Positions 1 through 64,000 of a stretch of DNA of 64,000 nucleotides are shown here, piece after piece (position 1 is the first letter of the stretch; the number at the start of each line of letters is the position of its first letter). Under the pieces are notes generated by a model that was given only the letters and a program-made list of their open reading frames with translations, was not told the origin of the DNA and searched no databases. The translations under genes were made by a program, and so were the position numbers. The DNA comes from an uncultured virus (IMG/VR IMGVR_UViG_2061766007_000877) (taxonomy: Duplodnaviria > Heunggongvirae > Uroviricota > Caudoviricetes). Where the stretch lies: the IMG/VR virus record IMGVR_UViG_2061766007_000877; one strand, written 5' to 3'.

Positions 1-147
1 TTCACTGATGACATGTCTCTAATGAACAATAATTACCCGTCACCTAAAAGGTATCAATTCGTTAGTGAGCATATTGATAACTATACTGATTACAGAAACT
101 ATAAGATTTACGATTGTGGTTATTCAAAAGTTTGTAGTTTATTATAG
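1..147 (+). CDS. C-terminal fragment of a protein, possibly a Hef-like homing endonuclease-related protein (partial)
   Basis: Frame 1 is open from the window edge to TAG at 145-147 and ends ...YKIYDCGYSK, resembling the IYDCG end motif of Hef-like phage endonucleases. Only a fragment is visible. Confidence 0.3.
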   Translation, partial: FTDDMSLMNNNYPSPKRYQFVSEHIDNYTDYRNYKIYDCGYSKVCSLL

Positions 148-158
148 GATATATAATT

Positions 159-603
159 ATGCTTACTAATGACTTGTATAGTACAAAATTAGAGCTTAAC
201 GTCATAGATTATTTTTGTACTTTTGAATGGCTATTGAGTTATGTAGGAATTGATTTTCCTAAAGAATCCTCTACTTGCTTCTGCCCTTTTCACGATAATA
301 CTCATACAAAAGCTGCTAAGTTTTATAAAGAANNNNNNNNNNNNNNNNNNNNNNNNNNNNNNNNGTTTTGCTGAAGGCAAGCAATACAAGCCACATCATC
401 TGCTAACAATGGAAATTGTTCCATTCACTGTAAATCATGTCTTCTCTGCTATTTGGGCTAATTTATCAGATGAAGAAAAAAGTATTTTCTCTGATGACTT
501 AAAAGAGTATCAGGTAGGAAAAGATTTTAGCAAGTATTATGATAGTTACAAAAAGTGCAAATTAAAATACTTTGATTTATTATCTATTCTTAGGAATTCC
601 TGA
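159..603 (+). CDS. Small CHC2-type zinc-finger protein (primase zinc-binding-domain-like)
   Basis: CFCPFHDNTHTKAAK motif. ORFs 159 and 250 joined across the N-gap. AGGA RBS upstream. Confidence 0.55.
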
Positions 604-637
604 AATGCAATCTTAACATGTTAAGGAGATAGGAAAT

Positions 638-3300
638 ATGATTAAAAATGAGACTAGGGAGTCTGCACATTTAAAGTCCCGCGTTAAAGACCTTTCTGTG
701 GTCCCAAATCTAGTAAGCTTCACTGGCTTATTCACTGCTATCACTCCTATTGCAAAATTAGAGAAGAATCCTGATACTGGTTGTTACGATCCTATTCTAA
801 TTCGTGATACAGATAGCTTAATTGCAAATTTTGGTGATCCTCGTATTGACCCTGAAAAATATATTGACCTTTACAGCATTATGCAGGTTGTTGGTAATGG
901 TACCTCTTGCTATGTAGCAAAAGTTGATTCAGGCCCAACCGGTATTTACGAGTTTGTATTAGTTGAAGAAAAGAATGTTATTGATGAAGCTAATATAGCA
1001 GCTGATTTAGANNNNNNNNNNNNNNNNNNNNNNNNNNNNNNNNGTGGTTTACATAATGAGTATTCAATAATAAAAATTATTGCACACCCATCACAAGACG
1101 CTAAAGCCTCTGCAGAAACAAGTAAGACTGTTGATTCTACAACATATACCATCACATATACAGCTGTCGATAACGGCAGTGAACTTAATGGGCATAAAGT
1201 ATCAATCCATGCTAAAGACGGTGCACCTTCAGTTTATGTTGTCGATTTAAAAGATGAAAATGGTGCATCAACCACCTATGATATTGACACTTCTGGTGAA
1301 ACACCAAGTTTACCATCAGATGCAAAGATAACATTGAGTGGTTGGGCATCCGCCGCTGGCCCAATAGACNNNNNNNNNNNNNNNNNNNNNNNNNNNNNNN
1401 NCTTCAGCTGATCCAGATCAGAGAGATTGGGAACTAGACAATGTAGCTACAAATTTTGAAAACGACACAACAGCTGGCCATGAAGGTGAAAAGATACTTA
1501 CAGTTAGTGTGTTAGGTGATAGAGCTCCAGGCAGTATAACGATTCAAAGTGCAGAACTTGATCCTGAATATGGTAGAGAAAAGTTTGGCCAGGAAACTCC
1601 AACTTCTCAATTAGATGACGTTTTACGCCAGCACACAGACACTGGTGAAAAAGATCCTTATCACGGTAAGACTGTTTATGAAAGTAGATGGCTAAATCGC
1701 AAGTATAATATCATTGACATTAAAGACGGTACAACAACCATCTCACATGATAACTACACAGTTGCATGGGATAGCAAAGACGGTAAATATATTTTAAGAG
1801 TTGTATTTGAAAGTGGTGCAGCTCCAGCTGGAACAGTTACAATTGGCGCTGTTGCTCGTGAAGATAAAGCAATTATTGCATACTCTTCAATGGCTGAACC
1901 TCTTGAGATTAAATACACATTAACACAGGCAAAACCATACTCATTGAAGTTATTTTATCTAAATGTTGACGCGGTTAGTAATGGCAATAAGTTAGGGTCA
2001 GCTAAGGTTAAGCTTGAAAAGACAACTACAAACCAGCAACTAATCAATAACATTAATTCATCACTTCAGACATATGCTCGATTTGAATTAGTTGATCAGT
2101 CAACAAGAACAGCATGTGAAGTTAACGATTTAAGCAATCATTCAATAGTTAAATCATTGCTTGATGAATATGCACCTTACGAAGATGGTCAACGTGCTAA
2201 TTTAGCAAACACAGGTAATCCACAAACATTAACAACACCATCTGTTCTTTCAAGACCTGACTTCAAAGTAACTCTTCAAGATTACATAAATGCTCAAGAG
2301 CTCTACAAGGATCGTAAGTATGTTGGTTGCTTAATGGCAGACTTTGCAGCACCGGTTACACATTTGATGGATGGTGTAACAGCAATGGTTGATGGTAAGC
2401 ATGTAATGCCCCTTGATCCTGAAGAACGTCGTTCATTACATTATTATCTAAAACAAATCGCATGTGAACGTAAGGATGCAACAGTAATTCTTTCAACACC
2501 TTTCACAAAAGGTCACACCGATCCTTATACATTATTCACAAAAGATGAAATCTGTGATTGGGTTGCTTCACAGGGTGACTATGCTGATCTTTGGGAGTAC
2601 GGCTCAGGCAATACAACAGATTATTCAATTCAGAGCTTCTATCTTGAAATTTACTATTCATGGCTCAACATGCAGTGCACCAAGATTGAGAATGGCCTCG
2701 CCAAATCAGTCAAGGTTAAAATTCCACCTTCAAATGTTGTCGTGAATAACATTTTGACATCATGGCGTGAACGCGGTGTTCAGTATCCAGTTGCCGGCGA
2801 TCAAGGTGGAACACTTCCTGATACATGCACAATTCTTCAGAATCCAAAGACAAAACTTGATCGTGACCAGTTAGTACAATATCGTATAAATCCTATTTGG
2901 GACACTGGTACACGTGGTATTCAGATTTACGGCAATGAAACATTAAATGCTGGTTACACAGATCTTAATGCTGCACATATTGCTCGTACTCTTGTTTACA
3001 TTCGTAGTCGTGTTGATGAATACACTGAAACATTGAAGTTCTTAATTAACAGCCGTGTTCTTTGGGATACTTGGANNNNNNNNNNNNNNNNNNNNNNTTC
3101 TTGAACCTCTACAGTCTGCTAATGCTCTCAGCAGTTTCCGTGTTTCAATGGGTGAAGATACAACTTCACGTGAAGAGATCGCAAACAGAATGATTAAGGG
3201 TAATGTAGAATTGACGTTCTATCAATCAGCTGAAATCTTCGACCTCTCATTCATTGTTTACTCATCTGCTACAACAGTTGATGAAGCAAATCCATTATAA
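638..3300 (+). CDS. Contractile tail sheath protein with large central insertion
   Basis: Three ORFs joined across N-gaps (1402-1508 read open). N-terminal FGDP...CYVAKV. C-terminal sheath motifs RINPIW, IYGNETL, HIARTLVYI, EEIANRMIKGNVELTFYQSAEIFDLSF. Confidence 0.9.
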
Positions 3301-3323
3301 TTTAACCTAATAGGTTAAATAAT

Positions 3324-3362
3324 AAAACCCATACATTGTATATATTACAGTGTATGGGTTTT
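3324..3362 (+). terminator. Hairpin terminator with embedded TGTATAT motif
   Basis: AAAACCCATACATTGTA-TATAT-TACAGTGTATGGGTTTT after the sheath stop. Confidence 0.75.
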
Positions 3363-3387
3363 TATTTTATTAGTAAAGGTTACTTGT

Positions 3388-4071
3388 ATGACTATTGAGA
3401 TTCCAAAGAAGTTTAACATAAATCGTATTGCTATATTATACAGGGACCTGTTGTCAAGCTCTTTAAAGCCTTTGAGTGAAAAAGATAAAGCAACCCTATT
3501 GAACATTCAACCTGTGAGTAAAGTTGTTGCGATAGGTGACGTTGACTTATCTAATTGGACAGCGTATCCTCTTACATATTTACTAGATAGGAAATTAGTT
3601 GCTCCAACTGTTCTTGATGAATCAAAGATTTATCAATCATGGCAAGCAATGCGAACTCATAATGAGAACGTTGCTCATCCGCAAACACTTATAAGTCAGA
3701 GCGTTGTTATTAGAATAATTGGTCTTGATAATTCTGCAAACATGAATGATTATATCAATTCTTTTATTAGTGCATGTATAGCTTCTGATGTTTGTAAAAT
3801 TATTTTTGTTATTATTGATGGAAACAAGAAATTTTATAAGGACAGCATTTACATAAGGAAAACGAACTCAACTTTTATTGAAACTTCGACAGGAAAACCT
3901 TACATTGTTGAAAGTCCTCCATTGTGCATATCACCAGATCAAATAACATTTTTCAATTATAGTAGAAAGATGTCAAAGGCGGTTGTACAAGCAAATGTCC
4001 CATCAACTTCAACAGTTACAAGAAAGAAGAATAATTGCTCGTCTATTCTTGACGATCCTGATATGTTTTAG
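3388..4071 (+). CDS. Hypothetical protein
   Basis: 227-aa ORF with AAGG RBS. No motif recognised. Confidence 0.7.
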   Translation: MTIEIPKKFNINRIAILYRDLLSSSLKPLSEKDKATLLNIQPVSKVVAIGDVDLSNWTAYPLTYLLDRKLVAPTVLDESKIYQSWQAMRTHNENVAHPQTLISQSVVIRIIGLDNSANMNDYINSFISACIASDVCKIIFVIIDGNKKFYKDSIYIRKTNSTFIETSTGKPYIVESPPLCISPDQITFFNYSRKMSKAVVQANVPSTSTVTRKKNNCSSILDDPDMF

Positions 4072-4160
4072 TTTGTTACACGATATCTATTATCAGTGTA
4101 TATTTAATCCACTTTGTTTAAGCGGTTATAACTTTTACATTTAATTAAGGAGATAATTTA

Positions 4161-4705
4161 ATGCGTACACGTAAAGAAATTTTAGAATCACGTATTGCTC
4201 GTCTTGAGAAATTACTCGCTGCAAATAAACCAGTAAAGAATGAAGCATTAGATATTGATGAAGGTGAAATTGAATCCCTCGCTGAAGAAATTATGATGGA
4301 TGCTATTTCAGCAGATTATCGCTGGGGCAATGACGCACGTGGTCAGATTGATTTCATGCGTGAGTTTGACAAATTGGCAGATGGTCGTAATCCTGCATTA
4401 GTTAATGAAGTANNNNNNNNNNNNNNNNNTTGAATGTTTCACCACGTGAATTACGTCCATTTAAAGCCACTATTGCCCGTGTAGCTTCAGAATGTGCAGC
4501 TGACATTCTTGATGCTTATTGTGTTCCTGATGGTGATGCACCTGAACGCTGGGTAGAGTGGATGGATGATTTAGGTGTTGATCCTGATGATATGCCAGAA
4601 CGTTGCCGCAAGATTTATTTTGATGTTGTTGGAAGAAATGAGTGCGGCGGCCGCAGATGTGAATCACGTAAATTAAACCGTCGTAGTATGAAGCGACGTG
4701 TTTAG
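4161..4705 (+). CDS. LExRIxxLE-leader protein (acidic core, Arg-rich C-tail), putative head-packaged internal protein
   Basis: MRTRKEILESRIARLEKLLAANKPVKNE|A. ORFs 4161 and 4430 joined across the gap. AAGGAG RBS. Confidence 0.7.
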
Positions 4706-4743
4706 ATTAAAATGTGTAAGCTACTATAGCTAAATAAATAGTT

Positions 4744-4773
4744 AAACTCCAGTAGTTAATTCTATTGGGGTTT
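4744..4773 (+). terminator. Hairpin terminator followed by TGTATATAT
   Basis: AAACTCCAGTAG-TTAATT-CTATTGGGGTTT, then TTGTATATATT at 4776. Confidence 0.65.
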
Positions 4774-4853
4774 TATTGTATATATTCTATTGCAATGCTA
4801 AAGAGAACAGCTATTGCACTTATGCCTTTTAGCCAATTAGGAGTTTAAGAAAT

Positions 4854-7127
4854 ATGGCACCAAGAAAAAAGAAAGATGAATCTGATACTACAACATTGAA
4901 ACGCGGTGAGGCTTACGAGCATTACATTCCTGCCGNNNNNNNNNNNNNNNNNNNNNNNNNNNNNNNNNNNNNNTCATCTAATAAAAACTTATGATGAACT
5001 TAAAGCATTTTATGACAATGAGTTTAAGCCAAACTCTTTCTTTGCATGGGATACTGAAACAACCTCACTTGATCCTACACAGTCGGTTTCTCGTGGAGAT
5101 ATGGTTGAAGGAAAAATTGTAGGCTATTCATTTACACAGAACGGAAATGATGGTTACTATGTTGCTATTGACCATCCTGATGCTCATATAGGTTATAAAG
5201 GGTTAAAAGTTCTGTATGCAATGATTTGTAGATCAAGACTGCATATGCTATACAATGCAAGATTCGATATGCGGTTCCTTGAACACATGACTCCAGAGAA
5301 GTATGATTATACACCTGCACCTGATGAGAAGATTTATCCATTTGATCTTTCAAAGACTAAATACTTTGATGTTCAGTGTTCGGTTTGGTTAGCTGATACA
5401 AATATCCCAATGCCTTCATTGAAAAAGTCAGAAAAGCATTTTCTTGGTTGGAATCCTCCTACATTTGCAGACACAGTAGGTAATGAAACAAACTTTGGGT
5501 ATTTACCTGCTGAACAGGGATATCGTTATGCCTGTATTGACGCATTAGGCACATATCATTTATTCTTCAAGACAGAGAGATTTCTTGCTGAATCAGGTGC
5601 TGCAGGTAAACTTGATAATGAAGTTCTTTATCCTTTAATGAGATTAGAGAACACACCTGTTTACATTGATCATGATTATCTTGCATCTATGAAAGATGAT
5701 ATTCGTAATCACCTTAAAGAATTAAAAGAATATCTCTACGAGCAGGTTGGTGGTAATGAATATAATATCAGCTCAGGTCGTGAACTTGTTGGTGTGTTTC
5801 AGCAGTTAGGAATTGACACCGGTGCAAGAACTGCAACTGGTCAAATGAAAACTGATATTAAAACAATTGAGAATTATCAGGTTACACACGGCAGCAATGA
5901 ATATCTAAACAAACTTGTCGAATACAAAAAGCTGTTCAAATTTGACAATTCATATTTGGAAACGCTTTTGAAAATCTCATCGCCTGATGAAATGAAAAAG
6001 CACCCAATTAGATTTAACTATTTTACATGTCGTGTTCCTACTGGTCGTCTTGCATGTGGTACAGATGGCAAGAATACATTTTTCAGTCCTGTAAATTTCC
6101 AATCACTTCCAAAACCACACTCACATAATTATCATTGCCATAAAGCAACTGATGAACAGATCGCAAAAGGTGAAGATCTTTGCGGTTATATTTTTGATGA
6201 TAACCCAGAAGGCAGCCTCGGTTTAGTTGAAGGTCAGGATCCACATCTTAATGTTCGTAAATCAATTAGACCTCCTACTAATGATGCCGTAATAGTTTCG
6301 GTCGATATGAAAGCTGAGGAACTTCGTCTTGCTGCAAATGTGTTTAATGAGCCAACATGGATAAACGCATTTAATACAGGACAAGATGTTCATAAGATGA
6401 CAGCAATAAAGATCTTTGGTGAAGAGAATTATTGTAAAGAGGCTCGTAAGAAAGCAAAGACCGCTAACTTTGGAATTCTATATGGGTCATNNNNNNNNNN
6501 NNNNNNNNNNNNNNNNNNTTTCCTGATATGACACTTGAAGAATGTGAAGATTTCATTGATAAGTTCAAAGCAGCATTGCCTTCTATTGAAGCTGCACAGA
6601 GAAATGCTGTTAGGTTTGCAAAAAAGAATGGTTATGTTAAAACATATTTTGGCAGACCTCGTCGAGTTAAGTTCTATATCAACAGCCCAAGCCGTTCATT
6701 GCAAGGATTTGCAAAACGTACATGTAGCAACACTGTTGTTCAAGGATGTGCAGGTGACGCGTTGAAGTTGATGGTTGTTAGATTATGGAATGATTTGTTT
6801 ACAAAGTACTATGATAAAGGTGTAAGGTGGATTGGTACAATTCACGATGAGATCAATTATCTTGTACCAAAGAGTTTGCTCGATGAAGTTGTTCCAATTA
6901 TTATGCAATGCCAAACAATTAAACTTCCTGATTGGCCTGTACCGCTCCTCCCCGACCTATCAATAGGAAAATCTTTCGGTGAGTTGATTCCTTTTGAATA
7001 TGACTTTGATACACATAAATATAAACCTGCTGTTGAAGAAATGAAACATGACTCACATGAAGTTGTAAACGAACCTGTTGAAAGTTATGTTCCAGAGGTT
7101 GAAGACGATTACGATTATATGCAGTAG
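4854..7127 (+). CDS. DNA polymerase family A with 3'-5' exonuclease
   Basis: Exonuclease motifs WDTETT, YNARFD, YACIDA. Polymerase motif A VSVDMKAEELR, motif B RKKAKTANFGILYG, motif C TIHDEI. ATG at 4854 after AGGAG. Joined across gaps. Confidence 0.95.
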
Positions 7128-7136
7128 CCTCTTCAC

Positions 7137-7174
7137 ATGTAGTGATTTTATATCAAATTATAGAATCACTACAT
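7137..7174. repeat. Intergenic inverted repeat
   Basis: ATGTAGTGATTTTA...TAGAATCACTACAT with no clear U-tract. Confidence 0.55.
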
Positions 7175-7201
7175 ACAATCACTATGTGAGGTAAATAGGC
7201 T

Positions 7202-7510
7202 ATGTCATTAAGCAATCGCGATATTATAAAGTCAATTAAAGATGTGGGTCTATGTTTGCAATCAATGATAAAGACCCGTTATAACAAAAATGTGAAGCTT
7301 ATATTTACAACAGGTAAATATAAATCACTGTATGTTAGTTTCTATAAATCTCCGTATGTATATCAGTTCTACGTTGAAGATAGAAATGGGTATTATAACG
7401 TTTACCTGTTAAGAAATGAAAACATTGTTAGAAAAGATATGATAAAAAGAGAAGAACTGATTGAGAGATTTTATCAGAAGATGATTTACTTTTTCAGAAT
7501 AATTCATTAG
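7202..7510 (+). CDS. Hypothetical basic protein
   Basis: 102-aa ORF with GAGG RBS. Confidence 0.65.
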   Translation: MSLSNRDIIKSIKDVGLCLQSMIKTRYNKNVKLIFTTGKYKSLYVSFYKSPYVYQFYVEDRNGYYNVYLLRNENIVRKDMIKREELIERFYQKMIYFFRIIH

Positions 7511-7522
7511 GAGCATGTTAGT

Positions 7523-8570
7523 ATGGAAGGTATTGATGATCTTAAAACTGATGCGAACATAGCAAATATTCTTAAGCGATTAAAAGACACTAAACCAAAC
7601 AAAGTCACTGTAACAGACGATGACACTTTGTCTGTTAATGATAACGATGAAACTAAACCTGAATCTAAACAGGNNNNNNNNNNNNNNNNNNNNNNNNNNN
7701 ATTGAAGAAATTCCTACTGTTGCTGTTGATAGAAAAAATGACCCACAGGTAAATGATTATCTTGAGGACAATGAGTTTGTTGAAGAAGACATCTTACCGT
7801 GGTTTTCAAAAGCTGACAAAGATCTTGATCTGTTGCACTATATTACAATGAATGGGTCAGGTGGTCTTGAATATTGTAGCATTAAAACAGATCGTCCAGC
7901 AGAGGTAATAGCATCATTAAAGATAAAGCCTGATTACCTCTGTGATATTGATTACTATAAATCAAAGCATTACGTTTTGTATGTAAAACAACTTGAAAGC
8001 AATTATTCAAACAGTAGATTATATACACCCGAAAGCAAAACCATAGTTGTAGATGAGACACAAATCGTCCCTGATGATTCAGTTGCAACTGAATCAGTAA
8101 CTACAAATCCTGACTTTGTAAAAGTTTCGTCTGACGATTTAACAGCTGCTGTTGCAAACGCGGATAGATATAACCATTATGTTGTGTTTACTGATTTAGG
8201 CATTGCAGATTTCATTGCAAAGTCTGATGATGTTACATGTTCTTGTTGCAGTCCTGATTTGAATAAATGGTTTGAAGAGACATCAAATCACATTCAGTTA
8301 AAGAACACAGAGTACGATGCAAATCCTCGTGTTATAAGTGAAGACGCGGCATCTATCAGAGATTTCAAATATGACATTATTACAATGCATAGACCAGGTG
8401 TAATTACACTGGATTCAGTTGATAATGCTGACCCTGATTATCAAGTACACATTAAATTGAAAGATGAATATAGCTTCTTACCAATGAATCGTGTTCTTGG
8501 TTGTTTGAAGAATTACGCATCTAGCGACNNNNNNNNNNNNNNNNNNNNNATTCTTGAACAAGTACTTTGA
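7523..8570 (+). CDS. Hypothetical acidic protein
   Basis: ORFs 7523 and 7620 joined across the N-gap. AGGAG RBS. Confidence 0.65.
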
Positions 8571-8606
8571 TATAGTTGTTTAACTGTTATATTGCAGTTA
8601 GTATTT

Positions 8607-8640
8607 AAGCTTAGTTAGTATCAATCTACTAACTAAGCTT
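8607..8640 (+). terminator. Hairpin terminator
   Basis: AAGCTTAGTTAGTA-TCAATC-TACTAACTAAGCTT followed by a T-run. Confidence 0.7.
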
Positions 8641-8667
8641 TTATTTTATCCTAAGGAGGATAAACAC

Positions 8668-11600
8668 ATGCCAAGGTTTGATTCTTCTGAACAGACTGTT
8701 ACTCCTGTATTTGACAGAGTAGCAACAAAAGTACTTGATAATATATATAAATACTTAAAAGATAATAAAGATTCTGGCCAGGATGATGGTAGACGAGAGA
8801 TAATTGAGCGTCTTGATAGATTAAACGATACAGCAGATGATGGTTTTACTGCAAGAGGTAGTAACGACCGTGCAACTCAGGCTGCACTAAAGGGTATATT
8901 AGGCAACCAGAAAAAAGAAATGGCCTCGAATGGTAAAGATAGAGCTACACAAAGAGCACTGTTCGGTAAGATGGACAACACAATGCGTAACTCATCAAAG
9001 ATGACCAGCGATGCTATTTCTAAAATGAGTGGCAAATTATTAGGTGCACTTGGCAGCTTAAAGAACTTCTTAGGTCAGCATCTAAATAGGTCAATACAGG
9101 CGGAGATGGAACTGCAAAAAGTGATGCGCTTAAACTTTTTAACGTCATCACAAAAGGATAAAGTAAACCAAATTGCACAAAATGTTGTAGGCACACAGCT
9201 TGGCGCAAATATTGGTAAAGAAGAGGTTACTCAGTATTTCAGTGAGCTAATCGCAGCAGGTAAAGATTTAGAGCTAATGGGTAGTGAGCAAGCAGGTGCA
9301 TTTGCAGCATTGCGTAAGATGGGTATTGATGAAAATAAAGCCTATACTTTAGCAATGAGTGCAAACGCAAAAGATCTTCAGAGAGTTGTTAATGCTGCAG
9401 CTAACCCTAAAGTAAGAGCGTCATTGACTGGTGCTATTAACGGCATGGAAGATTACGAACTTGCTGTTGGCGGTATAAGCAGGAATCTTAATAATTTAAC
9501 AGATGGCGCCGAGGCAGCTGCTAAGACATTAGGTACAACTGCAATAGCAACAGGTAAGTCAGCTGACATTGTTAGAGACTTTGCTTATGGTGCATCCGGT
9601 CAGTTAGAAAAAGTAAGCGGTAATTTAGCCGCAGTTGCTGGTGGTGTGCATCAAAGTGCGGATGAACATTTTAAGGCAATAGACAAAAGCCTTAAGTCAG
9701 CAGATGATATACAACGTCGTGCAATGGGTGCGATGGGTGATGAAATGATGGCGGCCCTTGCAAATGCTAGTGCTGATAAGGCTATGATGAGTGCAAAGGG
9801 TAATAAGACTGAGCAAGGATTAAGATCTAATAAAGAAAACGCGGCTGCACTTGCTACAAACACAAAAGATGGCCAGGTACAGCAATTCATTGATCAGTTT
9901 TGGGCTAATCTTGACAAGAAAACGGGCGGCAAGATTTCTGTAATAAACAGAAAACTTGATGAGTGGTTTGGTGGCAGCATAACAATAACACAGCTAGCAG
10001 GGGCAGTTGCAGGTTCATTGTTAATGCTTGGAAAGACAATCTTATCAGGTGGTCTTGTACTTGGTAAATTTATTCTTAATGGCGTTAAGAATGCTATAAG
10101 CGGTGCTAGTAACTTTATTAGGAAAGGCTTATCATCAATACCAAAGATTGCAACAGCTGTAAAAGATGGCATTGTATCTGTTGTTAAGGGTGTTAAGAAT
10201 GTTGTTGGTGGAGTAACATCAGCAGTTGGTAATTTAGGTACAAATATAAAGAATGGATTTAATGCTGCAACAGATAAAATAAAATCAATATCACAGGGTG
10301 TTAAAAGCAGCCATAACGATGAGCCTACATCGAAGTTAGGTAAAGTCGCAAGATCAATAGGTGACACATTAAAGACAGCAGGTAAAGTAACCGCTGCAGG
10401 TATTAAAGCAGCAGGTAATGCAGCAAAATCTGCATTAAAGTCAGCATCAAAAGGTTTCGGTTCTGCATTGAAATCAGCAGGAAAGGTTGTAGCAAAAGGA
10501 TTGAGGACTGCAGGTAGTGCAGCAGCAAAAGGTTTACGCACTGCAGGAAGATTAGGTAAAGCTGCAGGCGGCTTAGTTGGTGGCGCTGCATTATTAGGTG
10601 GTATATCAGCATTAGCAAAGAACATACAGTCAGAAGGCCCATCGTTTGTACGCGACATGATAAACACAGCGGTTGACTTTATTAAAAATGATTTGCCAAC
10701 TGTAATAAAAGCACTTATAGACGCTTTACCTGAATTAGTAACTGCAATCACAAATGAATTGCCAGGCATTGTTTCGATGTTCGTTGACAATTTACCGACA
10801 ATAATAAAAGCAATCACAGACGCGTTACCAAATGTTATATCAGCACTTACACAACAGCTACCAAGAATCATAACAGCATTGTGCAACGCACTGCCACGGG
10901 TTATTACTGCAATTGTTCAGAATTTACCAACAATAATAACAGCAATAGTAAATTCATTACCAACTATTATAACAGCTATTTGTGAGGCTTTGCCAACAAT
11001 AATTACTGCAATTATTGATGCTTTACCAAAANNNNNNNNNNNNNNNNNNNNGCACTCCCACAAATCATAACTGCTATTTGTGACGCCCTACCACAGATTA
11101 TTTCTGCAATTATTGATGCTTTACCAAAAATTATAATAGCAATATGTGAGTCATTACCAAAAATTATAGTGACAATCTGCGAAAAGATTCCTGATATTAT
11201 TACAGCAGTTATTAGCAAAATACCTGACATTATTGTTGCATTAGTTGAACACATTCCTGATATAGTAAAAGCAATAGTAACTGCATTAGGAAGTGGCTTA
11301 GGTAACATGATGGGCTCGATAGCTGACAAACTAGGTCTTGTTGACAAAGGTGGTCATGCTGTAGATAACTCTAAAACGCTTGCTGAACAAAAGAGAATAA
11401 ATGATATTGGTGTTAAACGTCGTAATGAATTAGCTAAGATGGATCAGTCGAAGCTAATGGGCATCATTACAGAATTAGCAAAGACGAACACAGATGTTGC
11501 AGCTAATTTAAAGAGCGGCGTGTATGACGGCAGATNNNNNNNNNNNNNNNNNAATTAGATGGGCTACTGCAAACCAAGATAAAGCCGTCACAATGAACGA

Positions 11601-13359
11601 TGATGGCACATTCAATGTAGACAGCAAATATTTCTATGACGATGCAAAATTTAATCAGTTAGTAAATAGTGCTGTACCAGTTGCTGTTGCCGCAGCTGCN
11701 NNNNNNNNNNNNNNNNNNNNNNNNNNNNNNNNNNNNNNGTACAGGCATCTGCAACAGGAGGCACTACTGAAGCAAATAAACCAAAGCAGGCAAAACAGCC
11801 TGAATTGCCAAAGCGTCCTACAAAAATTACACTTGATTCAGTTTACGATTTACTACGTAACAACATACTTTCTGTATTAAACAAGATTGCAACATTATTA
11901 GACATGCCTAAATATGCACAAGGCACTGTAACTGATAAAGCAACCCGTGCTGTTATTGGTGAAGCTGGTAAGGAAGCTGTTTTACCATTAACAAAACCAT
12001 TACGAGTAAAAGAAATCATATCACAGTTAACTGAAAAGGAAAGGGCGTCAATTAAAGCCGCTATTGATTCAGGTGCAACTGCTGATCAGGTTGGTGAATA
12101 TACAAATGCTCTAAAACAGTTAAGTGAATGGAAAGGTGGTAGATTAAAACCAGCAGCATTCTTTGAATTGTTTGGCCCTATTGCTCGTGAAGACATGCGT
12201 GCAACTGGTATTCCAGCATCTGTTACATTAGCACAGGCTGCACTGGAATCAGGGTGGGGTAAAACAGCAAAGACAGAGTTTAGAAACTTATTTGGTATAA
12301 AAGGAACTGGTGACGCTGGTGCAGCATTAGTAACAACTCATGAAGACCGTGGTGCAAATGGTAGAGAAGTAAAGAAGGATTATTTCGCACAATATTCATC
12401 TTATTTAGAAAGTATAAAAGCACACTCACGATACTTGCTAGAAGCAAAGCGTAAGAGAAAAGGTCTTAACGGGTTAAGATATGGCGAAGCACTTACACAT
12501 ATATTTGAGCCTAACTTATTTGCATACTTATTACGAGAATGCGGATATGCCACAAGTTCAGGTTATGGCGGTAAGTTAGTAGGGTTAATGAAAGGACATA
12601 ACCTATACAAATGGGATGTTGGTCCTGGGGCAGTGTCATTTGCTGGTATAGGTAGTCCTCAGATTGATTTGCTTAAGCAAGCAAAAGAAAATTTAAAAGA
12701 CGCGTCTAGTGCAGAGGCAAGGATGCAGACATTGCTTTCTGAAGAACAGGAACGTCTTAGAATAAAAGCTGAGGCAGAAGGCAAAACATATAATGGTAAA
12801 ATGATGAATGTCTCTGCAGGCGGCNNNNNNNNNNNNNNNNNNNNNNNNNNNNNNNNNNNNNNNNNNNNAAGACAGCTTGATACACTTGATCGTATATTCG
12901 GTATTAAGAGCGATAGCATAGATGCTTATTCTGCAAACTGGTTGAAGCAACAGCTTAATCCTGATATGATGGAATCTGAACGTCAGGCAGCGATAGATAA
13001 GTCAGCAAAACAACTTGCAGAATTTACTACAAAGAAGGCAGAAGAAGAGTTCAAGAAAGAATACGATATTACAACAGACGATATAAAGCTTGCAAATGAT
13101 CCTGAAGGTGAGGCTTTACTACGTTCAAATTTCTACACTATGCAAAAAGATATACTTACAAAAGGTATGGGTGTAGTTGCACAAAACGTAGCTGTTGACA
13201 AGGCTGTAAGCACTAGTTCAAAAATAACAGAGATTCTTGAAGATAAGGTTAAAAGCAACGGCGATGTTTTGGCGGCTCTTNNNNNNNNNNNNNNNNNNNN
13301 NNNNNNNNNNNNNNATTCAGCCTGCCAGTTTGCCAGCGCGCACTAACTTTAATCGCTAA
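8668..13359 (+). CDS. Tail tape measure protein with C-terminal GH73 (FlgJ-like glucosaminidase) peptidoglycan hydrolase
   Basis: Ala/Gly/Lys-rich helical body with 11-aa LPxIITAIxxA repeats. YAQG...VIGEAGKEAVLPL tape measure motif. GH73 motifs SVTLAQAALESGWG, NLFGIKG, GYAT. Four ORFs joined across gaps; exact stop uncertain (13346 or 13359). Confidence 0.88.
10690..11290 (+). repeat. 33-bp (11-aa) tandem repeat array in the tape measure gene
   Basis: LPTVIKALIDA/LPELVTAITNE/LPTIITAICEA/IPDIITAVISK and further copies. Confidence 0.85.
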
Positions 13360-13370
13360 ATTACATTTTG

Positions 13371-13407
13371 AAGCAGGCTATTGTATATTACATATAATAG
13401 TCTGCTT
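13371..13407 (+). terminator. Hairpin with embedded TGTATAT motif
   Basis: AAGCAGGCTATT-GTATATTACATAT-AATAGTCTGCTT. Confidence 0.7.
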
Positions 13408-13432
13408 ATTTATATTTTATAGAAGGTACACT

Positions 13433-14771
13433 ATGCAGGAAGAGTATCGTGACTACAATAAAGTTGTAATAACATTATATTGTGGCGAAAAGTCATATAT
13501 AGTATCTGATGTAAACAAAAAAGGAATACCTGGGGATAATTGTCAGTGCCATTTACAGTCATTCTCAATGGATTTATCAGAAGTAGGTACAGGTAATGAT
13601 GCTGGTACTGGTTCAAAAGGCACGCTATCATTGATAGACTGTAACGATGCTGTTTTGAAATTTTTAATGGAAGGGTATCAAGATCACGGTGGTGATGGTA
13701 CATTTCCGAAAGTAATTATAGAAGTTGATTGCTTTACAGGACATAAAAANNNNNNNNNNNNNNNNCTGGAGTGTTACATTTGGCGGTACAGTACCTACAA
13801 TAGAGTTTCATTGGACTGTTTATCCATTAAATATAAGTGCAAGTAAACCTATTGAGCCAGTAAAGTTTACAGATGTAGGTAAATTGATTGAAGAAGTGCT
13901 GAATAGGTATGACGATGATAAGAAAATGGATTTTGTATTCTTAAATGGTGGTGAGACATATACAAACGGTCAGGTTTCAGAGCAGCTTGAATTTCCAGGT
14001 GGTTCACTAACACTTGATAGTAGTAAAATTATGAGTAATGATGGTAATGAAATATTATCATTTTATAAATATTTAACAAAGAATCTTCGTGTAAAAANNN
14101 NNNNNNNNNNNNNNCCTTATTTTATAGGTAACTTAATTGTAAAGAAAGATTTGTCGCTTGATAAAGGCACATTTTATACAGTGCCTGTTGGTTTTGACAA
14201 AGTGTTTGACACAGAAGACACTGAGGCAATGAAGCAGCTGTACTTCACTTTTAACAGTAATGCTAAAGCGTATGATAAGAACAGCAACGGTTGTTATGTA
14301 ATACCTGTAGATGGTTATAAATGTACACTAAATAATAAAGACGTCCATCTAAATCAAAGAATGGTAAACAGCATCAATGGTGCACTGATAAGTGGTAGTT
14401 CAGGTACTGGCACTGTTGTTGATTCAGCTACTGCAGAGACTAACGCTGCAGAGGTAGCAGATAGCAGGTCTGCTTTAGATTTTGAATTTACATGCTATAA
14501 TGTTGCATGCTTTGAATGTAATAATGCAAGTGCTCCTGTAAAGTTAGACGTATTTAATGAACATGGTGTAAAGAGAGATTATCTATGTGTTACAGATGCA
14601 TTGGTTAAAAGCGTTTCGTACTCTTTAGACGGTCCGGTTATAAAAGCTGTTGTAACATGCTCTACTAAAATTGGTGCTAGTAAGTTAGACGCAAATACAA
14701 CAGATAATAAAATGAAGCCAGAAGAAGACAACAAAGATGGCGATAATTCTGAACAGAATACAGAGGGATAA
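13433..14771 (+). CDS. Putative tail/baseplate hub protein
   Basis: Two ORFs joined across the gap. Lies directly after the tape measure gene. Beta-rich composition. Confidence 0.5.
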
Positions 14772-14774
14772 TAA

Positions 14775-15638
14775 ATGTTAGTTGATAAGTCTTTAATAGT
14801 ACAGCCTAATTCAATCTCTTGTTATATAGGCAGAATATGTGAGCTTGACGAGAACTTCGAAAAGAATGGCATTATGTGGGTTGACTTCTATGACTTGGAT
14901 GGCAGCGGTGAAAATCAAAAGAAGCATGATGAAGAAGGTACAGTTAGACAAAAAGTAATTGCTTCATGGACACTGCGTGCAGCTTACGCAGCATGGATAA
15001 ACCCACCTGTTTTGAAATATAAGGGCCGTCTTGTTCTGAACGGTGCAATGACTATTGACGAAATGGAATTCAAATGTGATAAGTGTGATATAAAAGGCAA
15101 AGGAAGAATCACGCTTAATAATGCTGATATGCAGGCTGTTAATTTGCAAGGCGGTGCACCTATGCCGCCTGTACAATTAACAGCAGGACCATTCCAAGGC
15201 ACGACGTTGCCAATCAATGTAATGATTTCTGGTGCAAAAGGTAATGCTGTTAAAGTTGAATCAGCAGGCCCAACTGGTGAAATAGAATTTAATACAAAAG
15301 ATGCTGAAATATCATTCAAAGCACCAGTTACATTTAAAGTTGAAGATAATAAGTTACACTTCCCAACACTACATACCGCAAAGTCAGGATTAAGCAACTA
15401 TGAAATTGAATTGAAGCTTGACAAGGCTTCTGTAATACCGTGGTGTACAGATGTTAGTGACATTAAAAATGAAGATAACACACCTGACGACGGAGATGAT
15501 GGAAGTGCTGATGATAAACAGTTAAAAGCAAGGGAGCGTGAGAACTTCATAAATGCAGGTGATAATGGAGACCTTGCTCTGTGTATGGCATTTGGTAATT
15601 CACTTAAAAATTTGTATTGCGTTGACTTATTTATATAA
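14775..15638 (+). CDS. Putative baseplate spike-related protein
   Basis: Synteny between hub and wedge genes. Beta-strand-rich middle region. Confidence 0.4.
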   Translation: MLVDKSLIVQPNSISCYIGRICELDENFEKNGIMWVDFYDLDGSGENQKKHDEEGTVRQKVIASWTLRAAYAAWINPPVLKYKGRLVLNGAMTIDEMEFKCDKCDIKGKGRITLNNADMQAVNLQGGAPMPPVQLTAGPFQGTTLPINVMISGAKGNAVKVESAGPTGEIEFNTKDAEISFKAPVTFKVEDNKLHFPTLHTAKSGLSNYEIELKLDKASVIPWCTDVSDIKNEDNTPDDGDDGSADDKQLKARERENFINAGDNGDLALCMAFGNSLKNLYCVDLFI

Positions 15639-15657
15639 CTAAACTGTCAATACAAGC

Positions 15658-15696
15658 AGACCGTTCTACAATCAATTATGTATTGTAGAACGGTTT
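15658..15696 (+). terminator. Hairpin terminator
   Basis: AGACCGTTCTACAAT...ATTGTAGAACGGTTT. Confidence 0.65.
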
Positions 15697-15710
15697 TGTC
15701 AGAGGTGCCT

Positions 15711-17465
15711 ATGAGAAAAATGTTAGATGATACACTATCACTATATGCAAATAATGTATATGTGTATCTATTTAAAAGACTTGTCTATGACGCCGCCCAT
15801 GAAGAACTACCAAAGAACGAGAATGGTGAACGTACAGCAATTCTTGACATGGATCTTTATAGCAAGGCTATAAACTTACCAGAGGCAGAAACTGTTACAT
15901 TTGAGAAAATATCAGAAAACTCTAACATTAAATATGGTAAGTTCTCTGGCGGCACTGTATATAAAACGTTTAATGGTGACATTGATGAAGAGAAAAAGAA
16001 TGTAGCAGAATGTGAGGGCTGGCTAATTCTTGATAACTCTTCAGAAGAATATGCACTATTTAACACAAATAATGATGAAACTTATATTATATCAAAGTCA
16101 TCATTTACTGCGAGAGAATTAGTAAAGGACTTCTCTCCATTATATGAAAAATTAAACAGCTTAGCAAAGAATGAGAATTCAAAGAACAAATATCTTGTTG
16201 AAAATGACACGGATTATGTTACATCACAGGCTGTAACTTTTAGAGATGGTCTTTCAAATGCTATTACAGATTATACAAAAGGAGAGTATAATATTGTAAC
16301 TAGTGCTTCGTCAGGCTCCACTGATTATCACGAACAGGACGGTTCAAGATATGATAAGGCAATGGCTGTTTTAGGCCACATAGATACGTGCGGTAAAGTA
16401 AAATTATACCAAGCATGGCTAATGTATATGGATGCTATGCTTTTATGGGAAGAGCTTGCAATCTTCGGTAAAAGTGCAGCCGACCGTCTTGAAATGCTAA
16501 ACAATGGCAATGCTGAAATACGCGGTGCCCATGGTGTATATCCTGCACAGTTAGATAGACTTAAGGGGAAAGAGGCATACAAAACAGCAATGAGTGAAGT
16601 TCAGGCTGTTATTTATGCTATCCCAGACGAAAACGCTAAAAAAGATCTTGCAAAAGAAACAGATTCAGTAATTGACCCATTGTTATGTTACCAAAATCCA
16701 GAATCACTATCTTATACTGCAGCTGCTCAGTATGAGCCAGTACAAACAAGAGGCACTCAAATGCCAGTGCAGTATTATAACATGGCTAATGCAATGGAGT
16801 TGTCATTTACATTAAAATGGCATATTGATGAAATTAGCACCTTTGTTGGCGATGGAGACAAGCCGTATTATGCAAATGGTCTTGCAAGCGTAGCTGAGAT
16901 TGCAGAAAGATTAACAAGGCCATGGGAAGTAAAAGGTGAAGGTGATGCTGTTGGGTCAAACAAGCGTAAGCTATGTCAAGTCATATTACCAAGTATTGTT
17001 GCACGTGGTTATATAACGCAAGCAAACATAACGTATTCTGGAGATATGACGGGTACCTCAGCTGGCATTATTAAATCAAAGGCTGAAGATGCTGGTCAGC
17101 ACGATGGTCTTGGTGGGTTGGTCGGTGCATTGACTATTGAGAATAATAAAAAATCTAGTTACAGCATTGGCAATGTAGATGATACTGGGTTTGGGTTTAC
17201 TACTTATGGGTATACACAGCTTGAAGTAACTTTTAATATGATTTTAGTAAAAGACGTTACTTTATTGCCTGTTAAAGGCGATGAAGGCACGGCCTATAAC
17301 ACAATGCCTACTGTAGGGCAGAACACATATATAAAAGATCAGAGCCCATTAGACGTTCTTGAAGAAATTGCAAGACTAGGCATAGAGACTGCAGGTGTGG
17401 CAGAAAATATTGCTGATGCTGCAACTAGAATGTACGATGCTGGTAAAGAGCTATTCTCTGTTTAA
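15711..17465 (+). CDS. Putative tail-tube initiator/baseplate protein
   Basis: C-terminal PESLSY...YEPVQTRGTQMPVQYY...LSFTL...RGYITQANITY pattern typical of tube-initiator domains. Precedes the LysM and gp25 genes. ATG 15711 after GAGG. Confidence 0.55.
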   Translation: MRKMLDDTLSLYANNVYVYLFKRLVYDAAHEELPKNENGERTAILDMDLYSKAINLPEAETVTFEKISENSNIKYGKFSGGTVYKTFNGDIDEEKKNVAECEGWLILDNSSEEYALFNTNNDETYIISKSSFTARELVKDFSPLYEKLNSLAKNENSKNKYLVENDTDYVTSQAVTFRDGLSNAITDYTKGEYNIVTSASSGSTDYHEQDGSRYDKAMAVLGHIDTCGKVKLYQAWLMYMDAMLLWEELAIFGKSAADRLEMLNNGNAEIRGAHGVYPAQLDRLKGKEAYKTAMSEVQAVIYAIPDENAKKDLAKETDSVIDPLLCYQNPESLSYTAAAQYEPVQTRGTQMPVQYYNMANAMELSFTLKWHIDEISTFVGDGDKPYYANGLASVAEIAERLTRPWEVKGEGDAVGSNKRKLCQVILPSIVARGYITQANITYSGDMTGTSAGIIKSKAEDAGQHDGLGGLVGALTIENNKKSSYSIGNVDDTGFGFTTYGYTQLEVTFNMILVKDVTLLPVKGDEGTAYNTMPTVGQNTYIKDQSPLDVLEEIARLGIETAGVAENIADAATRMYDAGKELFSV

Positions 17466-17479
17466 TAAGGAGTTAGCAC

Positions 17480-17734
17480 ATGCTTAATTATGACATCACA
17501 TCAAGATATTATAAATGTGATAACGTTGATGATATACCACAGTCAAACTTGTTAAAAGATAATTATGATTATAGTACGACAAGAATTCTTGCAGAAGAGG
17601 ATGGCCGTTTAGATTTAGTGTCTTACCGTGTATATAATACACCAGTGAAGTGGTGGATAATTGCAAGATTCAATTCTATTATAAACCCTGAAACAGCAAG
17701 AGCAGGTATGACTTTAAAAATACCTGCTCTATAA
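17480..17734 (+). CDS. LysM-like baseplate wedge protein (gp53/tail X-like)
   Basis: DGRLDLVSYRVYNTPVKWWIIARFNSIINP...GMTLKIP. Confidence 0.85.
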   Translation: MLNYDITSRYYKCDNVDDIPQSNLLKDNYDYSTTRILAEEDGRLDLVSYRVYNTPVKWWIIARFNSIINPETARAGMTLKIPAL

Positions 17735-17743
17735 GGTGGCGAT

Positions 17744-18094
17744 ATGAAAACATTTTCAGGTAAATTTTTAGGTAGAAATTTTGTATATTCATCTGATAAT
17801 GAGGCAATACGGATGCAACTAATATCTATTCTTAATACACCATTGGGCAGTAGGTTTTATTACCCTTCTTATGGTAGTACTTTGAATAATTTTAGATTTA
17901 GTGTTCTAAATTATTTCACCATCAACATGATTGGTCAAGAGATTAAGAGAGCCGTTAGTTTAATTGATGGTGTATCACTTGCAAGTATTGGCTACAGCGT
18001 GAAAGAAAACACTATATATTTTGACATCGCATTAAATAGAATGTCAGAAATTGTAAAATTAAAATTATCAGTTACAGACGGGGTCGCTTCTTAA
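17744..18094 (+). CDS. gp25/GPW-like baseplate protein
   Basis: ILNTPLGSRFYYPSYGSTL motif. Confidence 0.9.
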   Translation: MKTFSGKFLGRNFVYSSDNEAIRMQLISILNTPLGSRFYYPSYGSTLNNFRFSVLNYFTINMIGQEIKRAVSLIDGVSLASIGYSVKENTIYFDIALNRMSEIVKLKLSVTDGVAS

Positions 18095-18110
18095 CATAAA
18101 GAGGTTCTAA

Positions 18111-20204
18111 ATGACATCGAGATTTATAGGACGTGACTACAATACATTACGTCAAGAAATAATTGACTTTCTTAGAAAGCGTCTACCAAGTGAGTGGGAC
18201 TACACAAATTTAGCAGATCCTGTTGTTATATTTGCAGAGTCAATGGCACGGATGGGAGATCAGTTGCATTACACAATAGATGAGCTTCGTCGCGAATGTG
18301 ACATCTCAACTGCAAAGAGGGCATCGTCAGTATATTCTTATGCGATGAGAGAAGGGTATAAAATGATGTTGCCTAAGGGCTCAAACGGCACTATCTCTGT
18401 GAATACTACAAAAGAGCAGAGTGCAAGAATGAAGCTTACACTAAACAGATTTGACGAGATAAAAGTAGGTCAGACTGGTATTAGTTTGTATGTAGACACT
18501 ATATCTGATAATACACCAGATAGTAGTGGAAGCATATTGTACGAGGCTCCGAACAAAGAATATTTAGAATCAATAAAGAATAATCTATTTGACTATGCTA
18601 CATATACACAAGACATTTTTAATCGTACTGTTCGCATTGGTGTTGTTCTTGGTAAACTAGAAACTTTCAATTTTACTTACCACGATATAAATAGTGACTC
18701 GACAGTTACATTACCTACTCCATATATAGACAGGGATTTACTATCTCTTATAGTAACAGATTCTTCATCAGGGCATCAGAATGGCAAAGAGATGGAATAT
18801 ACTGAAGACATCATTGCTTCAGGATTTGTTGGTGATATTTATACACTTACACCAAAGTTCATCGGTGGAGCTATTACACTAAACATAGAATTTCCTACTG
18901 ATTATAAAACTATGTTTAGACCTGATGCGGTGTTCTCATTCAAGTATATAAAAATACAAAATGCAACTATAAATGACGATCAGAATACTCTTATAGATTT
19001 ATCTTCATATATAAGCCCTGTTAGTGATAGTGATAAAACAACAGATAATACAACGTATATAGAATCAAGCAATGGCACATCTGTTGGAAGTATTATTATA
19101 AATCTAAACGGTGGCATTAAAGGGTATAGAGAGTATGAAGACTACACTACAACACGAGAGAACTACAAGAATTTTGTTCAAAATTACTCTGCTTTGCTAA
19201 CAAAGAATGATTACGCTAATTATATGAAGATTGCGACAAACTCATACTGTTCAGTGTATGATCATTCAGATGGGTATAAAGATGGCGTATTACCATCTTC
19301 TGCAAAGTTAATTCCTCGTGTGGTGTACATAATAACTGATGCACCGTTTAAAGAGCGAGAGAGATTATGGAATGACTTGATTGAGCGTTCATCTCGTTCA
19401 GACGTTATTATGCTAATGCCATACGGCAAAGACCCATACACAATAATTGTTAAAGCTGAATGCTTCTTAATGGGTACATCAATATCTGAAATAGCAACAA
19501 AGATTAAATCAGAATTATTACAATATTATGATGGAAATCCTGGTGAAAAGATACCTGAAATTTCAAAGATAAACTACTTAGTCCATAAGGCGTCTGACAA
19601 AGTAGTTAGAATGGATAGTGTTATTGTTCGTGATTCAACTTACGGAGAAAAAGATGCAGATGGCAATTATATTATAAATCAAGACTTTGCCGATGCAAAT
19701 ACACTGTCAAATAATGACGTTGAAGATTTATTTAACGCTATTAAAAGTGGTGATACTTCAAAAGTTATAAACTACAATGTTTATAGACTTACTGGTCTTG
19801 ACAGCAATGGCCATGTTTATAACAAGTACCCTGTTGTAACATACAATGCATTTCCTGATTCTTTTCCAAGTATTTATCTTAATAATTCTGGTTATCCTAT
19901 AGAGAGTTATGATGTTCTTGTACAGCATGCTATCAATTATGATGCTTATGATAATGAGCAGTATGACAAAGACCCGCTGTTTAATGAAGAAAGGTCTATT
20001 ATAGATGTCGTTGATGAAAGTGCCTCTCAAGATACAGAAGAATCATTAAATGGTTGTACATTCTATACTGAATCATTTATTGTTGAGAACACAGAAAATG
20101 CAAGCTATTATGTAAAATCAATAAGTGATGAATATATAAAACATCATTATATGGTTCCAGTTCTTAACAGAGTCGTTGTTTTAATAAAAGCAATAGGTAA
20201 CTAA
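18111..20204 (+). CDS. Baseplate wedge protein (gp6/baseplate J-like)
   Basis: RDYNTLRQEIIDFL...WDYTNLADP...GDQLHYTID...TAKRASSV...GY and LLTKNDY motifs. Synteny after gp25. Confidence 0.85.
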   Translation: MTSRFIGRDYNTLRQEIIDFLRKRLPSEWDYTNLADPVVIFAESMARMGDQLHYTIDELRRECDISTAKRASSVYSYAMREGYKMMLPKGSNGTISVNTTKEQSARMKLTLNRFDEIKVGQTGISLYVDTISDNTPDSSGSILYEAPNKEYLESIKNNLFDYATYTQDIFNRTVRIGVVLGKLETFNFTYHDINSDSTVTLPTPYIDRDLLSLIVTDSSSGHQNGKEMEYTEDIIASGFVGDIYTLTPKFIGGAITLNIEFPTDYKTMFRPDAVFSFKYIKIQNATINDDQNTLIDLSSYISPVSDSDKTTDNTTYIESSNGTSVGSIIINLNGGIKGYREYEDYTTTRENYKNFVQNYSALLTKNDYANYMKIATNSYCSVYDHSDGYKDGVLPSSAKLIPRVVYIITDAPFKERERLWNDLIERSSRSDVIMLMPYGKDPYTIIVKAECFLMGTSISEIATKIKSELLQYYDGNPGEKIPEISKINYLVHKASDKVVRMDSVIVRDSTYGEKDADGNYIINQDFADANTLSNNDVEDLFNAIKSGDTSKVINYNVYRLTGLDSNGHVYNKYPVVTYNAFPDSFPSIYLNNSGYPIESYDVLVQHAINYDAYDNEQYDKDPLFNEERSIIDVVDESASQDTEESLNGCTFYTESFIVENTENASYYVKSISDEYIKHHYMVPVLNRVVVLIKAIGN

Positions 20205-20217
20205 TATATGTAAACAA

Positions 20218-20247
20218 AATCCCCTATATAACGTTATATAGGGGATT
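20218..20247. terminator. Perfect 30-bp palindrome (bidirectional terminator-like)
   Basis: AATCCCCTATATAAC|GTTATATAGGGGATT. Confidence 0.7.
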
Positions 20248-20359
20248 AGTTGTAAGATAAGAAATGTTACTTACTTTCATGGTTGCTGTGTATATCTAAT
20301 TTTGAGTTACACTATTCATCTAATATAGCAAGTCTATTTACAAGAGAGGCTTGATCGAA

Positions 20360-23300
20360 ATGAAAATATTGCCAGATTACCTAATAGAATACATGCCTGC
20401 ATTGGAGGAGGCCCTCGAAGAATTAAGAATGTCTTTAATAGATCATGCTTATGACTTATTAAAGTGTCTTGACATTGACGAGCTATCATCCGATGATATA
20501 AGACGTAAGTTAGAGGTATATAACATTAAATTTGAAAACATGTCTAGCGACTGGCTACCTAATGGTCGGTTTTATAGAATGTATCCATCTATTAAGCATC
20601 ATAGAACTAGATACGATACAATAAAATCAATTGTTGCATCAGGTGGTCAGTTTGAAGGAGTGTGGTCAGATTCATTTAGTAATAAAGCGCAGTTTAACTA
20701 TAGCTCAATTCAATTATTACGTCACTATAAACTAGGGTCAGATCAGGATGGCTATTTTTATATCAGTGGTGATACATCACGTAGTCTAGATGGCTCTATT
20801 GCAAGTTCGGCAATAGAGGCGTTATCATCTGATATTTTGCTTTCTCAAGCACTTCCTGCTGGGTATACATATATTTATGTTCCTTGGCCTCGTCCTCATT
20901 ACCCAAGTGACTCTGGTTACTTTTATAATGTACACATGTTGCAGTTTGATAGATTGCATTATTCTGAAGATTGCAATTATCCGTATAATGCACCTTATGA
21001 TACAAGCGTGCCAGCGTCAAACAGATATTACAGTAAGTTTACTGTAATGCAGCCACCTTATTGGTATGATTACCACTATATTGGTACAGACACACATCCA
21101 AATGTTACATCGTGGCCTATAAAAGAAGTTGGATACTACTGCAACGATAAAGGAACACGCATTGCAAGATTAGAAACTTTACTAAATGGCAATAGTGTTA
21201 TGATGTTACCAACGTATGATGGTGACATCACTTTATGGGAAACGCCTGTACATGCTTCAGATAGCAAAACAATAAACAACATTTATAAAAAAGCTGTTAA
21301 ATATGAGCTTGACGAATCATGTTCATATTTAGGTGATCCTGCGTCGAATTGGATTTCAAACTGCTACTTACATACAAGGTACAAGACATCTGAACCAAAC
21401 AGAAAACAGCAATTTACACCGTTTGAACGTATAGTGCTGTTTGATAATGTTACTTCAAAAGATGTATTGAAGAGTGTGCTTGAGAGTGTATTTTCAATGT
21501 CATCTATTGATGCTATAAAGTTGCTTGAGAAAGATGTAGTTTCTGTGCAGCTTAAAATTGAAGACTGTGACGATGAATACCTAAAGGCATTAAAAGATAG
21601 GCTAGACAGCACCGCAAATGTTTCAATATCTTCGCATAGTGAAGATGGCATTGACGAATTGGCATATAGTATAGCAGGCATATTAAATAATAGAGAATAT
21701 ACACCTACAATAAAAAGCGCTATATTAGCAGATGACTTACAGACAATACTAAATCTAGCAGGTGATTCTGTACATACATCTGACATTGTTGATTTTATAA
21801 AGAAGGTGCCAAAGTCACCAGTTGTTTTATATGACTTTGATAAGAGTGAAGGTTCTAGAGAGGCTATTGCTAGCTTGTTGTCTACATGTTACAATATAGA
21901 CATACAGACTGCTAAAGATAAGTTGATGCTTGATACTCCAATTGAGTTATATAGTTTTCAGCCATCACAGTCTGATTTTGAAAATGGGTGCAAAGACGCC
22001 TTCACAGTTATGGAAGGTTTGCGTCATCTAGGATGCACATGTACGTGCAGCGGGTATACCGGTGTGACACTTTCATACAGTAATTTCTCATATAGTATAG
22101 TTAAAAACTCAATAGATGAAAATTGCCTGATTGAACCTGATTTGAAATTCTCACCTAAGGCAGGTGCTTATAAATTCGATAGGCTTACTGCAGGTCTTAT
22201 ACATAAAGTTAATGAATCAATACATCATATTAAGACATACAAGCCTGTATGGGATGTANNNNNNNNNNNNNNNNNNNNNNNNTTGGCAACCTGCTGAATA
22301 TGAGGTAACTATAATAAATGCAACATCTGCACAAGCTGAAATTATAGCAAATAATATTTATACACTGATTGGTAAATCGCAAAGTGATACATCATCTATT
22401 GCTGAACAGATTTACGCAAAACAGCCGCTTCCAATAGTTGATAGTCGTGTTATTGATAAACTACTTTCTACTGTAATTGCATCAGACCCTGTGAATCATT
22501 CACTTAAGTATAACTGTATAATAAAGAATTTAATAATAGACGCAGTATACTTTGTTACAGACTATGACAGTAATAGAGAGCAGGATTTGATTGATGAGCT
22601 TAGCGTGATTTATGCTCATTTAACTAGCAGTGAAATTAGTTCAATGCTGCATAATGTAAGTATATCACCTATTATAGTTATGTCAAATGAAGACATTTCG
22701 CTTGAACAGGCAATTACAAACATTCTTAATGCAGGTGGTGTTGTAGAACCAAAATTAAAGAGCGTGTCAAATCGTTCTTTGTATTACTGGACAGAATTAA
22801 AGCAACAACGTAATGTTCCTGCTTTAACAGAGGGCATGATCGCAACAAATGAGCCTCCTGTTTCAAGTGAAACATTTACTTCATTTGATAAGCCAACGGT
22901 AGGAAGGCTTGACCCTATTTATACTGCATTTTTTAGAGCAAAGCCAGACGAGGAAGAGGTGAATCCTCCAAAACAGGATTCAAACTATACACTAAGTGAT
23001 ACGCTTGAAAGTAATAAAATATACTACTATAATAATACAGACAGCATTGAGTATGATCCAACATTGTATTATTCAATTATGAATGTATGCAAAGACGAAA
23101 GCGGTAATGAAACTGTATTCGAAGATAGTAGTATATATGTACAAGGTGACCCTGCTACAAAGCAGTTGTACATAAATAAAAATAATCAAGACGATGCTTC
23201 ATATAACTGTATAACTTATAAGACATCTAAAGTACATAAGATGTGGTTCAGTCGCGATAAGCTGAATCACAATGTAGTAAGTACATCAAACGGTAAGTTG

Positions 23301-23828
23301 TATAACGGTGTTGGGAAGACTGGTGACTTCTATCATTTTACAAACTACAATGTTGACCAATTAGATCATAATACAGTTTATATTAAATATAAAGTTATTG
23401 GTGTATATAAAGAAGACGGCACTAAAGTTGAAGGTGGTAACCCAACAATTATGTGTATTCTTCATGGCGTCACAGGGTCCGCTGATACATACGAGTACGT
23501 CGTTACTTATGGTAACGATCAAGATGTTTACGCATCTTATATTTTGTTTACTGTAGAAGTTGGTAAAGGTGAGGTTAAGAAATTACAGTCTGTCGAAATC
23601 ATCAATAATGCTGTTTATCACCAGGCAGTTTCAGTTGTTGAGGTTACAGATATTGGTGAGGCTGAATGGCACTATGCACCACCTTCTATTTCAGGTGGAG
23701 AGTATAGTTCAACAAACTTTAACACAGAACATTATATAAGCGGTGGTAGTTATAGTGATTCATCATTTGATGTAGAACATTATATAAATGGTAATCTTTA
23801 CAATTCTTCGGAGTTTGACGTAGAATAG
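20360..23828 (+). CDS. Large baseplate wedge/tail protein (gp7/protein I-like N-terminus)
   Basis: Follows baseplate J. N-terminal DID...PAG pattern. ORFs 20351 and 22164 joined across the gap. Three C-terminal 16-aa repeats. Confidence 0.55.
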
Positions 23829-23838
23829 GATAGTAAAT

Positions 23839-24954
23839 ATGAGTCAGATGAATATAAAGTCATTGGTTACAAACTGGGAATCACTGCACAATGCAAATAG
23901 GTCTTTGATAAATTTCTTTATGAAGCATGCAAAGATTTATTTGCATGGTGTGTATGATAATGGTATTTATACTGCATTATCATGCAATGTACAATATAGG
24001 TATAAAGTATACTGTTATGATACGACATGGGAGAGCACACCACAAGACACAGAGTGTTACTTGTTAAATTTACCTTTAACAACATATTCAGACAGCCAGG
24101 GTAGTGAAACATATCCTGCAGCAGTGTCAGACTCATTACCACTAATAACATCACCGTTATTAAGAAAGTCAAGCAAACTTCATTTTTGCAGATACTACAA
24201 AAGTGGAGGTGGTGGAGGCTCCAGTGGTTCAGGAGGTGGTTCTGGTAGTGGAGGGNNNNNNNNNNNNGTAGAGTCTTTATATGATATTACTGGATCAAGC
24301 GTTGATTTGATCCCGACTGTAAGTAATGTTGAAAACATAGACGATTCGTTAAAACCTAGCGACATTTCATCTGCCTCAGATACTATATCTGTAGATGTTA
24401 CATCATTGGGTGGTATGACTCTTAACTGTGATTATCAGTTAAGAACATCTACATTTAAACTCGGGAGTGATGAAGTTTATTATAAAATAGGAATATTTCC
24501 TTTTATAGACGATATAGACGTTACTGATCCAACTTTGAGCGTATCTGTAAACACCATTGATTCGCGTTTATCTGATATTATAGACTATCTTAAAACATGT
24601 ACTTTTAATGTTTTAAGAGATTCTGATGATTATACAAGACTGGCTTTTGATGATGGTTACACATATAGAGAGTTTATTGTAGAAACATCACTAGGTGACC
24701 GCACAATAAGTAAAGCCATTCCTGGTGGTATTATATTGCCTATTTTTAATGACTATGATACTGTTGCTGGTTTAGCCTATCTTCAGTTATTTAGCGGAAC
24801 AACAGAAAGTGCTATTACATATTCAAACAACCCATCATTATCAGTATCAGATGACGGTACAACGTGGACGCCAATAACTGGCTATGATAATATGTGTGTT
24901 GCAATAACTGACGAGCACATGGATGATGGTGAATTTGTACCATATAGTTTATAA
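23839..24954 (+). CDS. Putative virion protein (paralogue of 26469), Gly/Ser linker
   Basis: Shares LRTS.F, Y.KI.I.P, IP..II.PI...GL.YL.LFS with the 26469 protein. Confidence 0.6.
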   Translation: MSQMNIKSLVTNWESLHNANRSLINFFMKHAKIYLHGVYDNGIYTALSCNVQYRYKVYCYDTTWESTPQDTECYLLNLPLTTYSDSQGSETYPAAVSDSLPLITSPLLRKSSKLHFCRYYKSGGGGGSSGSGGGSGSGGXXXXVESLYDITGSSVDLIPTVSNVENIDDSLKPSDISSASDTISVDVTSLGGMTLNCDYQLRTSTFKLGSDEVYYKIGIFPFIDDIDVTDPTLSVSVNTIDSRLSDIIDYLKTCTFNVLRDSDDYTRLAFDDGYTYREFIVETSLGDRTISKAIPGGIILPIFNDYDTVAGLAYLQLFSGTTESAITYSNNPSLSVSDDGTTWTPITGYDNMCVAITDEHMDDGEFVPYSL

Positions 24955-24965
24955 GAGAGTACTTT

Positions 24966-25814
24966 ATGAAAACTGCTGTATTTACTGTAGTAAAGAATGA
25001 ACACAAATTTTTAGACGAATGGATTAAGTATCACATTAGTTTAGGAATTGATGAAATTCGTGTATATAGTGATAGGTATAGCAAATCGCATGAAGATATA
25101 TGCAAAAAGTATAACGTATTTCACGATACAACACTTAATTTATATGCAGATGACTCAAGAGATAGGCGTATAATACATGGCGGTTTTCAACTTCAGTATA
25201 TGAGGGCTGCTTTAGATAACTTAAAAAGTGAAGACAGTATTGATTGGGCTGCCTATATAGATTCTGATGAATTTATTACGTTACAAAACGAATATGACAC
25301 AGTAAGTGATGTTTTAAGTAATTTTAATGATTACAACGTCGTAGTTCTTCAGTGGCAGAATTACAACGCGTCTGGTCACATATTATCACCTTTTGGGAAT
25401 GTAATANNNNNNNNNNNNNNNNNNNNNNNNNNNNNNNNNNNNNNNNNNNNNNCAATAGCATCTTCAAAATTATTCTTTAATGTTAGAAAATGGGATGCAT
25501 CTAAAGTAAAAGGCAACATGCATATACCGCGTGCTGGTTGTAAATGGTGTAAGACAGATTTTTCAAAGAATCTAAACAAATCAACTTATGATAATATATA
25601 CATAAGACATTACATAACAAAGTCATTCGAAGATTATGCGTATAGACTTTTTGATAGAGGCCAATTCTTTAATTCAAAATGTCTAAAACATTTCTTTTTA
25701 TTCAATCCTGATATTGATAAAAATGACCCTGAAGTATTAAAAATAATTGACAGCTACTATGATAAGTATATGAATGGCGAACTTGATTGCTATGCATATT
25801 TGAGAGGTACTTGA
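24966..25814 (+). CDS. Glycosyltransferase (GT-A fold, GT92/Glyco_tranf_2_4-like)
   Basis: VVKNEHKFLDEWIKYHISLGID, WAAYIDSDEF (DxD) and YIRHYITKSFEDY motifs. Confidence 0.85.
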   Translation: MKTAVFTVVKNEHKFLDEWIKYHISLGIDEIRVYSDRYSKSHEDICKKYNVFHDTTLNLYADDSRDRRIIHGGFQLQYMRAALDNLKSEDSIDWAAYIDSDEFITLQNEYDTVSDVLSNFNDYNVVVLQWQNYNASGHILSPFGNVIXXXXXXXXXXXXXXXXIASSKLFFNVRKWDASKVKGNMHIPRAGCKWCKTDFSKNLNKSTYDNIYIRHYITKSFEDYAYRLFDRGQFFNSKCLKHFFLFNPDIDKNDPEVLKIIDSYYDKYMNGELDCYAYLRGT

Positions 25815-26455
25815 TGATACCGAAGAAGTTGCACTATATTTGGCTTGGAGGTGAAAAGACACCTCTTACACAAAAGTGTGTTGAATCATTTAATAAGTAT
25901 CTTTATGATTATGAAGTAGTTGAATGGAACGAGTCAAACATAGAATANNNNNNNNNNNNNNNNNNNNNNNNNNNNNNAAAAAGTACTATGAAAAGTGGTA
26001 CTCACAGGGTATGTTTGCATTTTGTTCAGATATAGCAAGACTGTATATATTATCTTCTAATGGCGGATTATACGCTGATGCTGATGTTGAGTTTATAAAA
26101 CATATGCCTGATCGTTTTATAGAAAAGCCATTGATAGCAAGATCATCATATAACAACGGAACTGTATGTAACGGTTGCGTTTGGGGGTGNNNNNNNNNNN
26201 NNNNNNACTAGGTGGTTTGATAATCACCTACAGATTGCAGGTGACTTGTATGGCAAGACATGGGTGTTTAACTCAATTCTAATGAGATTCTTCGAACTAT
26301 TCGGAGATAATGTTGGTAGTAATTCAATAGATGATTTCCACGGGTATAACGTATTTCCTGTTGATTATTTTTGTGCTAAGAATCGTTATACTGGAGAGTT
26401 ATCTATAACAAATAATACAATTTCAATATGTCATTTTGCCGGTTCATGGCACTAA
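25814..26455 (+). CDS. Glycosyltransferase GT32/OCH1-like (DXD sugar-binding family)
   Basis: MIPKKLHYIWLGG, AFCSDIARLYIL..NGGLYADADV, FPVDYF, CHFAGSW. TGATG overlap with the upstream GT. Joined across gaps. Confidence 0.9.
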
Positions 26456-26468
26456 AGAGGTAATAGAT

Positions 26469-27623
26469 ATGCCAAAGATGAAAGTTAAGGCAACAGTCGC
26501 TAATTTTAATTCAGAGCAATTCCCAAGTTCTGAAAAGACACTCATAGAGGCATTTACTAAATGTGCCTCAATGTATATGCAGGGTATTTATAAAAATGAT
26601 GGTAATATAGATCATCTATCATGTAACTGGCAAACAGACAATCGTGTTATTAGTATAGAAGCGTCACAGGGTCAAGGTGCCAACTTAGAATTTAATAATG
26701 TTGAGAAATTTATCTTTGATATACCATATATCGACGCTGTACTTACAGATGCTGATACTCCTAATGGAATAGACATAAATGAAGGAGGCTATCCTGATAT
26801 GACCACTTCATTAACAAAAGCTGTATCGCAAATGTATATGGCGTATCAACCTGACGACACATCTGGAAAAAATGTTGACAAATACTATTTAAGAAATGTA
26901 CTTGTTAGTGGTGTAGAAATAACACCACTTATTGGCGATAAAGAAAATAAAGATGCAAAGATAAAACCTGTGTCTATAAACAGTAATAATAAACTGATGT
27001 CACTTAAAACAAAAGTTGAATTAAATGGTGCGTCAACAATTCCTGAGCTTACATATAATTTACGTACAAGTGAATTTTCTGCACTTATGTCAGATGAGTA
27101 CTTGTACACCAATCTTTTTTATAAGATGTCTATTATACCATTAAGCCAAGGCACCGGTCAAGGTCAGATGGTAAGTTATAATGAATTAACGCTCGATACT
27201 ATCAATAGCATTGTTGACAGTGTAGCATTTTGCATTGGCGATAGTGATATAACATTAGACGGCAATGACACATGTTTATTTTATTTTTGTCGTATAGGTA
27301 ATGAAGAGGCAACCGCTAATAGGTTCTGTTGCATTGATGAAGCAAACCAAGACAACACTTACTGTAACATTCCGTCAAATGTAATAGTACCTTTATATGT
27401 CTATGATACTAGTCAGAGCGATTGGTTACAAGTAGGTCTTTGTTATATAGAATTATTTTCATCATTAGATGGTAGTGAAACACATTTAGATCTTAAAGGC
27501 AAATCAGTAGTTGCTCTATACAATTCACCGTCTGGTCCTACTGAGACTCCTTCTGAAGAAATTCCTGAGACTCCTTCTGAAGAAACTCCTATAATTGTGT
27601 TGTCACTTAGTGCTATACATTAG
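26469..27623 (+). CDS. Putative virion protein (paralogue of 23839)
   Basis: Shared motifs with 23839. ATG at 26469 after GAGG. ETPSEE duplication near the C-terminus. Confidence 0.6.
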   Translation: MPKMKVKATVANFNSEQFPSSEKTLIEAFTKCASMYMQGIYKNDGNIDHLSCNWQTDNRVISIEASQGQGANLEFNNVEKFIFDIPYIDAVLTDADTPNGIDINEGGYPDMTTSLTKAVSQMYMAYQPDDTSGKNVDKYYLRNVLVSGVEITPLIGDKENKDAKIKPVSINSNNKLMSLKTKVELNGASTIPELTYNLRTSEFSALMSDEYLYTNLFYKMSIIPLSQGTGQGQMVSYNELTLDTINSIVDSVAFCIGDSDITLDGNDTCLFYFCRIGNEEATANRFCCIDEANQDNTYCNIPSNVIVPLYVYDTSQSDWLQVGLCYIELFSSLDGSETHLDLKGKSVVALYNSPSGPTETPSEEIPETPSEETPIIVLSLSAIH

Positions 27624-27666
27624 AAGTATCAAACAATATAGTTATATTATTTAAAGAGGTGACATT

Positions 27667-30256
27667 ATGCAATTTAGCGAAGCTTATATAACAGACTATG
27701 GTCATCAATTGCTTGGTACTGTTACTGCTGCTAGCACAGCGAGTGGTGCAGGTAGTACACGAAACATTGTATGGAGAAATGCAAAGACAATTAGTACCGC
27801 AGCAGTGTACGACTATAATGAGAGTACAATAAATGCTTTGACAGACGGTAGTTCTCTATCATATTCTAGTGAAGGTAATGTTGTAGATGTTGCCTACTCT
27901 GATGATAATGGTGAGAAAACTGTTTTCTTATCATGCACATTAAGAAATACAGCAACTGTTCCTGCTGCTGGTAACCCTGACTGGCAAAAAGCATATGGCT
28001 TTGCAGTATGGGCAAAGTATGAAGACGAACCTGATACAGCATACAAAATTGCTTTATTTGCACGATGTGCTAAAGCACACGGCAGTACACCTGCTGATGA
28101 GATAGACAAAGTGCCATTATTTAGTGTAGAACCATGGCAAGCTGAAGTTAATTTTTCAATAAAGTTAACAAATAATATTAACAACTCTATTGCATTAGAA
28201 AGTGGCTATTATGCAAGAGCAGTTGCTTTACAGAATCTGCTAAATCGCACTGTCACAACAGTGTCTGCAACGTCAACAAGTTCTAGTATAGATGGTGATG
28301 ATCAAGACATCTATGGTGATAAAACATTTAAAGAAAACACGAAGTTTCATGGTAACACAGAATTTAGTACTGCTGATACAACGACAGACTTTAAGAATAC
28401 TGTAAATTTCAAAAATAATACAACTTCTTATGCTTCATTTTCTCCNNNNNNNNNNNNNNNNNNNNNNNNNNNAAATGACTTTACACTTCAGAATGCAGTA
28501 CCAAAGTCTAACTCTACTTATAATTTAGGTACTGATCAAAAACGATGGAACTATGTATATTCAAATTATGTTAATTCACCAAATATAACTGCAACATCTA
28601 TATCATCATCAACTGTAAGTGCGACAACTTTTACAGGTGCACTTAGTGGGAACGCCACAAGCGCTACAAAAGCCACAAATGATGTGAATGGTAATCCTAT
28701 TAATAGTACCTATGTTAAATTAGCTGGAGATGCTACAATCACAGGTACTAAAACATTTTCAGCAAATGGTTATCCTATAAAAATAAAAAGTAGTTCGTAT
28801 GACCATTATGTGCAAATAGGCCCTACAAATGATACATCTTATACTTATACTTATCGTTTTACAAAAGCTGAAGGGTACTATGTTAAAAATGGCCTTAAGA
28901 TTTCTATATATACAACCGCAACAGTAGGTAGTAGTTCTCCATACAATCTTACAAGCCTTGTAACAAAACCAAGCGCTCCAGAGATGTGGAGTATAGGCAC
29001 AAGCGATGCAAAATTAAAAGACATTTACGCTGTAACATTTCATGGGGCTCTTGATGGTGCAGCCACACAAGCAACTTATTTAGCTGCATCAGGTAACAAT
29101 CAAGTGTATGCTTATCGTACTAGTAACACAAATCAAGGAATAGCACCATCAAACTCGTCTAGTACAAATTATGTTAATCTAGGTAAGTCAAATGCGAAGT
29201 TTAGAACATTATATTGTGAATATGTTGGCGCAGCAAATTCACTCATTAGTCATGAATATGTAACATGTTTACATGCTTGGGGTGATGATGTTACAAGTTC
29301 AGGGATAAGATTCTGTGATGGCAGTNNNNNNNNNNNNNNNNNNNNNNNNNNNNNNNNNNNNNNNNNNNNNNNNCAGCTTAAAATTTCATCACTACAATGC
29401 AGCAAATGGCATTGATTATGTTGTTACAAGCACAGGCCCTAACACCACGGATAATTCATCAACTCCAAAGACGTTAATCACTCTTCCTGAAACAGACAAT
29501 TCATGGTCGATTGGGTCATCTGCCCGTAAATTAAAATATATATATTCTACATATTTTTATGGGCATGCATCTAGTGCAAGAAATTTATCAACAATATCAG
29601 ATGGGACAACATCTACAAAGTTAAGTGCAAATGATAATAATGTCATTGCCTCTACACATTTTATACCAAGTTATAATAATACGTATGATTTAGGAAGCTC
29701 AAACTACAAATGGCGTAAGATATATGGGGCTGCTTCTGATAATATAAAATATATTAGGTTGTACTCTACAGAAGGTACAAGTGAAACTGTTTACACTAAT
29801 AAATCTGGCACTAGTGGAACAGGTACAAACTTTCAAGAGTATTGTGATCTTCGTATGTATTTAGGGAGTGACTCACAAATTAACTGCTCTAGATATAATG
29901 ATAGCGGTAACTACGTAGACGCTATAAGCACTATGGAAGCATTACAAAATATTGTTGCATGGACTATTGCAGGTGACTGTTATTCAAACCCACAATATTC
30001 AACAGTTGGCTCTGTAAGAATGTTGTACTTTATAACAGGTTCAGAGTGGGCAAGAAGAGTTGGTCTTTATATGGCAGGGTCAGAACTATATCCAGCATTT
30101 CTAAGAACAGATGGTGCTGATGCTGATACATATGTTAGACTAGATGCTTCTTCGTACCCCTCATCTGCAATGAGCGGCACATGGAAAATGCTTCATAACT
30201 GCGGCAAAGTTAGATCTGGCAAAACACTTTTTGGCTTATTTGTTAGAGTATTATAG
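27667..30256 (+). CDS. Tail fibre protein 1
   Basis: N-terminal ITDYGHQLL (tail-collar-like). QDIYGDKTF/TITGTKTF, GNATSATK and repeated P....YxLGxxxxRW..Y units. Followed by a fibre chaperone. Joined across the gap. Confidence 0.85.
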
Positions 30257-30269
30257 AGGTGGGCATAGT

Positions 30270-30695
30270 ATGATTACAATAAATAAAGCAGAATGGAAAG
30301 ATAAAGGTCACACAATAATGACTGTTATATTTTCAAATGAGCAATATAAAAATATGCCTTTTGGCATAAGTTTGTCAGTAAAAGACAGTTCTCCGATTTA
30401 CAAAGAAATAGTAGAGAAGTTTAATAATGGTGAGTTTACACCAGATGAGTATGTTGAGCCACAACTGTCTAAAGAAGACCTGTCAGAAAATATAAAAGAT
30501 CTTCGTGCTGGTTTATTAAACAATACTGATAAATATATGACACTTGACTTTCCATTAAGCGATGAAGATAAAGGCAAAGTAAAACAGTTTAGACAGCAGT
30601 TACGTGATATTACAAAACAGGTTGGGTTTCCTTACAATGTTAAGTGGCCTACGCCTCCCGACTGCATAAAAGATCAAATAAATATGCCATCATAA
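30270..30695 (+). CDS. Tail fibre assembly chaperone
   Basis: R..LL..TDK...D.P...FRQQLRDITKQVGFPYNVKWP motif. Confidence 0.88.
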   Translation: MITINKAEWKDKGHTIMTVIFSNEQYKNMPFGISLSVKDSSPIYKEIVEKFNNGEFTPDEYVEPQLSKEDLSENIKDLRAGLLNNTDKYMTLDFPLSDEDKGKVKQFRQQLRDITKQVGFPYNVKWPTPPDCIKDQINMPS

Positions 30696-30698
30696 TAA

Positions 30699-30736
30699 AT
30701 AAAACCCCTAGAGCTTATAAGCTCTAGGGGTTTTAT
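30699..30736. terminator. Perfect 38-bp palindrome (terminator-like)
   Basis: ATAAAACCCCTAGAGCTTA|TAAGCTCTAGGGGTTTTAT. Confidence 0.75.
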
Positions 30737-30842
30737 AGTCTTTAAATTTAATAAGCTATACAGTCTGTGTATATACTATTGAGATATCAAAACTAATGCT
30801 AATGTTGTTACAGTGATTCCTTAAATGGAAGGAGTATTAAAT

Positions 30843-33800
30843 ATGGCAATAAACCCACACGACGATTATGAGTCACTAGCAAAGTTGCTATACCCTTCAA
30901 TAGAAGCATCAGGTAATGTCTATTATGGGCAAACCAGAAAGCTTACTATGGATGAAGTATTTGATAAGAATGGTAAAGGATTTCATTCTCATATTGAGTC
31001 ATTTAAGAAAAATGAGTACGATGTTAATTCTGAATATGAGACATTCTTTTGTTGGGAGTTAGGTCCTTTAAAAGGAACTGTTAGGGTGCCTGAGATTTTA
31101 CCATCCATCCCAATGTGTTTTGCAAAGTACAAAGTTATTTTTGATAATAAAGAAAATACACAGACTATTTACTCAGGTGGTGATTACAAGACGTACGAAC
31201 GTAGTGCTATTGCAGAGTTTGTTGAAATAGTTACTACACGTGGTAAGAATCCAATTGATAATGAAACGCATTGGGACGGCGCAAATTTTTATGTAGACAA
31301 TAGCATTGCAAGTTTTTACTTATATATTGCTATCAAAGATGCTTATGTATATGATGATAATGTGTATTCATATGANNNNNNNNNNNNNNNNNNNTTAACA
31401 TTTCATTTTAAAAGCACAGACCCATATACTTATATAGACAGCATGTTCTATATAAAAAGAAGCACAGGTAGTGATATTGATCTTAGTATGTATCAGTATA
31501 AAAGACCTAGTGACTCTGGTTGGGCGTCATTTACAGCAGGTAATGAAGCTACTGTAGAGGTAATAGACGGTGATGTATTAAAAGTTAGACTTGATCCTAC
31601 ATGTGCGTCTTCACAAGATGAAGACGAGTATATTCATTTTAGTTTAGAGAGCGGCTTTGAAGCATCAGTTAGTGGTGATATAAGATCTTTGCAGTCAAAC
31701 AAAAATGTTGTAGATAGTTATGAATTTTATAAGCTATTTAGTAGTTTTGGTAATCTTGTTAGTACAAAGAATTTAAAGCTACCATCAAAAAGTGTAGGTG
31801 CATATGGGTATGCACATATGTTTGCAAGTAATCCATCATTGACAGATGCACCAAGCGTTTTACCTGCATCAGACTTAGGTGAGTCATGCTATAGCAATAT
31901 GTTTCGTCAATGTGACTCATTAGTAAGAGTGCCAAAATTACCTGCTACAACTATTACAAATCAGTCATGCTATGAGAGCATGTTTAATAATTGTACAAAT
32001 TTAAAGATAGGCCCTGAGTTACCAGCAACATCAATAAGTGGTGACTGTTACAAGCTAATGTTTAACGGGTGCACATCATTAGTAAGAGCACCAGCATTAC
32101 CAGCACGATATGTACCTGAAAATGCCTACTACGAAATGTTCTCTGGATGTATCTCATTAAAAATACCACCACGTATATTAGCAGAACAGATAAATAACTC
32201 TGCTATGGAAAGAATGTTTTATGACTGTATGTCATTGCAGTCATCGCCAATATTTGTCATTAACAATATAGATGCATCACAAGATAACATGAAGTTGATG
32301 TTTTCTGGCAATGACTGCCCATCACTGGTAAACAGAGTATATATTTATACTTCAGATACATCAAAGATATCGACTACGTCTTGGCTTTACAACATTATTA
32401 GTAGTAATGGTGATTTTTATTGTGATCCTGATGCTACATTCTCATCAGGTGTAGACGGTATACCATCAGGATGGAGTAGACACGATATATATAAAGAATA
32501 TAATGATGGCAGCAACGAGTTACAAAAGCAAAGTAAATACAGAATAGATAATTATGTAATTACATCAGGCACTGACTCTAATGACAACGGTAGAGGTCTG
32601 TTATCAGACGAGTTCACATTGAATCACTTTGAGAATTCATTTGATGAGTATGGTTGTCATCCTGTAGGTACATACAATAATGACGGTTCATATAATCAAG
32701 ACATTTGGGGATACAAAACATTCAATAGCCCTGTGATGTTTAGAAATGGAATATACAATGATGGTGCATCTATCGCACAAAGATGTGTGAGAGCATATTC
32801 AGGCGGCCATCTTGTTAATATGTTACATGAGCACAGATACAGTACAAATGAATTAGTTTCTTCTGAGAACAATAAAACAATAGCAGGCTATGTTGGTCTT
32901 TTTAGTGCTGATACTGTGTCATCGTCATCATTGTGTTCTGGGTCTTTAGATTTAAGCCCATACTACAGTACAAGAAACTTAGAAGAAAACGATGCTTTTG
33001 GTGGCGATCNNNNNNNNNNNNNNNNNNNNNNNNNNNNCACCACTTCGACGAGCTGTAGTATACAGCCATGAAAAAGACAGCACTAATAATAATACTGCTA
33101 TTGTTAGCACAATAGTGGATGCACACTATCCTAAAGTAAAGTTGTACTCGTCTTGTAAACGAACTGGAGCTATAACGGCTGATTGTAATACAGGTATAAT
33201 ACTTGACCCACAGAACAGTAAGATTGAGTTGAGTGTATCTGACGCGCGGTACACAAATGGCGCATCCATAAAATCATACTGTGGCGAATTTGAAGGTCAA
33301 CTAAAAAGCATTATAAGTCTTGATGCTGACCACATTAACATTAATGGTACACTGCATGCAGAACTTGACGAAGAGAGCTTCACTGTTAGCAGTGCAAGAT
33401 CACTTGAATACGATGGAACAGCTAAAATAACAGCTAATAGTAGTGAATTAACAGCAAAGACAAGCATTATTCCTAATTCTGATAACACATATACTTTAGG
33501 CAGTGCGTCATCTGCTTGGAAAAACATTTATGTATCTGGTGGCACATCTAGTGGAGTACATAACTATATAATAATTGGTTATGATAGCTCATCAGATGTT
33601 ATTGATGCTTATAAGACAACAATAAAACCAGCACTAACAAACTCAGGCCAATTAGGAACTGCAAACAACCACTGGTATAGAGCATATATAAATTATATAT
33701 ATGTTGGCTCTAATGCAACTGAACTATCTACATATATTGCTGGTACAACGGTTACAAATGCTACTAACGCCACTAAGTTAGTATACTCAGATACAACAAA

Positions 33801-34671
33801 GTTAACTGCTGGTAACTCTAATATTACTGCATATGCCAATGTTATTCCTAATTCTAACAACACATATGATTTAGGTAGTTCAAATTATAGATGGCGAAAT
33901 ATATATGTCAACGGTGGTAATAACAGTTACTATATACAGATTGGTTATGATAGTAGTTTAACTAATTCATCTAGTAAAATGTCTATATCACCAAATGTAA
34001 GTGGGAATGGCTATTTAGGTACATCTGATAAGATATGGGCTGGTGCGTATTTGTACAACTTGTATATTGGCTATGAAGCTACTGATATCTCTACATATAT
34101 AAAAAATACTACTGTTACAAATGCTACTAATGCTACAAATGCAACAAATTTATCATATTCTGGAACTGCAAAATTAGCTGCTGGCAGTTCAAGTGTGACT
34201 GCTTATACAAGTATTATACCTAGCAGCACTGGTTCATATAATTTAGGCAGCGATGCAAAGAAATTTGATAAACTATATGTCAATAATATAATAGGTGCAT
34301 TTTATAAAGGTCTTGTAAGTGGCCCTGACATTGGCAGCATTACAAAAATAAGCATAGCTGTAAAACGTATATCTGGGTCAAACTCAAATCCGTATAATGC
34401 GTACGAGTTTGGTAGAGATGAGATTTACGTTGGTAAAACATTTAATGCAACGTATTATGGTGTAACAGCTACATATAAGATAACCGCTATAAAGTGTGCA
34501 AATATGCAAAGCTCGGCAACTTCCGGCCCTAAATATGTAGCACTTGAAGGTTCTTACGTTGAGTTCCCAGCTAATTTTTCAACTACTGATATTGCATATG
34601 CTAGAACATGGGCACCAATGGGATATTCTAATGACTATAGCCACTGGATTTTAGTTGTTCGTGTTGCATAG
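30843..34671 (+). CDS. Tail fibre protein 2 with BspA-like leucine-rich repeats
   Basis: Repeats LPAT.....CY..MF..C.SL...P at about 31770-32320. QDIWGYKTF and repeated IIP.S...Y.LGS....W..Y units. C-terminus ends VRVA like fibre 1 (VRVL). Joined across the gap. Confidence 0.8.
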
Positions 34672-34693
34672 TTACTTATAAGGATTTAATAGT

Positions 34694-35992
34694 ATGGCAA
34701 TTTATACTCAATATGCAAGATACTTAAAAGCAAGAGAATTTAAGAAAATGGTTGAAGACCAAGGTGACACATATATGTTGCTTGGCTTAGGCAACCCTTA
34801 CTGGGACGGTATGTCTAGTGGAGATGGTACTGTAAGCAGTGGAAGTTCAATGCCAGTTGCACCATATAGCACAGCTGCACTGTTACCTAACACAGGAGGT
34901 GTTGACACTCAATTTACAGACACTAACATCTACCAATATTTTACAGCACCTAATATATCACTTTTCGGAAAGTATGAAGAATGCACGATAAGCAATAGCG
35001 TACCTGCTGCAAATACATATATGAGTGCTGTAAAAAATTTACTACCACCATTTCCGTGTACATGGCAATATGATGGCACAATATATCATTCGGGTATAGG
35101 CACAGATATAAAAGTAAGTGAGCTGCACGAATATTATATATCAACTGGCGGTGAATCTGGTGGTACAGAGGCTTCCCCAATTTTAGTACATGTGACACCT
35201 GGAGAAAGAACTGCACTTCCTGGAGAGGAAAGGATACCAACAGGTATACAACCAGTTGATAGTGTCTATCGTCAGGCATACGCAGAAATGTATTTAAGAG
35301 GCCTATCATTAAAGAGCGGGTGTGCCGCACCTGTTGGTTTACTTGGTGCAGTTCGTTGTAGTGTAAACTTTGTAAANNNNNNNNNNNNNNNNNNNNNNNN
35401 NNNCTACAGCGCTGACAACGATATTTTCTGGTATGGCGATAGGTACTGGAAAATAATAGATGCTATTGATGATGATCCTATAAATGATTACATTAACGTA
35501 AATGGAGAAAGTGATAAAGGAAATGACATTTTATTCCCTTACCATTTACTATTTAATGCNNNNNNNNNNNNNNNNNNNNNNNNNNNNNNNNTAGTATACT
35601 TGACATTGACCAAAACATAGTACCTCGCCAGATTGCAATATTTTCTAGAAAGCGTGAAGATCCTGATACTGCAGGACCAAAATACTATAAAGTTGGTGAG
35701 AATGTATTCAACTTTGGTCAGTATAAAAAGAGTGACTATGCCAATAATTGGCCTTTTGGCTATAAAGATACTGAAAATACAATACCGCTCGGGCCGGAGA
35801 AAGGCGGCGGAGTGCATGGTGAATTTTTAAACTTTACATTACNNNNNNNNNNNNNNNNNNNNNNNNNNNNNNNNNNNNNNNNNNNNNNNNNNNNNNNNNN
35901 NTGACTTTAAGTTCATTCTTAATGACTACATTAAAGGAAGCGTTCGTGATAAGCACAGCATTGATCGTATTGGCTATGTGTTAGGATTCTAA
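34694..35992 (+). CDS. Baseplate wedge subunit (T4 gp8-like), tentative
   Basis: N-terminal YMLLGLGNPYWD and later PRQIAIF. Read across gaps to TAA at 35990-35992. Confidence 0.5.
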
Positions 35993-36018
35993 CATTTACT
36001 ATACAGTTAAATGTAATA

Positions 36019-36054
36019 AAGCAGCCATTGTATATCTAATAACAATGGCTGCTT
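36019..36054 (+). terminator. Hairpin with embedded TGTATATCTAAT
   Basis: AAGCAGCCATTGT-ATATCTAATA-ACAATGGCTGCTT at the end of the tail module. Confidence 0.7.
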
Positions 36055-36120
36055 ATTTNNNNNNNNNNNNNNNNNNNNNNNNNNNNNNNNNNNNNNNNNN
36101 NNNNNNNNNNNNNNNNNNNN

Positions 36121-36450
36121 CAGAAAGCTATTCTTGATAGACTGTATGAGTACTTAGGATTCAATGAGATAGTACCATTTGAAGAATACATTGATTTTAT
36201 GTTTCTTAATGCAAAGACAGGTGTTACATTCGATCATGTAGTCAATCACACGCTTGAGCACATCGTTAAATCGTTTTGGAAGGACTATCCAGAGTATCGT
36301 GAAAACAAATACATCCGACATTTTTGGATTAAACAGAACGACTTCATGTCCCATTTAAAAGCAGGTGATCCTGATGAGTACGATCCTAAAGGTTTAATAA
36401 GATATTTCGTTAAAGAAAATTTTAAGAAACTTGTTGCTACAAAGAGATAA
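36121..36450 (+). CDS. Hypothetical protein (start probably inside the N-gap)
   Basis: Frame stays open upstream of 36199. TAATG overlap with the next gene. Confidence 0.5.
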   Translation, partial: QKAILDRLYEYLGFNEIVPFEEYIDFMFLNAKTGVTFDHVVNHTLEHIVKSFWKDYPEYRENKYIRHFWIKQNDFMSHLKAGDPDEYDPKGLIRYFVKENFKKLVATKR

Positions 36451-36902
36451 TGCTGTGTAATTATATGAAGGAGTTGCAAATGAGCAATCATCCAATCAGC
36501 CATGATAAAACGATCTATGATCTTTTTAACATGATTAACCCCAACTGCTATCAAGCATTCATTATTCAATACATCATTGAAAATCGAAAACAAGAGGCAC
36601 TTCAGTGTTGCGACGAATTATCTGTTGCTTTTGATTATTACAAATGGGAGCCAAAAGGAAAGCAATCTAGTTATATAGACAGTCTTATTTGTGAATCCAA
36701 TCTTGATAAATGGAAGAAGATAGCAATTATTCATATTATTGCGAATGATGTAAAATCATGTAAACGTGTTATAGAAAGTGAAATAGAATCAGAAAAAGAA
36801 AAGACTGAAAAGCGCATTGAATCAGCGAAACAATTTAGAGATGAGCCACGAAGTGCATTAAATGATTTATACAGCTTGTTTGGTTTCAGCTCATTCATAT
36901 AA
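36450..36902 (+). CDS. Hypothetical protein
   Basis: 150-aa ORF. Alternative start 36480 after AAGGAG. Confidence 0.6.
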   Translation: MLCNYMKELQMSNHPISHDKTIYDLFNMINPNCYQAFIIQYIIENRKQEALQCCDELSVAFDYYKWEPKGKQSSYIDSLICESNLDKWKKIAIIHIIANDVKSCKRVIESEIESEKEKTEKRIESAKQFRDEPRSALNDLYSLFGFSSFI

Positions 36903-36919
36903 TTAGTCTGGAGAATAGT

Positions 36920-37487
36920 ATGGCAGGAAAACTAATTTTCAATTACGGAACCGTCTCATCATCAAANNNNNNNNNNNNNNNNNNNNNNTAATTACTCTAC
37001 ATGTGGATGGAACGTTTGTACTATTAAACCAGCGTTAGATACACGAAGTGAACTAATTGAAACAAGAGCACATGTTCCTCCACGAAAAGCTGACATCGTT
37101 ATAGCACAGTCAGATAGTGTGTTTGATTATCAAGAAATTATAAATGATGCTGATGTAATTCTTATTGATGAGTGTCAGTTTCTATCACCGGTTCATATTG
37201 ATGAACTTCGTAGTATTGCAACCGGCAGAGATATCGACATATTATGTTTTGGTCTTCGTACTGATTTCAATGCTCGTCTGTTTCCTGCTTCAAAAAGATT
37301 ATTTGAATTGGCAGATGAGTTGAATGAAATTAAAACTATTTGCAGTGTATGTGGTAAACATGCAAGCTTCAATGCAAAAGTTCATGTAGACGAAAGCATG
37401 GGCTCCGACAACGGTGATAACAATGTAATTCCAGGTTGGGATAACTTTGAGCAGCGTTGTTGGAAACACTACAATTATAGGGAGTAA
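36920..37487 (+). CDS. tdk: Thymidine kinase (TK1 type)
   Basis: MAGKLIFNYGTVSSSK, KPALDTR, ILIDECQFL, FGLRTDF...FPASKRLFELAD, KTICSVCG and a final C..H. Joined across the gap. Confidence 0.93.
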
Positions 37488-37491
37488 CGCC

Positions 37492-37722
37492 ATGCATCTT
37501 GTACTTAACCCCTTCTTTTATTATATAGCACATCAAGAAAATATAGAAAACTTTATTATTATAGAATCACATGGTGAGCATCCTCATCTTATGCAATATA
37601 ACAAACTAAAGCCAATTGTTGAAAGATTTGTAAGTCGTTATAATGAAAGCATAGATGATAATAGAAAGGAAAAGTACATCTTGTATATATGCGATAAGCT
37701 CTCGCGTGAAAGCGGAACTTAA
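37492..37722 (+). CDS. Hypothetical protein
   Basis: ATG after GGGAG. Confidence 0.5.
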   Translation: MHLVLNPFFYYIAHQENIENFIIIESHGEHPHLMQYNKLKPIVERFVSRYNESIDDNRKEKYILYICDKLSRESGT

Positions 37723-37724
37723 TA

Positions 37725-37907
37725 ATGTTTACTAAACATAAAGTATACTATACCATAGAATTAAAAATGGATGACGATTCGTATATGTTCATTTGCTCTT
37801 ATTCTTCATTTAATGAAGCACGGGCAAGGGTTGAAGATCTTAAATTACAAACAGGTCTTGAATATCGTATTCTAAAAATAGAGAAGGATGTTGAAGAAGT
37901 ATCATAG
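37725..37907 (+). CDS. Hypothetical protein
   Basis: 60-aa ORF in an operon-like arrangement. Confidence 0.5.
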   Translation: MFTKHKVYYTIELKMDDDSYMFICSYSSFNEARARVEDLKLQTGLEYRILKIEKDVEEVS

Positions 37908-37918
37908 GAGACAGCTAC

Positions 37919-38836
37919 ATGAAATTAAACGGCGCTACATTAGAGACAATGCTTGTTGGCGATATTACTTATGAAGACAGCGGTGAGTTTGTTAGAGCAT
38001 TAAAAGTTGCCAATAATATTCTTGCTGATGTTTACATTAACGGTCATCGCGTTGCAACAAGTAAAGTAAATTTTTCTGAAGAAAATGGATGGCTTAATGC
38101 AAGTCTTAATTTTAGATTCTCATTAGATGAACCTGTTTTAACAGACAGTGTTATGATTCGTGCCTACAATGCAGGCAACAAAGATATTCCTATTATGTCT
38201 ACAATGACAATGGTGAAAGAATACATTGAACCTGGTGATCAGAATGCAGAATTACGATTTAATGTAATGAGTGCAACACCATTTAATTCAAGAAAGCGTC
38301 CACACATTGAATCTAAAATTAGATGGATGCGTTCAGAATTATTGCATGAAGAAAAACTTGAGTATCTTCCAACTGATGATTCTGTTGAACCTACACCAGA
38401 ACCTGAAAGAGTTGATGCTACATTGATTGATGCCACAAACTTTGACTCATTACGACATGCAGTGCCTCTATCAGAGTATTATGAGAATTATCCTAACTTT
38501 GGTGAAATAGAATCTACATGGGATAATCCTGAGTGGGTCGACCATTCGCATTGGCCATGGTTATGTATAACAAAAGACTTTGATAAACCATACAGAGTTG
38601 TTGTTAAATTCAAAGCAACCGGTTCAGACGAGTTTGAAGTTAAATACAATTCAGACACTGATTTCCCAGATGGCGTACCTGTAACTGCTGGTACACAGTC
38701 AGGAGAACCTGCAGATAGAAAATATTTCTTAATAAGTGTTCCTGATGATATGCACATGAACGGGTACGATGCTTCAGGTACAGTGTATGTGCCTAACGAC
38801 GGTGAATTTGAAGTATGGTTTACACCTGCTGAATAG
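37919..38836 (+). CDS. Two-domain hypothetical protein with EPTPEP linker
   Basis: 305-aa ORF with AGGAG RBS. Confidence 0.65.
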   Translation: MKLNGATLETMLVGDITYEDSGEFVRALKVANNILADVYINGHRVATSKVNFSEENGWLNASLNFRFSLDEPVLTDSVMIRAYNAGNKDIPIMSTMTMVKEYIEPGDQNAELRFNVMSATPFNSRKRPHIESKIRWMRSELLHEEKLEYLPTDDSVEPTPEPERVDATLIDATNFDSLRHAVPLSEYYENYPNFGEIESTWDNPEWVDHSHWPWLCITKDFDKPYRVVVKFKATGSDEFEVKYNSDTDFPDGVPVTAGTQSGEPADRKYFLISVPDDMHMNGYDASGTVYVPNDGEFEVWFTPAE

Positions 38837-38868
38837 ATTTTATTAGCTTACATATAGCATAAACTTAC

Positions 38869-38894
38869 AAAAGAGCCTGAAATATGGCTCTTTT
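38869..38894 (+). terminator. Rho-independent terminator
   Basis: AAAAGAGCC-TGAAATAT-GGCTCTTTT followed by a T-run. Confidence 0.75.
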
Positions 38895-38969
38895 TTGTTT
38901 ACGTAGTTAACTGCAGAAAGAATCCAAGATATATCTACAATAGTACTACTTTGCTGATGGGATAAGATC

Positions 38970-39275
38970 ATGCCTAAAAAATCAAAAGAAACTAAAATTG
39001 AACCTAGCGTATTTAGAGTTATGGAAGAACGAGTTCCTTTTAAGTTCACTACAACGGATTTCAAATCAAAAGATGAAGCATTAAATTATGTACATGAACT
39101 GACTAGCTCTACAACTGCATGGTATGGTGTATATGAATTAAATCCTAAGGTTGATTATCTCATTTCAGTTGAGAATAAACGGCTAATTCCTCATGATGAT
39201 AGAATCATTGTAAAACCAAAGGAAGATGACACAAAAGTAAAACGTAGATCACCTCGTAAAGTAAAACAAAAGTAA
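38970..39275 (+). CDS. Hypothetical protein with basic termini
   Basis: 101-aa ORF. Confidence 0.6.
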   Translation: MPKKSKETKIEPSVFRVMEERVPFKFTTTDFKSKDEALNYVHELTSSTTAWYGVYELNPKVDYLISVENKRLIPHDDRIIVKPKEDDTKVKRRSPRKVKQK

Positions 39276-39309
39276 CGTAGATTATTTATTTGTATTGGAG
39301 TTATTTATC

Positions 39310-41432
39310 ATGCCTATTCAGATTGTCAAAAAAGACAAGTCATTACAAAATTTCAATCCAAAGAAAATTGTAGAAGCTATTCGCAAATCTGCTGATCGTG
39401 CTTGTGTGAAACTAACACAGAAGCAAGAAAAGGCAGTTGTGGATTATGTTTGCAAATTCTTAATTGAGCATGGGCAAGAGGAGATAGAGGTAGCAAAACT
39501 ACATAACATTGTTGAAAATGCACTTGATGAAGTTGATCCTAAGGTAGCAAAATGCTACAGAGATNNNNNNNNNNNNNNNNNNNNNNNNNTAGATAAAGTA
39601 TATCAAAAGAAACTTTCGCTATCATTTATAGCAGATCGTTCAAATGCAAATGCAGATTCAGCATTGGTCACAACACAGAAGGCCATTGTATATAATGAAC
39701 TTAATACAGAATTTTATAAAAAGTTCTTCCTTAATGAAGCGGAAAGAAAAGCATCAGATGAAGGATTCATTTATATCCATGATAAGAATGCACGATTAGA
39801 CACTATTAACTGTTGCATTTACAATATGGGAGGTTTAATGAAAGGCGGATTCAAGATGGGTAATCTTGAATATGGTGAACCTAAAACATTAGACGTTGCA
39901 TTTGACTTAATGTGCGATGTGGCAATGAACGCTGCAAGTGCACAGTATGGTGGATTCACAATTCCTGAGGTAGATAAATTATTAGGGTACTACGCAGAAA
40001 AATCGTACAATAGATATATTGATGAATATCGTCATATATGCAATGATCTTAATGCAGAATGCAATGAAACAAAGGCCGATGAATATGCCTATAGCAAAGT
40101 AAAAAGGGATGTAGAACAAGGTGTTCAGGGTATGGAGATGAAGTTCAATTCAGTTGCTTCATCAAGAGGTGATTATCCATTCACAGCTGTTACGTTTGGT
40201 TTAGGTACAAAAAGATTAGAAACTTTAATCAGTTCTACATTTTTGAAAGTAAGAAAAGAAGGTCAAGGTAAAGAAGGATTCAAACGTCCTGTACTATTTC
40301 CAAAGCTATCATTCTTTTATGACGAAGAACTTCATGGCGAAGGAAAAGAATTAGAATGGTTGTTTGAAGAAGCCATTGATTGTTCAAGCAAAACAATGTA
40401 CCCTGACTTTATATCGTTGACTGGCGATGGCTACGCACCTACAATGTATAAGAAATACAAGACACCTATCTCAAGAATGGGCTGTAGAGCAACACTTGCT
40501 GCATGGTACAGAGATGGTGGCCAGTGTCCTAAAGACGACAATGATGTTCCTATTTATACAGGTCGTTTTAATATGGGTGCTATTGCATTGAACTTCCCAA
40601 TGTATGTNNNNNNNNNNNNNNNNNNNNNNNNNNNNNNNNNNNNNTAGAGCTTGTTCGTGGATTAAGTCAGAAAACAATAGAGTTCCTCTCACACAAGAAG
40701 GCAGGAATTAATCCATTAGGCTTCTGTGAAGGTGGCTTCATTGGTGGCAATAAAGATCCTGAAGCGGAACTTGGTAGAGAGTTCTTAAAACCAATGACAA
40801 TCTCATTTGGCATGATTGCTTTGAATGAAGCATCAGTTTTAGCAACAGGTAAATCTATTGCAGAGGATGACACTTGGGCATTTGAAGTAATGCAGTACAT
40901 AAATAAGTATGTTGACAGAATCAAAAAGGAAGACGATACGTTGTATGCAATATATGGTGTTCCTGGTGAAACCGCTGTATGTACTTTAAGAGATTGCTTT
41001 GTTAAAAAGTATGGCGTAATTAAAGGTGTAAGTGATAAACCATATTTCACAAATAGTTTCCATTGTGCAGTCTATGAAGACATCACTCCAATTCATAAGC
41101 AAGATTCAGAATACAGATGCTTCCATTTAACAAACGGCGGTAACATTCAATATTGCAGGTATCCTGTTGGCTATAATAAAGATGCTATCCGTGCACTTGT
41201 AAAACGTGCAATGGAAAAAGGATATTATGAAGGTGTGAATATGGAGTTGAATTTCTGTAATGAGTGTGGTCATCAATGGGTTGATGGCGACATCTGTCCT
41301 AAATGTGGAACAGATAATATAGTTCAAATCCAGAGAATGAATGGTTACCTCGGGTATTCAAAAATTGGAAAAGATAAGAGTTATTTCCATGAAGGAAAGA
41401 TGATAGAGTTTAAAGATAGAATTTCAATGTAA
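39310..41432 (+). CDS. nrdD: Anaerobic (class III) ribonucleoside-triphosphate reductase with ATP cone
   Basis: N-terminal ATP cone IVKKD...FNPKKI. YIHD...NCC, QYGG, FPKL, MYPD, MGCR, TNSFH, Zn ribbon CNECG...CPKCG and glycyl-radical loop RMNGYL. Joined across gaps. Confidence 0.96.
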
Positions 41433-41442
41433 CAGGCTATAA

Positions 41443-41486
41443 TGTATATCTAAATAAACGGTAGGTGTTTATCCTACCGTTTATTT
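41443..41486 (+). promoter_or_regulatory. TGTATATCTA motif plus terminator hairpin
   Basis: TGTATATCT at 41443, then AAATAAACGGTAGG-TGTTTAT-CCTACCGTTTATTT at 41452-41486. Confidence 0.6.
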
Positions 41487-41510
41487 TTCTATTATAAATA
41501 TGAGGGTATC

Positions 41511-42767
41511 ATGCGTCATCGTACTATTGAAGAAAGACTTCAGAGACTAGAAAGATATGTGTATATGATGCAGCATAGAAAGTTTGAAGGCGGTGCTGCA
41601 GGACACATGAGTCATATATATGATTATACAGAACTTACTCTACGAGATGTTAAAGGTTTAATACGTAATCTTTTCTCAGGAAAAATTGAAGCCACTGAAA
41701 AACTTGATGGGATGAATATACAATGCACAATGAATAATGAAGGCAAAGTTGTGTTCATTCGTAATAAAGGTGATCTTAATTCATTAAAGGGTGGCATGGA
41801 TGCAGATGATGTTGCTGCAAAGTGGGCAGGAAAAGAATCAATCTCAAAAGTATATATATCAGCCTATGAAACAATAGAGAAAGTTTTCAAAAAGATTGGA
41901 AAGAAATTCTTTAATCCTGATAGTAACACAAAGATTCTTGCAAATTGTGAATGTATCACTGCAGGCAGAACAAACATATTGCTATATGCAAACGCACAAG
42001 TTGATTTTCATAACCTATGGGTATATAAAAGAAATGATGAAAATAGTCAGTGGGAAAAAGATGATGTAACTACTGATGGGATCGAGGTTCTTGAAAAAGC
42101 GTGTGAAGATATTGATGGTGCACAGCTTACACCAAAGGTTATGATTAGGGTTACTGAAAAATCAGGTGCTTTGCTTGTTGATTACATAAAAAGAATTGAT
42201 GCAATTTTCAAAGAGGCAGGTTGTTCTGAACGAAGTACTATTGAAGATTACAAACGCGCAAGATTTGATAGTATTTGTAAAAGCAAGTACAAATGGATAA
42301 CTACAAACGAAGAAGGCATGGATGCACTTTACAACAGATGGTTCAATGATGATAAGTCAGTAAAACTAACTGTAATTAGAAAAATGTATGCAGACTATGC
42401 AGATGAACTTGCTAATGTAGATTATAAGAAAATTGTTGCTGAATGCATGAGACCACTTGATACATTCTTCAGTAGATTTGGCAATGCAATTATTTCATTA
42501 TGTGATGGTATTGTAAATGCCGGCGCTGAATCAGAGGTAATTGATGCTTTAAGCAATGATCTTGAAGAAGTTATAAATGAAGTTAGAGAAAAAGGCAGCG
42601 TTGAATTAAATGATAAGCTAACAACACAGCTTAATAGATTAGCTGAATTGGGAAATCAATTAAATGCAACAGAAGGTATCGTATTTAAGTATGATGGCAA
42701 ATTGATGAAGGCCACGGGATCTTTCGCCGCACTAAACCAGGCCCTTGGGTTAAAGTGGAGTATATAA
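41511..42767 (+). CDS. Leader-bearing RNA-ligase-like covalent nucleotidyltransferase
   Basis: Leader IEERLQRLE...RKFE|GGAAGHMSH. Motif I TEKLDG, RNKG, motif IV EGIVFK, motif V KLMK. Confidence 0.7.
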   Translation: MRHRTIEERLQRLERYVYMMQHRKFEGGAAGHMSHIYDYTELTLRDVKGLIRNLFSGKIEATEKLDGMNIQCTMNNEGKVVFIRNKGDLNSLKGGMDADDVAAKWAGKESISKVYISAYETIEKVFKKIGKKFFNPDSNTKILANCECITAGRTNILLYANAQVDFHNLWVYKRNDENSQWEKDDVTTDGIEVLEKACEDIDGAQLTPKVMIRVTEKSGALLVDYIKRIDAIFKEAGCSERSTIEDYKRARFDSICKSKYKWITTNEEGMDALYNRWFNDDKSVKLTVIRKMYADYADELANVDYKKIVAECMRPLDTFFSRFGNAIISLCDGIVNAGAESEVIDALSNDLEEVINEVREKGSVELNDKLTTQLNRLAELGNQLNATEGIVFKYDGKLMKATGSFAALNQALGLKWSI

Positions 42768-42768
42768 T

Positions 42769-44276
42769 ATGAACTATTACGAATCATTAGAACATCGTAT
42801 TTCTGATTTAGAAAGATTCTTTGAAGGTAAGAAAGATCTTGATGATTTGAGAAGTCATTTAGGAGATGACCTTTTTGATGCTTACATGCAGATTCGTAAT
42901 AAAATTCCTTCAGGAAGTGATCTTAATAAGCAGTATCCTAATTTTACAGTTGAAGATATTCTTGAAGATGAAAGACTATTTATTAAAAAGTACGTTAATC
43001 TTCGAAATAGCAATATTGTAACTGGTATAGGTGCTAGACTATTTGGCAAATATCCAAAAGAGGTATCGCAAGATTCAGTACACAACAATCCTACACAGTG
43101 GATGTACGATTATGACGATATGAAAAATTACGTTGTAAATACATTCAGCAATTTCAGAGAATTTGAAAAATTAAAGAAAGCTGATGTANNNNNNNNNNNN
43201 NNNNNNNNNNNNNNNNNNNNNNNNNNNNNNNNNNNNNNNNNNAGTCTAAACTAGAAGGTGCTGAAACCATTTATGACAAAGATGGTTGGAAGGTTATAAG
43301 AATCACTACATATAAGGCGGCAAGATTCTATGGCTCAGGTACAAAATGGTGTATCACTGGAAGATACGATGGTCAAGAAAATAGAGGCGCAAAATATTTC
43401 CGTGACTATATAAAAGATGAGAANNNNNNNNNNNNNNNNNNNNNNNNNNNNCTATATTAAAGGTAATAAGAAATGGTGTCTATTACAAAAAGTAGGTGGA
43501 AAGATTCATTCTATATGGAATGAAGAAGACGTTCCAGTGCTTGATAGAATTCTATATGATGCACCTGATTGGCCTCTTGATGTACCTAGAGTAAATTCAA
43601 AAGACATTATTGACATTCAAATGATTTCCGCTTTATATAGTAGCAATAAAGAACTTATACAGATGGCAATAGACAAAGATGCTGATCTAAATATGCCGCA
43701 AGGCGCATTTGAATCACCTATTCAAATGTACACAGCAGAGAATGAACCTGAACTCGTAAAGATGTTACTTGACGCTGGCGCAGATCCTGATTTAGGTGCA
43801 CCATTACAAAATCATTTTGGGTATAGTACAAACATTGAAATAGTAAAGGCTCTTTTAGATCATGGTGCAGATCCTAATATGTATGACACATACGGTGACT
43901 CTCCATTAGGGCCTGCTATTGCAGAAGGAAGTTACGAATTTGTTAAGCTGCTAATTGATGCAGGCGCTGATGTGAATCAGGATATAAATTGCAAGAGTGG
44001 TTCTTATTGTTATGAAATGCCACCTACTGCTCAAGCTATACGATGTAATGAATTAGACATACTGAAATTATTGCTTGATAATGGTGCATCTATACCTGAT
44101 ACATATAATGGAAAAGGAATTCTTAGTCTATGTCAGTCGCGTGAGATGAGAGACTTCATCAATTCATATTTTGACATGGCAGGNNNNNNNNNNNNNNNNN
44201 NNNNNNNNNNNNNNNNNNNNNNNNNNACACATTAGAATCTAGAATTAGAAAATTAGAGCAGTTACTTTATAAATAG
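42769..44276 (+). CDS. Leader + WC-domain + ankyrin repeat protein (paralogue A)
   Basis: LEHRISDLERFFE|GKKD. WKVIRITTYKAARFYGSGTKWCITG read at about 43286-43362. Ankyrin repeats (LLDAGADPD, LLDHGADPN, LIDAGADVN). Joined across gaps; end uncertain. Confidence 0.75.
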
Positions 44277-44286
44277 GCGGTGTATT

Positions 44287-44832
44287 ATGAGAGATTTAGA
44301 AAGAAGGATTGCACAGCTTGAATCACTTGTTGCACGGTATCGTGGACACAAGACTCTAAATGAAGAAGAGCAAGAGCGTACTGATGTAATTAGAAAGGTT
44401 GGTAATTCATGGNNNNNNNNNNNNNNNNNNNNNNNNNNNNNNNNNNNNNNNNNNNNNNNNNNNNNCTTAAAGCGTATTGGGCAAACAAGCATGAGTGCAT
44501 GAAGCATAGGCATTGTAAATTAAAACTTGAAGGCTTCAGCAACGACGATGGCAAAGAATTGCTTCGTAACGTACAGCATTTCCTAATTAAAATATTTGGC
44601 CATACCTTGTATTTTGACCATTATACTGATAAGTCAGTTGATTTGTATTACAGAGGTGATCTTGTAGCAGAGCTTTTCTTTAAAGAGGCAACAAGAAATC
44701 AAAGAGAAGAAATTGTAATAATGCCTNNNNNNNNNNNNNNNNNNNNNNNNNNNNNNNNNNNTATCAAAAGAAGTGTCTGAATATGAATTGCAAGATTATT
44801 TGTCAGACTTAATTCTTGGTGATGTTGATTAG
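44287..44832 (+). CDS. Leader-bearing multi-segment protein
   Basis: MRDLERRIAQLE...TLNE|, VIRKVGNSW...LKAYWANKHE. Read across gaps to TAG at 44830-44832. Confidence 0.6.
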
Positions 44833-44842
44833 GAGTTTGCAA

Positions 44843-45988
44843 ATGAAATCATATTTAGAATCATTAGAAAGACGTGTAAGAATTCTTGAAGCATTATATA
44901 TTGAGGCGAAAAGAGATCAAGAAATTCTACATGACTTTCTTGGAGACGATTATTTCAACAAATATAATCTAATAAAGAACAAAATCAACGATCCTGAATA
45001 CAAAGACATTTATAGAATGATTAAAAAGGATCCAGATGAGGTAAAGAATTTTATTGATAGTGTTCAGTCAGAGCGTGATGTTCGTAATGCTAGAAAGTCA
45101 GAAGGTTCAAAGCTAATCTACTCTGATAATCTATGGAAAGTGTATCGCATTACAACTTATAGAGCTGCACGGATATATGGTGCTGGTACTAGATGGTGCA
45201 TTACTGGAAGGTATGGCGGACACGAAGAACGCGGTGAAGAATATNNNNNNNNNNNNNNNNNNNNNNNNNNNNNNNNNNNNNNNNNNNNNNNNNNNNNNNN
45301 NNNNNNNNNAAAGTTCTGTTTATTAAAGAAGCAGAACGGTGGCATAGATTCTATATGGGATGCACCGGACAATAAAATTGAACCTGAAGACATTCTTATT
45401 GAAGAACCAGAGTTCCCAACAGTGCCAGATGTGTTTACACCATCTAGCAATACAGCTACCATGTTTTCAAAAAAGAAGACAAACATTTCAACTGCATTTG
45501 AAGCAGGTCAAGATCCTAACGAAAGATGTGATGATAAGACGAAGGAATACTACGGATATACACCGTTAGAGTGGCACATGCACAATGCAAATTGGGATGC
45601 TGTAGATCTTGTAATAAGAGTTGGTGCAGAACCTACAAAGAATGTAGAATGGCAGAACTTTTATAAATGGAACATACCAAATTACTTACCTATTAGCTTT
45701 ATTACAAAGTATATAGACAAAACTGAAATGCTTGAATATGCAATGAAATATTCATCCACACCTGCAGTTCAGAACGCACTTAAATTAGGAGCGGACCCAA
45801 ATCGTAAATTCTCTGATGGATTAACTCCATTGCAATACGAAGTAAGCAGAGGATTTGAAGACGCAAGAATTGGCGTTGTTAAAGCATTATTAAAAGCAGG
45901 CGCTGTAGTCGATGATGCTTCTGTTGATAATGCTATGCAGTATTGTAAACCAGGGCTTGCAAAACTATTAAAAGAAACGTTAATGTAA
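44843..45988 (+). CDS. Leader + WC-domain + ankyrin repeat protein (paralogue B)
   Basis: MKSYLESLERRVRILEALYIE|AKRDQ. WKVYRITTYRAARIYGAGTRWCITG. Ankyrin-like GYTPL, LGADPN...GLTPL, LLKAGA. Confidence 0.8.
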   Translation: MKSYLESLERRVRILEALYIEAKRDQEILHDFLGDDYFNKYNLIKNKINDPEYKDIYRMIKKDPDEVKNFIDSVQSERDVRNARKSEGSKLIYSDNLWKVYRITTYRAARIYGAGTRWCITGRYGGHEERGEEYXXXXXXXXXXXXXXXXXXXXXXKFCLLKKQNGGIDSIWDAPDNKIEPEDILIEEPEFPTVPDVFTPSSNTATMFSKKKTNISTAFEAGQDPNERCDDKTKEYYGYTPLEWHMHNANWDAVDLVIRVGAEPTKNVEWQNFYKWNIPNYLPISFITKYIDKTEMLEYAMKYSSTPAVQNALKLGADPNRKFSDGLTPLQYEVSRGFEDARIGVVKALLKAGAVVDDASVDNAMQYCKPGLAKLLKETLM

Positions 45989-46060
45989 TATCTATAATCT
46001 GTGTATATTATTTTAATTATAAATGAACTGTATTCACTACATCAACTTATAGAGAAATAA

Positions 46061-46507
46061 ATGAGAAGACTAACATTAGAAGAAAGAATTACCAGTCTTG
46101 AAAAACTAATTACAGCAAATAAGTCAGTAAAGAATGAAGCTGCTTTTGCTGATGTATTAGAACTGGATGATGACGAATACAGCGAATTAGCCGCCATGCT
46201 AAGCTCTATGGTCCCTGCAAAAATGCGTAAAGCATTACGTATGGGTGCTGATCCTGATATGTCATCTGTGAAACACAATCATGGCAACGGTTGCACCGCA
46301 CTTCGTTCAGCAGCTATCATGGGTGAGTATGAACCTGCTAGAATTTTAATTGAAGCAGGTGCTGATGTAAATGCAAAAGATACAGTTGGCAAAACACCTC
46401 TTGATTATGCTACTGCGAAAGGGTATGATGATCTTGTTGAGCTGTTACTCGCAAACGGTGCAAAGTCTGGCCGTGAGGTTCGTAGACGTCCTCGCCCTCG
46501 TCGTTAA
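46061..46507 (+). CDS. Leader + ankyrin repeat protein with Arg-rich tail
   Basis: LEERITSLEKLITANKSVKNE|A. GCTALRSAA, LIEAGADVNAKDTVGKTPLDYA...LLLANGA. Ends RRRPRPRR. Confidence 0.85.
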   Translation: MRRLTLEERITSLEKLITANKSVKNEAAFADVLELDDDEYSELAAMLSSMVPAKMRKALRMGADPDMSSVKHNHGNGCTALRSAAIMGEYEPARILIEAGADVNAKDTVGKTPLDYATAKGYDDLVELLLANGAKSGREVRRRPRPRR

Positions 46508-46526
46508 TATTACATAAAATAAAGTT

Positions 46527-46556
46527 AGGCCGTGTAGTGATTACATTACACGGCTT
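46527..46556 (+). terminator. Hairpin terminator
   Basis: AGGCCGTGTAGTG-ATTA-CATTACACGGCTT followed by TT. Confidence 0.7.
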
Positions 46557-46667
46557 TTCTGTATCATAGTTTTGCTTAGATCTTCCTTGTTAAACTGTTT
46601 ACAGCATCTGTGTATAATTTACAATGGTTATTAAAGTATTGCTGTATAACGATTATAGAGGGTCTAC

Positions 46668-46955
46668 ATGAACGACACTACAATCTATTTAATTGGCCTT
46701 ACTGGAAATCTATTATTTGGATTCAAATCGCTATTTCAAGTTATAGACTGTTATAAGAGAAAGAGTTGCTCAGGAGTATCAAAATTGATGCTTGCTACAG
46801 ATCTTGGAGGCAACTTAGCGTGTGCTGCATTTATACATCTCACAACAGGATTCAGATTATGGCCGCAATTTGTTAATTACGGATTTGCAACATTTTTCTT
46901 AGTTGTATTGTTTGCAATGATGATTAAGTATAGAGGAAATAGCAATGGCAAGTAA
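46668..46955 (+). CDS. PQ-loop/SemiSWEET-like 3-TM membrane protein
   Basis: Three hydrophobic helices. FQVIDCYKRKSCSGVS matches the PQ-loop pattern xQxxxxxxxKSxxGVS. P..VNY in TM3. Confidence 0.75.
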   Translation: MNDTTIYLIGLTGNLLFGFKSLFQVIDCYKRKSCSGVSKLMLATDLGGNLACAAFIHLTTGFRLWPQFVNYGFATFFLVVLFAMMIKYRGNSNGK

Positions 46956-47404
46956 ATTAAAAAAGCTACATATACTTGCATTGAAATTAAATGATATTGG
47001 CATGCGACAAACCGCAGGTGATATAGATTATTTAATTTCATGGCTACGGTCTCCTGAATTTAATGGTGGCGCTCACAAGAAACCTGATCCTGCTGGCGAG
47101 AATACAGTTGACATAAAATCAAATAACTGCCCAATACCATATACAGTTAGTGAGCAGACTGTTATTTCATGTAAGTCAAGTTTTTATGCAAGTTTATACA
47201 TTAACGAAGCAAAAGAAATTGTAAATGATCTAAAAAGTATATACACAGATAGTGCAGAGANNNNNNNNNNNNNNNNNNNNNNNNNNNNNNNNNNNNNNAA
47301 TGGACCTTCTTGATGAAATGGAGTGGCAAGAGTGGGCCAATATATTTCCTGATTTTGGAAAAATTGATTACGATGATCTTAAATGGCCACCATGTCATTT
47401 ATAA
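46945..47404 (+). CDS. Hypothetical protein (paralogue of 47423 N-domain)
   Basis: GM.Q.AGD.DYL..W.RSPE..GGAH..P.PAG shared with 47423. Read across the gap to TAA 47402-47404. Confidence 0.65.
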
Positions 47405-47422
47405 TTTAGTTTAGGCTGTAGT

Positions 47423-48205
47423 ATGTGTGATAGATTAAATACAATACATAAGTATGCACATAAACTAAGACATTTAGGTATGCTTCAGGTTGCAGGTGAT
47501 TTAGACTATCTTGTTGCGTGGATAAGATCACCAGAATGGACAGGTGGTGCTCATTTAGAACCTCACCCTGCAGGAAAAGATACGATTGATTTTAATTCAA
47601 ATAACTGCTCAATACCATATACACCATGTGATGAGATAGTAAGGTGTTGTACGGATAAGCAATTTGCAGTTGGCTATATGCAAATTGCGAAATCAGCTAT
47701 ACAAGAATTACTATCTATATACACAGACAATATTGAACAGACTGCAATAAACGCATATTTAGATTATTCAGATAAAGTTATTGCTCTACTTAAAGGTGAA
47801 GAACCAGGACCAACTCCGCCACCGCCAGAGCCTGAAGGCACTAACAGTTATATAAATACTGATAAAACGGATGACGAACTATTACCAAATGTGGACTACA
47901 TACTGTATGATAGTAGCGCTTCCTTATTTAGTTATGATTACAAACAAGCCCCAGAAATTGTTGGTATATACAATAGTGAAGATGAGCCATTAAGTACTGA
48001 CATTTCTATTAAGTGTATGCATGATGGTACTTCATGGAGACTGTATGTATCAACAGCTAGTGAAGGTGTTATAATAAATAGAATAAAGATAAACACTAAG
48101 CGAGTAACTAGAGATTACATTGTACTTGGTGGGATGATGACATCTTCATCTGATAATTTATGGAAAGTTATTGATCTGTTTACTACAATGAGCATTGATT
48201 CATAG
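47423..48205 (+). CDS. Hypothetical protein (duplicated N-domain, Pro linker, beta domain)
   Basis: See 46945. PGPTPPPPEPE linker. Confidence 0.7.
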   Translation: MCDRLNTIHKYAHKLRHLGMLQVAGDLDYLVAWIRSPEWTGGAHLEPHPAGKDTIDFNSNNCSIPYTPCDEIVRCCTDKQFAVGYMQIAKSAIQELLSIYTDNIEQTAINAYLDYSDKVIALLKGEEPGPTPPPPEPEGTNSYINTDKTDDELLPNVDYILYDSSASLFSYDYKQAPEIVGIYNSEDEPLSTDISIKCMHDGTSWRLYVSTASEGVIINRIKINTKRVTRDYIVLGGMMTSSSDNLWKVIDLFTTMSIDS

Positions 48206-48216
48206 AGGTTTATGAT

Positions 48217-49515
48217 ATGAGTTTTGTTTATAGAAGATTAGACTTTAAAGATAATACTACAGGCTCTAATTATAACATATACTATGACTTTACAAATAGA
48301 GATGCTAATAGTACAACATGCTACTATAGATCAGCATGTCTTGTATATAGTGTAGCATCTGCTTTAAAAGATATGGGTATTGGGTGGGATATAAACACTA
48401 GCTACGGTCATGTATGGGCGGATGACCCTAATCACTCTGGGTATAAGATAATAGAAAATAACATTGAAGTACCAATGATGGTATACCAAAGTGATAAAGG
48501 CTGCGGCGTAATTATGAAAAATTCAGAGTCAGGTTGTCAGCTATTTATTTCATATTTATGTGGATCAAATGGAAGCGGTATAAATCTTCCAGCAAATCAA
48601 GTAGCTAAATTTGGTGATTATGTATCAAAGGATGATCCAGACAAACCTAGTTATGTTGGGCTTATATGCAGTATGATACCAGGCGATTCTACTCAACGGT
48701 TTGGATCGTTCTCAGATAATACATTCATACCATCTCATGCTACAAGAGTAAGTGGGATGTGTGTATCAAGAAAAACTGCTACAGGATCATTTGACTCAAC
48801 AAAATCATCATACTTAAGAGCTACGTTAGTATCAACTAACGCAGGCAAGTGTTTTAGCTATGGTATACTAGCTACGCCATACTGTGTTCTATTTGGTGCA
48901 AATCATGGAGACACTGAAAACTACCCAGACCATATAATTTTAGGAACTGCTTGTGGTAGAATATTTGGTGGGCTTCAAAATGATGAGAACCTACCTCAAG
49001 CTAAATATGGTGTGCTCTACTTATCTCTACCAAATGGAATTGAGATGAGTGAAAGAGGCAATGGCCTGATGGAAGATAAGTATACTTCAGTTACAAATAA
49101 AATAAACTTTGACGATGTACAAGAATCTACTTATGGAAGCTTATCATTTAGAAACGGCTTAAGTACAAACGGGGTAAGAAGCCTAGGTAATATATTTAAG
49201 GCTGACGGTACAGCCGTTGGGTATACTTCAACTTCACAGATACGAGTTCAACCAGAGCCATACTTACAGTTGTCAAGTTATGTAAAAGATAATGATTCTA
49301 ATATAATGTGGTGTCCATTTTTAGTTGGTGTAGTGTCAAGCAATTTAGCGAATGATGGCATTGTTGCTGGTAATGGAATGAAGGGGTACCTTGATACAGA
49401 CCTATTTAGATGTGCTAGAATATCTGAGCTAGGAAGAAAATTTAACAATGGTAAATTCTACAGTGTTGGGTATAATTTGGTCATTGGATGGGATCCATTA
49501 AACAACAATTTGTGA
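48217..49515 (+). CDS. Hypothetical beta-rich protein, possibly virion-associated
   Basis: 432-aa ORF rich in Gly/Ser/Tyr. Confidence 0.65.
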   Translation: MSFVYRRLDFKDNTTGSNYNIYYDFTNRDANSTTCYYRSACLVYSVASALKDMGIGWDINTSYGHVWADDPNHSGYKIIENNIEVPMMVYQSDKGCGVIMKNSESGCQLFISYLCGSNGSGINLPANQVAKFGDYVSKDDPDKPSYVGLICSMIPGDSTQRFGSFSDNTFIPSHATRVSGMCVSRKTATGSFDSTKSSYLRATLVSTNAGKCFSYGILATPYCVLFGANHGDTENYPDHIILGTACGRIFGGLQNDENLPQAKYGVLYLSLPNGIEMSERGNGLMEDKYTSVTNKINFDDVQESTYGSLSFRNGLSTNGVRSLGNIFKADGTAVGYTSTSQIRVQPEPYLQLSSYVKDNDSNIMWCPFLVGVVSSNLANDGIVAGNGMKGYLDTDLFRCARISELGRKFNNGKFYSVGYNLVIGWDPLNNNL

Positions 49516-49635
49516 TTAAAGTTTAATTTATATTGCAGACTATGTATATATCTACATGTAATACATGTGGTTTATGCAATTACATGTAATACGTGTAAAT
49601 TATTAGGTAACAAATTAAAGGAGACTGTTTAATTT

Positions 49636-50373
49636 ATGAAAAATTCAAAATTCTTTACAATGATCTTTGCAATTATGGTTACAATTTGTTTTGCAGCTTG
49701 TGATGATAAAGATGACAACAAGCAGGAAACAAATACATGTGATCCCGCAACCTGCGAGATGGCTGAACACGCCACTGAAATGGGATGTGATGATGCAGGT
49801 CATTGTATTGTTAAAGCATGTGCTGATACATTCAAAGTAGCAGAAGATGCTAAATCATGTGAGGCTGATGCACCTGCTTGTATGTGTGATCCCGCCTGCA
49901 AAGACAATGAAGATTGTATTAAAGGTGATGGAGACAAATGCGAGTGTCGTGAAAAAGATAAACCAGCTGCATGTGATCCTGCTTGTGAAGATGGTAAAAC
50001 AAAATGTGAATGTACCAATGATGCTTGCGCGTGTGTTCCTGTAACTCCTACTCCAAATTGTGAGCCAGCGTGTGAAGATGGTAAGACAAAATGTGAGTGT
50101 ACAATGGATGCATGTGCTTGTGTACCTGTAACACCAGCACCTACGTGTGAACCTGCATGTAATGCTGAAACAGAAGACTGTCTTTGTGATGCTGACAAAT
50201 GTGAGTGTCGTGCAAAGGATGCTCAACCTGACCCTTCTGCAACAGAGGATGCTTGCCAAGATAAATCAGAGGATGATGCTTGCGGTGAGAACAAAACATG
50301 TCAGAAAGGTGAAGGTGATAANNNNNNNNNNNNNNNNNNNNNNNNNNNNNNNNNNNNNNNNNNNNATAGCTGA
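49636..50373 (+). CDS. Cysteine-rich repeat lipoprotein
   Basis: Signal peptide with lipobox FAA|C. Repeats CDPAC/CEPACEDGKTKCECT.DACACVPVTP. Confidence 0.85.
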   Translation: MKNSKFFTMIFAIMVTICFAACDDKDDNKQETNTCDPATCEMAEHATEMGCDDAGHCIVKACADTFKVAEDAKSCEADAPACMCDPACKDNEDCIKGDGDKCECREKDKPAACDPACEDGKTKCECTNDACACVPVTPTPNCEPACEDGKTKCECTMDACACVPVTPAPTCEPACNAETEDCLCDADKCECRAKDAQPDPSATEDACQDKSEDDACGENKTCQKGEGDXXXXXXXXXXXXXXXXS

Positions 50374-50374
50374 T

Positions 50375-50404
50375 AAAGCCATAGGGTTTAAACCCTATGG
50401 CTTT
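50375..50404. terminator. Perfect 30-bp palindrome (terminator)
   Basis: AAAGCCATAGGGTTT|AAACCCTATGGCTTT followed by T-rich sequence. Confidence 0.75.
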
Positions 50405-50482
50405 TATTTTGTAATTTGTGATGGAGTTCTGTGTATATATCTATACCTAATAATAGTTTTACCCATTTAAGGATAAATAGAC

Positions 50483-51832
50483 ATGAGATTACTAAAACGA
50501 TACCTTGAGGCAATAAGTACACAGGCTGCTTCATTAAGTCTATCAAATATTACAAGATTTTATTACAATTACATTAGAGAAAACTATTCAAAAGTTAGAG
50601 ATCAGATTGAAAGATCAGGTTATTACGTTTTAAAGAATAAGGTTTCTACTGGAAGTAGTAGTACAAATACAAAAGATATTTATATAGCAGCATATTTCAT
50701 TGACATTGGTCGTGCTGATGGGTGCAATATGATGTTGCAACAAAAGTATCACACTAACGCTGATGTAGAAGACACTGGCGGGTTNNNNNNNNNNNNNNNN
50801 NNNNNTAAAGTGTACGATTTGGACGATATTGAAGATTCAATCAAAAAGTCAGACATACGCTCAACAATTGAACATGAACTAACACATGCGTTTGACCACA
50901 CAAGTAAAAATGATAGGCTGTCAAAACAGAATGCCAATCCTGGTGTTGGCGAAACATTCTTATCAACATGTGCTTATCTTGGGTGTGCAAGACGTTCTGA
51001 GATTGGTGATTTACTTACTAATGATTTATTTACATTAGGGTCAACTTCAAAATGCGTTTATGCAATCAGCGTTATTATATACAAGCTGTTTACAATTACA
51101 GAGTTTAATGCACATCAGATGTCTGATTTAGAAGAGACACACAGCGTTGACATTAGAAAATCCGATAATGTCAAAAAGGCGCTAAAGAGAGATCTTATTT
51201 CAGATAGCAATATAACAAGAGAGATGCTCCGACAGGCTATTTCTGTTACACCTGAAATGTGCCCACAGTTATGGACAATCACTGGTAGAGTTCTTAAGTA
51301 CATGGGTTATAATATAAGCAGTGATTCACCAAGTGCTGTGTACAAATTCTTCATGACAAGAAGCGTTAAACTGTTTAACAAATTCTATTCAAAGAAACTT
51401 AAGAATCAGACAAAGTATATTATCTCAATAAAAGAAAAAGAAAATATAAAAAGAAATCTTATCGAGTGTATAGACAAAGATAAAATGAGAATTGGTGTTT
51501 CATTCTGGTTTTCACCAACAGGTAAATCTGATTCTTATCTTTGTAGAATTAGAACAATAAATGATAAGATTGCTTTAACAGTAAATCATAAAGCACAAAA
51601 GATATTTGGTAATGCAGATGCAATTTACAAACGAGCAATAAGTGCAGCTAATAACACGGCCTTTGAGTTTGCACTTGATAATCTTGTTGACATTATTGTA
51701 CAGTCACTTGAAAGAGCGTTTAATGAAATATCTTATGACCCTGTCTATGATATTACAACACCTCAAGATGAAGAACAGATAAGTGCATCAAATAAGATCG
51801 CTAATAGATTTGCTGATTTAGATTGGGATTAA
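50483..51832 (+). CDS. Putative zincin-like metallopeptidase
   Basis: IEHELTHAFD (HExxH) at about 50873 and downstream TEFNAH. Confidence 0.6.
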   Translation: MRLLKRYLEAISTQAASLSLSNITRFYYNYIRENYSKVRDQIERSGYYVLKNKVSTGSSSTNTKDIYIAAYFIDIGRADGCNMMLQQKYHTNADVEDTGGXXXXXXXXKVYDLDDIEDSIKKSDIRSTIEHELTHAFDHTSKNDRLSKQNANPGVGETFLSTCAYLGCARRSEIGDLLTNDLFTLGSTSKCVYAISVIIYKLFTITEFNAHQMSDLEETHSVDIRKSDNVKKALKRDLISDSNITREMLRQAISVTPEMCPQLWTITGRVLKYMGYNISSDSPSAVYKFFMTRSVKLFNKFYSKKLKNQTKYIISIKEKENIKRNLIECIDKDKMRIGVSFWFSPTGKSDSYLCRIRTINDKIALTVNHKAQKIFGNADAIYKRAISAANNTAFEFALDNLVDIIVQSLERAFNEISYDPVYDITTPQDEEQISASNKIANRFADLDWD

Positions 51833-51833
51833 A

Positions 51834-52776
51834 ATGAGCTATTACAAATCATTAGAAAAGCGTATTGGTATTTTAGAATCCTATATCTTAGAAGGTAAGA
51901 AAGATCAAGAGGTATTAAATGACTTTCTTGGTGATGATTATTATAGCAAATATGCAGCAATAAAGAATAAGATATCGGATCCTGAATATAAAGACATCTA
52001 TAAACTTGTAAAGAAAGACCCTGACGATGTGAAAAACTATATAGACANNNNNNNNNNGACGTGCTGCATCTAAAGAGATAGGTGCTAGAAAGATTTATGA
52101 AGATTCTGATTGGGTTGTCTATCACATTACAAACTATAACGCTGCAAAGTATTATGGTAGAGATACAAAATGGTGTCTTGCTGGAAATTATGAAGGTCTT
52201 GAAGAAGTTGGATGGCATGAATTTGAGAAGTACAATAATCAAAATAACATCTACTTCTATATAAATAAACATACAACAAGAGAAAAGTATGCTGTACTGA
52301 AGAATAGGTACACAGACCGTGTAACAGATGTATATGATTCAGCTGATCATAATTTAGGAAACTCTGCTTACTATATAAATGTAGAATTGCCTTATGTTGA
52401 AGAGGTAGGATATAACACAGCTTCACAATTAGAGTTATACGACGCAATTAAAGAAGGCGATTTAGATCAGGTAAAAGATTGCTTCAGCAAAGATTTCGTA
52501 AACATGAAAGATCACCGCGGTGTTACACCTTTGATGATAGCTGTTATGAGGTCTTATGAAGATATTGCAGAATTTCTAATAAAGAACGGTGCAAATGTAA
52601 ATGCACAAAATAATGCAGGTGCAACACCTTTAATGTATGCTTGCTTTGAAAATAATTTAGACATGGTAAAGTTGCTTGTTAAGTATGGCGCTGATGNNNN
52701 NNNNNNNNNNNGCACACCTCTTACAAGTACTGAAGATGAAGATATTGAGCGGTTTTTAATTGATAATGGTGCATAA
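51834..52776 (+). CDS. Leader + WC-domain + ankyrin repeat protein (paralogue C)
   Basis: SLEKRIGILESYILE|GKKDQ. WVVYHITNYNAAKYYGRDTKWCLAG is in frame with the canonical ankyrins GVTPLMIAV and GATPLMYAC. Confidence 0.85.
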
Positions 52777-52777
52777 T

Positions 52778-53545
52778 ATGAAAAGAAAGAAATTAGAATA
52801 TCACAAAGAATACCCAGAAGCAGTGTACAAAAATATGGTCTATAAATGGTTTAATGATAACACATCTACATTGGGTGATGCAGATTTACAAAAGTTTGTA
52901 GATTTGTGCATGAGAGGAAATCTTACATTTCAGTGTGCTGATGAAATTGACATTGATGATCCTGATATTGACGTCATAGATCATTTGCTTATGGATATCG
53001 CATCAGAAAAGAATGATGAACTTGTAAATACTTATACAGACGAGATAGATTGGGATAATGACTATTTAGAAAAGTGCCATTATAAAAATTTAGAAACTAG
53101 AGTTGCTAAGCTAGAAATGAAATTATTACTTAGAAGTGTTATTAACATTACACCTGATGACTTTTTAGATAGAAGTATTGTTGAAAAGATTCGTAGCATT
53201 GTTTACAATAGACTAAAAAATACATGCTATGTTTCAGACATACGCAATGAGTGTTCAGAATATGATGATGCTACAGGCAAATTTATACGTCTTTTCCAGT
53301 TTGAAATTACAAATATAGCAGAAGAATGGGATGACGTTGATGAGTATAGCGAAACATGGGATGATATGGGCGGTTATGACGCTCTTGCAGAGGCTGAAGA
53401 TAGTAAAACTTATTTATTTTCAAATGATAACGGTAGTATTCTTGTAACATGCAGTGATCTTGATGGTTACATGCATGAGTTTGGTAGGTTTAAATCTGCA
53501 ATAGAAGCAGCCAATGCAATAGTAAAATCTAGAGATGTATATTAG
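52778..53545 (+). CDS. Acidic hypothetical protein with internal LETRVAKLE motif
   Basis: MKRKKLE|Y... with internal YKNLETRVAKLE at about 53081-53116. Confidence 0.65.
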   Translation: MKRKKLEYHKEYPEAVYKNMVYKWFNDNTSTLGDADLQKFVDLCMRGNLTFQCADEIDIDDPDIDVIDHLLMDIASEKNDELVNTYTDEIDWDNDYLEKCHYKNLETRVAKLEMKLLLRSVINITPDDFLDRSIVEKIRSIVYNRLKNTCYVSDIRNECSEYDDATGKFIRLFQFEITNIAEEWDDVDEYSETWDDMGGYDALAEAEDSKTYLFSNDNGSILVTCSDLDGYMHEFGRFKSAIEAANAIVKSRDVY

Positions 53546-53577
53546 TAACAACGAAAATATAATAAGGATAGCGGTGT

Positions 53578-54748
53578 ATGTATAGAAAGTATTATGAATC
53601 TCTTGTTAGACGTGTAAGATTTCTTGAAGCAATGATTTTTGAAGGGAAAAGAGATCAGGAAATTTTACAGAACTTTTTAGGCGATGATTATTATAATAAG
53701 TACCAACTAATTAAAAATAAAATCAAGGACCCTGAATACAAAGACATTTATAAAATGATTAGAATGGATCCTGATGAAGTAAAGAATTACATTGATAACT
53801 TCCAATCAAACACAGACATAAGACGATCTAACAAGCAAGGTGCTACAAAATTATATGAGGACGATGAGTGGATTGTTTATAGAATAACAACATATCCTGC
53901 CGCTCAATTATACGGAAAGAATACTAGATGGTGCATTACTGGAAGATATGAAGGCCATGAAGAACGCGGCGAAGAATACTTCTATAACTATATTAAAAAT
54001 AATAAGTTAGATGGTGGTTATTATTTCTATATAAATAAAAATGATCCATACACAAAGTTCTGTGTTCTTCAAAAAGATAATGGCAGGATACATTCTATAT
54101 GGGANNNNNNNNNNNNNNNNNNNCAAGTGTAGATCTACCAACTGACTTACCTGAGGTTGAAGGCGTTAATCTGAAGCGTGCAAAAACCAAGAAGGATTTA
54201 TTGATTAGAGCTATCAACCATGATGACGANNNNNNNNNNNAAATAAAGGATTAAATCCTAATACAGTAATTAAGAAAAGTTCTGCATTAGCTTTTGCTAT
54301 TGAAAAAGATAAGGTTCATGCTGTTAAAGCCCTTTTAGAATGCGGCGCTGATGCTGACGAGGCTAGCGCTGGCGGTTGGACTCTAATAGATGCAGCGTGT
54401 AGAAAAGCAGACCATAAAATTGCAAATGATATTGTTAGACTATTGATTAGACATTCTAACAATATAAGTGACGAAACATTTAATAGTGTATGTAAATTCT
54501 GTAATTACATAACAGTTAAGACATTGTTAGATTGTGGGTATACTCCAAACAATGAATCAATAGATAGTGCTACTCGTTTTATTTCATCTGAGACAGCACG
54601 AACAGTTGAGTTATTATTAAATGCTGGTGCTAATCCAAATGAGCGCGATAAGTTTGGTACTACTATATTATCTCGTTTAATGGTGTGGACTACTAAAGAA
54701 GCCCAGGCAGTTATTAAAGTATTGCGAGATCACGGTGCAGTTGAATAA
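53578..54748 (+). CDS. Leader + WC-domain + ankyrin repeat protein (paralogue D)
   Basis: YESLVRRVRFLEAMIFE|GKRDQ. WIVYRITTYPAAQLYGKNTRWCITG. Ankyrins LLECGADAD and LLNAGANPNERDKFGTT. Joined across gaps. Confidence 0.8.
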
Positions 54749-54775
54749 AGTAATTAAGTAGCCAACTGTACTGAC

Positions 54776-54823
54776 AAAGCCTTATTGGAGTATTATTAAA
54801 TCCATAAGGCTTTTGTTGTATAT
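54776..54823 (+). terminator. Hairpin terminator followed by TGTATAT
   Basis: AAAGCCTTAT...ATAAGGCTTT, then TTGTATATA. Confidence 0.65.
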
Positions 54824-54856
54824 AATAACTGCAAATTTTATTATGAGGAGTACAAA

Positions 54857-55888
54857 ATGAGAAATTTATTTGTAATTATATTATTTGCATTATGTTTTGT
54901 ATTACCAACAAACACATATAGTGAAACATTACCTCCACCGCAAGACAACGATCAACATGTAACACGACCATCAAATAATAACAGTCGTCCATCTACAGCA
55001 AGACCTTCAAATCATAATAATGATGAAGACCAGAATCAACGACCTGCAGTTAGTAGACCTACACAGAATAATCACAGACCTCCTGTGAGTAATGCACGAC
55101 CTAATAATTCAAAGCCGTCTAATAGCAATGCAAGACCCACTAGACCATCAAATAATAATCGTCCAGTAAATTATAATAGACCACCACATGCAGGTCATAA
55201 ACCTGGAGGTCCTCATGTAGTTGCAACACACAGTAGAACGTATTATCCTAGACCAAGAACATATTACACAAGTACATATTATGTAGAGCCTGCTGTTGTT
55301 TATACAGATAATTCGTATGTCGTTGTTGACGATACAGAGTCTGTCTCTTATGAAAGTTCAGGTAAATTTGGATTCGGTTTAAATGCACTTCTTGCAGTAA
55401 ACTCTTCTATAGGTGATATTACAAATTATGCCTCAGGCGGGTTAGGGTTATACATTAAGTTTAGACCAGTAAGATACTTCTCATTAGAATTACAGAATAA
55501 TTATTTATTTGGTGCATTACAATACACTGGATGGGACTCACAGAGTTATGCTAAAACACTATTTGGTTTAGGCGCAAGAATACACTTCCTTGACTATGGC
55601 AGCACTGACGTGTACGCAGCACTTGCAGGAACGGTGTCTGTATGGTCATACATTTCAGGGTACGATTATTGGTATGACAACTATACTTATATGAATGAGT
55701 ATGGGATTCAGTATGGTGGTCAACTAGGTGCAGGTGTTAGTTACATTGCAGGCTCATTAGAAATTGGAATGGATTTACGATATACAGTTGAATCTATACC
55801 TGATTTCGTACCTGGGTACTTTGACAAAGATTCAGACGGTGTAATTCATGGAATGTTACTAACATTGAATTTAGGATTCTCACTGTAG
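54857..55888 (+). CDS. Secreted outer-membrane beta-barrel protein with Pro/Arg/Asn-rich N-terminal extension
   Basis: Sec signal peptide, RP/NN-rich disordered region, then amphipathic strands (GGLGLYIKFR, FGLGARIHF, GGQLGAGVSY, MDLRY) and a terminal LTLNLGFSL strand. Confidence 0.75.
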   Translation: MRNLFVIILFALCFVLPTNTYSETLPPPQDNDQHVTRPSNNNSRPSTARPSNHNNDEDQNQRPAVSRPTQNNHRPPVSNARPNNSKPSNSNARPTRPSNNNRPVNYNRPPHAGHKPGGPHVVATHSRTYYPRPRTYYTSTYYVEPAVVYTDNSYVVVDDTESVSYESSGKFGFGLNALLAVNSSIGDITNYASGGLGLYIKFRPVRYFSLELQNNYLFGALQYTGWDSQSYAKTLFGLGARIHFLDYGSTDVYAALAGTVSVWSYISGYDYWYDNYTYMNEYGIQYGGQLGAGVSYIAGSLEIGMDLRYTVESIPDFVPGYFDKDSDGVIHGMLLTLNLGFSL

Positions 55889-55944
55889 AATATCTAATTA
55901 TTCGTGTATTATTTTAATCGTAAACATATATTTATGGTGAAAAT

Positions 55945-56194
55945 ATGGATAGAAATAAATTAGAAGCTAGAATTGCTTGTTTAGAAAAAGCTATAAAGAA
56001 TGAGCANNNNNNNNNNNNNNNNNNNNNNNNNNNTATTGTGAGGCTATAAATAAAGCACAGGATGCTGCATACCAGTTACAGTTGATTGGTAAACACGATC
56101 ATGGAGACATTGATGAAGCTAATTTCTGGGAAGATATTAGCGATNNNNNNNNNNNNNNNNNNNNNNNNCTGAAAGAGATTTTCCACAAATGTAA
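55945..56194 (+). CDS. Small leader-bearing protein (missed by the ORF track)
   Basis: MDRNKLEARIACLEKAIKNE..., YCEAINKAQDAAYQL..., ends ERDFPQM*. Broken by two gaps. Confidence 0.65.
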
Positions 56195-56215
56195 CATAAT
56201 GAGGAGATATATAAA

Positions 56216-56509
56216 ATGGATAAGAAATTAGAAGCAAGAATTGCTAGATTAGAAAAATTGATTAAGAATGAAGGGCGGTCTTATGTTTCACCACGTAGCA
56301 TAAGTCAAGACGGCAAGGAAGCTAGAAAAGAAATCATAAGAAGGGCCCAGCGTATTTTAGACGCTGTTAAAGATGAGTATAATGGTCGTAATATGTCATT
56401 CTCAACATGGATGCGTACACAGTGCTCATATCTTCAGGATGCTGCTGAGGCATATGAAGAAGCTATGAAAGATTGGGTAGACAGCGAAGAATATAACGAT
56501 ATGTTTTAA
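56216..56509 (+). CDS. Small leader-bearing protein
   Basis: MDKKLEARIARLEKLIKNE|G. GAGGAG RBS. Confidence 0.8.
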   Translation: MDKKLEARIARLEKLIKNEGRSYVSPRSISQDGKEARKEIIRRAQRILDAVKDEYNGRNMSFSTWMRTQCSYLQDAAEAYEEAMKDWVDSEEYNDMF

Positions 56510-56534
56510 TTGCATTTATGGGAGATAAAATAAA

Positions 56535-56915
56535 ATGATTAGACGTACAAATCGTAAACTTACATTAGAACAACGTGTTGCTCGTTTAGAAAACGCTTTA
56601 AAAGCAAACCGTACTTCACATCGTAAATTCGAAGATCACGGCCCTGTCAAAGATAGTCTACTTAATGATGCTGACGAACTTCGTGCCCGTCTTAAAATGA
56701 AAGGCGTATATGAACCAGAGGTCAAAGTTGATGGTGAAGACGTAGTCGTTACATTAGATTGGGATTATTTTGGCATTGTTAATTTCTATGTGACGTCTAC
56801 TGCAAGAGGATATCATGTGGAAAGTGATCAGGCTGATGTAGAAGATTTCGCAACATTAGATCGTGTTGCAGAATATATTGCTGATAAAGACTACGAAGCA
56901 GCAATGGATTTATAA
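56535..56915 (+). CDS. Small leader-bearing protein
   Basis: LTLEQRVARLENALKANRTSHRKFE|D. Confidence 0.8.
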   Translation: MIRRTNRKLTLEQRVARLENALKANRTSHRKFEDHGPVKDSLLNDADELRARLKMKGVYEPEVKVDGEDVVVTLDWDYFGIVNFYVTSTARGYHVESDQADVEDFATLDRVAEYIADKDYEAAMDL

Positions 56916-56935
56916 TTCATTATATGAGGCTTAAG

Positions 56936-57190
56936 ATGGATAAGAAATTAGAAGCAAGAATTTCTAGATTAGAAAAAATGCTTTCTAGAAAGAATGAGTC
57001 TATAGAAATGTCACCAGCAGAAATAAGAGCAAAGCAGGCTATAGAAAATGCAATTGATGCTTTAAATGAGGCGGAAAAAGCATGCCATGCAATTGATCTT
57101 GATGATATGTGGTCGTCTAATAACTGGGCTAAGTTAGGACGTGACTGTGAAGCTGCATTAAGCTATCTACCACGACCTGGAGATTTTTAG
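56936..57190 (+). CDS. Small leader-bearing protein
   Basis: MDKKLEARISRLEKMLSRKNE|S. Confidence 0.8.
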   Translation: MDKKLEARISRLEKMLSRKNESIEMSPAEIRAKQAIENAIDALNEAEKACHAIDLDDMWSSNNWAKLGRDCEAALSYLPRPGDF

Positions 57191-57228
57191 TAGTCAAGTT
57201 AATTTAGATTATACTTATAGAGGTAATT

Positions 57229-57599
57229 ANNNNNNNNNNNNNNNNNNNNTAGAACAGCGTATTACTCGTCTCGAAAGATTACTACAGTGTGATAATAAAT
57301 CCTGTAATAAACACATGAAGTTTGAAGCACGTGAAGCTCTCGACATTGATGGTGATGTAATTACACAGTTCAGTTGGGTAATAGATGCTGACGGTGAAAA
57401 GTGGAAAGTTATTAAAGTAGCTCCACTAGATGTGATGCTCAATAAAGCGTCTTTTGATAATCGTAGAGAAGTTTCAGAATATATAAATGATAATCATTTA
57501 TATGATCGTAATCTAATGCAGCGTACTGTGGTACTTATGCGATCAGATGACGGCACACAGGTTTTATGCCTAGAGCCTGAAATATTAGAGATAGTGTAA
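57229..57599 (+). CDS. Small leader-bearing protein (start at the N-gap)
   Basis: LEQRITRLERLLQCDNKSCNKHMKFE|A is in frame with ORF 57315. GAGG RBS at about 57220. Confidence 0.7.
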
Positions 57600-57619
57600 A
57601 TAATTAAGGCTATAACAGT

Positions 57620-57663
57620 AAACCCATAGAGACAATTAAATCTCTATGGGTTTTGTTGTATAT
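57620..57663 (+). terminator. Hairpin terminator followed by TGTATAT
   Basis: AAACCCATAGAGA-CAATTAAA-TCTCTATGGGTTT, then TGTTGTATATAAAT. Confidence 0.75.
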
Positions 57664-57722
57664 AAATATTGTTAATTTTCATTAGCACTATTGCAATACA
57701 GTAAAACAGCACCAACTAAATA

Positions 57723-57983
57723 ATGNNNNNNNNNNNNNNNNNNNNNNNNNNNNNNNNNNNNNNNNNTGAATTTGTTTTAATAAAATTCTACACAAGACAT
57801 GTGTATGATCCTAAGAAAGGTGGATATTATCCATACACTGAATATATGGTTGGGCAACTTGAATCTGGAACTTCTGTTGAAAATAGTGAGTGGCTTTTAA
57901 GTGATTTAGAGAATTGTTACGATCCTAAAGCATACTTTGACTCTTGGATGTATATTAAAGATATAGAAGCTTCTTGTGATTAG
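57723..57983 (+). CDS. Hypothetical protein
   Basis: Small ORF at the start of a dense small-gene cluster. Partly N. Confidence 0.5.
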   Translation: MXXXXXXXXXXXXXXEFVLIKFYTRHVYDPKKGGYYPYTEYMVGQLESGTSVENSEWLLSDLENCYDPKAYFDSWMYIKDIEASCD

Positions 57984-58010
57984 AAGCTAGAGACAGCATA
58001 GAAGATCTTC

Positions 58011-58322
58011 TTGATNNNNNNNNNNNNNNNNNNNNNNNNNNNNNNNNNNNNNNNNNNNNNNNNCAAAATTGACTGCAATTGGAAAACAGGTAACTGTTAT
58101 TATTTTGCAGTTATCTTAGCAGAACGATTTAAGAATTACGATCCTGTATTATATTATGACACAGTTGATGGGCATTTCATTACAAAGATCAATGGNNNNN
58201 NNNNNNNNNNNNNNNNNNNNNNNNNNNNNNAGTATGTCAGCAAATACATAATGAAATGGTCTGATCTCTATAACAGAGATTCACTTTGGGGCGATAGAAT
58301 TATTAGGGATGTTATTTTATAA
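58011..58322 (+). CDS. Hypothetical protein (GNCYYFA...GHF motif, papain-like catalytic dyad possible)
   Basis: GNCYYFAVIL...DGHFITKI. Start uncertain. Confidence 0.5.
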   Translation: MXXXXXXXXXXXXXXXXXKIDCNWKTGNCYYFAVILAERFKNYDPVLYYDTVDGHFITKINXXXXXXXXXXXXXYVSKYIMKWSDLYNRDSLWGDRIIRDVIL

Positions 58323-58334
58323 GGAGATATTAGT

Positions 58335-58727
58335 ATGAGTGATGATATGAGTAAACATGGCGTAATTCCATGCACAATTTTAGTTGACAATTTTGCAAGC
58401 GGTCTTAGGGTTATTGCAGAAGGACGACAAGATGCACCTTATATTGAAAATCTTAAGGTAGGCCAGTACTTATATGCTATAACAATAGATGATACACTCT
58501 CTAAGTGTAATATGTTTTATGCAATGGCTTCTTACTTTGCACCTGACTACAGCTATGAATATGTATGTGAACAGGCTGATTGCATGGTTAAATTGTTGTG
58601 TCGTCGTGTAAACGTCTCAAAAGCTGTCAAAGAAGATGAGCATACTGTGCATTGGTACAAAACTGATTATGACAGTGAGCCTATTTATAAACGTGAAGTT
58701 GAAAAGATAAAGGCAATGTGTAATTAG
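58335..58727 (+). CDS. Hypothetical protein
   Basis: 130-aa ORF with AAGGAG RBS. Confidence 0.65.
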   Translation: MSDDMSKHGVIPCTILVDNFASGLRVIAEGRQDAPYIENLKVGQYLYAITIDDTLSKCNMFYAMASYFAPDYSYEYVCEQADCMVKLLCRRVNVSKAVKEDEHTVHWYKTDYDSEPIYKREVEKIKAMCN

Positions 58728-58739
58728 AGGCGTAATACT

Positions 58740-59180
58740 ATGAAAGATGGTGTATTAAGAGAGCTTAGTTTCCCAATTATGGAGCTTAATGTAATTCCAC
58801 GCAGTCGCATACTATATTCAAGAAGTCTCATTGAAAATAAAGTGATTCCATTTGCACATGATATACTTGGTGAACTTAATCCTAATCTTGAAGAGAGATT
58901 TGATATTTATTACCAGTATGTGGCATTCTTAATTGACAAAGTTTATATCACTCATACAAAAGATGATAGCAGAGTAACTGTATGGCTTGATGCTAGCGTG
59001 CTTGATACGCCATGTGGTCGATTACTTAATAAAGCTCTTAATGAAAATCTTCATATTCAATTTTCATTAAGAGCTATGGCTAACTATACAAAGTTAGAAG
59101 GGTTTGAAATTGCACGTGAAGATGGGTTTGATTTTATCACTATAGATGCTTATGTGAAGGATAAGAGGCTATATGAATAG
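58740..59180 (+). CDS. Degenerate T4 gp21-like prohead protease paralogue
   Basis: R..YSR, ILGELNPN (canonical LGELxHP), VLDTPCGRLL, FSLRAM (canonical xSSRG), DFITIDA. Confidence 0.7.
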   Translation: MKDGVLRELSFPIMELNVIPRSRILYSRSLIENKVIPFAHDILGELNPNLEERFDIYYQYVAFLIDKVYITHTKDDSRVTVWLDASVLDTPCGRLLNKALNENLHIQFSLRAMANYTKLEGFEIAREDGFDFITIDAYVKDKRLYE

Positions 59181-59454
59181 ACAACTGGCTGTAGAATTAT
59201 TGTCTTCAGATGATTGGAAAGAGCAATTCAAAGGCTATTACAATTTATTGAAATTAAACAAACACAGATTGTTAGAAGCTCTCAATAGAGAGTATAGCAA
59301 AGAGTTTGTAGACATACTAGAGTTAGAGTTTTCAGCATTAAACGATTATATTACATCTATTGACCGTCATATAGACTTCTTTAGCAAAGGTATATACGGT
59401 AAAGAATATTACGGACTAACCTGTAGAGAGTATATGGAAAATGAAAAGACATAA
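59173..59454 (+). CDS. Hypothetical protein
   Basis: Overlapping small ORF with GAGG RBS. Confidence 0.55.
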   Translation: MNRQLAVELLSSDDWKEQFKGYYNLLKLNKHRLLEALNREYSKEFVDILELEFSALNDYITSIDRHIDFFSKGIYGKEYYGLTCREYMENEKT

Positions 59455-59763
59455 GACAAGATGTAGTCTAAAGTTTGATGTAAATAATCATATAGTAATT
59501 ATTAGTTTATTCTCGCAATGTGTTACATCTAACCCGCAAGAAAGATCATATCGAAAGAAGCTGTGCAAGGTAACATTTTCAAGTGAAGTAAAAGATAATA
59601 ATAGAGAATTTATTAAAANNNNNNNNNNNNNNNNNNNNNNNNNNNNNNNNNNNNNNNNNNNNNNNNNNNNNNTAATATATTTGGAAAACAGTATGATGCT
59701 CACTATGGAACTGCACTATCATGTAATTATAAGTTATATTTGTATCAAACAAAGATGTCTTGA
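59441..59763 (+). CDS. Hypothetical protein
   Basis: Gapped ORF; end uncertain. Confidence 0.45.
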
Positions 59764-59775
59764 GAGCATAACAAT

Positions 59776-60299
59776 ATGAAGTCGTTATCAGAAAAGCATA
59801 TTCGTGAAATAATGGATTATTTATTTGACATTAGTTGTAAAATGGCCGCTACAAAGCTCATGTATAATTATGCTGAAGAAAATGGATTAGACATTAACGC
59901 AGCGTTCAAAAATTTGTATATGGACTATGCACATGTTAAGTGTGATCTAGACGGCCTCCGTTATTGGCTTNNNNNNNNNNNNNNNNNNNNNNNNNNNNNN
60001 NNNNNNNNNCAACAGGGCATAGACCAAAAGATGGTGCAGATGTCATTTGCATATTTCACAGTGGTGAAGCTATAGAGTGCTACTACAATAAAGAGTTTGA
60101 CGACTTCATACCATACGATCAAAGGTGGGATATGCAGCCATTTCATTCAGATTGGTTTAAGGCATGGTGTTTTGATGATGGCAAGTGGTTTATTATAGAC
60201 AACGCTTACGATGACTTTATAGAGTTTTCTAAAGAGTACGGCTTTCCTGAACTGCTAAAGTCTAAAAAGAAACTGCACATACTATGTAATAAGGACTAA
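59776..60299 (+). CDS. One or two hypothetical proteins split by an N-gap
   Basis: ORFs 59776 and 59964; the boundary is hidden in the gap. Confidence 0.45.
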
Positions 60300-60304
60300 T
60301 AACA

Positions 60305-60565
60305 ATGGAAGACTTTAAGGCTGTAATTGACTGCAAAGAGTGTTCGTGCACTAAATGTGATAAAGTATATGTAGAGCTTGATAGTTCAGCTACAAGAAGC
60401 GATGTGGATTGCACTGAATTAAAGCATTTGATTGAATCTTGTAATATTCCAAGAGAGCCTATCTCATGCACAATACACATTAAAAAGAAAAGTCCTAATT
60501 ATAAAAGAATACATAAATTTTTTAAGAAGCTACTTAAAGAGTGTAACCAAAATGAGAATTTATGA
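60305..60565 (+). CDS. Small Cys-rich hypothetical protein
   Basis: CKECSCTKC motif. AAGGA RBS. Confidence 0.6.
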   Translation: MEDFKAVIDCKECSCTKCDKVYVELDSSATRSDVDCTELKHLIESCNIPREPISCTIHIKKKSPNYKRIHKFFKKLLKECNQNENL

Positions 60566-60737
60566 AGAGTCAATTGCTGCACATAACATGCACGCTATAG
60601 AATTTGCTTTGCTTGAAATGATGAATGTGTTTTATAAAATTAAATGCTGTGAAAATAAATTTATTTGTGATATTGGAAACATTATGTTTTCAAAATATGG
60701 TGAGCAGTTAAAAGATATTGTTGATAATGTGGAATAG
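60552..60737 (+). CDS. Hypothetical protein
   Basis: MRIYEES..., overlapping the upstream stop. Confidence 0.45.
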   Translation: MRIYEESIAAHNMHAIEFALLEMMNVFYKIKCCENKFICDIGNIMFSKYGEQLKDIVDNVE

Positions 60738-60740
60738 AGT

Positions 60741-60941
60741 ATGAAGATTAAAGACATTGTAAATGAACTTAACAAATATGATGAGAATACAGAAGTATTT
60801 GTATTTGATGAAGAAGGTCATGAAAGAATCGACATTGAGTTTGATGTACTAAAAGACAAGTTCTTTCTTTATGGTAAAGTACAGCCAGTTGTTATTAGAC
60901 TAATTGGCAAAGATGACTTTAAAAGAGCATTTATATTCTAA
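60741..60941 (+). CDS. Hypothetical protein
   Basis: MKIKDIVNELNKYDENTEV, a common small phage ORF type. Confidence 0.6.
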   Translation: MKIKDIVNELNKYDENTEVFVFDEEGHERIDIEFDVLKDKFFLYGKVQPVVIRLIGKDDFKRAFIF

Positions 60942-60952
60942 TAGGTATAAGT

Positions 60953-61189
60953 ATGAAGTGGCACAAATTGTCTGAAGAGCCTATACCAGAAGCATTATAT
61001 AGAATCAATTCAGCTATAGTAATAAAGAGGAAAGATGGCACGCATGATACAGTATATCCTAATAAAGATGGCTACATTGTGTTATCATTTATTTGCAATG
61101 AGCCATTAGTGATGTACAGCCCAGACTTAGACGATATACAGTATTGGGCAAGTATAGATGAAGTTTTAGAGAGTAATAGCAATGGATGA
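60953..61189 (+). CDS. Hypothetical protein (MKWHKLSE-P type)
   Basis: MKWHKLSEEPIP...IQYWASI, a DUF551-like pattern. Confidence 0.6.
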   Translation: MKWHKLSEEPIPEALYRINSAIVIKRKDGTHDTVYPNKDGYIVLSFICNEPLVMYSPDLDDIQYWASIDEVLESNSNG

Positions 61190-61244
61190 TTTTAGTATTG
61201 TAATTGATGGCAAAGATGACTTTAAAAGAACATTTATATTCTAA
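61182..61244 (+). pseudogene. 20-aa chimeric relic ORF
   Basis: MDDFSIVID resembles the 60305 start MEDFKAVID and is fused to GKDDFKRTFIF, which resembles the 60741 end GKDDFKRAFIF. Confidence 0.65.
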
Positions 61245-61255
61245 TAGGTATAGGT

Positions 61256-61540
61256 ATGACAAAGTGTTGCAGATCTTGGTGCGACAATGAAGCTTATGTT
61301 CTTAGCAGATTTGTAGACGCAGATGGAGAGCGCGATGGTTGGTGCAAAGAGTGTTGGTACGACACGTACGGCATAAAAGTATTTAAAGAACATAAATGTG
61401 CAGAATGTGGTAAAGAAATCACTGGTGATGAGTACGCACACAATATAAACTATACAAAAAGATATTGCTCTGAACGATGTCTTGCTAATGCAATAGGATA
61501 TAGATTAGTGGAGGACTTTAATGATAATGGAAGACCGTAG
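61256..61540 (+). CDS. Small zinc-finger protein
   Basis: CC..C, CKEC and CAECG...YCSERC motifs. Confidence 0.65.
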   Translation: MTKCCRSWCDNEAYVLSRFVDADGERDGWCKECWYDTYGIKVFKEHKCAECGKEITGDEYAHNINYTKRYCSERCLANAIGYRLVEDFNDNGRP

Positions 61541-62171
61541 TCGTGTATGCTGGACTGTAGTGTTTAAAGACTCTCCTTATAAAGAATTAAATGATATTCA
61601 GATTGACATAAAAGACTTTAAAGCTGGAAATGAAATGCCTTGCACTGGTTTCGGTAGACCTATAACAGAAGTTAACTTTAAAGTGCTTTACAGCGATACT
61701 GATAAACATGATAAATTTTTATCTTGGTATAAAGATGTGTTTTCTACATGCAATTCTCATTTAGGATGTATTAAAAACTATTATGCAGATGCTATGCTAT
61801 ACATGTATGATGGCAACAACGGAAAGCTTCTTCGTAAGTGTAGTATATATAGAGTATTTCCAATAGAGATGACAGACAGGTATGGTGACTATAATGAAGT
61901 AACTTTTAATTGCAATTTAGGCCCTATTAAAGATCTTACTGAAGAGGAAAAGAAAATGAATGATGAAAGAGAATTGTCCAGCATTCTTAAAAAGGCGCAA
62001 CCGTATGTTGAACTAATAAGCTTACTAGATAAAGTTGAAGAACACATTGATAAGCATGGCGTACCTTCATCATTCGAGAGTGTAGGTAAGGAATTTGCTG
62101 AGTCCTTGAATCGTTACAACAGTATTCTTAAAGACTCATGTGTTGGTATAATGAAAGACGCCTATAAATAA
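61521..62171 (+). CDS. Tail-tube (T4 gp19-like) domain protein outside the tail module
   Basis: FLSWYKDVF...G..KNYYADAMLYMYDG..GK.LRK....VFP pattern of gp19-family tubes, plus an extra C-terminal helical segment. Confidence 0.6.
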   Translation: MIMEDRSRVCWTVVFKDSPYKELNDIQIDIKDFKAGNEMPCTGFGRPITEVNFKVLYSDTDKHDKFLSWYKDVFSTCNSHLGCIKNYYADAMLYMYDGNNGKLLRKCSIYRVFPIEMTDRYGDYNEVTFNCNLGPIKDLTEEEKKMNDERELSSILKKAQPYVELISLLDKVEEHIDKHGVPSSFESVGKEFAESLNRYNSILKDSCVGIMKDAYK

Positions 62172-62214
62172 TATCTACAGAATAGTAAACGTAACCTATT
62201 TTCAAAGGAGCAGT

Positions 62215-62491
62215 ATGATACTCACATAACTTATTTCGAGCTGAGGTGATTATCANNNNNNNNNNNNNNNNNNNNNNNNNNNNNNNNNNNNNNNNNACTA
62301 ATAAGCATAGACTAGACACTTTTCTTACTGTTCTTAAAGGTTATCTGCAAGGAGCATTGGCTGTTTGCGATAGTGTAGAAGATAATAAGAATTTATTTCC
62401 GACGTGGAATGATAATGTAACCACTTATATAACAGCTGCATTAGATTTGATTTACGAAATGGAGAATTGCAATGGAAACAAACATAAGTGA
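62215..62491 (+). CDS. Hypothetical protein
   Basis: Gapped ORF. AAGGAG RBS before ATG at 62215. Confidence 0.45.
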
Positions 62492-62753
62492 TATATTATC
62501 AATAATGTCGTTATTAGAGTCAGCTGTATCAGGCAACCTATTAAACAACCAACCTGTTGATGGTCAGTTGTTTGCACTTTATTTGAATCTTAATAAAGTA
62601 ATTGCTGAGTATCTTGACAATTCAGAGCCATCTAATGACGTTGGAAAGGCTGCTCTTGAAAAGCTGCATGAATATATAAAGAATAAGCAAAGTATCTTAG
62701 ATAGGAAATGTGCACTTGATGTAACAGGTGAATATGAAGGAGTAAGTAGATAA
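62472..62753 (+). CDS. Hypothetical protein
   Basis: 93-aa ORF with GGAG RBS. Confidence 0.6.
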   Translation: METNISDILSIMSLLESAVSGNLLNNQPVDGQLFALYLNLNKVIAEYLDNSEPSNDVGKAALEKLHEYIKNKQSILDRKCALDVTGEYEGVSR

Positions 62754-63870
62754 TGTTATTCGTAAATGAAAAGTATACACCTATTCACAAAATTATGAAT
62801 GAAGCCACAATGAAAGGCGGTGGTGCAAATAGTGACTACACAAAGTACGGTTACAAATATGCACTTGCTGTTATTGACAAACTACTTAGTGGTGGCGAAG
62901 TTCGTTTAGGTGGTAAAGGTGATAGTGGCAGTGTATCTGGTAAANNNNNNNNNNNNNNNNNNNNNNNNNNNNNAAATGCACTTAAAAAGAACATTGATGG
63001 TTCAACAGTGGAAGACTTCAATGACGCTGTAAAAGACCTTAACCTTAAATGGACAAACATATTCAAAGGCGATGTTACAGGTTATTCAGATGGCTTAGCA
63101 TCAAAGAATAAAGGTAACGCATTTGAACAAGAATTTGTTGCTGACTTTGAAAAGTATGAGCCTGAAATCAAAAAGATGGTTGACTACAACGAAATCGTTG
63201 ATGTTAAACCTGATGGTGGTCTAAATCAAAAGCGACCTCTTACATTTGGCTCAGGTTCAATCACATGTGGTCCTGCAGGTGATTACAACATTGGCCACAC
63301 TGTTACAGACATTACACTTACTACTGATGAAGGTGAAAAGATTTACCTGTCATTAAAATATGGTAACACAGTTACATTCGTCAATGCAGGTATTAAGAAA
63401 CTATTCACAAAAGAATTCTTTGATGNNNNNNNNNNNNNNNNNNNNNAACCCTTCTTGATATGTTCTGCATTGATGAAGACAGATTCAGAGACGTGTTTGC
63501 AAATTACAAAGGTAAGGGTGATGGCAAACGACAGAAAGCTAACAAGCAGGTCGAAGATATCACAAGTAAATTGAAAGCTAACAAAGTATTTAAGAACTTC
63601 GTTAAATCCGTTATCGGATATGGATTTATCATGGTTCATAAAACTAGTAAAGGCGATGTAGAATTTATCAACTTCTTAGATGAAAGTGACCTTAACAAGT
63701 TCGTTTCAAAGATTGATTCTGCAACGATTCTATATCCTACTGGCGGAACTGAAAAACGTGTTGACATTGTAGTCAGATACAAGAGCATTGAAATCAAGTT
63801 CAATATTCGTAGTAAAGATGGTGGTGTATTGCCAACACACATCATGGCTGATTACAAATTTCTAAAGTAA
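62753..63870 (+). CDS. Putative PD-(D/E)xK-like nuclease
   Basis: GNAFEQ...VTDITL...IYLSLK (E...D...SxK) and KFNIRSK. Joined across gaps. Confidence 0.55.
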
Positions 63871-63881
63871 ATAGAAAATAA

Positions 63882-63922
63882 AAACCCTCTATGAAATTTC
63901 ATAGAGGGTTTAGTTGTATTAT
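63882..63922 (+). terminator. Perfect 30-bp palindrome followed by TGTATTAT
   Basis: AAACCCTCTATGAAA|TTTCATAGAGGGTTT (63882-63911), then AGTTGTATTATAA. Confidence 0.75.
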
Positions 63923-64000
63923 AAAATAATGAATTATAGGATTGACATTACAATCCAGAACTTGCCGCCGTCTGACTTAAAAGCGGCCTTTACTTTATAA

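Follow-up and report, generated by a model that had tools for sequence, protein, structure and literature searches.

Twelve diverse proteins encoded in the window, a 64,000-nucleotide stretch of DNA from an uncultured virus, begin with a common leader that, judging from sequence comparisons, is probably a propeptide that targets proteins to the capsid and is removed by a cut after Glu, a long variant of the capsid-targeting sequence (CTS) of phage T4. The source phage is uncultured and has a genome of about 200 kb, and its relatives are a clade of uncultured myoviruses with T4-type head genes. The clade has no cultured member, and the best capsid-protein match in 50,697 phage records shows 31% identity. 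Each of the 12 clear leaders consists of Met, 3 to 12 residues, the motif [LI]-[EV]-x-R-[IVL]-x-x-L-E, a spacer of 3 to 17 residues, and a terminal Glu. The resulting architecture is a predicted two-heptad amphipathic helix (L-E-x-R-I-x-x-L-E-x-x-L), with L1, I5, L8, and L12 fitting positions d, a, d, and a, R4 position g, and E9 position e, followed by a short, often basic spacer that leads to Glu. Leader lengths range from 19 to 33 residues in the window.

The first-pass annotation had counted 12 clear copies, and every one of these starts opens with Met and the motif and runs through a spacer to the Glu named. All the features given below lie on the plus strand, and an arrow marks the end of the leader. 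Gene 4161 to 4705 has the leader MRTRKEILESRIARLEKLLAANKPVKNE↓ALDID (4161 to 4244) and a small acidic cargo with no family match; it adjoins tail genes, and its frame is broken by an N run (4413 to 4429). Gene 41511 to 42767 (leader at 41511 to 41588, 26 residues, RKFE↓GGAAGHM) encodes an RNA-ligase-like nucleotidyltransferase with a KLDGMN motif, and gene 42769 to 43254 (leader at 42769 to 42825, 19 residues, RFFE↓GKKD) encodes a diverged WC-domain paralogue. The leader of gene 44287 to 44780 (44287 to 44364, 26 residues, TLNE↓EEQ) precedes a frame broken by an N run (44413 to 44465), and the homologue of this gene on the related contig G001 (193983 to 194864) weakly matches a Pol-beta-type nucleotidyltransferase. 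Gene 44843 to 45988 (leader at 44843 to 44905, 21 residues, LYIE↓AKRDQE) carries a WC domain and ankyrin repeats, and gene 46061 to 46507 (leader at 46061 to 46138, 26 residues, VKNE↓AAF) encodes an ankyrin-repeat protein. Two WC/ankyrin genes split by N runs extend from 51834 to about 52776 (leader at 51834 to 51893, 20 residues, YILE↓GKKDQE) and from 53578 to about 54748 (leader at 53578 to 53643, 22 residues, MIFE↓GKRDQE), the second sharing 91% identity with G001 positions 189861 to 191057. The small gene at 55945 (leader at 55945 to 56004, 20 residues, ending IKNE) has its body cut by N runs 56007 to 56033 and 56145 to 56168. Genes 56216 to 56509, 56535 to 56915, and 56936 to 57190 have leaders of 19 (56216 to 56272, IKNE↓GRS), 33 (56535 to 56633, RKFE↓DHG), and 21 residues (56936 to 56998, RKNE↓SIE), respectively, each before a small acidic cargo. 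The gapped 13th copy reported near 57229 is real; it occupies 57229 to 57326 in a gene ending at 57599, its start is masked by an N run (57230 to 57249), and its readable part is ..EQRITRLERLLQCDNKSCNKHMKFE↓AREALDIDGD. The window contains 56 N runs across which the reading frame is not kept, so that leader genes 4161, 44287, 51834, 53578, and 55945 look truncated. In addition, gene 50483 to 51832 begins with a degenerate short leader, MRLLKRYLE↓AIS (50483 to 50509), and its orthologue on contig G002 has the full coil, LERRLSILERRMIE↓AIGS.

A search of the whole window with a looser pattern found 15 plus-strand matches and no minus-strand ones. Twelve are N-terminal, one is C-terminal (44232 to 44273, LESRIRKLEQLLYK-stop) and terminates the ankyrin gene starting at 43417, one is internal (LETRVAKLE, 53090 to 53116, residue 111 of ORF 52760 to 53545), and one falls in a short non-gene ORF at 26370. 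The frame of the ankyrin gene starting at 43417 is shifted by an N run (44184 to 44226). In some database homologues, the upstream domain of ORF 52760 to 53545 has an in-frame leader and a WC domain behind it. Six-frame segments of the window and of four related viral contigs (516,182 residues in total) contain 83 matches to the strict motif, versus a mean of 2.4 and a maximum of 7 in 50 residue shuffles. The 27-base leader core has a mean nucleotide identity of only 64%, and one-third of the codons for identical residues differ, the invariant Arg being encoded by CGT (6), AGA (5), or AGG (1) and the invariant Leu by TTA (6), CTT (5), or CTA (1). The leader is thus conserved at the protein level, and the computation supports selection acting on the peptide.

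The leaders precede unrelated cargo of about 30 families, and 55 leader ORFs from the window and the four related contigs fall into 30 cargo clusters. When the N termini on G001 were compared blindly, all against all, a 14-member leader cluster was recovered, and for 26 of its 27 links the remainder of the protein showed no similarity. Together with the protein-level conservation and the excess over shuffles, these clusters bear out the earlier proposal of a portable N-terminal module. The claim that similarity ends at the Glu holds for nonparalogous cargo but not for the ankyrin protein at 46061, whose ankyrin repeats connect it with the WC/ankyrin paralogues. The small cargo proteins are acidic, with a pI below 6 in 21 of 22, versus 62 of 111 among the small proteins of G001. 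The small leader genes at 55.9 to 57.6 kb have no counterpart at the corresponding place on G001, and three leader genes on that contig (102860 to 108039) lie beside the large terminase gene. G005, a 96% complete relative with a capsid-protein identity of 37%, has no leader family. On G001, a C-terminal coil (98659 to 99102) is directly followed by the next leader gene, and the corresponding pieces are fused on G004; a 578-residue G001 protein is composed of a leader, a domain, a degenerate leader, and a WC/ankyrin part. Such breaks and fusions at leaders, and the composite protein, are what would be expected if the leader were a recombination module, a short stretch of homology for cassette swapping whose peptide has no function. 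This explanation is very improbable, since the 27-base core, with its differing Arg (CGT versus AGA) and Leu (TTA versus CTT) codons, is too diverged for homologous exchange and shows the pattern typical of selection on a peptide.

The end of the leader suggests a link to the head. [KR]NE occurs within 18 residues past the coil in 26 of 57 leaders, versus a background of 1.0%, and NE does so in 33 of 57, versus 7.1%, although the leaders are kin of each other and binomial p-values for this enrichment overstate their independence. A further 20 leaders end in hydrophobic-x-E. KNE is not enriched proteome-wide (24 observed versus 20.6 expected). The same [KR]-N-E is the conserved end of the N-terminal segment of the capsid protein. 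In all nine close relatives, this segment closes with [MV][KR]NE↓[SA] near residue 54, and in two distant relatives it closes with ANE↓S and VNE↓G (11 of 12 loci were readable). This end lies 22 residues ahead of the block that aligns with T4 gp23, and the Glu65 site of T4 lies 31 residues ahead. Six orthologue sets each show a spacer of variable length and a fixed Glu, with conservation starting directly behind that residue. Glu closes the leader in all 120 ligase-like homologues and in all 95 WC homologues (of 120) caught by the anchor pattern.

The window contains no head genes, and all head-gene evidence was taken from the relatives. The head genes of the relatives are T4-type, with a predicted gp23-like capsid protein, gp20-like portal, and gp21-family protease; on G001, the profile matches are to the Gp23 family (PF07068; E value, 1.4e-35), Portal_T4 (3.1e-36), and Peptidase_S77 (PF03420; 5.6e-14). 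The G001 protease also aligns with the T4 gp21 structure (5jbl; E value, 2e-5), with the aligned His and Ser positions kept. The first-pass annotation had proposed scanning the whole genome and its relatives for the leader, including scaffold and major capsid propeptides, and the coil was found on three head-cluster proteins in all four leader-bearing contigs. The protease carries FESRIRTLD just behind its catalytic domain. An acidic protein of 143 to 168 residues ends ..SLE[ED]RLAALERRFTE-SRRR.. and contains one to three KNE↓S sites, and a protein of 309 to 317 residues, which contains a conserved internal KNE, ends ..LxRR[VIL]xxLExL[YF]I... Both are encoded beside the capsid gene, among head-tail connector genes. 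Neither has a Pfam match at E values up to 0.01, comparison with T4 gp22 gave an hhalign probability of 0.1 for each, and G005, the relative with no leader family, has no homologue of either, so that leader and coil-bearing proteins co-occur. Their gene position, composition, and KNE sites suggest a core or scaffold role, and the coil on the head-cluster proteins would fit docking of the leader to a scaffold or core. The leader could instead be an address for the tail lumen, baseplate, neck, or an intracellular assembly site, with a partner other than the head core. The proximity of leader gene 4161 to tail genes and of the three G001 leader genes to the large terminase would suit such a destination, as would the position of both coil-bearing conserved proteins among connector genes. 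This is nevertheless improbable, given that the motif is present on the protease itself and that the leader ends like the N-terminal segment of the capsid protein. In addition, a PHROGs scan of 190 G001 proteins (103 at E values up to 1e-3 and 87 at up to 1e-5) produced no description as a phage-nucleus shell, tubulin, or virion RNA polymerase.

On cleavage, the results point in both directions. The Glu preceding GG in the ligase-like family is equally invariant in 51 coil-less forms and in 2 forms with an upstream domain, and this residue may have a structural role in the domain, which weakens the cleavage reading. A model of the ligase-like protein of the window (pLDDT, 91) has a leader helix at residues 6 to 21 (pLDDT, 66 to 70), a stretch with a pLDDT below 50 at residues 22 to 31, including E26↓G27, and a folded domain from about residue 32, an arrangement that favors the capsid-targeting interpretation. 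In the WC/ankyrin model, a single helix runs without a break from the leader through the first helix of the domain (residues 2 to 35; pLDDT, 70 to 81), which would place the proposed cut inside a helix and also weakens the cleavage reading. A coil that runs on into its domain in this model would suit a general oligomerization tag, forming dimers or trimers of phage proteins in the infected cell with neither packaging nor cleavage; the tagged proteins can be pictured as host takeover or anti-defense factors. The predicted heptads, with a conserved Arg at g and Glu at e, resemble a self-pairing zipper, and tandem coil copies occur at G001 position 131164 and in 6 of 67 coil-bearing ligase-like homologues. 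Moreover, 30 of the 83 strict motif copies lie internally or at the C terminus, which makes the coil a general module with uses beyond that of an address tag. A general oligomerization tag is still unlikely. It leaves unexplained why the other 53 copies lie within 16 residues of a start Met, why a spacer of variable length has a capsid-type [KR]NE end, why an enzyme family that is coil-less elsewhere bears the coil only in this clade, and why the prohead protease and two head-cluster proteins carry the motif. The computation supports the original interpretation in part, through the portable module, the gp21-family protease, the shared [KR]-N-E, the Glu border, and the coil on head-cluster proteins.

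As a capsid-targeting propeptide, the leader would act during prohead assembly, when its helix would tether the cargo to the assembly core. Cleavage by the gp21-family serine protease would then follow, behind the Glu of [KR]-N-E or hydrophobic-x-E, and the N-terminal segment of the capsid protein would be cut by this protease at the same [KR]-N-E. Once released, the cargo would remain in the head and enter the host with the DNA, and by analogy with T4 only, it may represent an arsenal for ejection. More speculatively, docking could be a parallel coiled coil with the motif on the protease, the acidic protein, and the 309- to 317-residue protein, in which the invariant Arg (g) and Glu (e) might form interhelix salt bridges.

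In T4, as outlined in the cited accounts, N-terminal propeptides of 10 to 19 residues direct diverse internal proteins to the core, and gp21 removes them after Glu (PMC9026906, PMC5694885, PMC3012670); these internal proteins are diverse defense proteins with the CTS as their only common part (PMC3012670, PMC9026906). The leaders resemble the CTS of IPI to IPIII, Alt, and gp24 in being N-terminal additions to unrelated, fast-changing proteins and in ending in Glu, often behind a hydrophobic-x pair (compare L/I-x-E in T4), and the relatives share with T4 the gp21-family protease, the gp23-like capsid protein, the gp20-like portal, and a capsid protein N-terminal segment ending in the same motif as the leaders. 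Since the leaders, at 17 to 47 residues in the ligase-like homologues, fall outside the 10 to 19 (20) residues of T4, they are regarded as a variant and not as a member in the narrow sense. They also differ in their two-heptad coiled-coil core, which is absent from the N termini of T4 gp24 (MAKINELLRE) and Alt (MELITELFDE), in their favored end [KR]-N-E, in tandem and internal copies, and in the presence of the motif on the protease and two head-cluster proteins. Among the predicted cargo are ankyrin-repeat proteins and an RNA-ligase-like enzyme, and the small cargo proteins have an acidic pI, whereas the T4 internal proteins are, in the accounts cited for them, described as basic. Encapsulin cargo-loading peptides are likewise short and portable and bring varied cargo into an HK97-fold shell, but these peptides are C-terminal, attach directly to the shell, and are not known to undergo cleavage or to occur in viruses. 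In phage P1, the N-terminal 30 residues of the anti-restriction protein DarB are enough to bring a reporter into a myovirus capsid; unlike the leaders, the Dar proteins have no common consensus, and the cited account reports no cleavage (PMC9024508). In phiKZ, 201phi2-1, and SPN3US, a diverged gp21-like protease processes head and ejection proteins after Glu. The propeptides of these proteins are believed to direct proteins into the prohead, but they often exceed 100 residues, have an A/S/G-x-E motif, and are not described in this source as one shared portable motif (PMC5694885). The phiKZ-type phages also have virion RNA polymerases, none of which was described among the 190 scanned proteins of G001. 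SPN3US has a diverged protease paralogue (PMC5694885), and such a paralogue is also present in the window at 58740 to 59180.

All long ORFs of the window lie on the + strand, and its G+C content is 32 to 37%. Pfam and PHROGs matches mark it as part of a contractile-tail phage, with tail sheath pieces (638-3300), DNA polymerase A (4906-7127), a tape-measure-like protein (8668-11070), a glucosaminidase (11805-13346), a gp25-like baseplate wedge protein (17744-18094), a tail-fibre assembly protein (30231-30695), and thymidine kinase and NrdD (39295-41432), all on the + strand; from 41.5 kb onward, ankyrin-repeat and unknown genes form a block. The window contains 56 N runs (e.g., 4413-4429, 6491-6518, 40608-40644, and 54105-54123), and because these do not preserve the reading frame, the tail sheath, DNA polymerase A, NrdD, and several leader genes look split exactly at the masks. 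Their counterparts are single ORFs on G001, an IMG/VR contig of 204,068 bases (rated 95% complete) that was found through the RNA-ligase-like protein of gene 41511 and is syntenic with the window, matching 62 of the 87 window ORFs. When 50,697 phage records were searched for DNA nearly identical to 41-58 kb, no match was returned.

The first-pass annotation had described a common leader on 12 diverse proteins and a gapped copy on one more. Each of the 12 starts reads Met, 3 to 12 residues, [LI]-[EV]-x-R-[IVL]-x-x-L-E, a spacer, and Glu, and the 13th leader (57229) is also present, though half masked by an N run. A looser pattern has 15 matches on the + strand of the window and none on the - strand. 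Besides the 12 N-terminal copies, these are one at a C terminus (44232, +), one inside an ORF (53090, +), and one in an ORF that is not a gene (26370, +). A degenerate copy opens gene 50483 (+). The leader is conserved at the peptide level and not at the DNA level, with a mean nucleotide identity of 64% over the nine core codons, the invariant Arg encoded by CGT (6), AGA (5), and AGG (1), and the invariant Leu by TTA (6), CTT (5), and CTA (1). In 516,182 aa of six-frame segments from the window and the four related contigs that carry the leader family (G001 to G004), the strict motif occurs 83 times, versus a mean of 2.4 and a maximum of 7 in shuffles. Fifty-three copies are N-terminal (no more than 16 residues from a Met), 19 are near a C terminus, and 11 are internal; by inspection, 2 of the 19 are truncated N-terminal leaders, and 2 of the 11 are N-terminal leaders behind an open upstream frame. 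The 30 copies outside the N-terminal class count against reading the coil solely as an address tag. The 55 leader ORFs form 30 cargo clusters, the largest of which has 17 members joined by ankyrin repeats. Blind clustering of N termini on G001 recovered a 14-member leader family, with 26 of its 27 links between proteins lacking similarity elsewhere, and the same clustering on the more distant relative G005 gave nothing comparable and no other shared N-terminal leader. As an observation, the shared leader on diverse proteins is confirmed.

The cargo, meaning the protein past the leader, comprises an RNA-ligase-like enzyme (gene 41511), a homologue of a weak Pol-beta-type nucleotidyltransferase match (gene 44287), four WC-domain proteins (genes 42769, 44843, 51834, and 53578), three of them with ankyrin repeats, an ankyrin protein (gene 46061), and six small acidic proteins without a family (genes 4161, 55945, 56216, 56535, 56936, and 57229), all on the + strand. 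In a fold search with the WC/ankyrin model, ankyrin repeats (residues 167-398) took up the matches listed, and a protein-atlas search yielded no more than unnamed viral clusters and one weak lead, PcfJ (25% of one cluster's members). Modules are fused at leaders in some relatives, as in G001 191120-192856, which consists of a leader, a domain, a degenerate leader, and a WC/ankyrin part. Among small cargo (up to 130 aa past the predicted cut; window and G001 to G004), 21 of 22 have a pI below 6 (median, 4.4), compared with 62 of 111 small G001 proteins; the T4 internal proteins, in contrast, are described as basic, a difference that weighs against the T4-type reading. G001 also carries genes annotated as alpha-glucosyltransferase, thymidylate-synthase-like, dCMP deaminase, amidoligase, and DNA methyltransferase (160007-165395 and 179098-179739), a gene set that suggests modified DNA. 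Injected anti-restriction cargo would fit such DNA, since the injected T4 protein IPI* counters a nuclease attacking modified DNA.

The G001 capsid protein led to 11 further loci. A scan of relatives with a leader profile, as the first-pass annotation had proposed, gave 19, 6, and 15 matches on G002, G003, and G004, respectively. On G005 and G006, relatives at 36-37% capsid-protein identity, the profile found a single weak match and no match, respectively, and it found none on Listeria phage LIS04, the nearest cultured capsid relative (31% identity). At the matching place, G001 lacks counterparts of the small leader genes of the window, as would be expected for fast-changing accessory genes.

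Family matches on G001 identify a gp23-family capsid protein (55002-56495), a Peptidase_S77 protease directly upstream of the capsid gene (56488-57501), and a T4-type portal (74046-75515). In an alignment of this protease to the structure of the T4 prohead protease gp21, the His and Ser positions are retained, and together these genes and the alignment therefore indicate T4-type head maturation. As described in papers on T4 and related phages, gp21 cuts after Glu, takes 10- to 19-residue capsid targeting sequence (CTS) propeptides off the internal proteins, Alt, and gp24, and shortens gp23 by 65 residues (PMC9026906, PMC5694885, PMC3012670). The N-terminal segment of the capsid protein ends near residue 54 with [MV][KR]NE|[SA] in all nine close relatives (the bar marks the predicted cut) and with ANE|S and VNE|G in two distant ones, 11 of the 12 loci being readable. 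This [KR]NE lies 22 residues ahead of the block that aligns with T4 gp23, and T4 Glu65 lies 31 residues ahead of the same block. Of 57 leaders, 26 have [KR]NE within 18 residues past the coil, where the background is 1.0%, and 33 have NE there, where it is 7.1%; the P values of these frequencies overstate the case because the leaders are kin. Hydrophobic-x-E ends 20 more leaders, and 4 have neither pattern. Across the proteome, KNE is not enriched (24 observed versus 20.6 expected), and its placement is what is notable, in that it closes leaders and the capsid N-terminal segment and occurs in two head-cluster proteins.

On balance, we favor the reading that the leader is a capsid-targeting propeptide removed by the protease, and from sequence we infer that the cargo is packaged, cleaved, and ejected. 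The leader would then work like the T4 CTS, from which it differs in that it is longer, its core is a defined coiled coil, it ends in [KR]-N-E, and likely core proteins have look-alike helices. According to T4 reviews, T4-like phages may be able to load varied proteins by means of the CTS (PMC9026906). The window also encodes a 146-aa protein (58740-59180, +) paralogous to the N-terminal part of the prohead protease; it matches G001 protease residues 22-159 at 31% identity. It is probably inactive, since GELNPN stands where GEGGHPE holds the catalytic His. G001 has no copy at the matching place, and a protease paralogue that has diverged is likewise described for SPN3US-type phages (PMC5694885).

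Six orthologue sets have a constant Glu, a spacer of variable length, and conservation that begins directly past the Glu. Among the best 120 homologues of the ligase-like cargo, Glu immediately precedes GG[AQ]xGH in all 120; a coil is present in 67 (17-47 residues, 6 of them tandem), 2-33 residues precede the motif in 51, and 2 have an upstream domain. Among 120 WC-domain homologues, the anchor pattern caught 95, all with Glu at the border and 77 with a recognizable coil. The AlphaFold2 model of the window ligase-like protein (pLDDT, 91.4) shows residues 6-21 as a helix and is folded into a domain from about residue 32 onward, and residues 22-31, which hold E26|G27, are below a pLDDT of 50; the domain resembles RNA ligases (T4 Rnl1, Foldseek E value of 3e-4), with TM-scores of only about 0.2. 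The Glu of the ligase-like family may, however, be a structural residue, because it is equally fixed in forms without the coil and in those that have the segment internally. Also against the cleavage reading, residues 2-35 of the WC/ankyrin model (pLDDT, 91.2) form a single predicted helix spanning the proposed cut. The 10- to 13-residue N termini of distant ligase-like homologues (e.g., MKDLYTYLIE|GG) were considered as a T4-type CTS replacing the coil and are not counted for cleavage, because the same segment is internal in the cytidylyltransferase-ligase fusions L076 and L077. The ligase-like domain sits behind a cytidylyltransferase-like domain in these two loci (3001-4158), in the database proteins P0074 and P0075, and in Microcystis phage Mel-JY01 (11948-13156), and the junction (..YLNMILE|GGAAGHM) corresponds to the N-terminal segment of the unfused forms. 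A tblastn search of phage records with a short-leader ligase homologue gave three distant matches and no cultured close relative.

A look for the leader in head proteins of the relatives, also advised at first pass, located the coil at the end of two genes that are conserved on G001 to G004 and lie a short way downstream of the capsid gene. One encodes an acidic protein of 143-168 aa ending ..SLE[ED]RLAALERRFTE-SRRR.., with one to three KNE|S sites near its N terminus and a long Glu-rich tract; in composition, it is like T4 gp67 (a helix plus an acidic tail) and gp68 (a basic end). The other, of 309-317 aa, has a conserved internal KNE and ends ..LxRR[VIL]xxLExL[YF]I[NR]R.., close to the WC-family leader (e.g., YYESLLRRVTRLESLYI in G001). 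Both proteins occur on all four contigs with the leader and not on the one without it, G005, which has neither the leader family nor a homologue of either protein. FESRIRTLD stands directly past the catalytic domain of the protease in all six aligned close relatives, and AFESRM in two distant ones. By hhalign, neither coil-bearing protein showed similarity to the T4 scaffold protein gp22. Several HNH/homing-endonuclease genes are inserted in the G001 head gene cluster (52848-54946, 72601-73908, and 77103-78203), two of them between the capsid gene and the gene of the 309- to 317-aa protein.

In the heptad register of the leader, L1, I5, L8, and L12 occupy positions d, a, d, and a, with Arg4 at g and Glu9 at e. 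A g-e' salt-bridge pair is a classical feature of parallel zippers, and because Arg4 and Glu9 match it, we propose that the leader may dock on the prohead core coil-to-coil. The R(g)/E(e) two-heptad motif is common to the protease, the acidic gp67/gp68-like putative core protein, and the 309- to 317-aa head-cluster protein. A more specific version, which we hold as tentative and rather doubtful, is that the leader copies the coil holding the prohead core together, so that cargo would pair with core helices as a scaffold mimic and be freed by the cut after [KR]-N-E. If so, any protein given the tag of about 20 residues would be loaded, including fusions with the tag between modules, and the clade would carry a large exchangeable set of injected proteins, namely, ankyrin-repeat binders, an RNA-repair-type ligase, nucleotidyltransferases, and acidic mimic-like small proteins. 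How the T4 CTS recognizes the prohead core is described as still unsettled in reviews (PMC9026906); the present leader is long enough for a recognizable structural motif and shares it with candidate partners, which gives a concrete and testable docking hypothesis. Tandem leaders, in which a second coil follows the first ahead of the Glu, occur in G001 (131164-131817) and in six database proteins (P0007, P0019, P0041, P0044, P0053, and P0058), and if each coil is a docking unit, they may tune loading.

None of the papers listed in open-access full-text searches links a coiled-coil leader to capsid targeting. The tag marks dozens of candidate virion-carried proteins in an uncultured clade from sequence alone, and the homologue lists of two cargo families by themselves hold 67 and 77 tagged protein clusters. 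Many of these proteins may counter host defences as they are injected, and the natural tag with its cut site could serve engineered phages as a protein-loading handle. The T4 late-promoter octamer TATAAATA has 22 matches versus 11.9 expected and says nothing on timing, because most matches lie inside genes; upstream regions inspected by eye have Shine-Dalgarno sites, and no promoter common to them was seen.

We consider a Gram-positive bacterium of low G+C content the probable host. Nearly all genes follow a strong ribosome-binding site of the GGAGG type, and the cultured phages nearest by capsid infect Listeria, Bacillus, and Streptococcus. A Bacteroidota host, first suggested by the lipobox of a predicted lipoprotein (49636-50373, +; ..ICFAAC|DDKDD), was set aside given these ribosome-binding sites and hosts. 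Two glycosyltransferase-family genes lie within the tail-fibre/baseplate block of the window (24966-26211, +).
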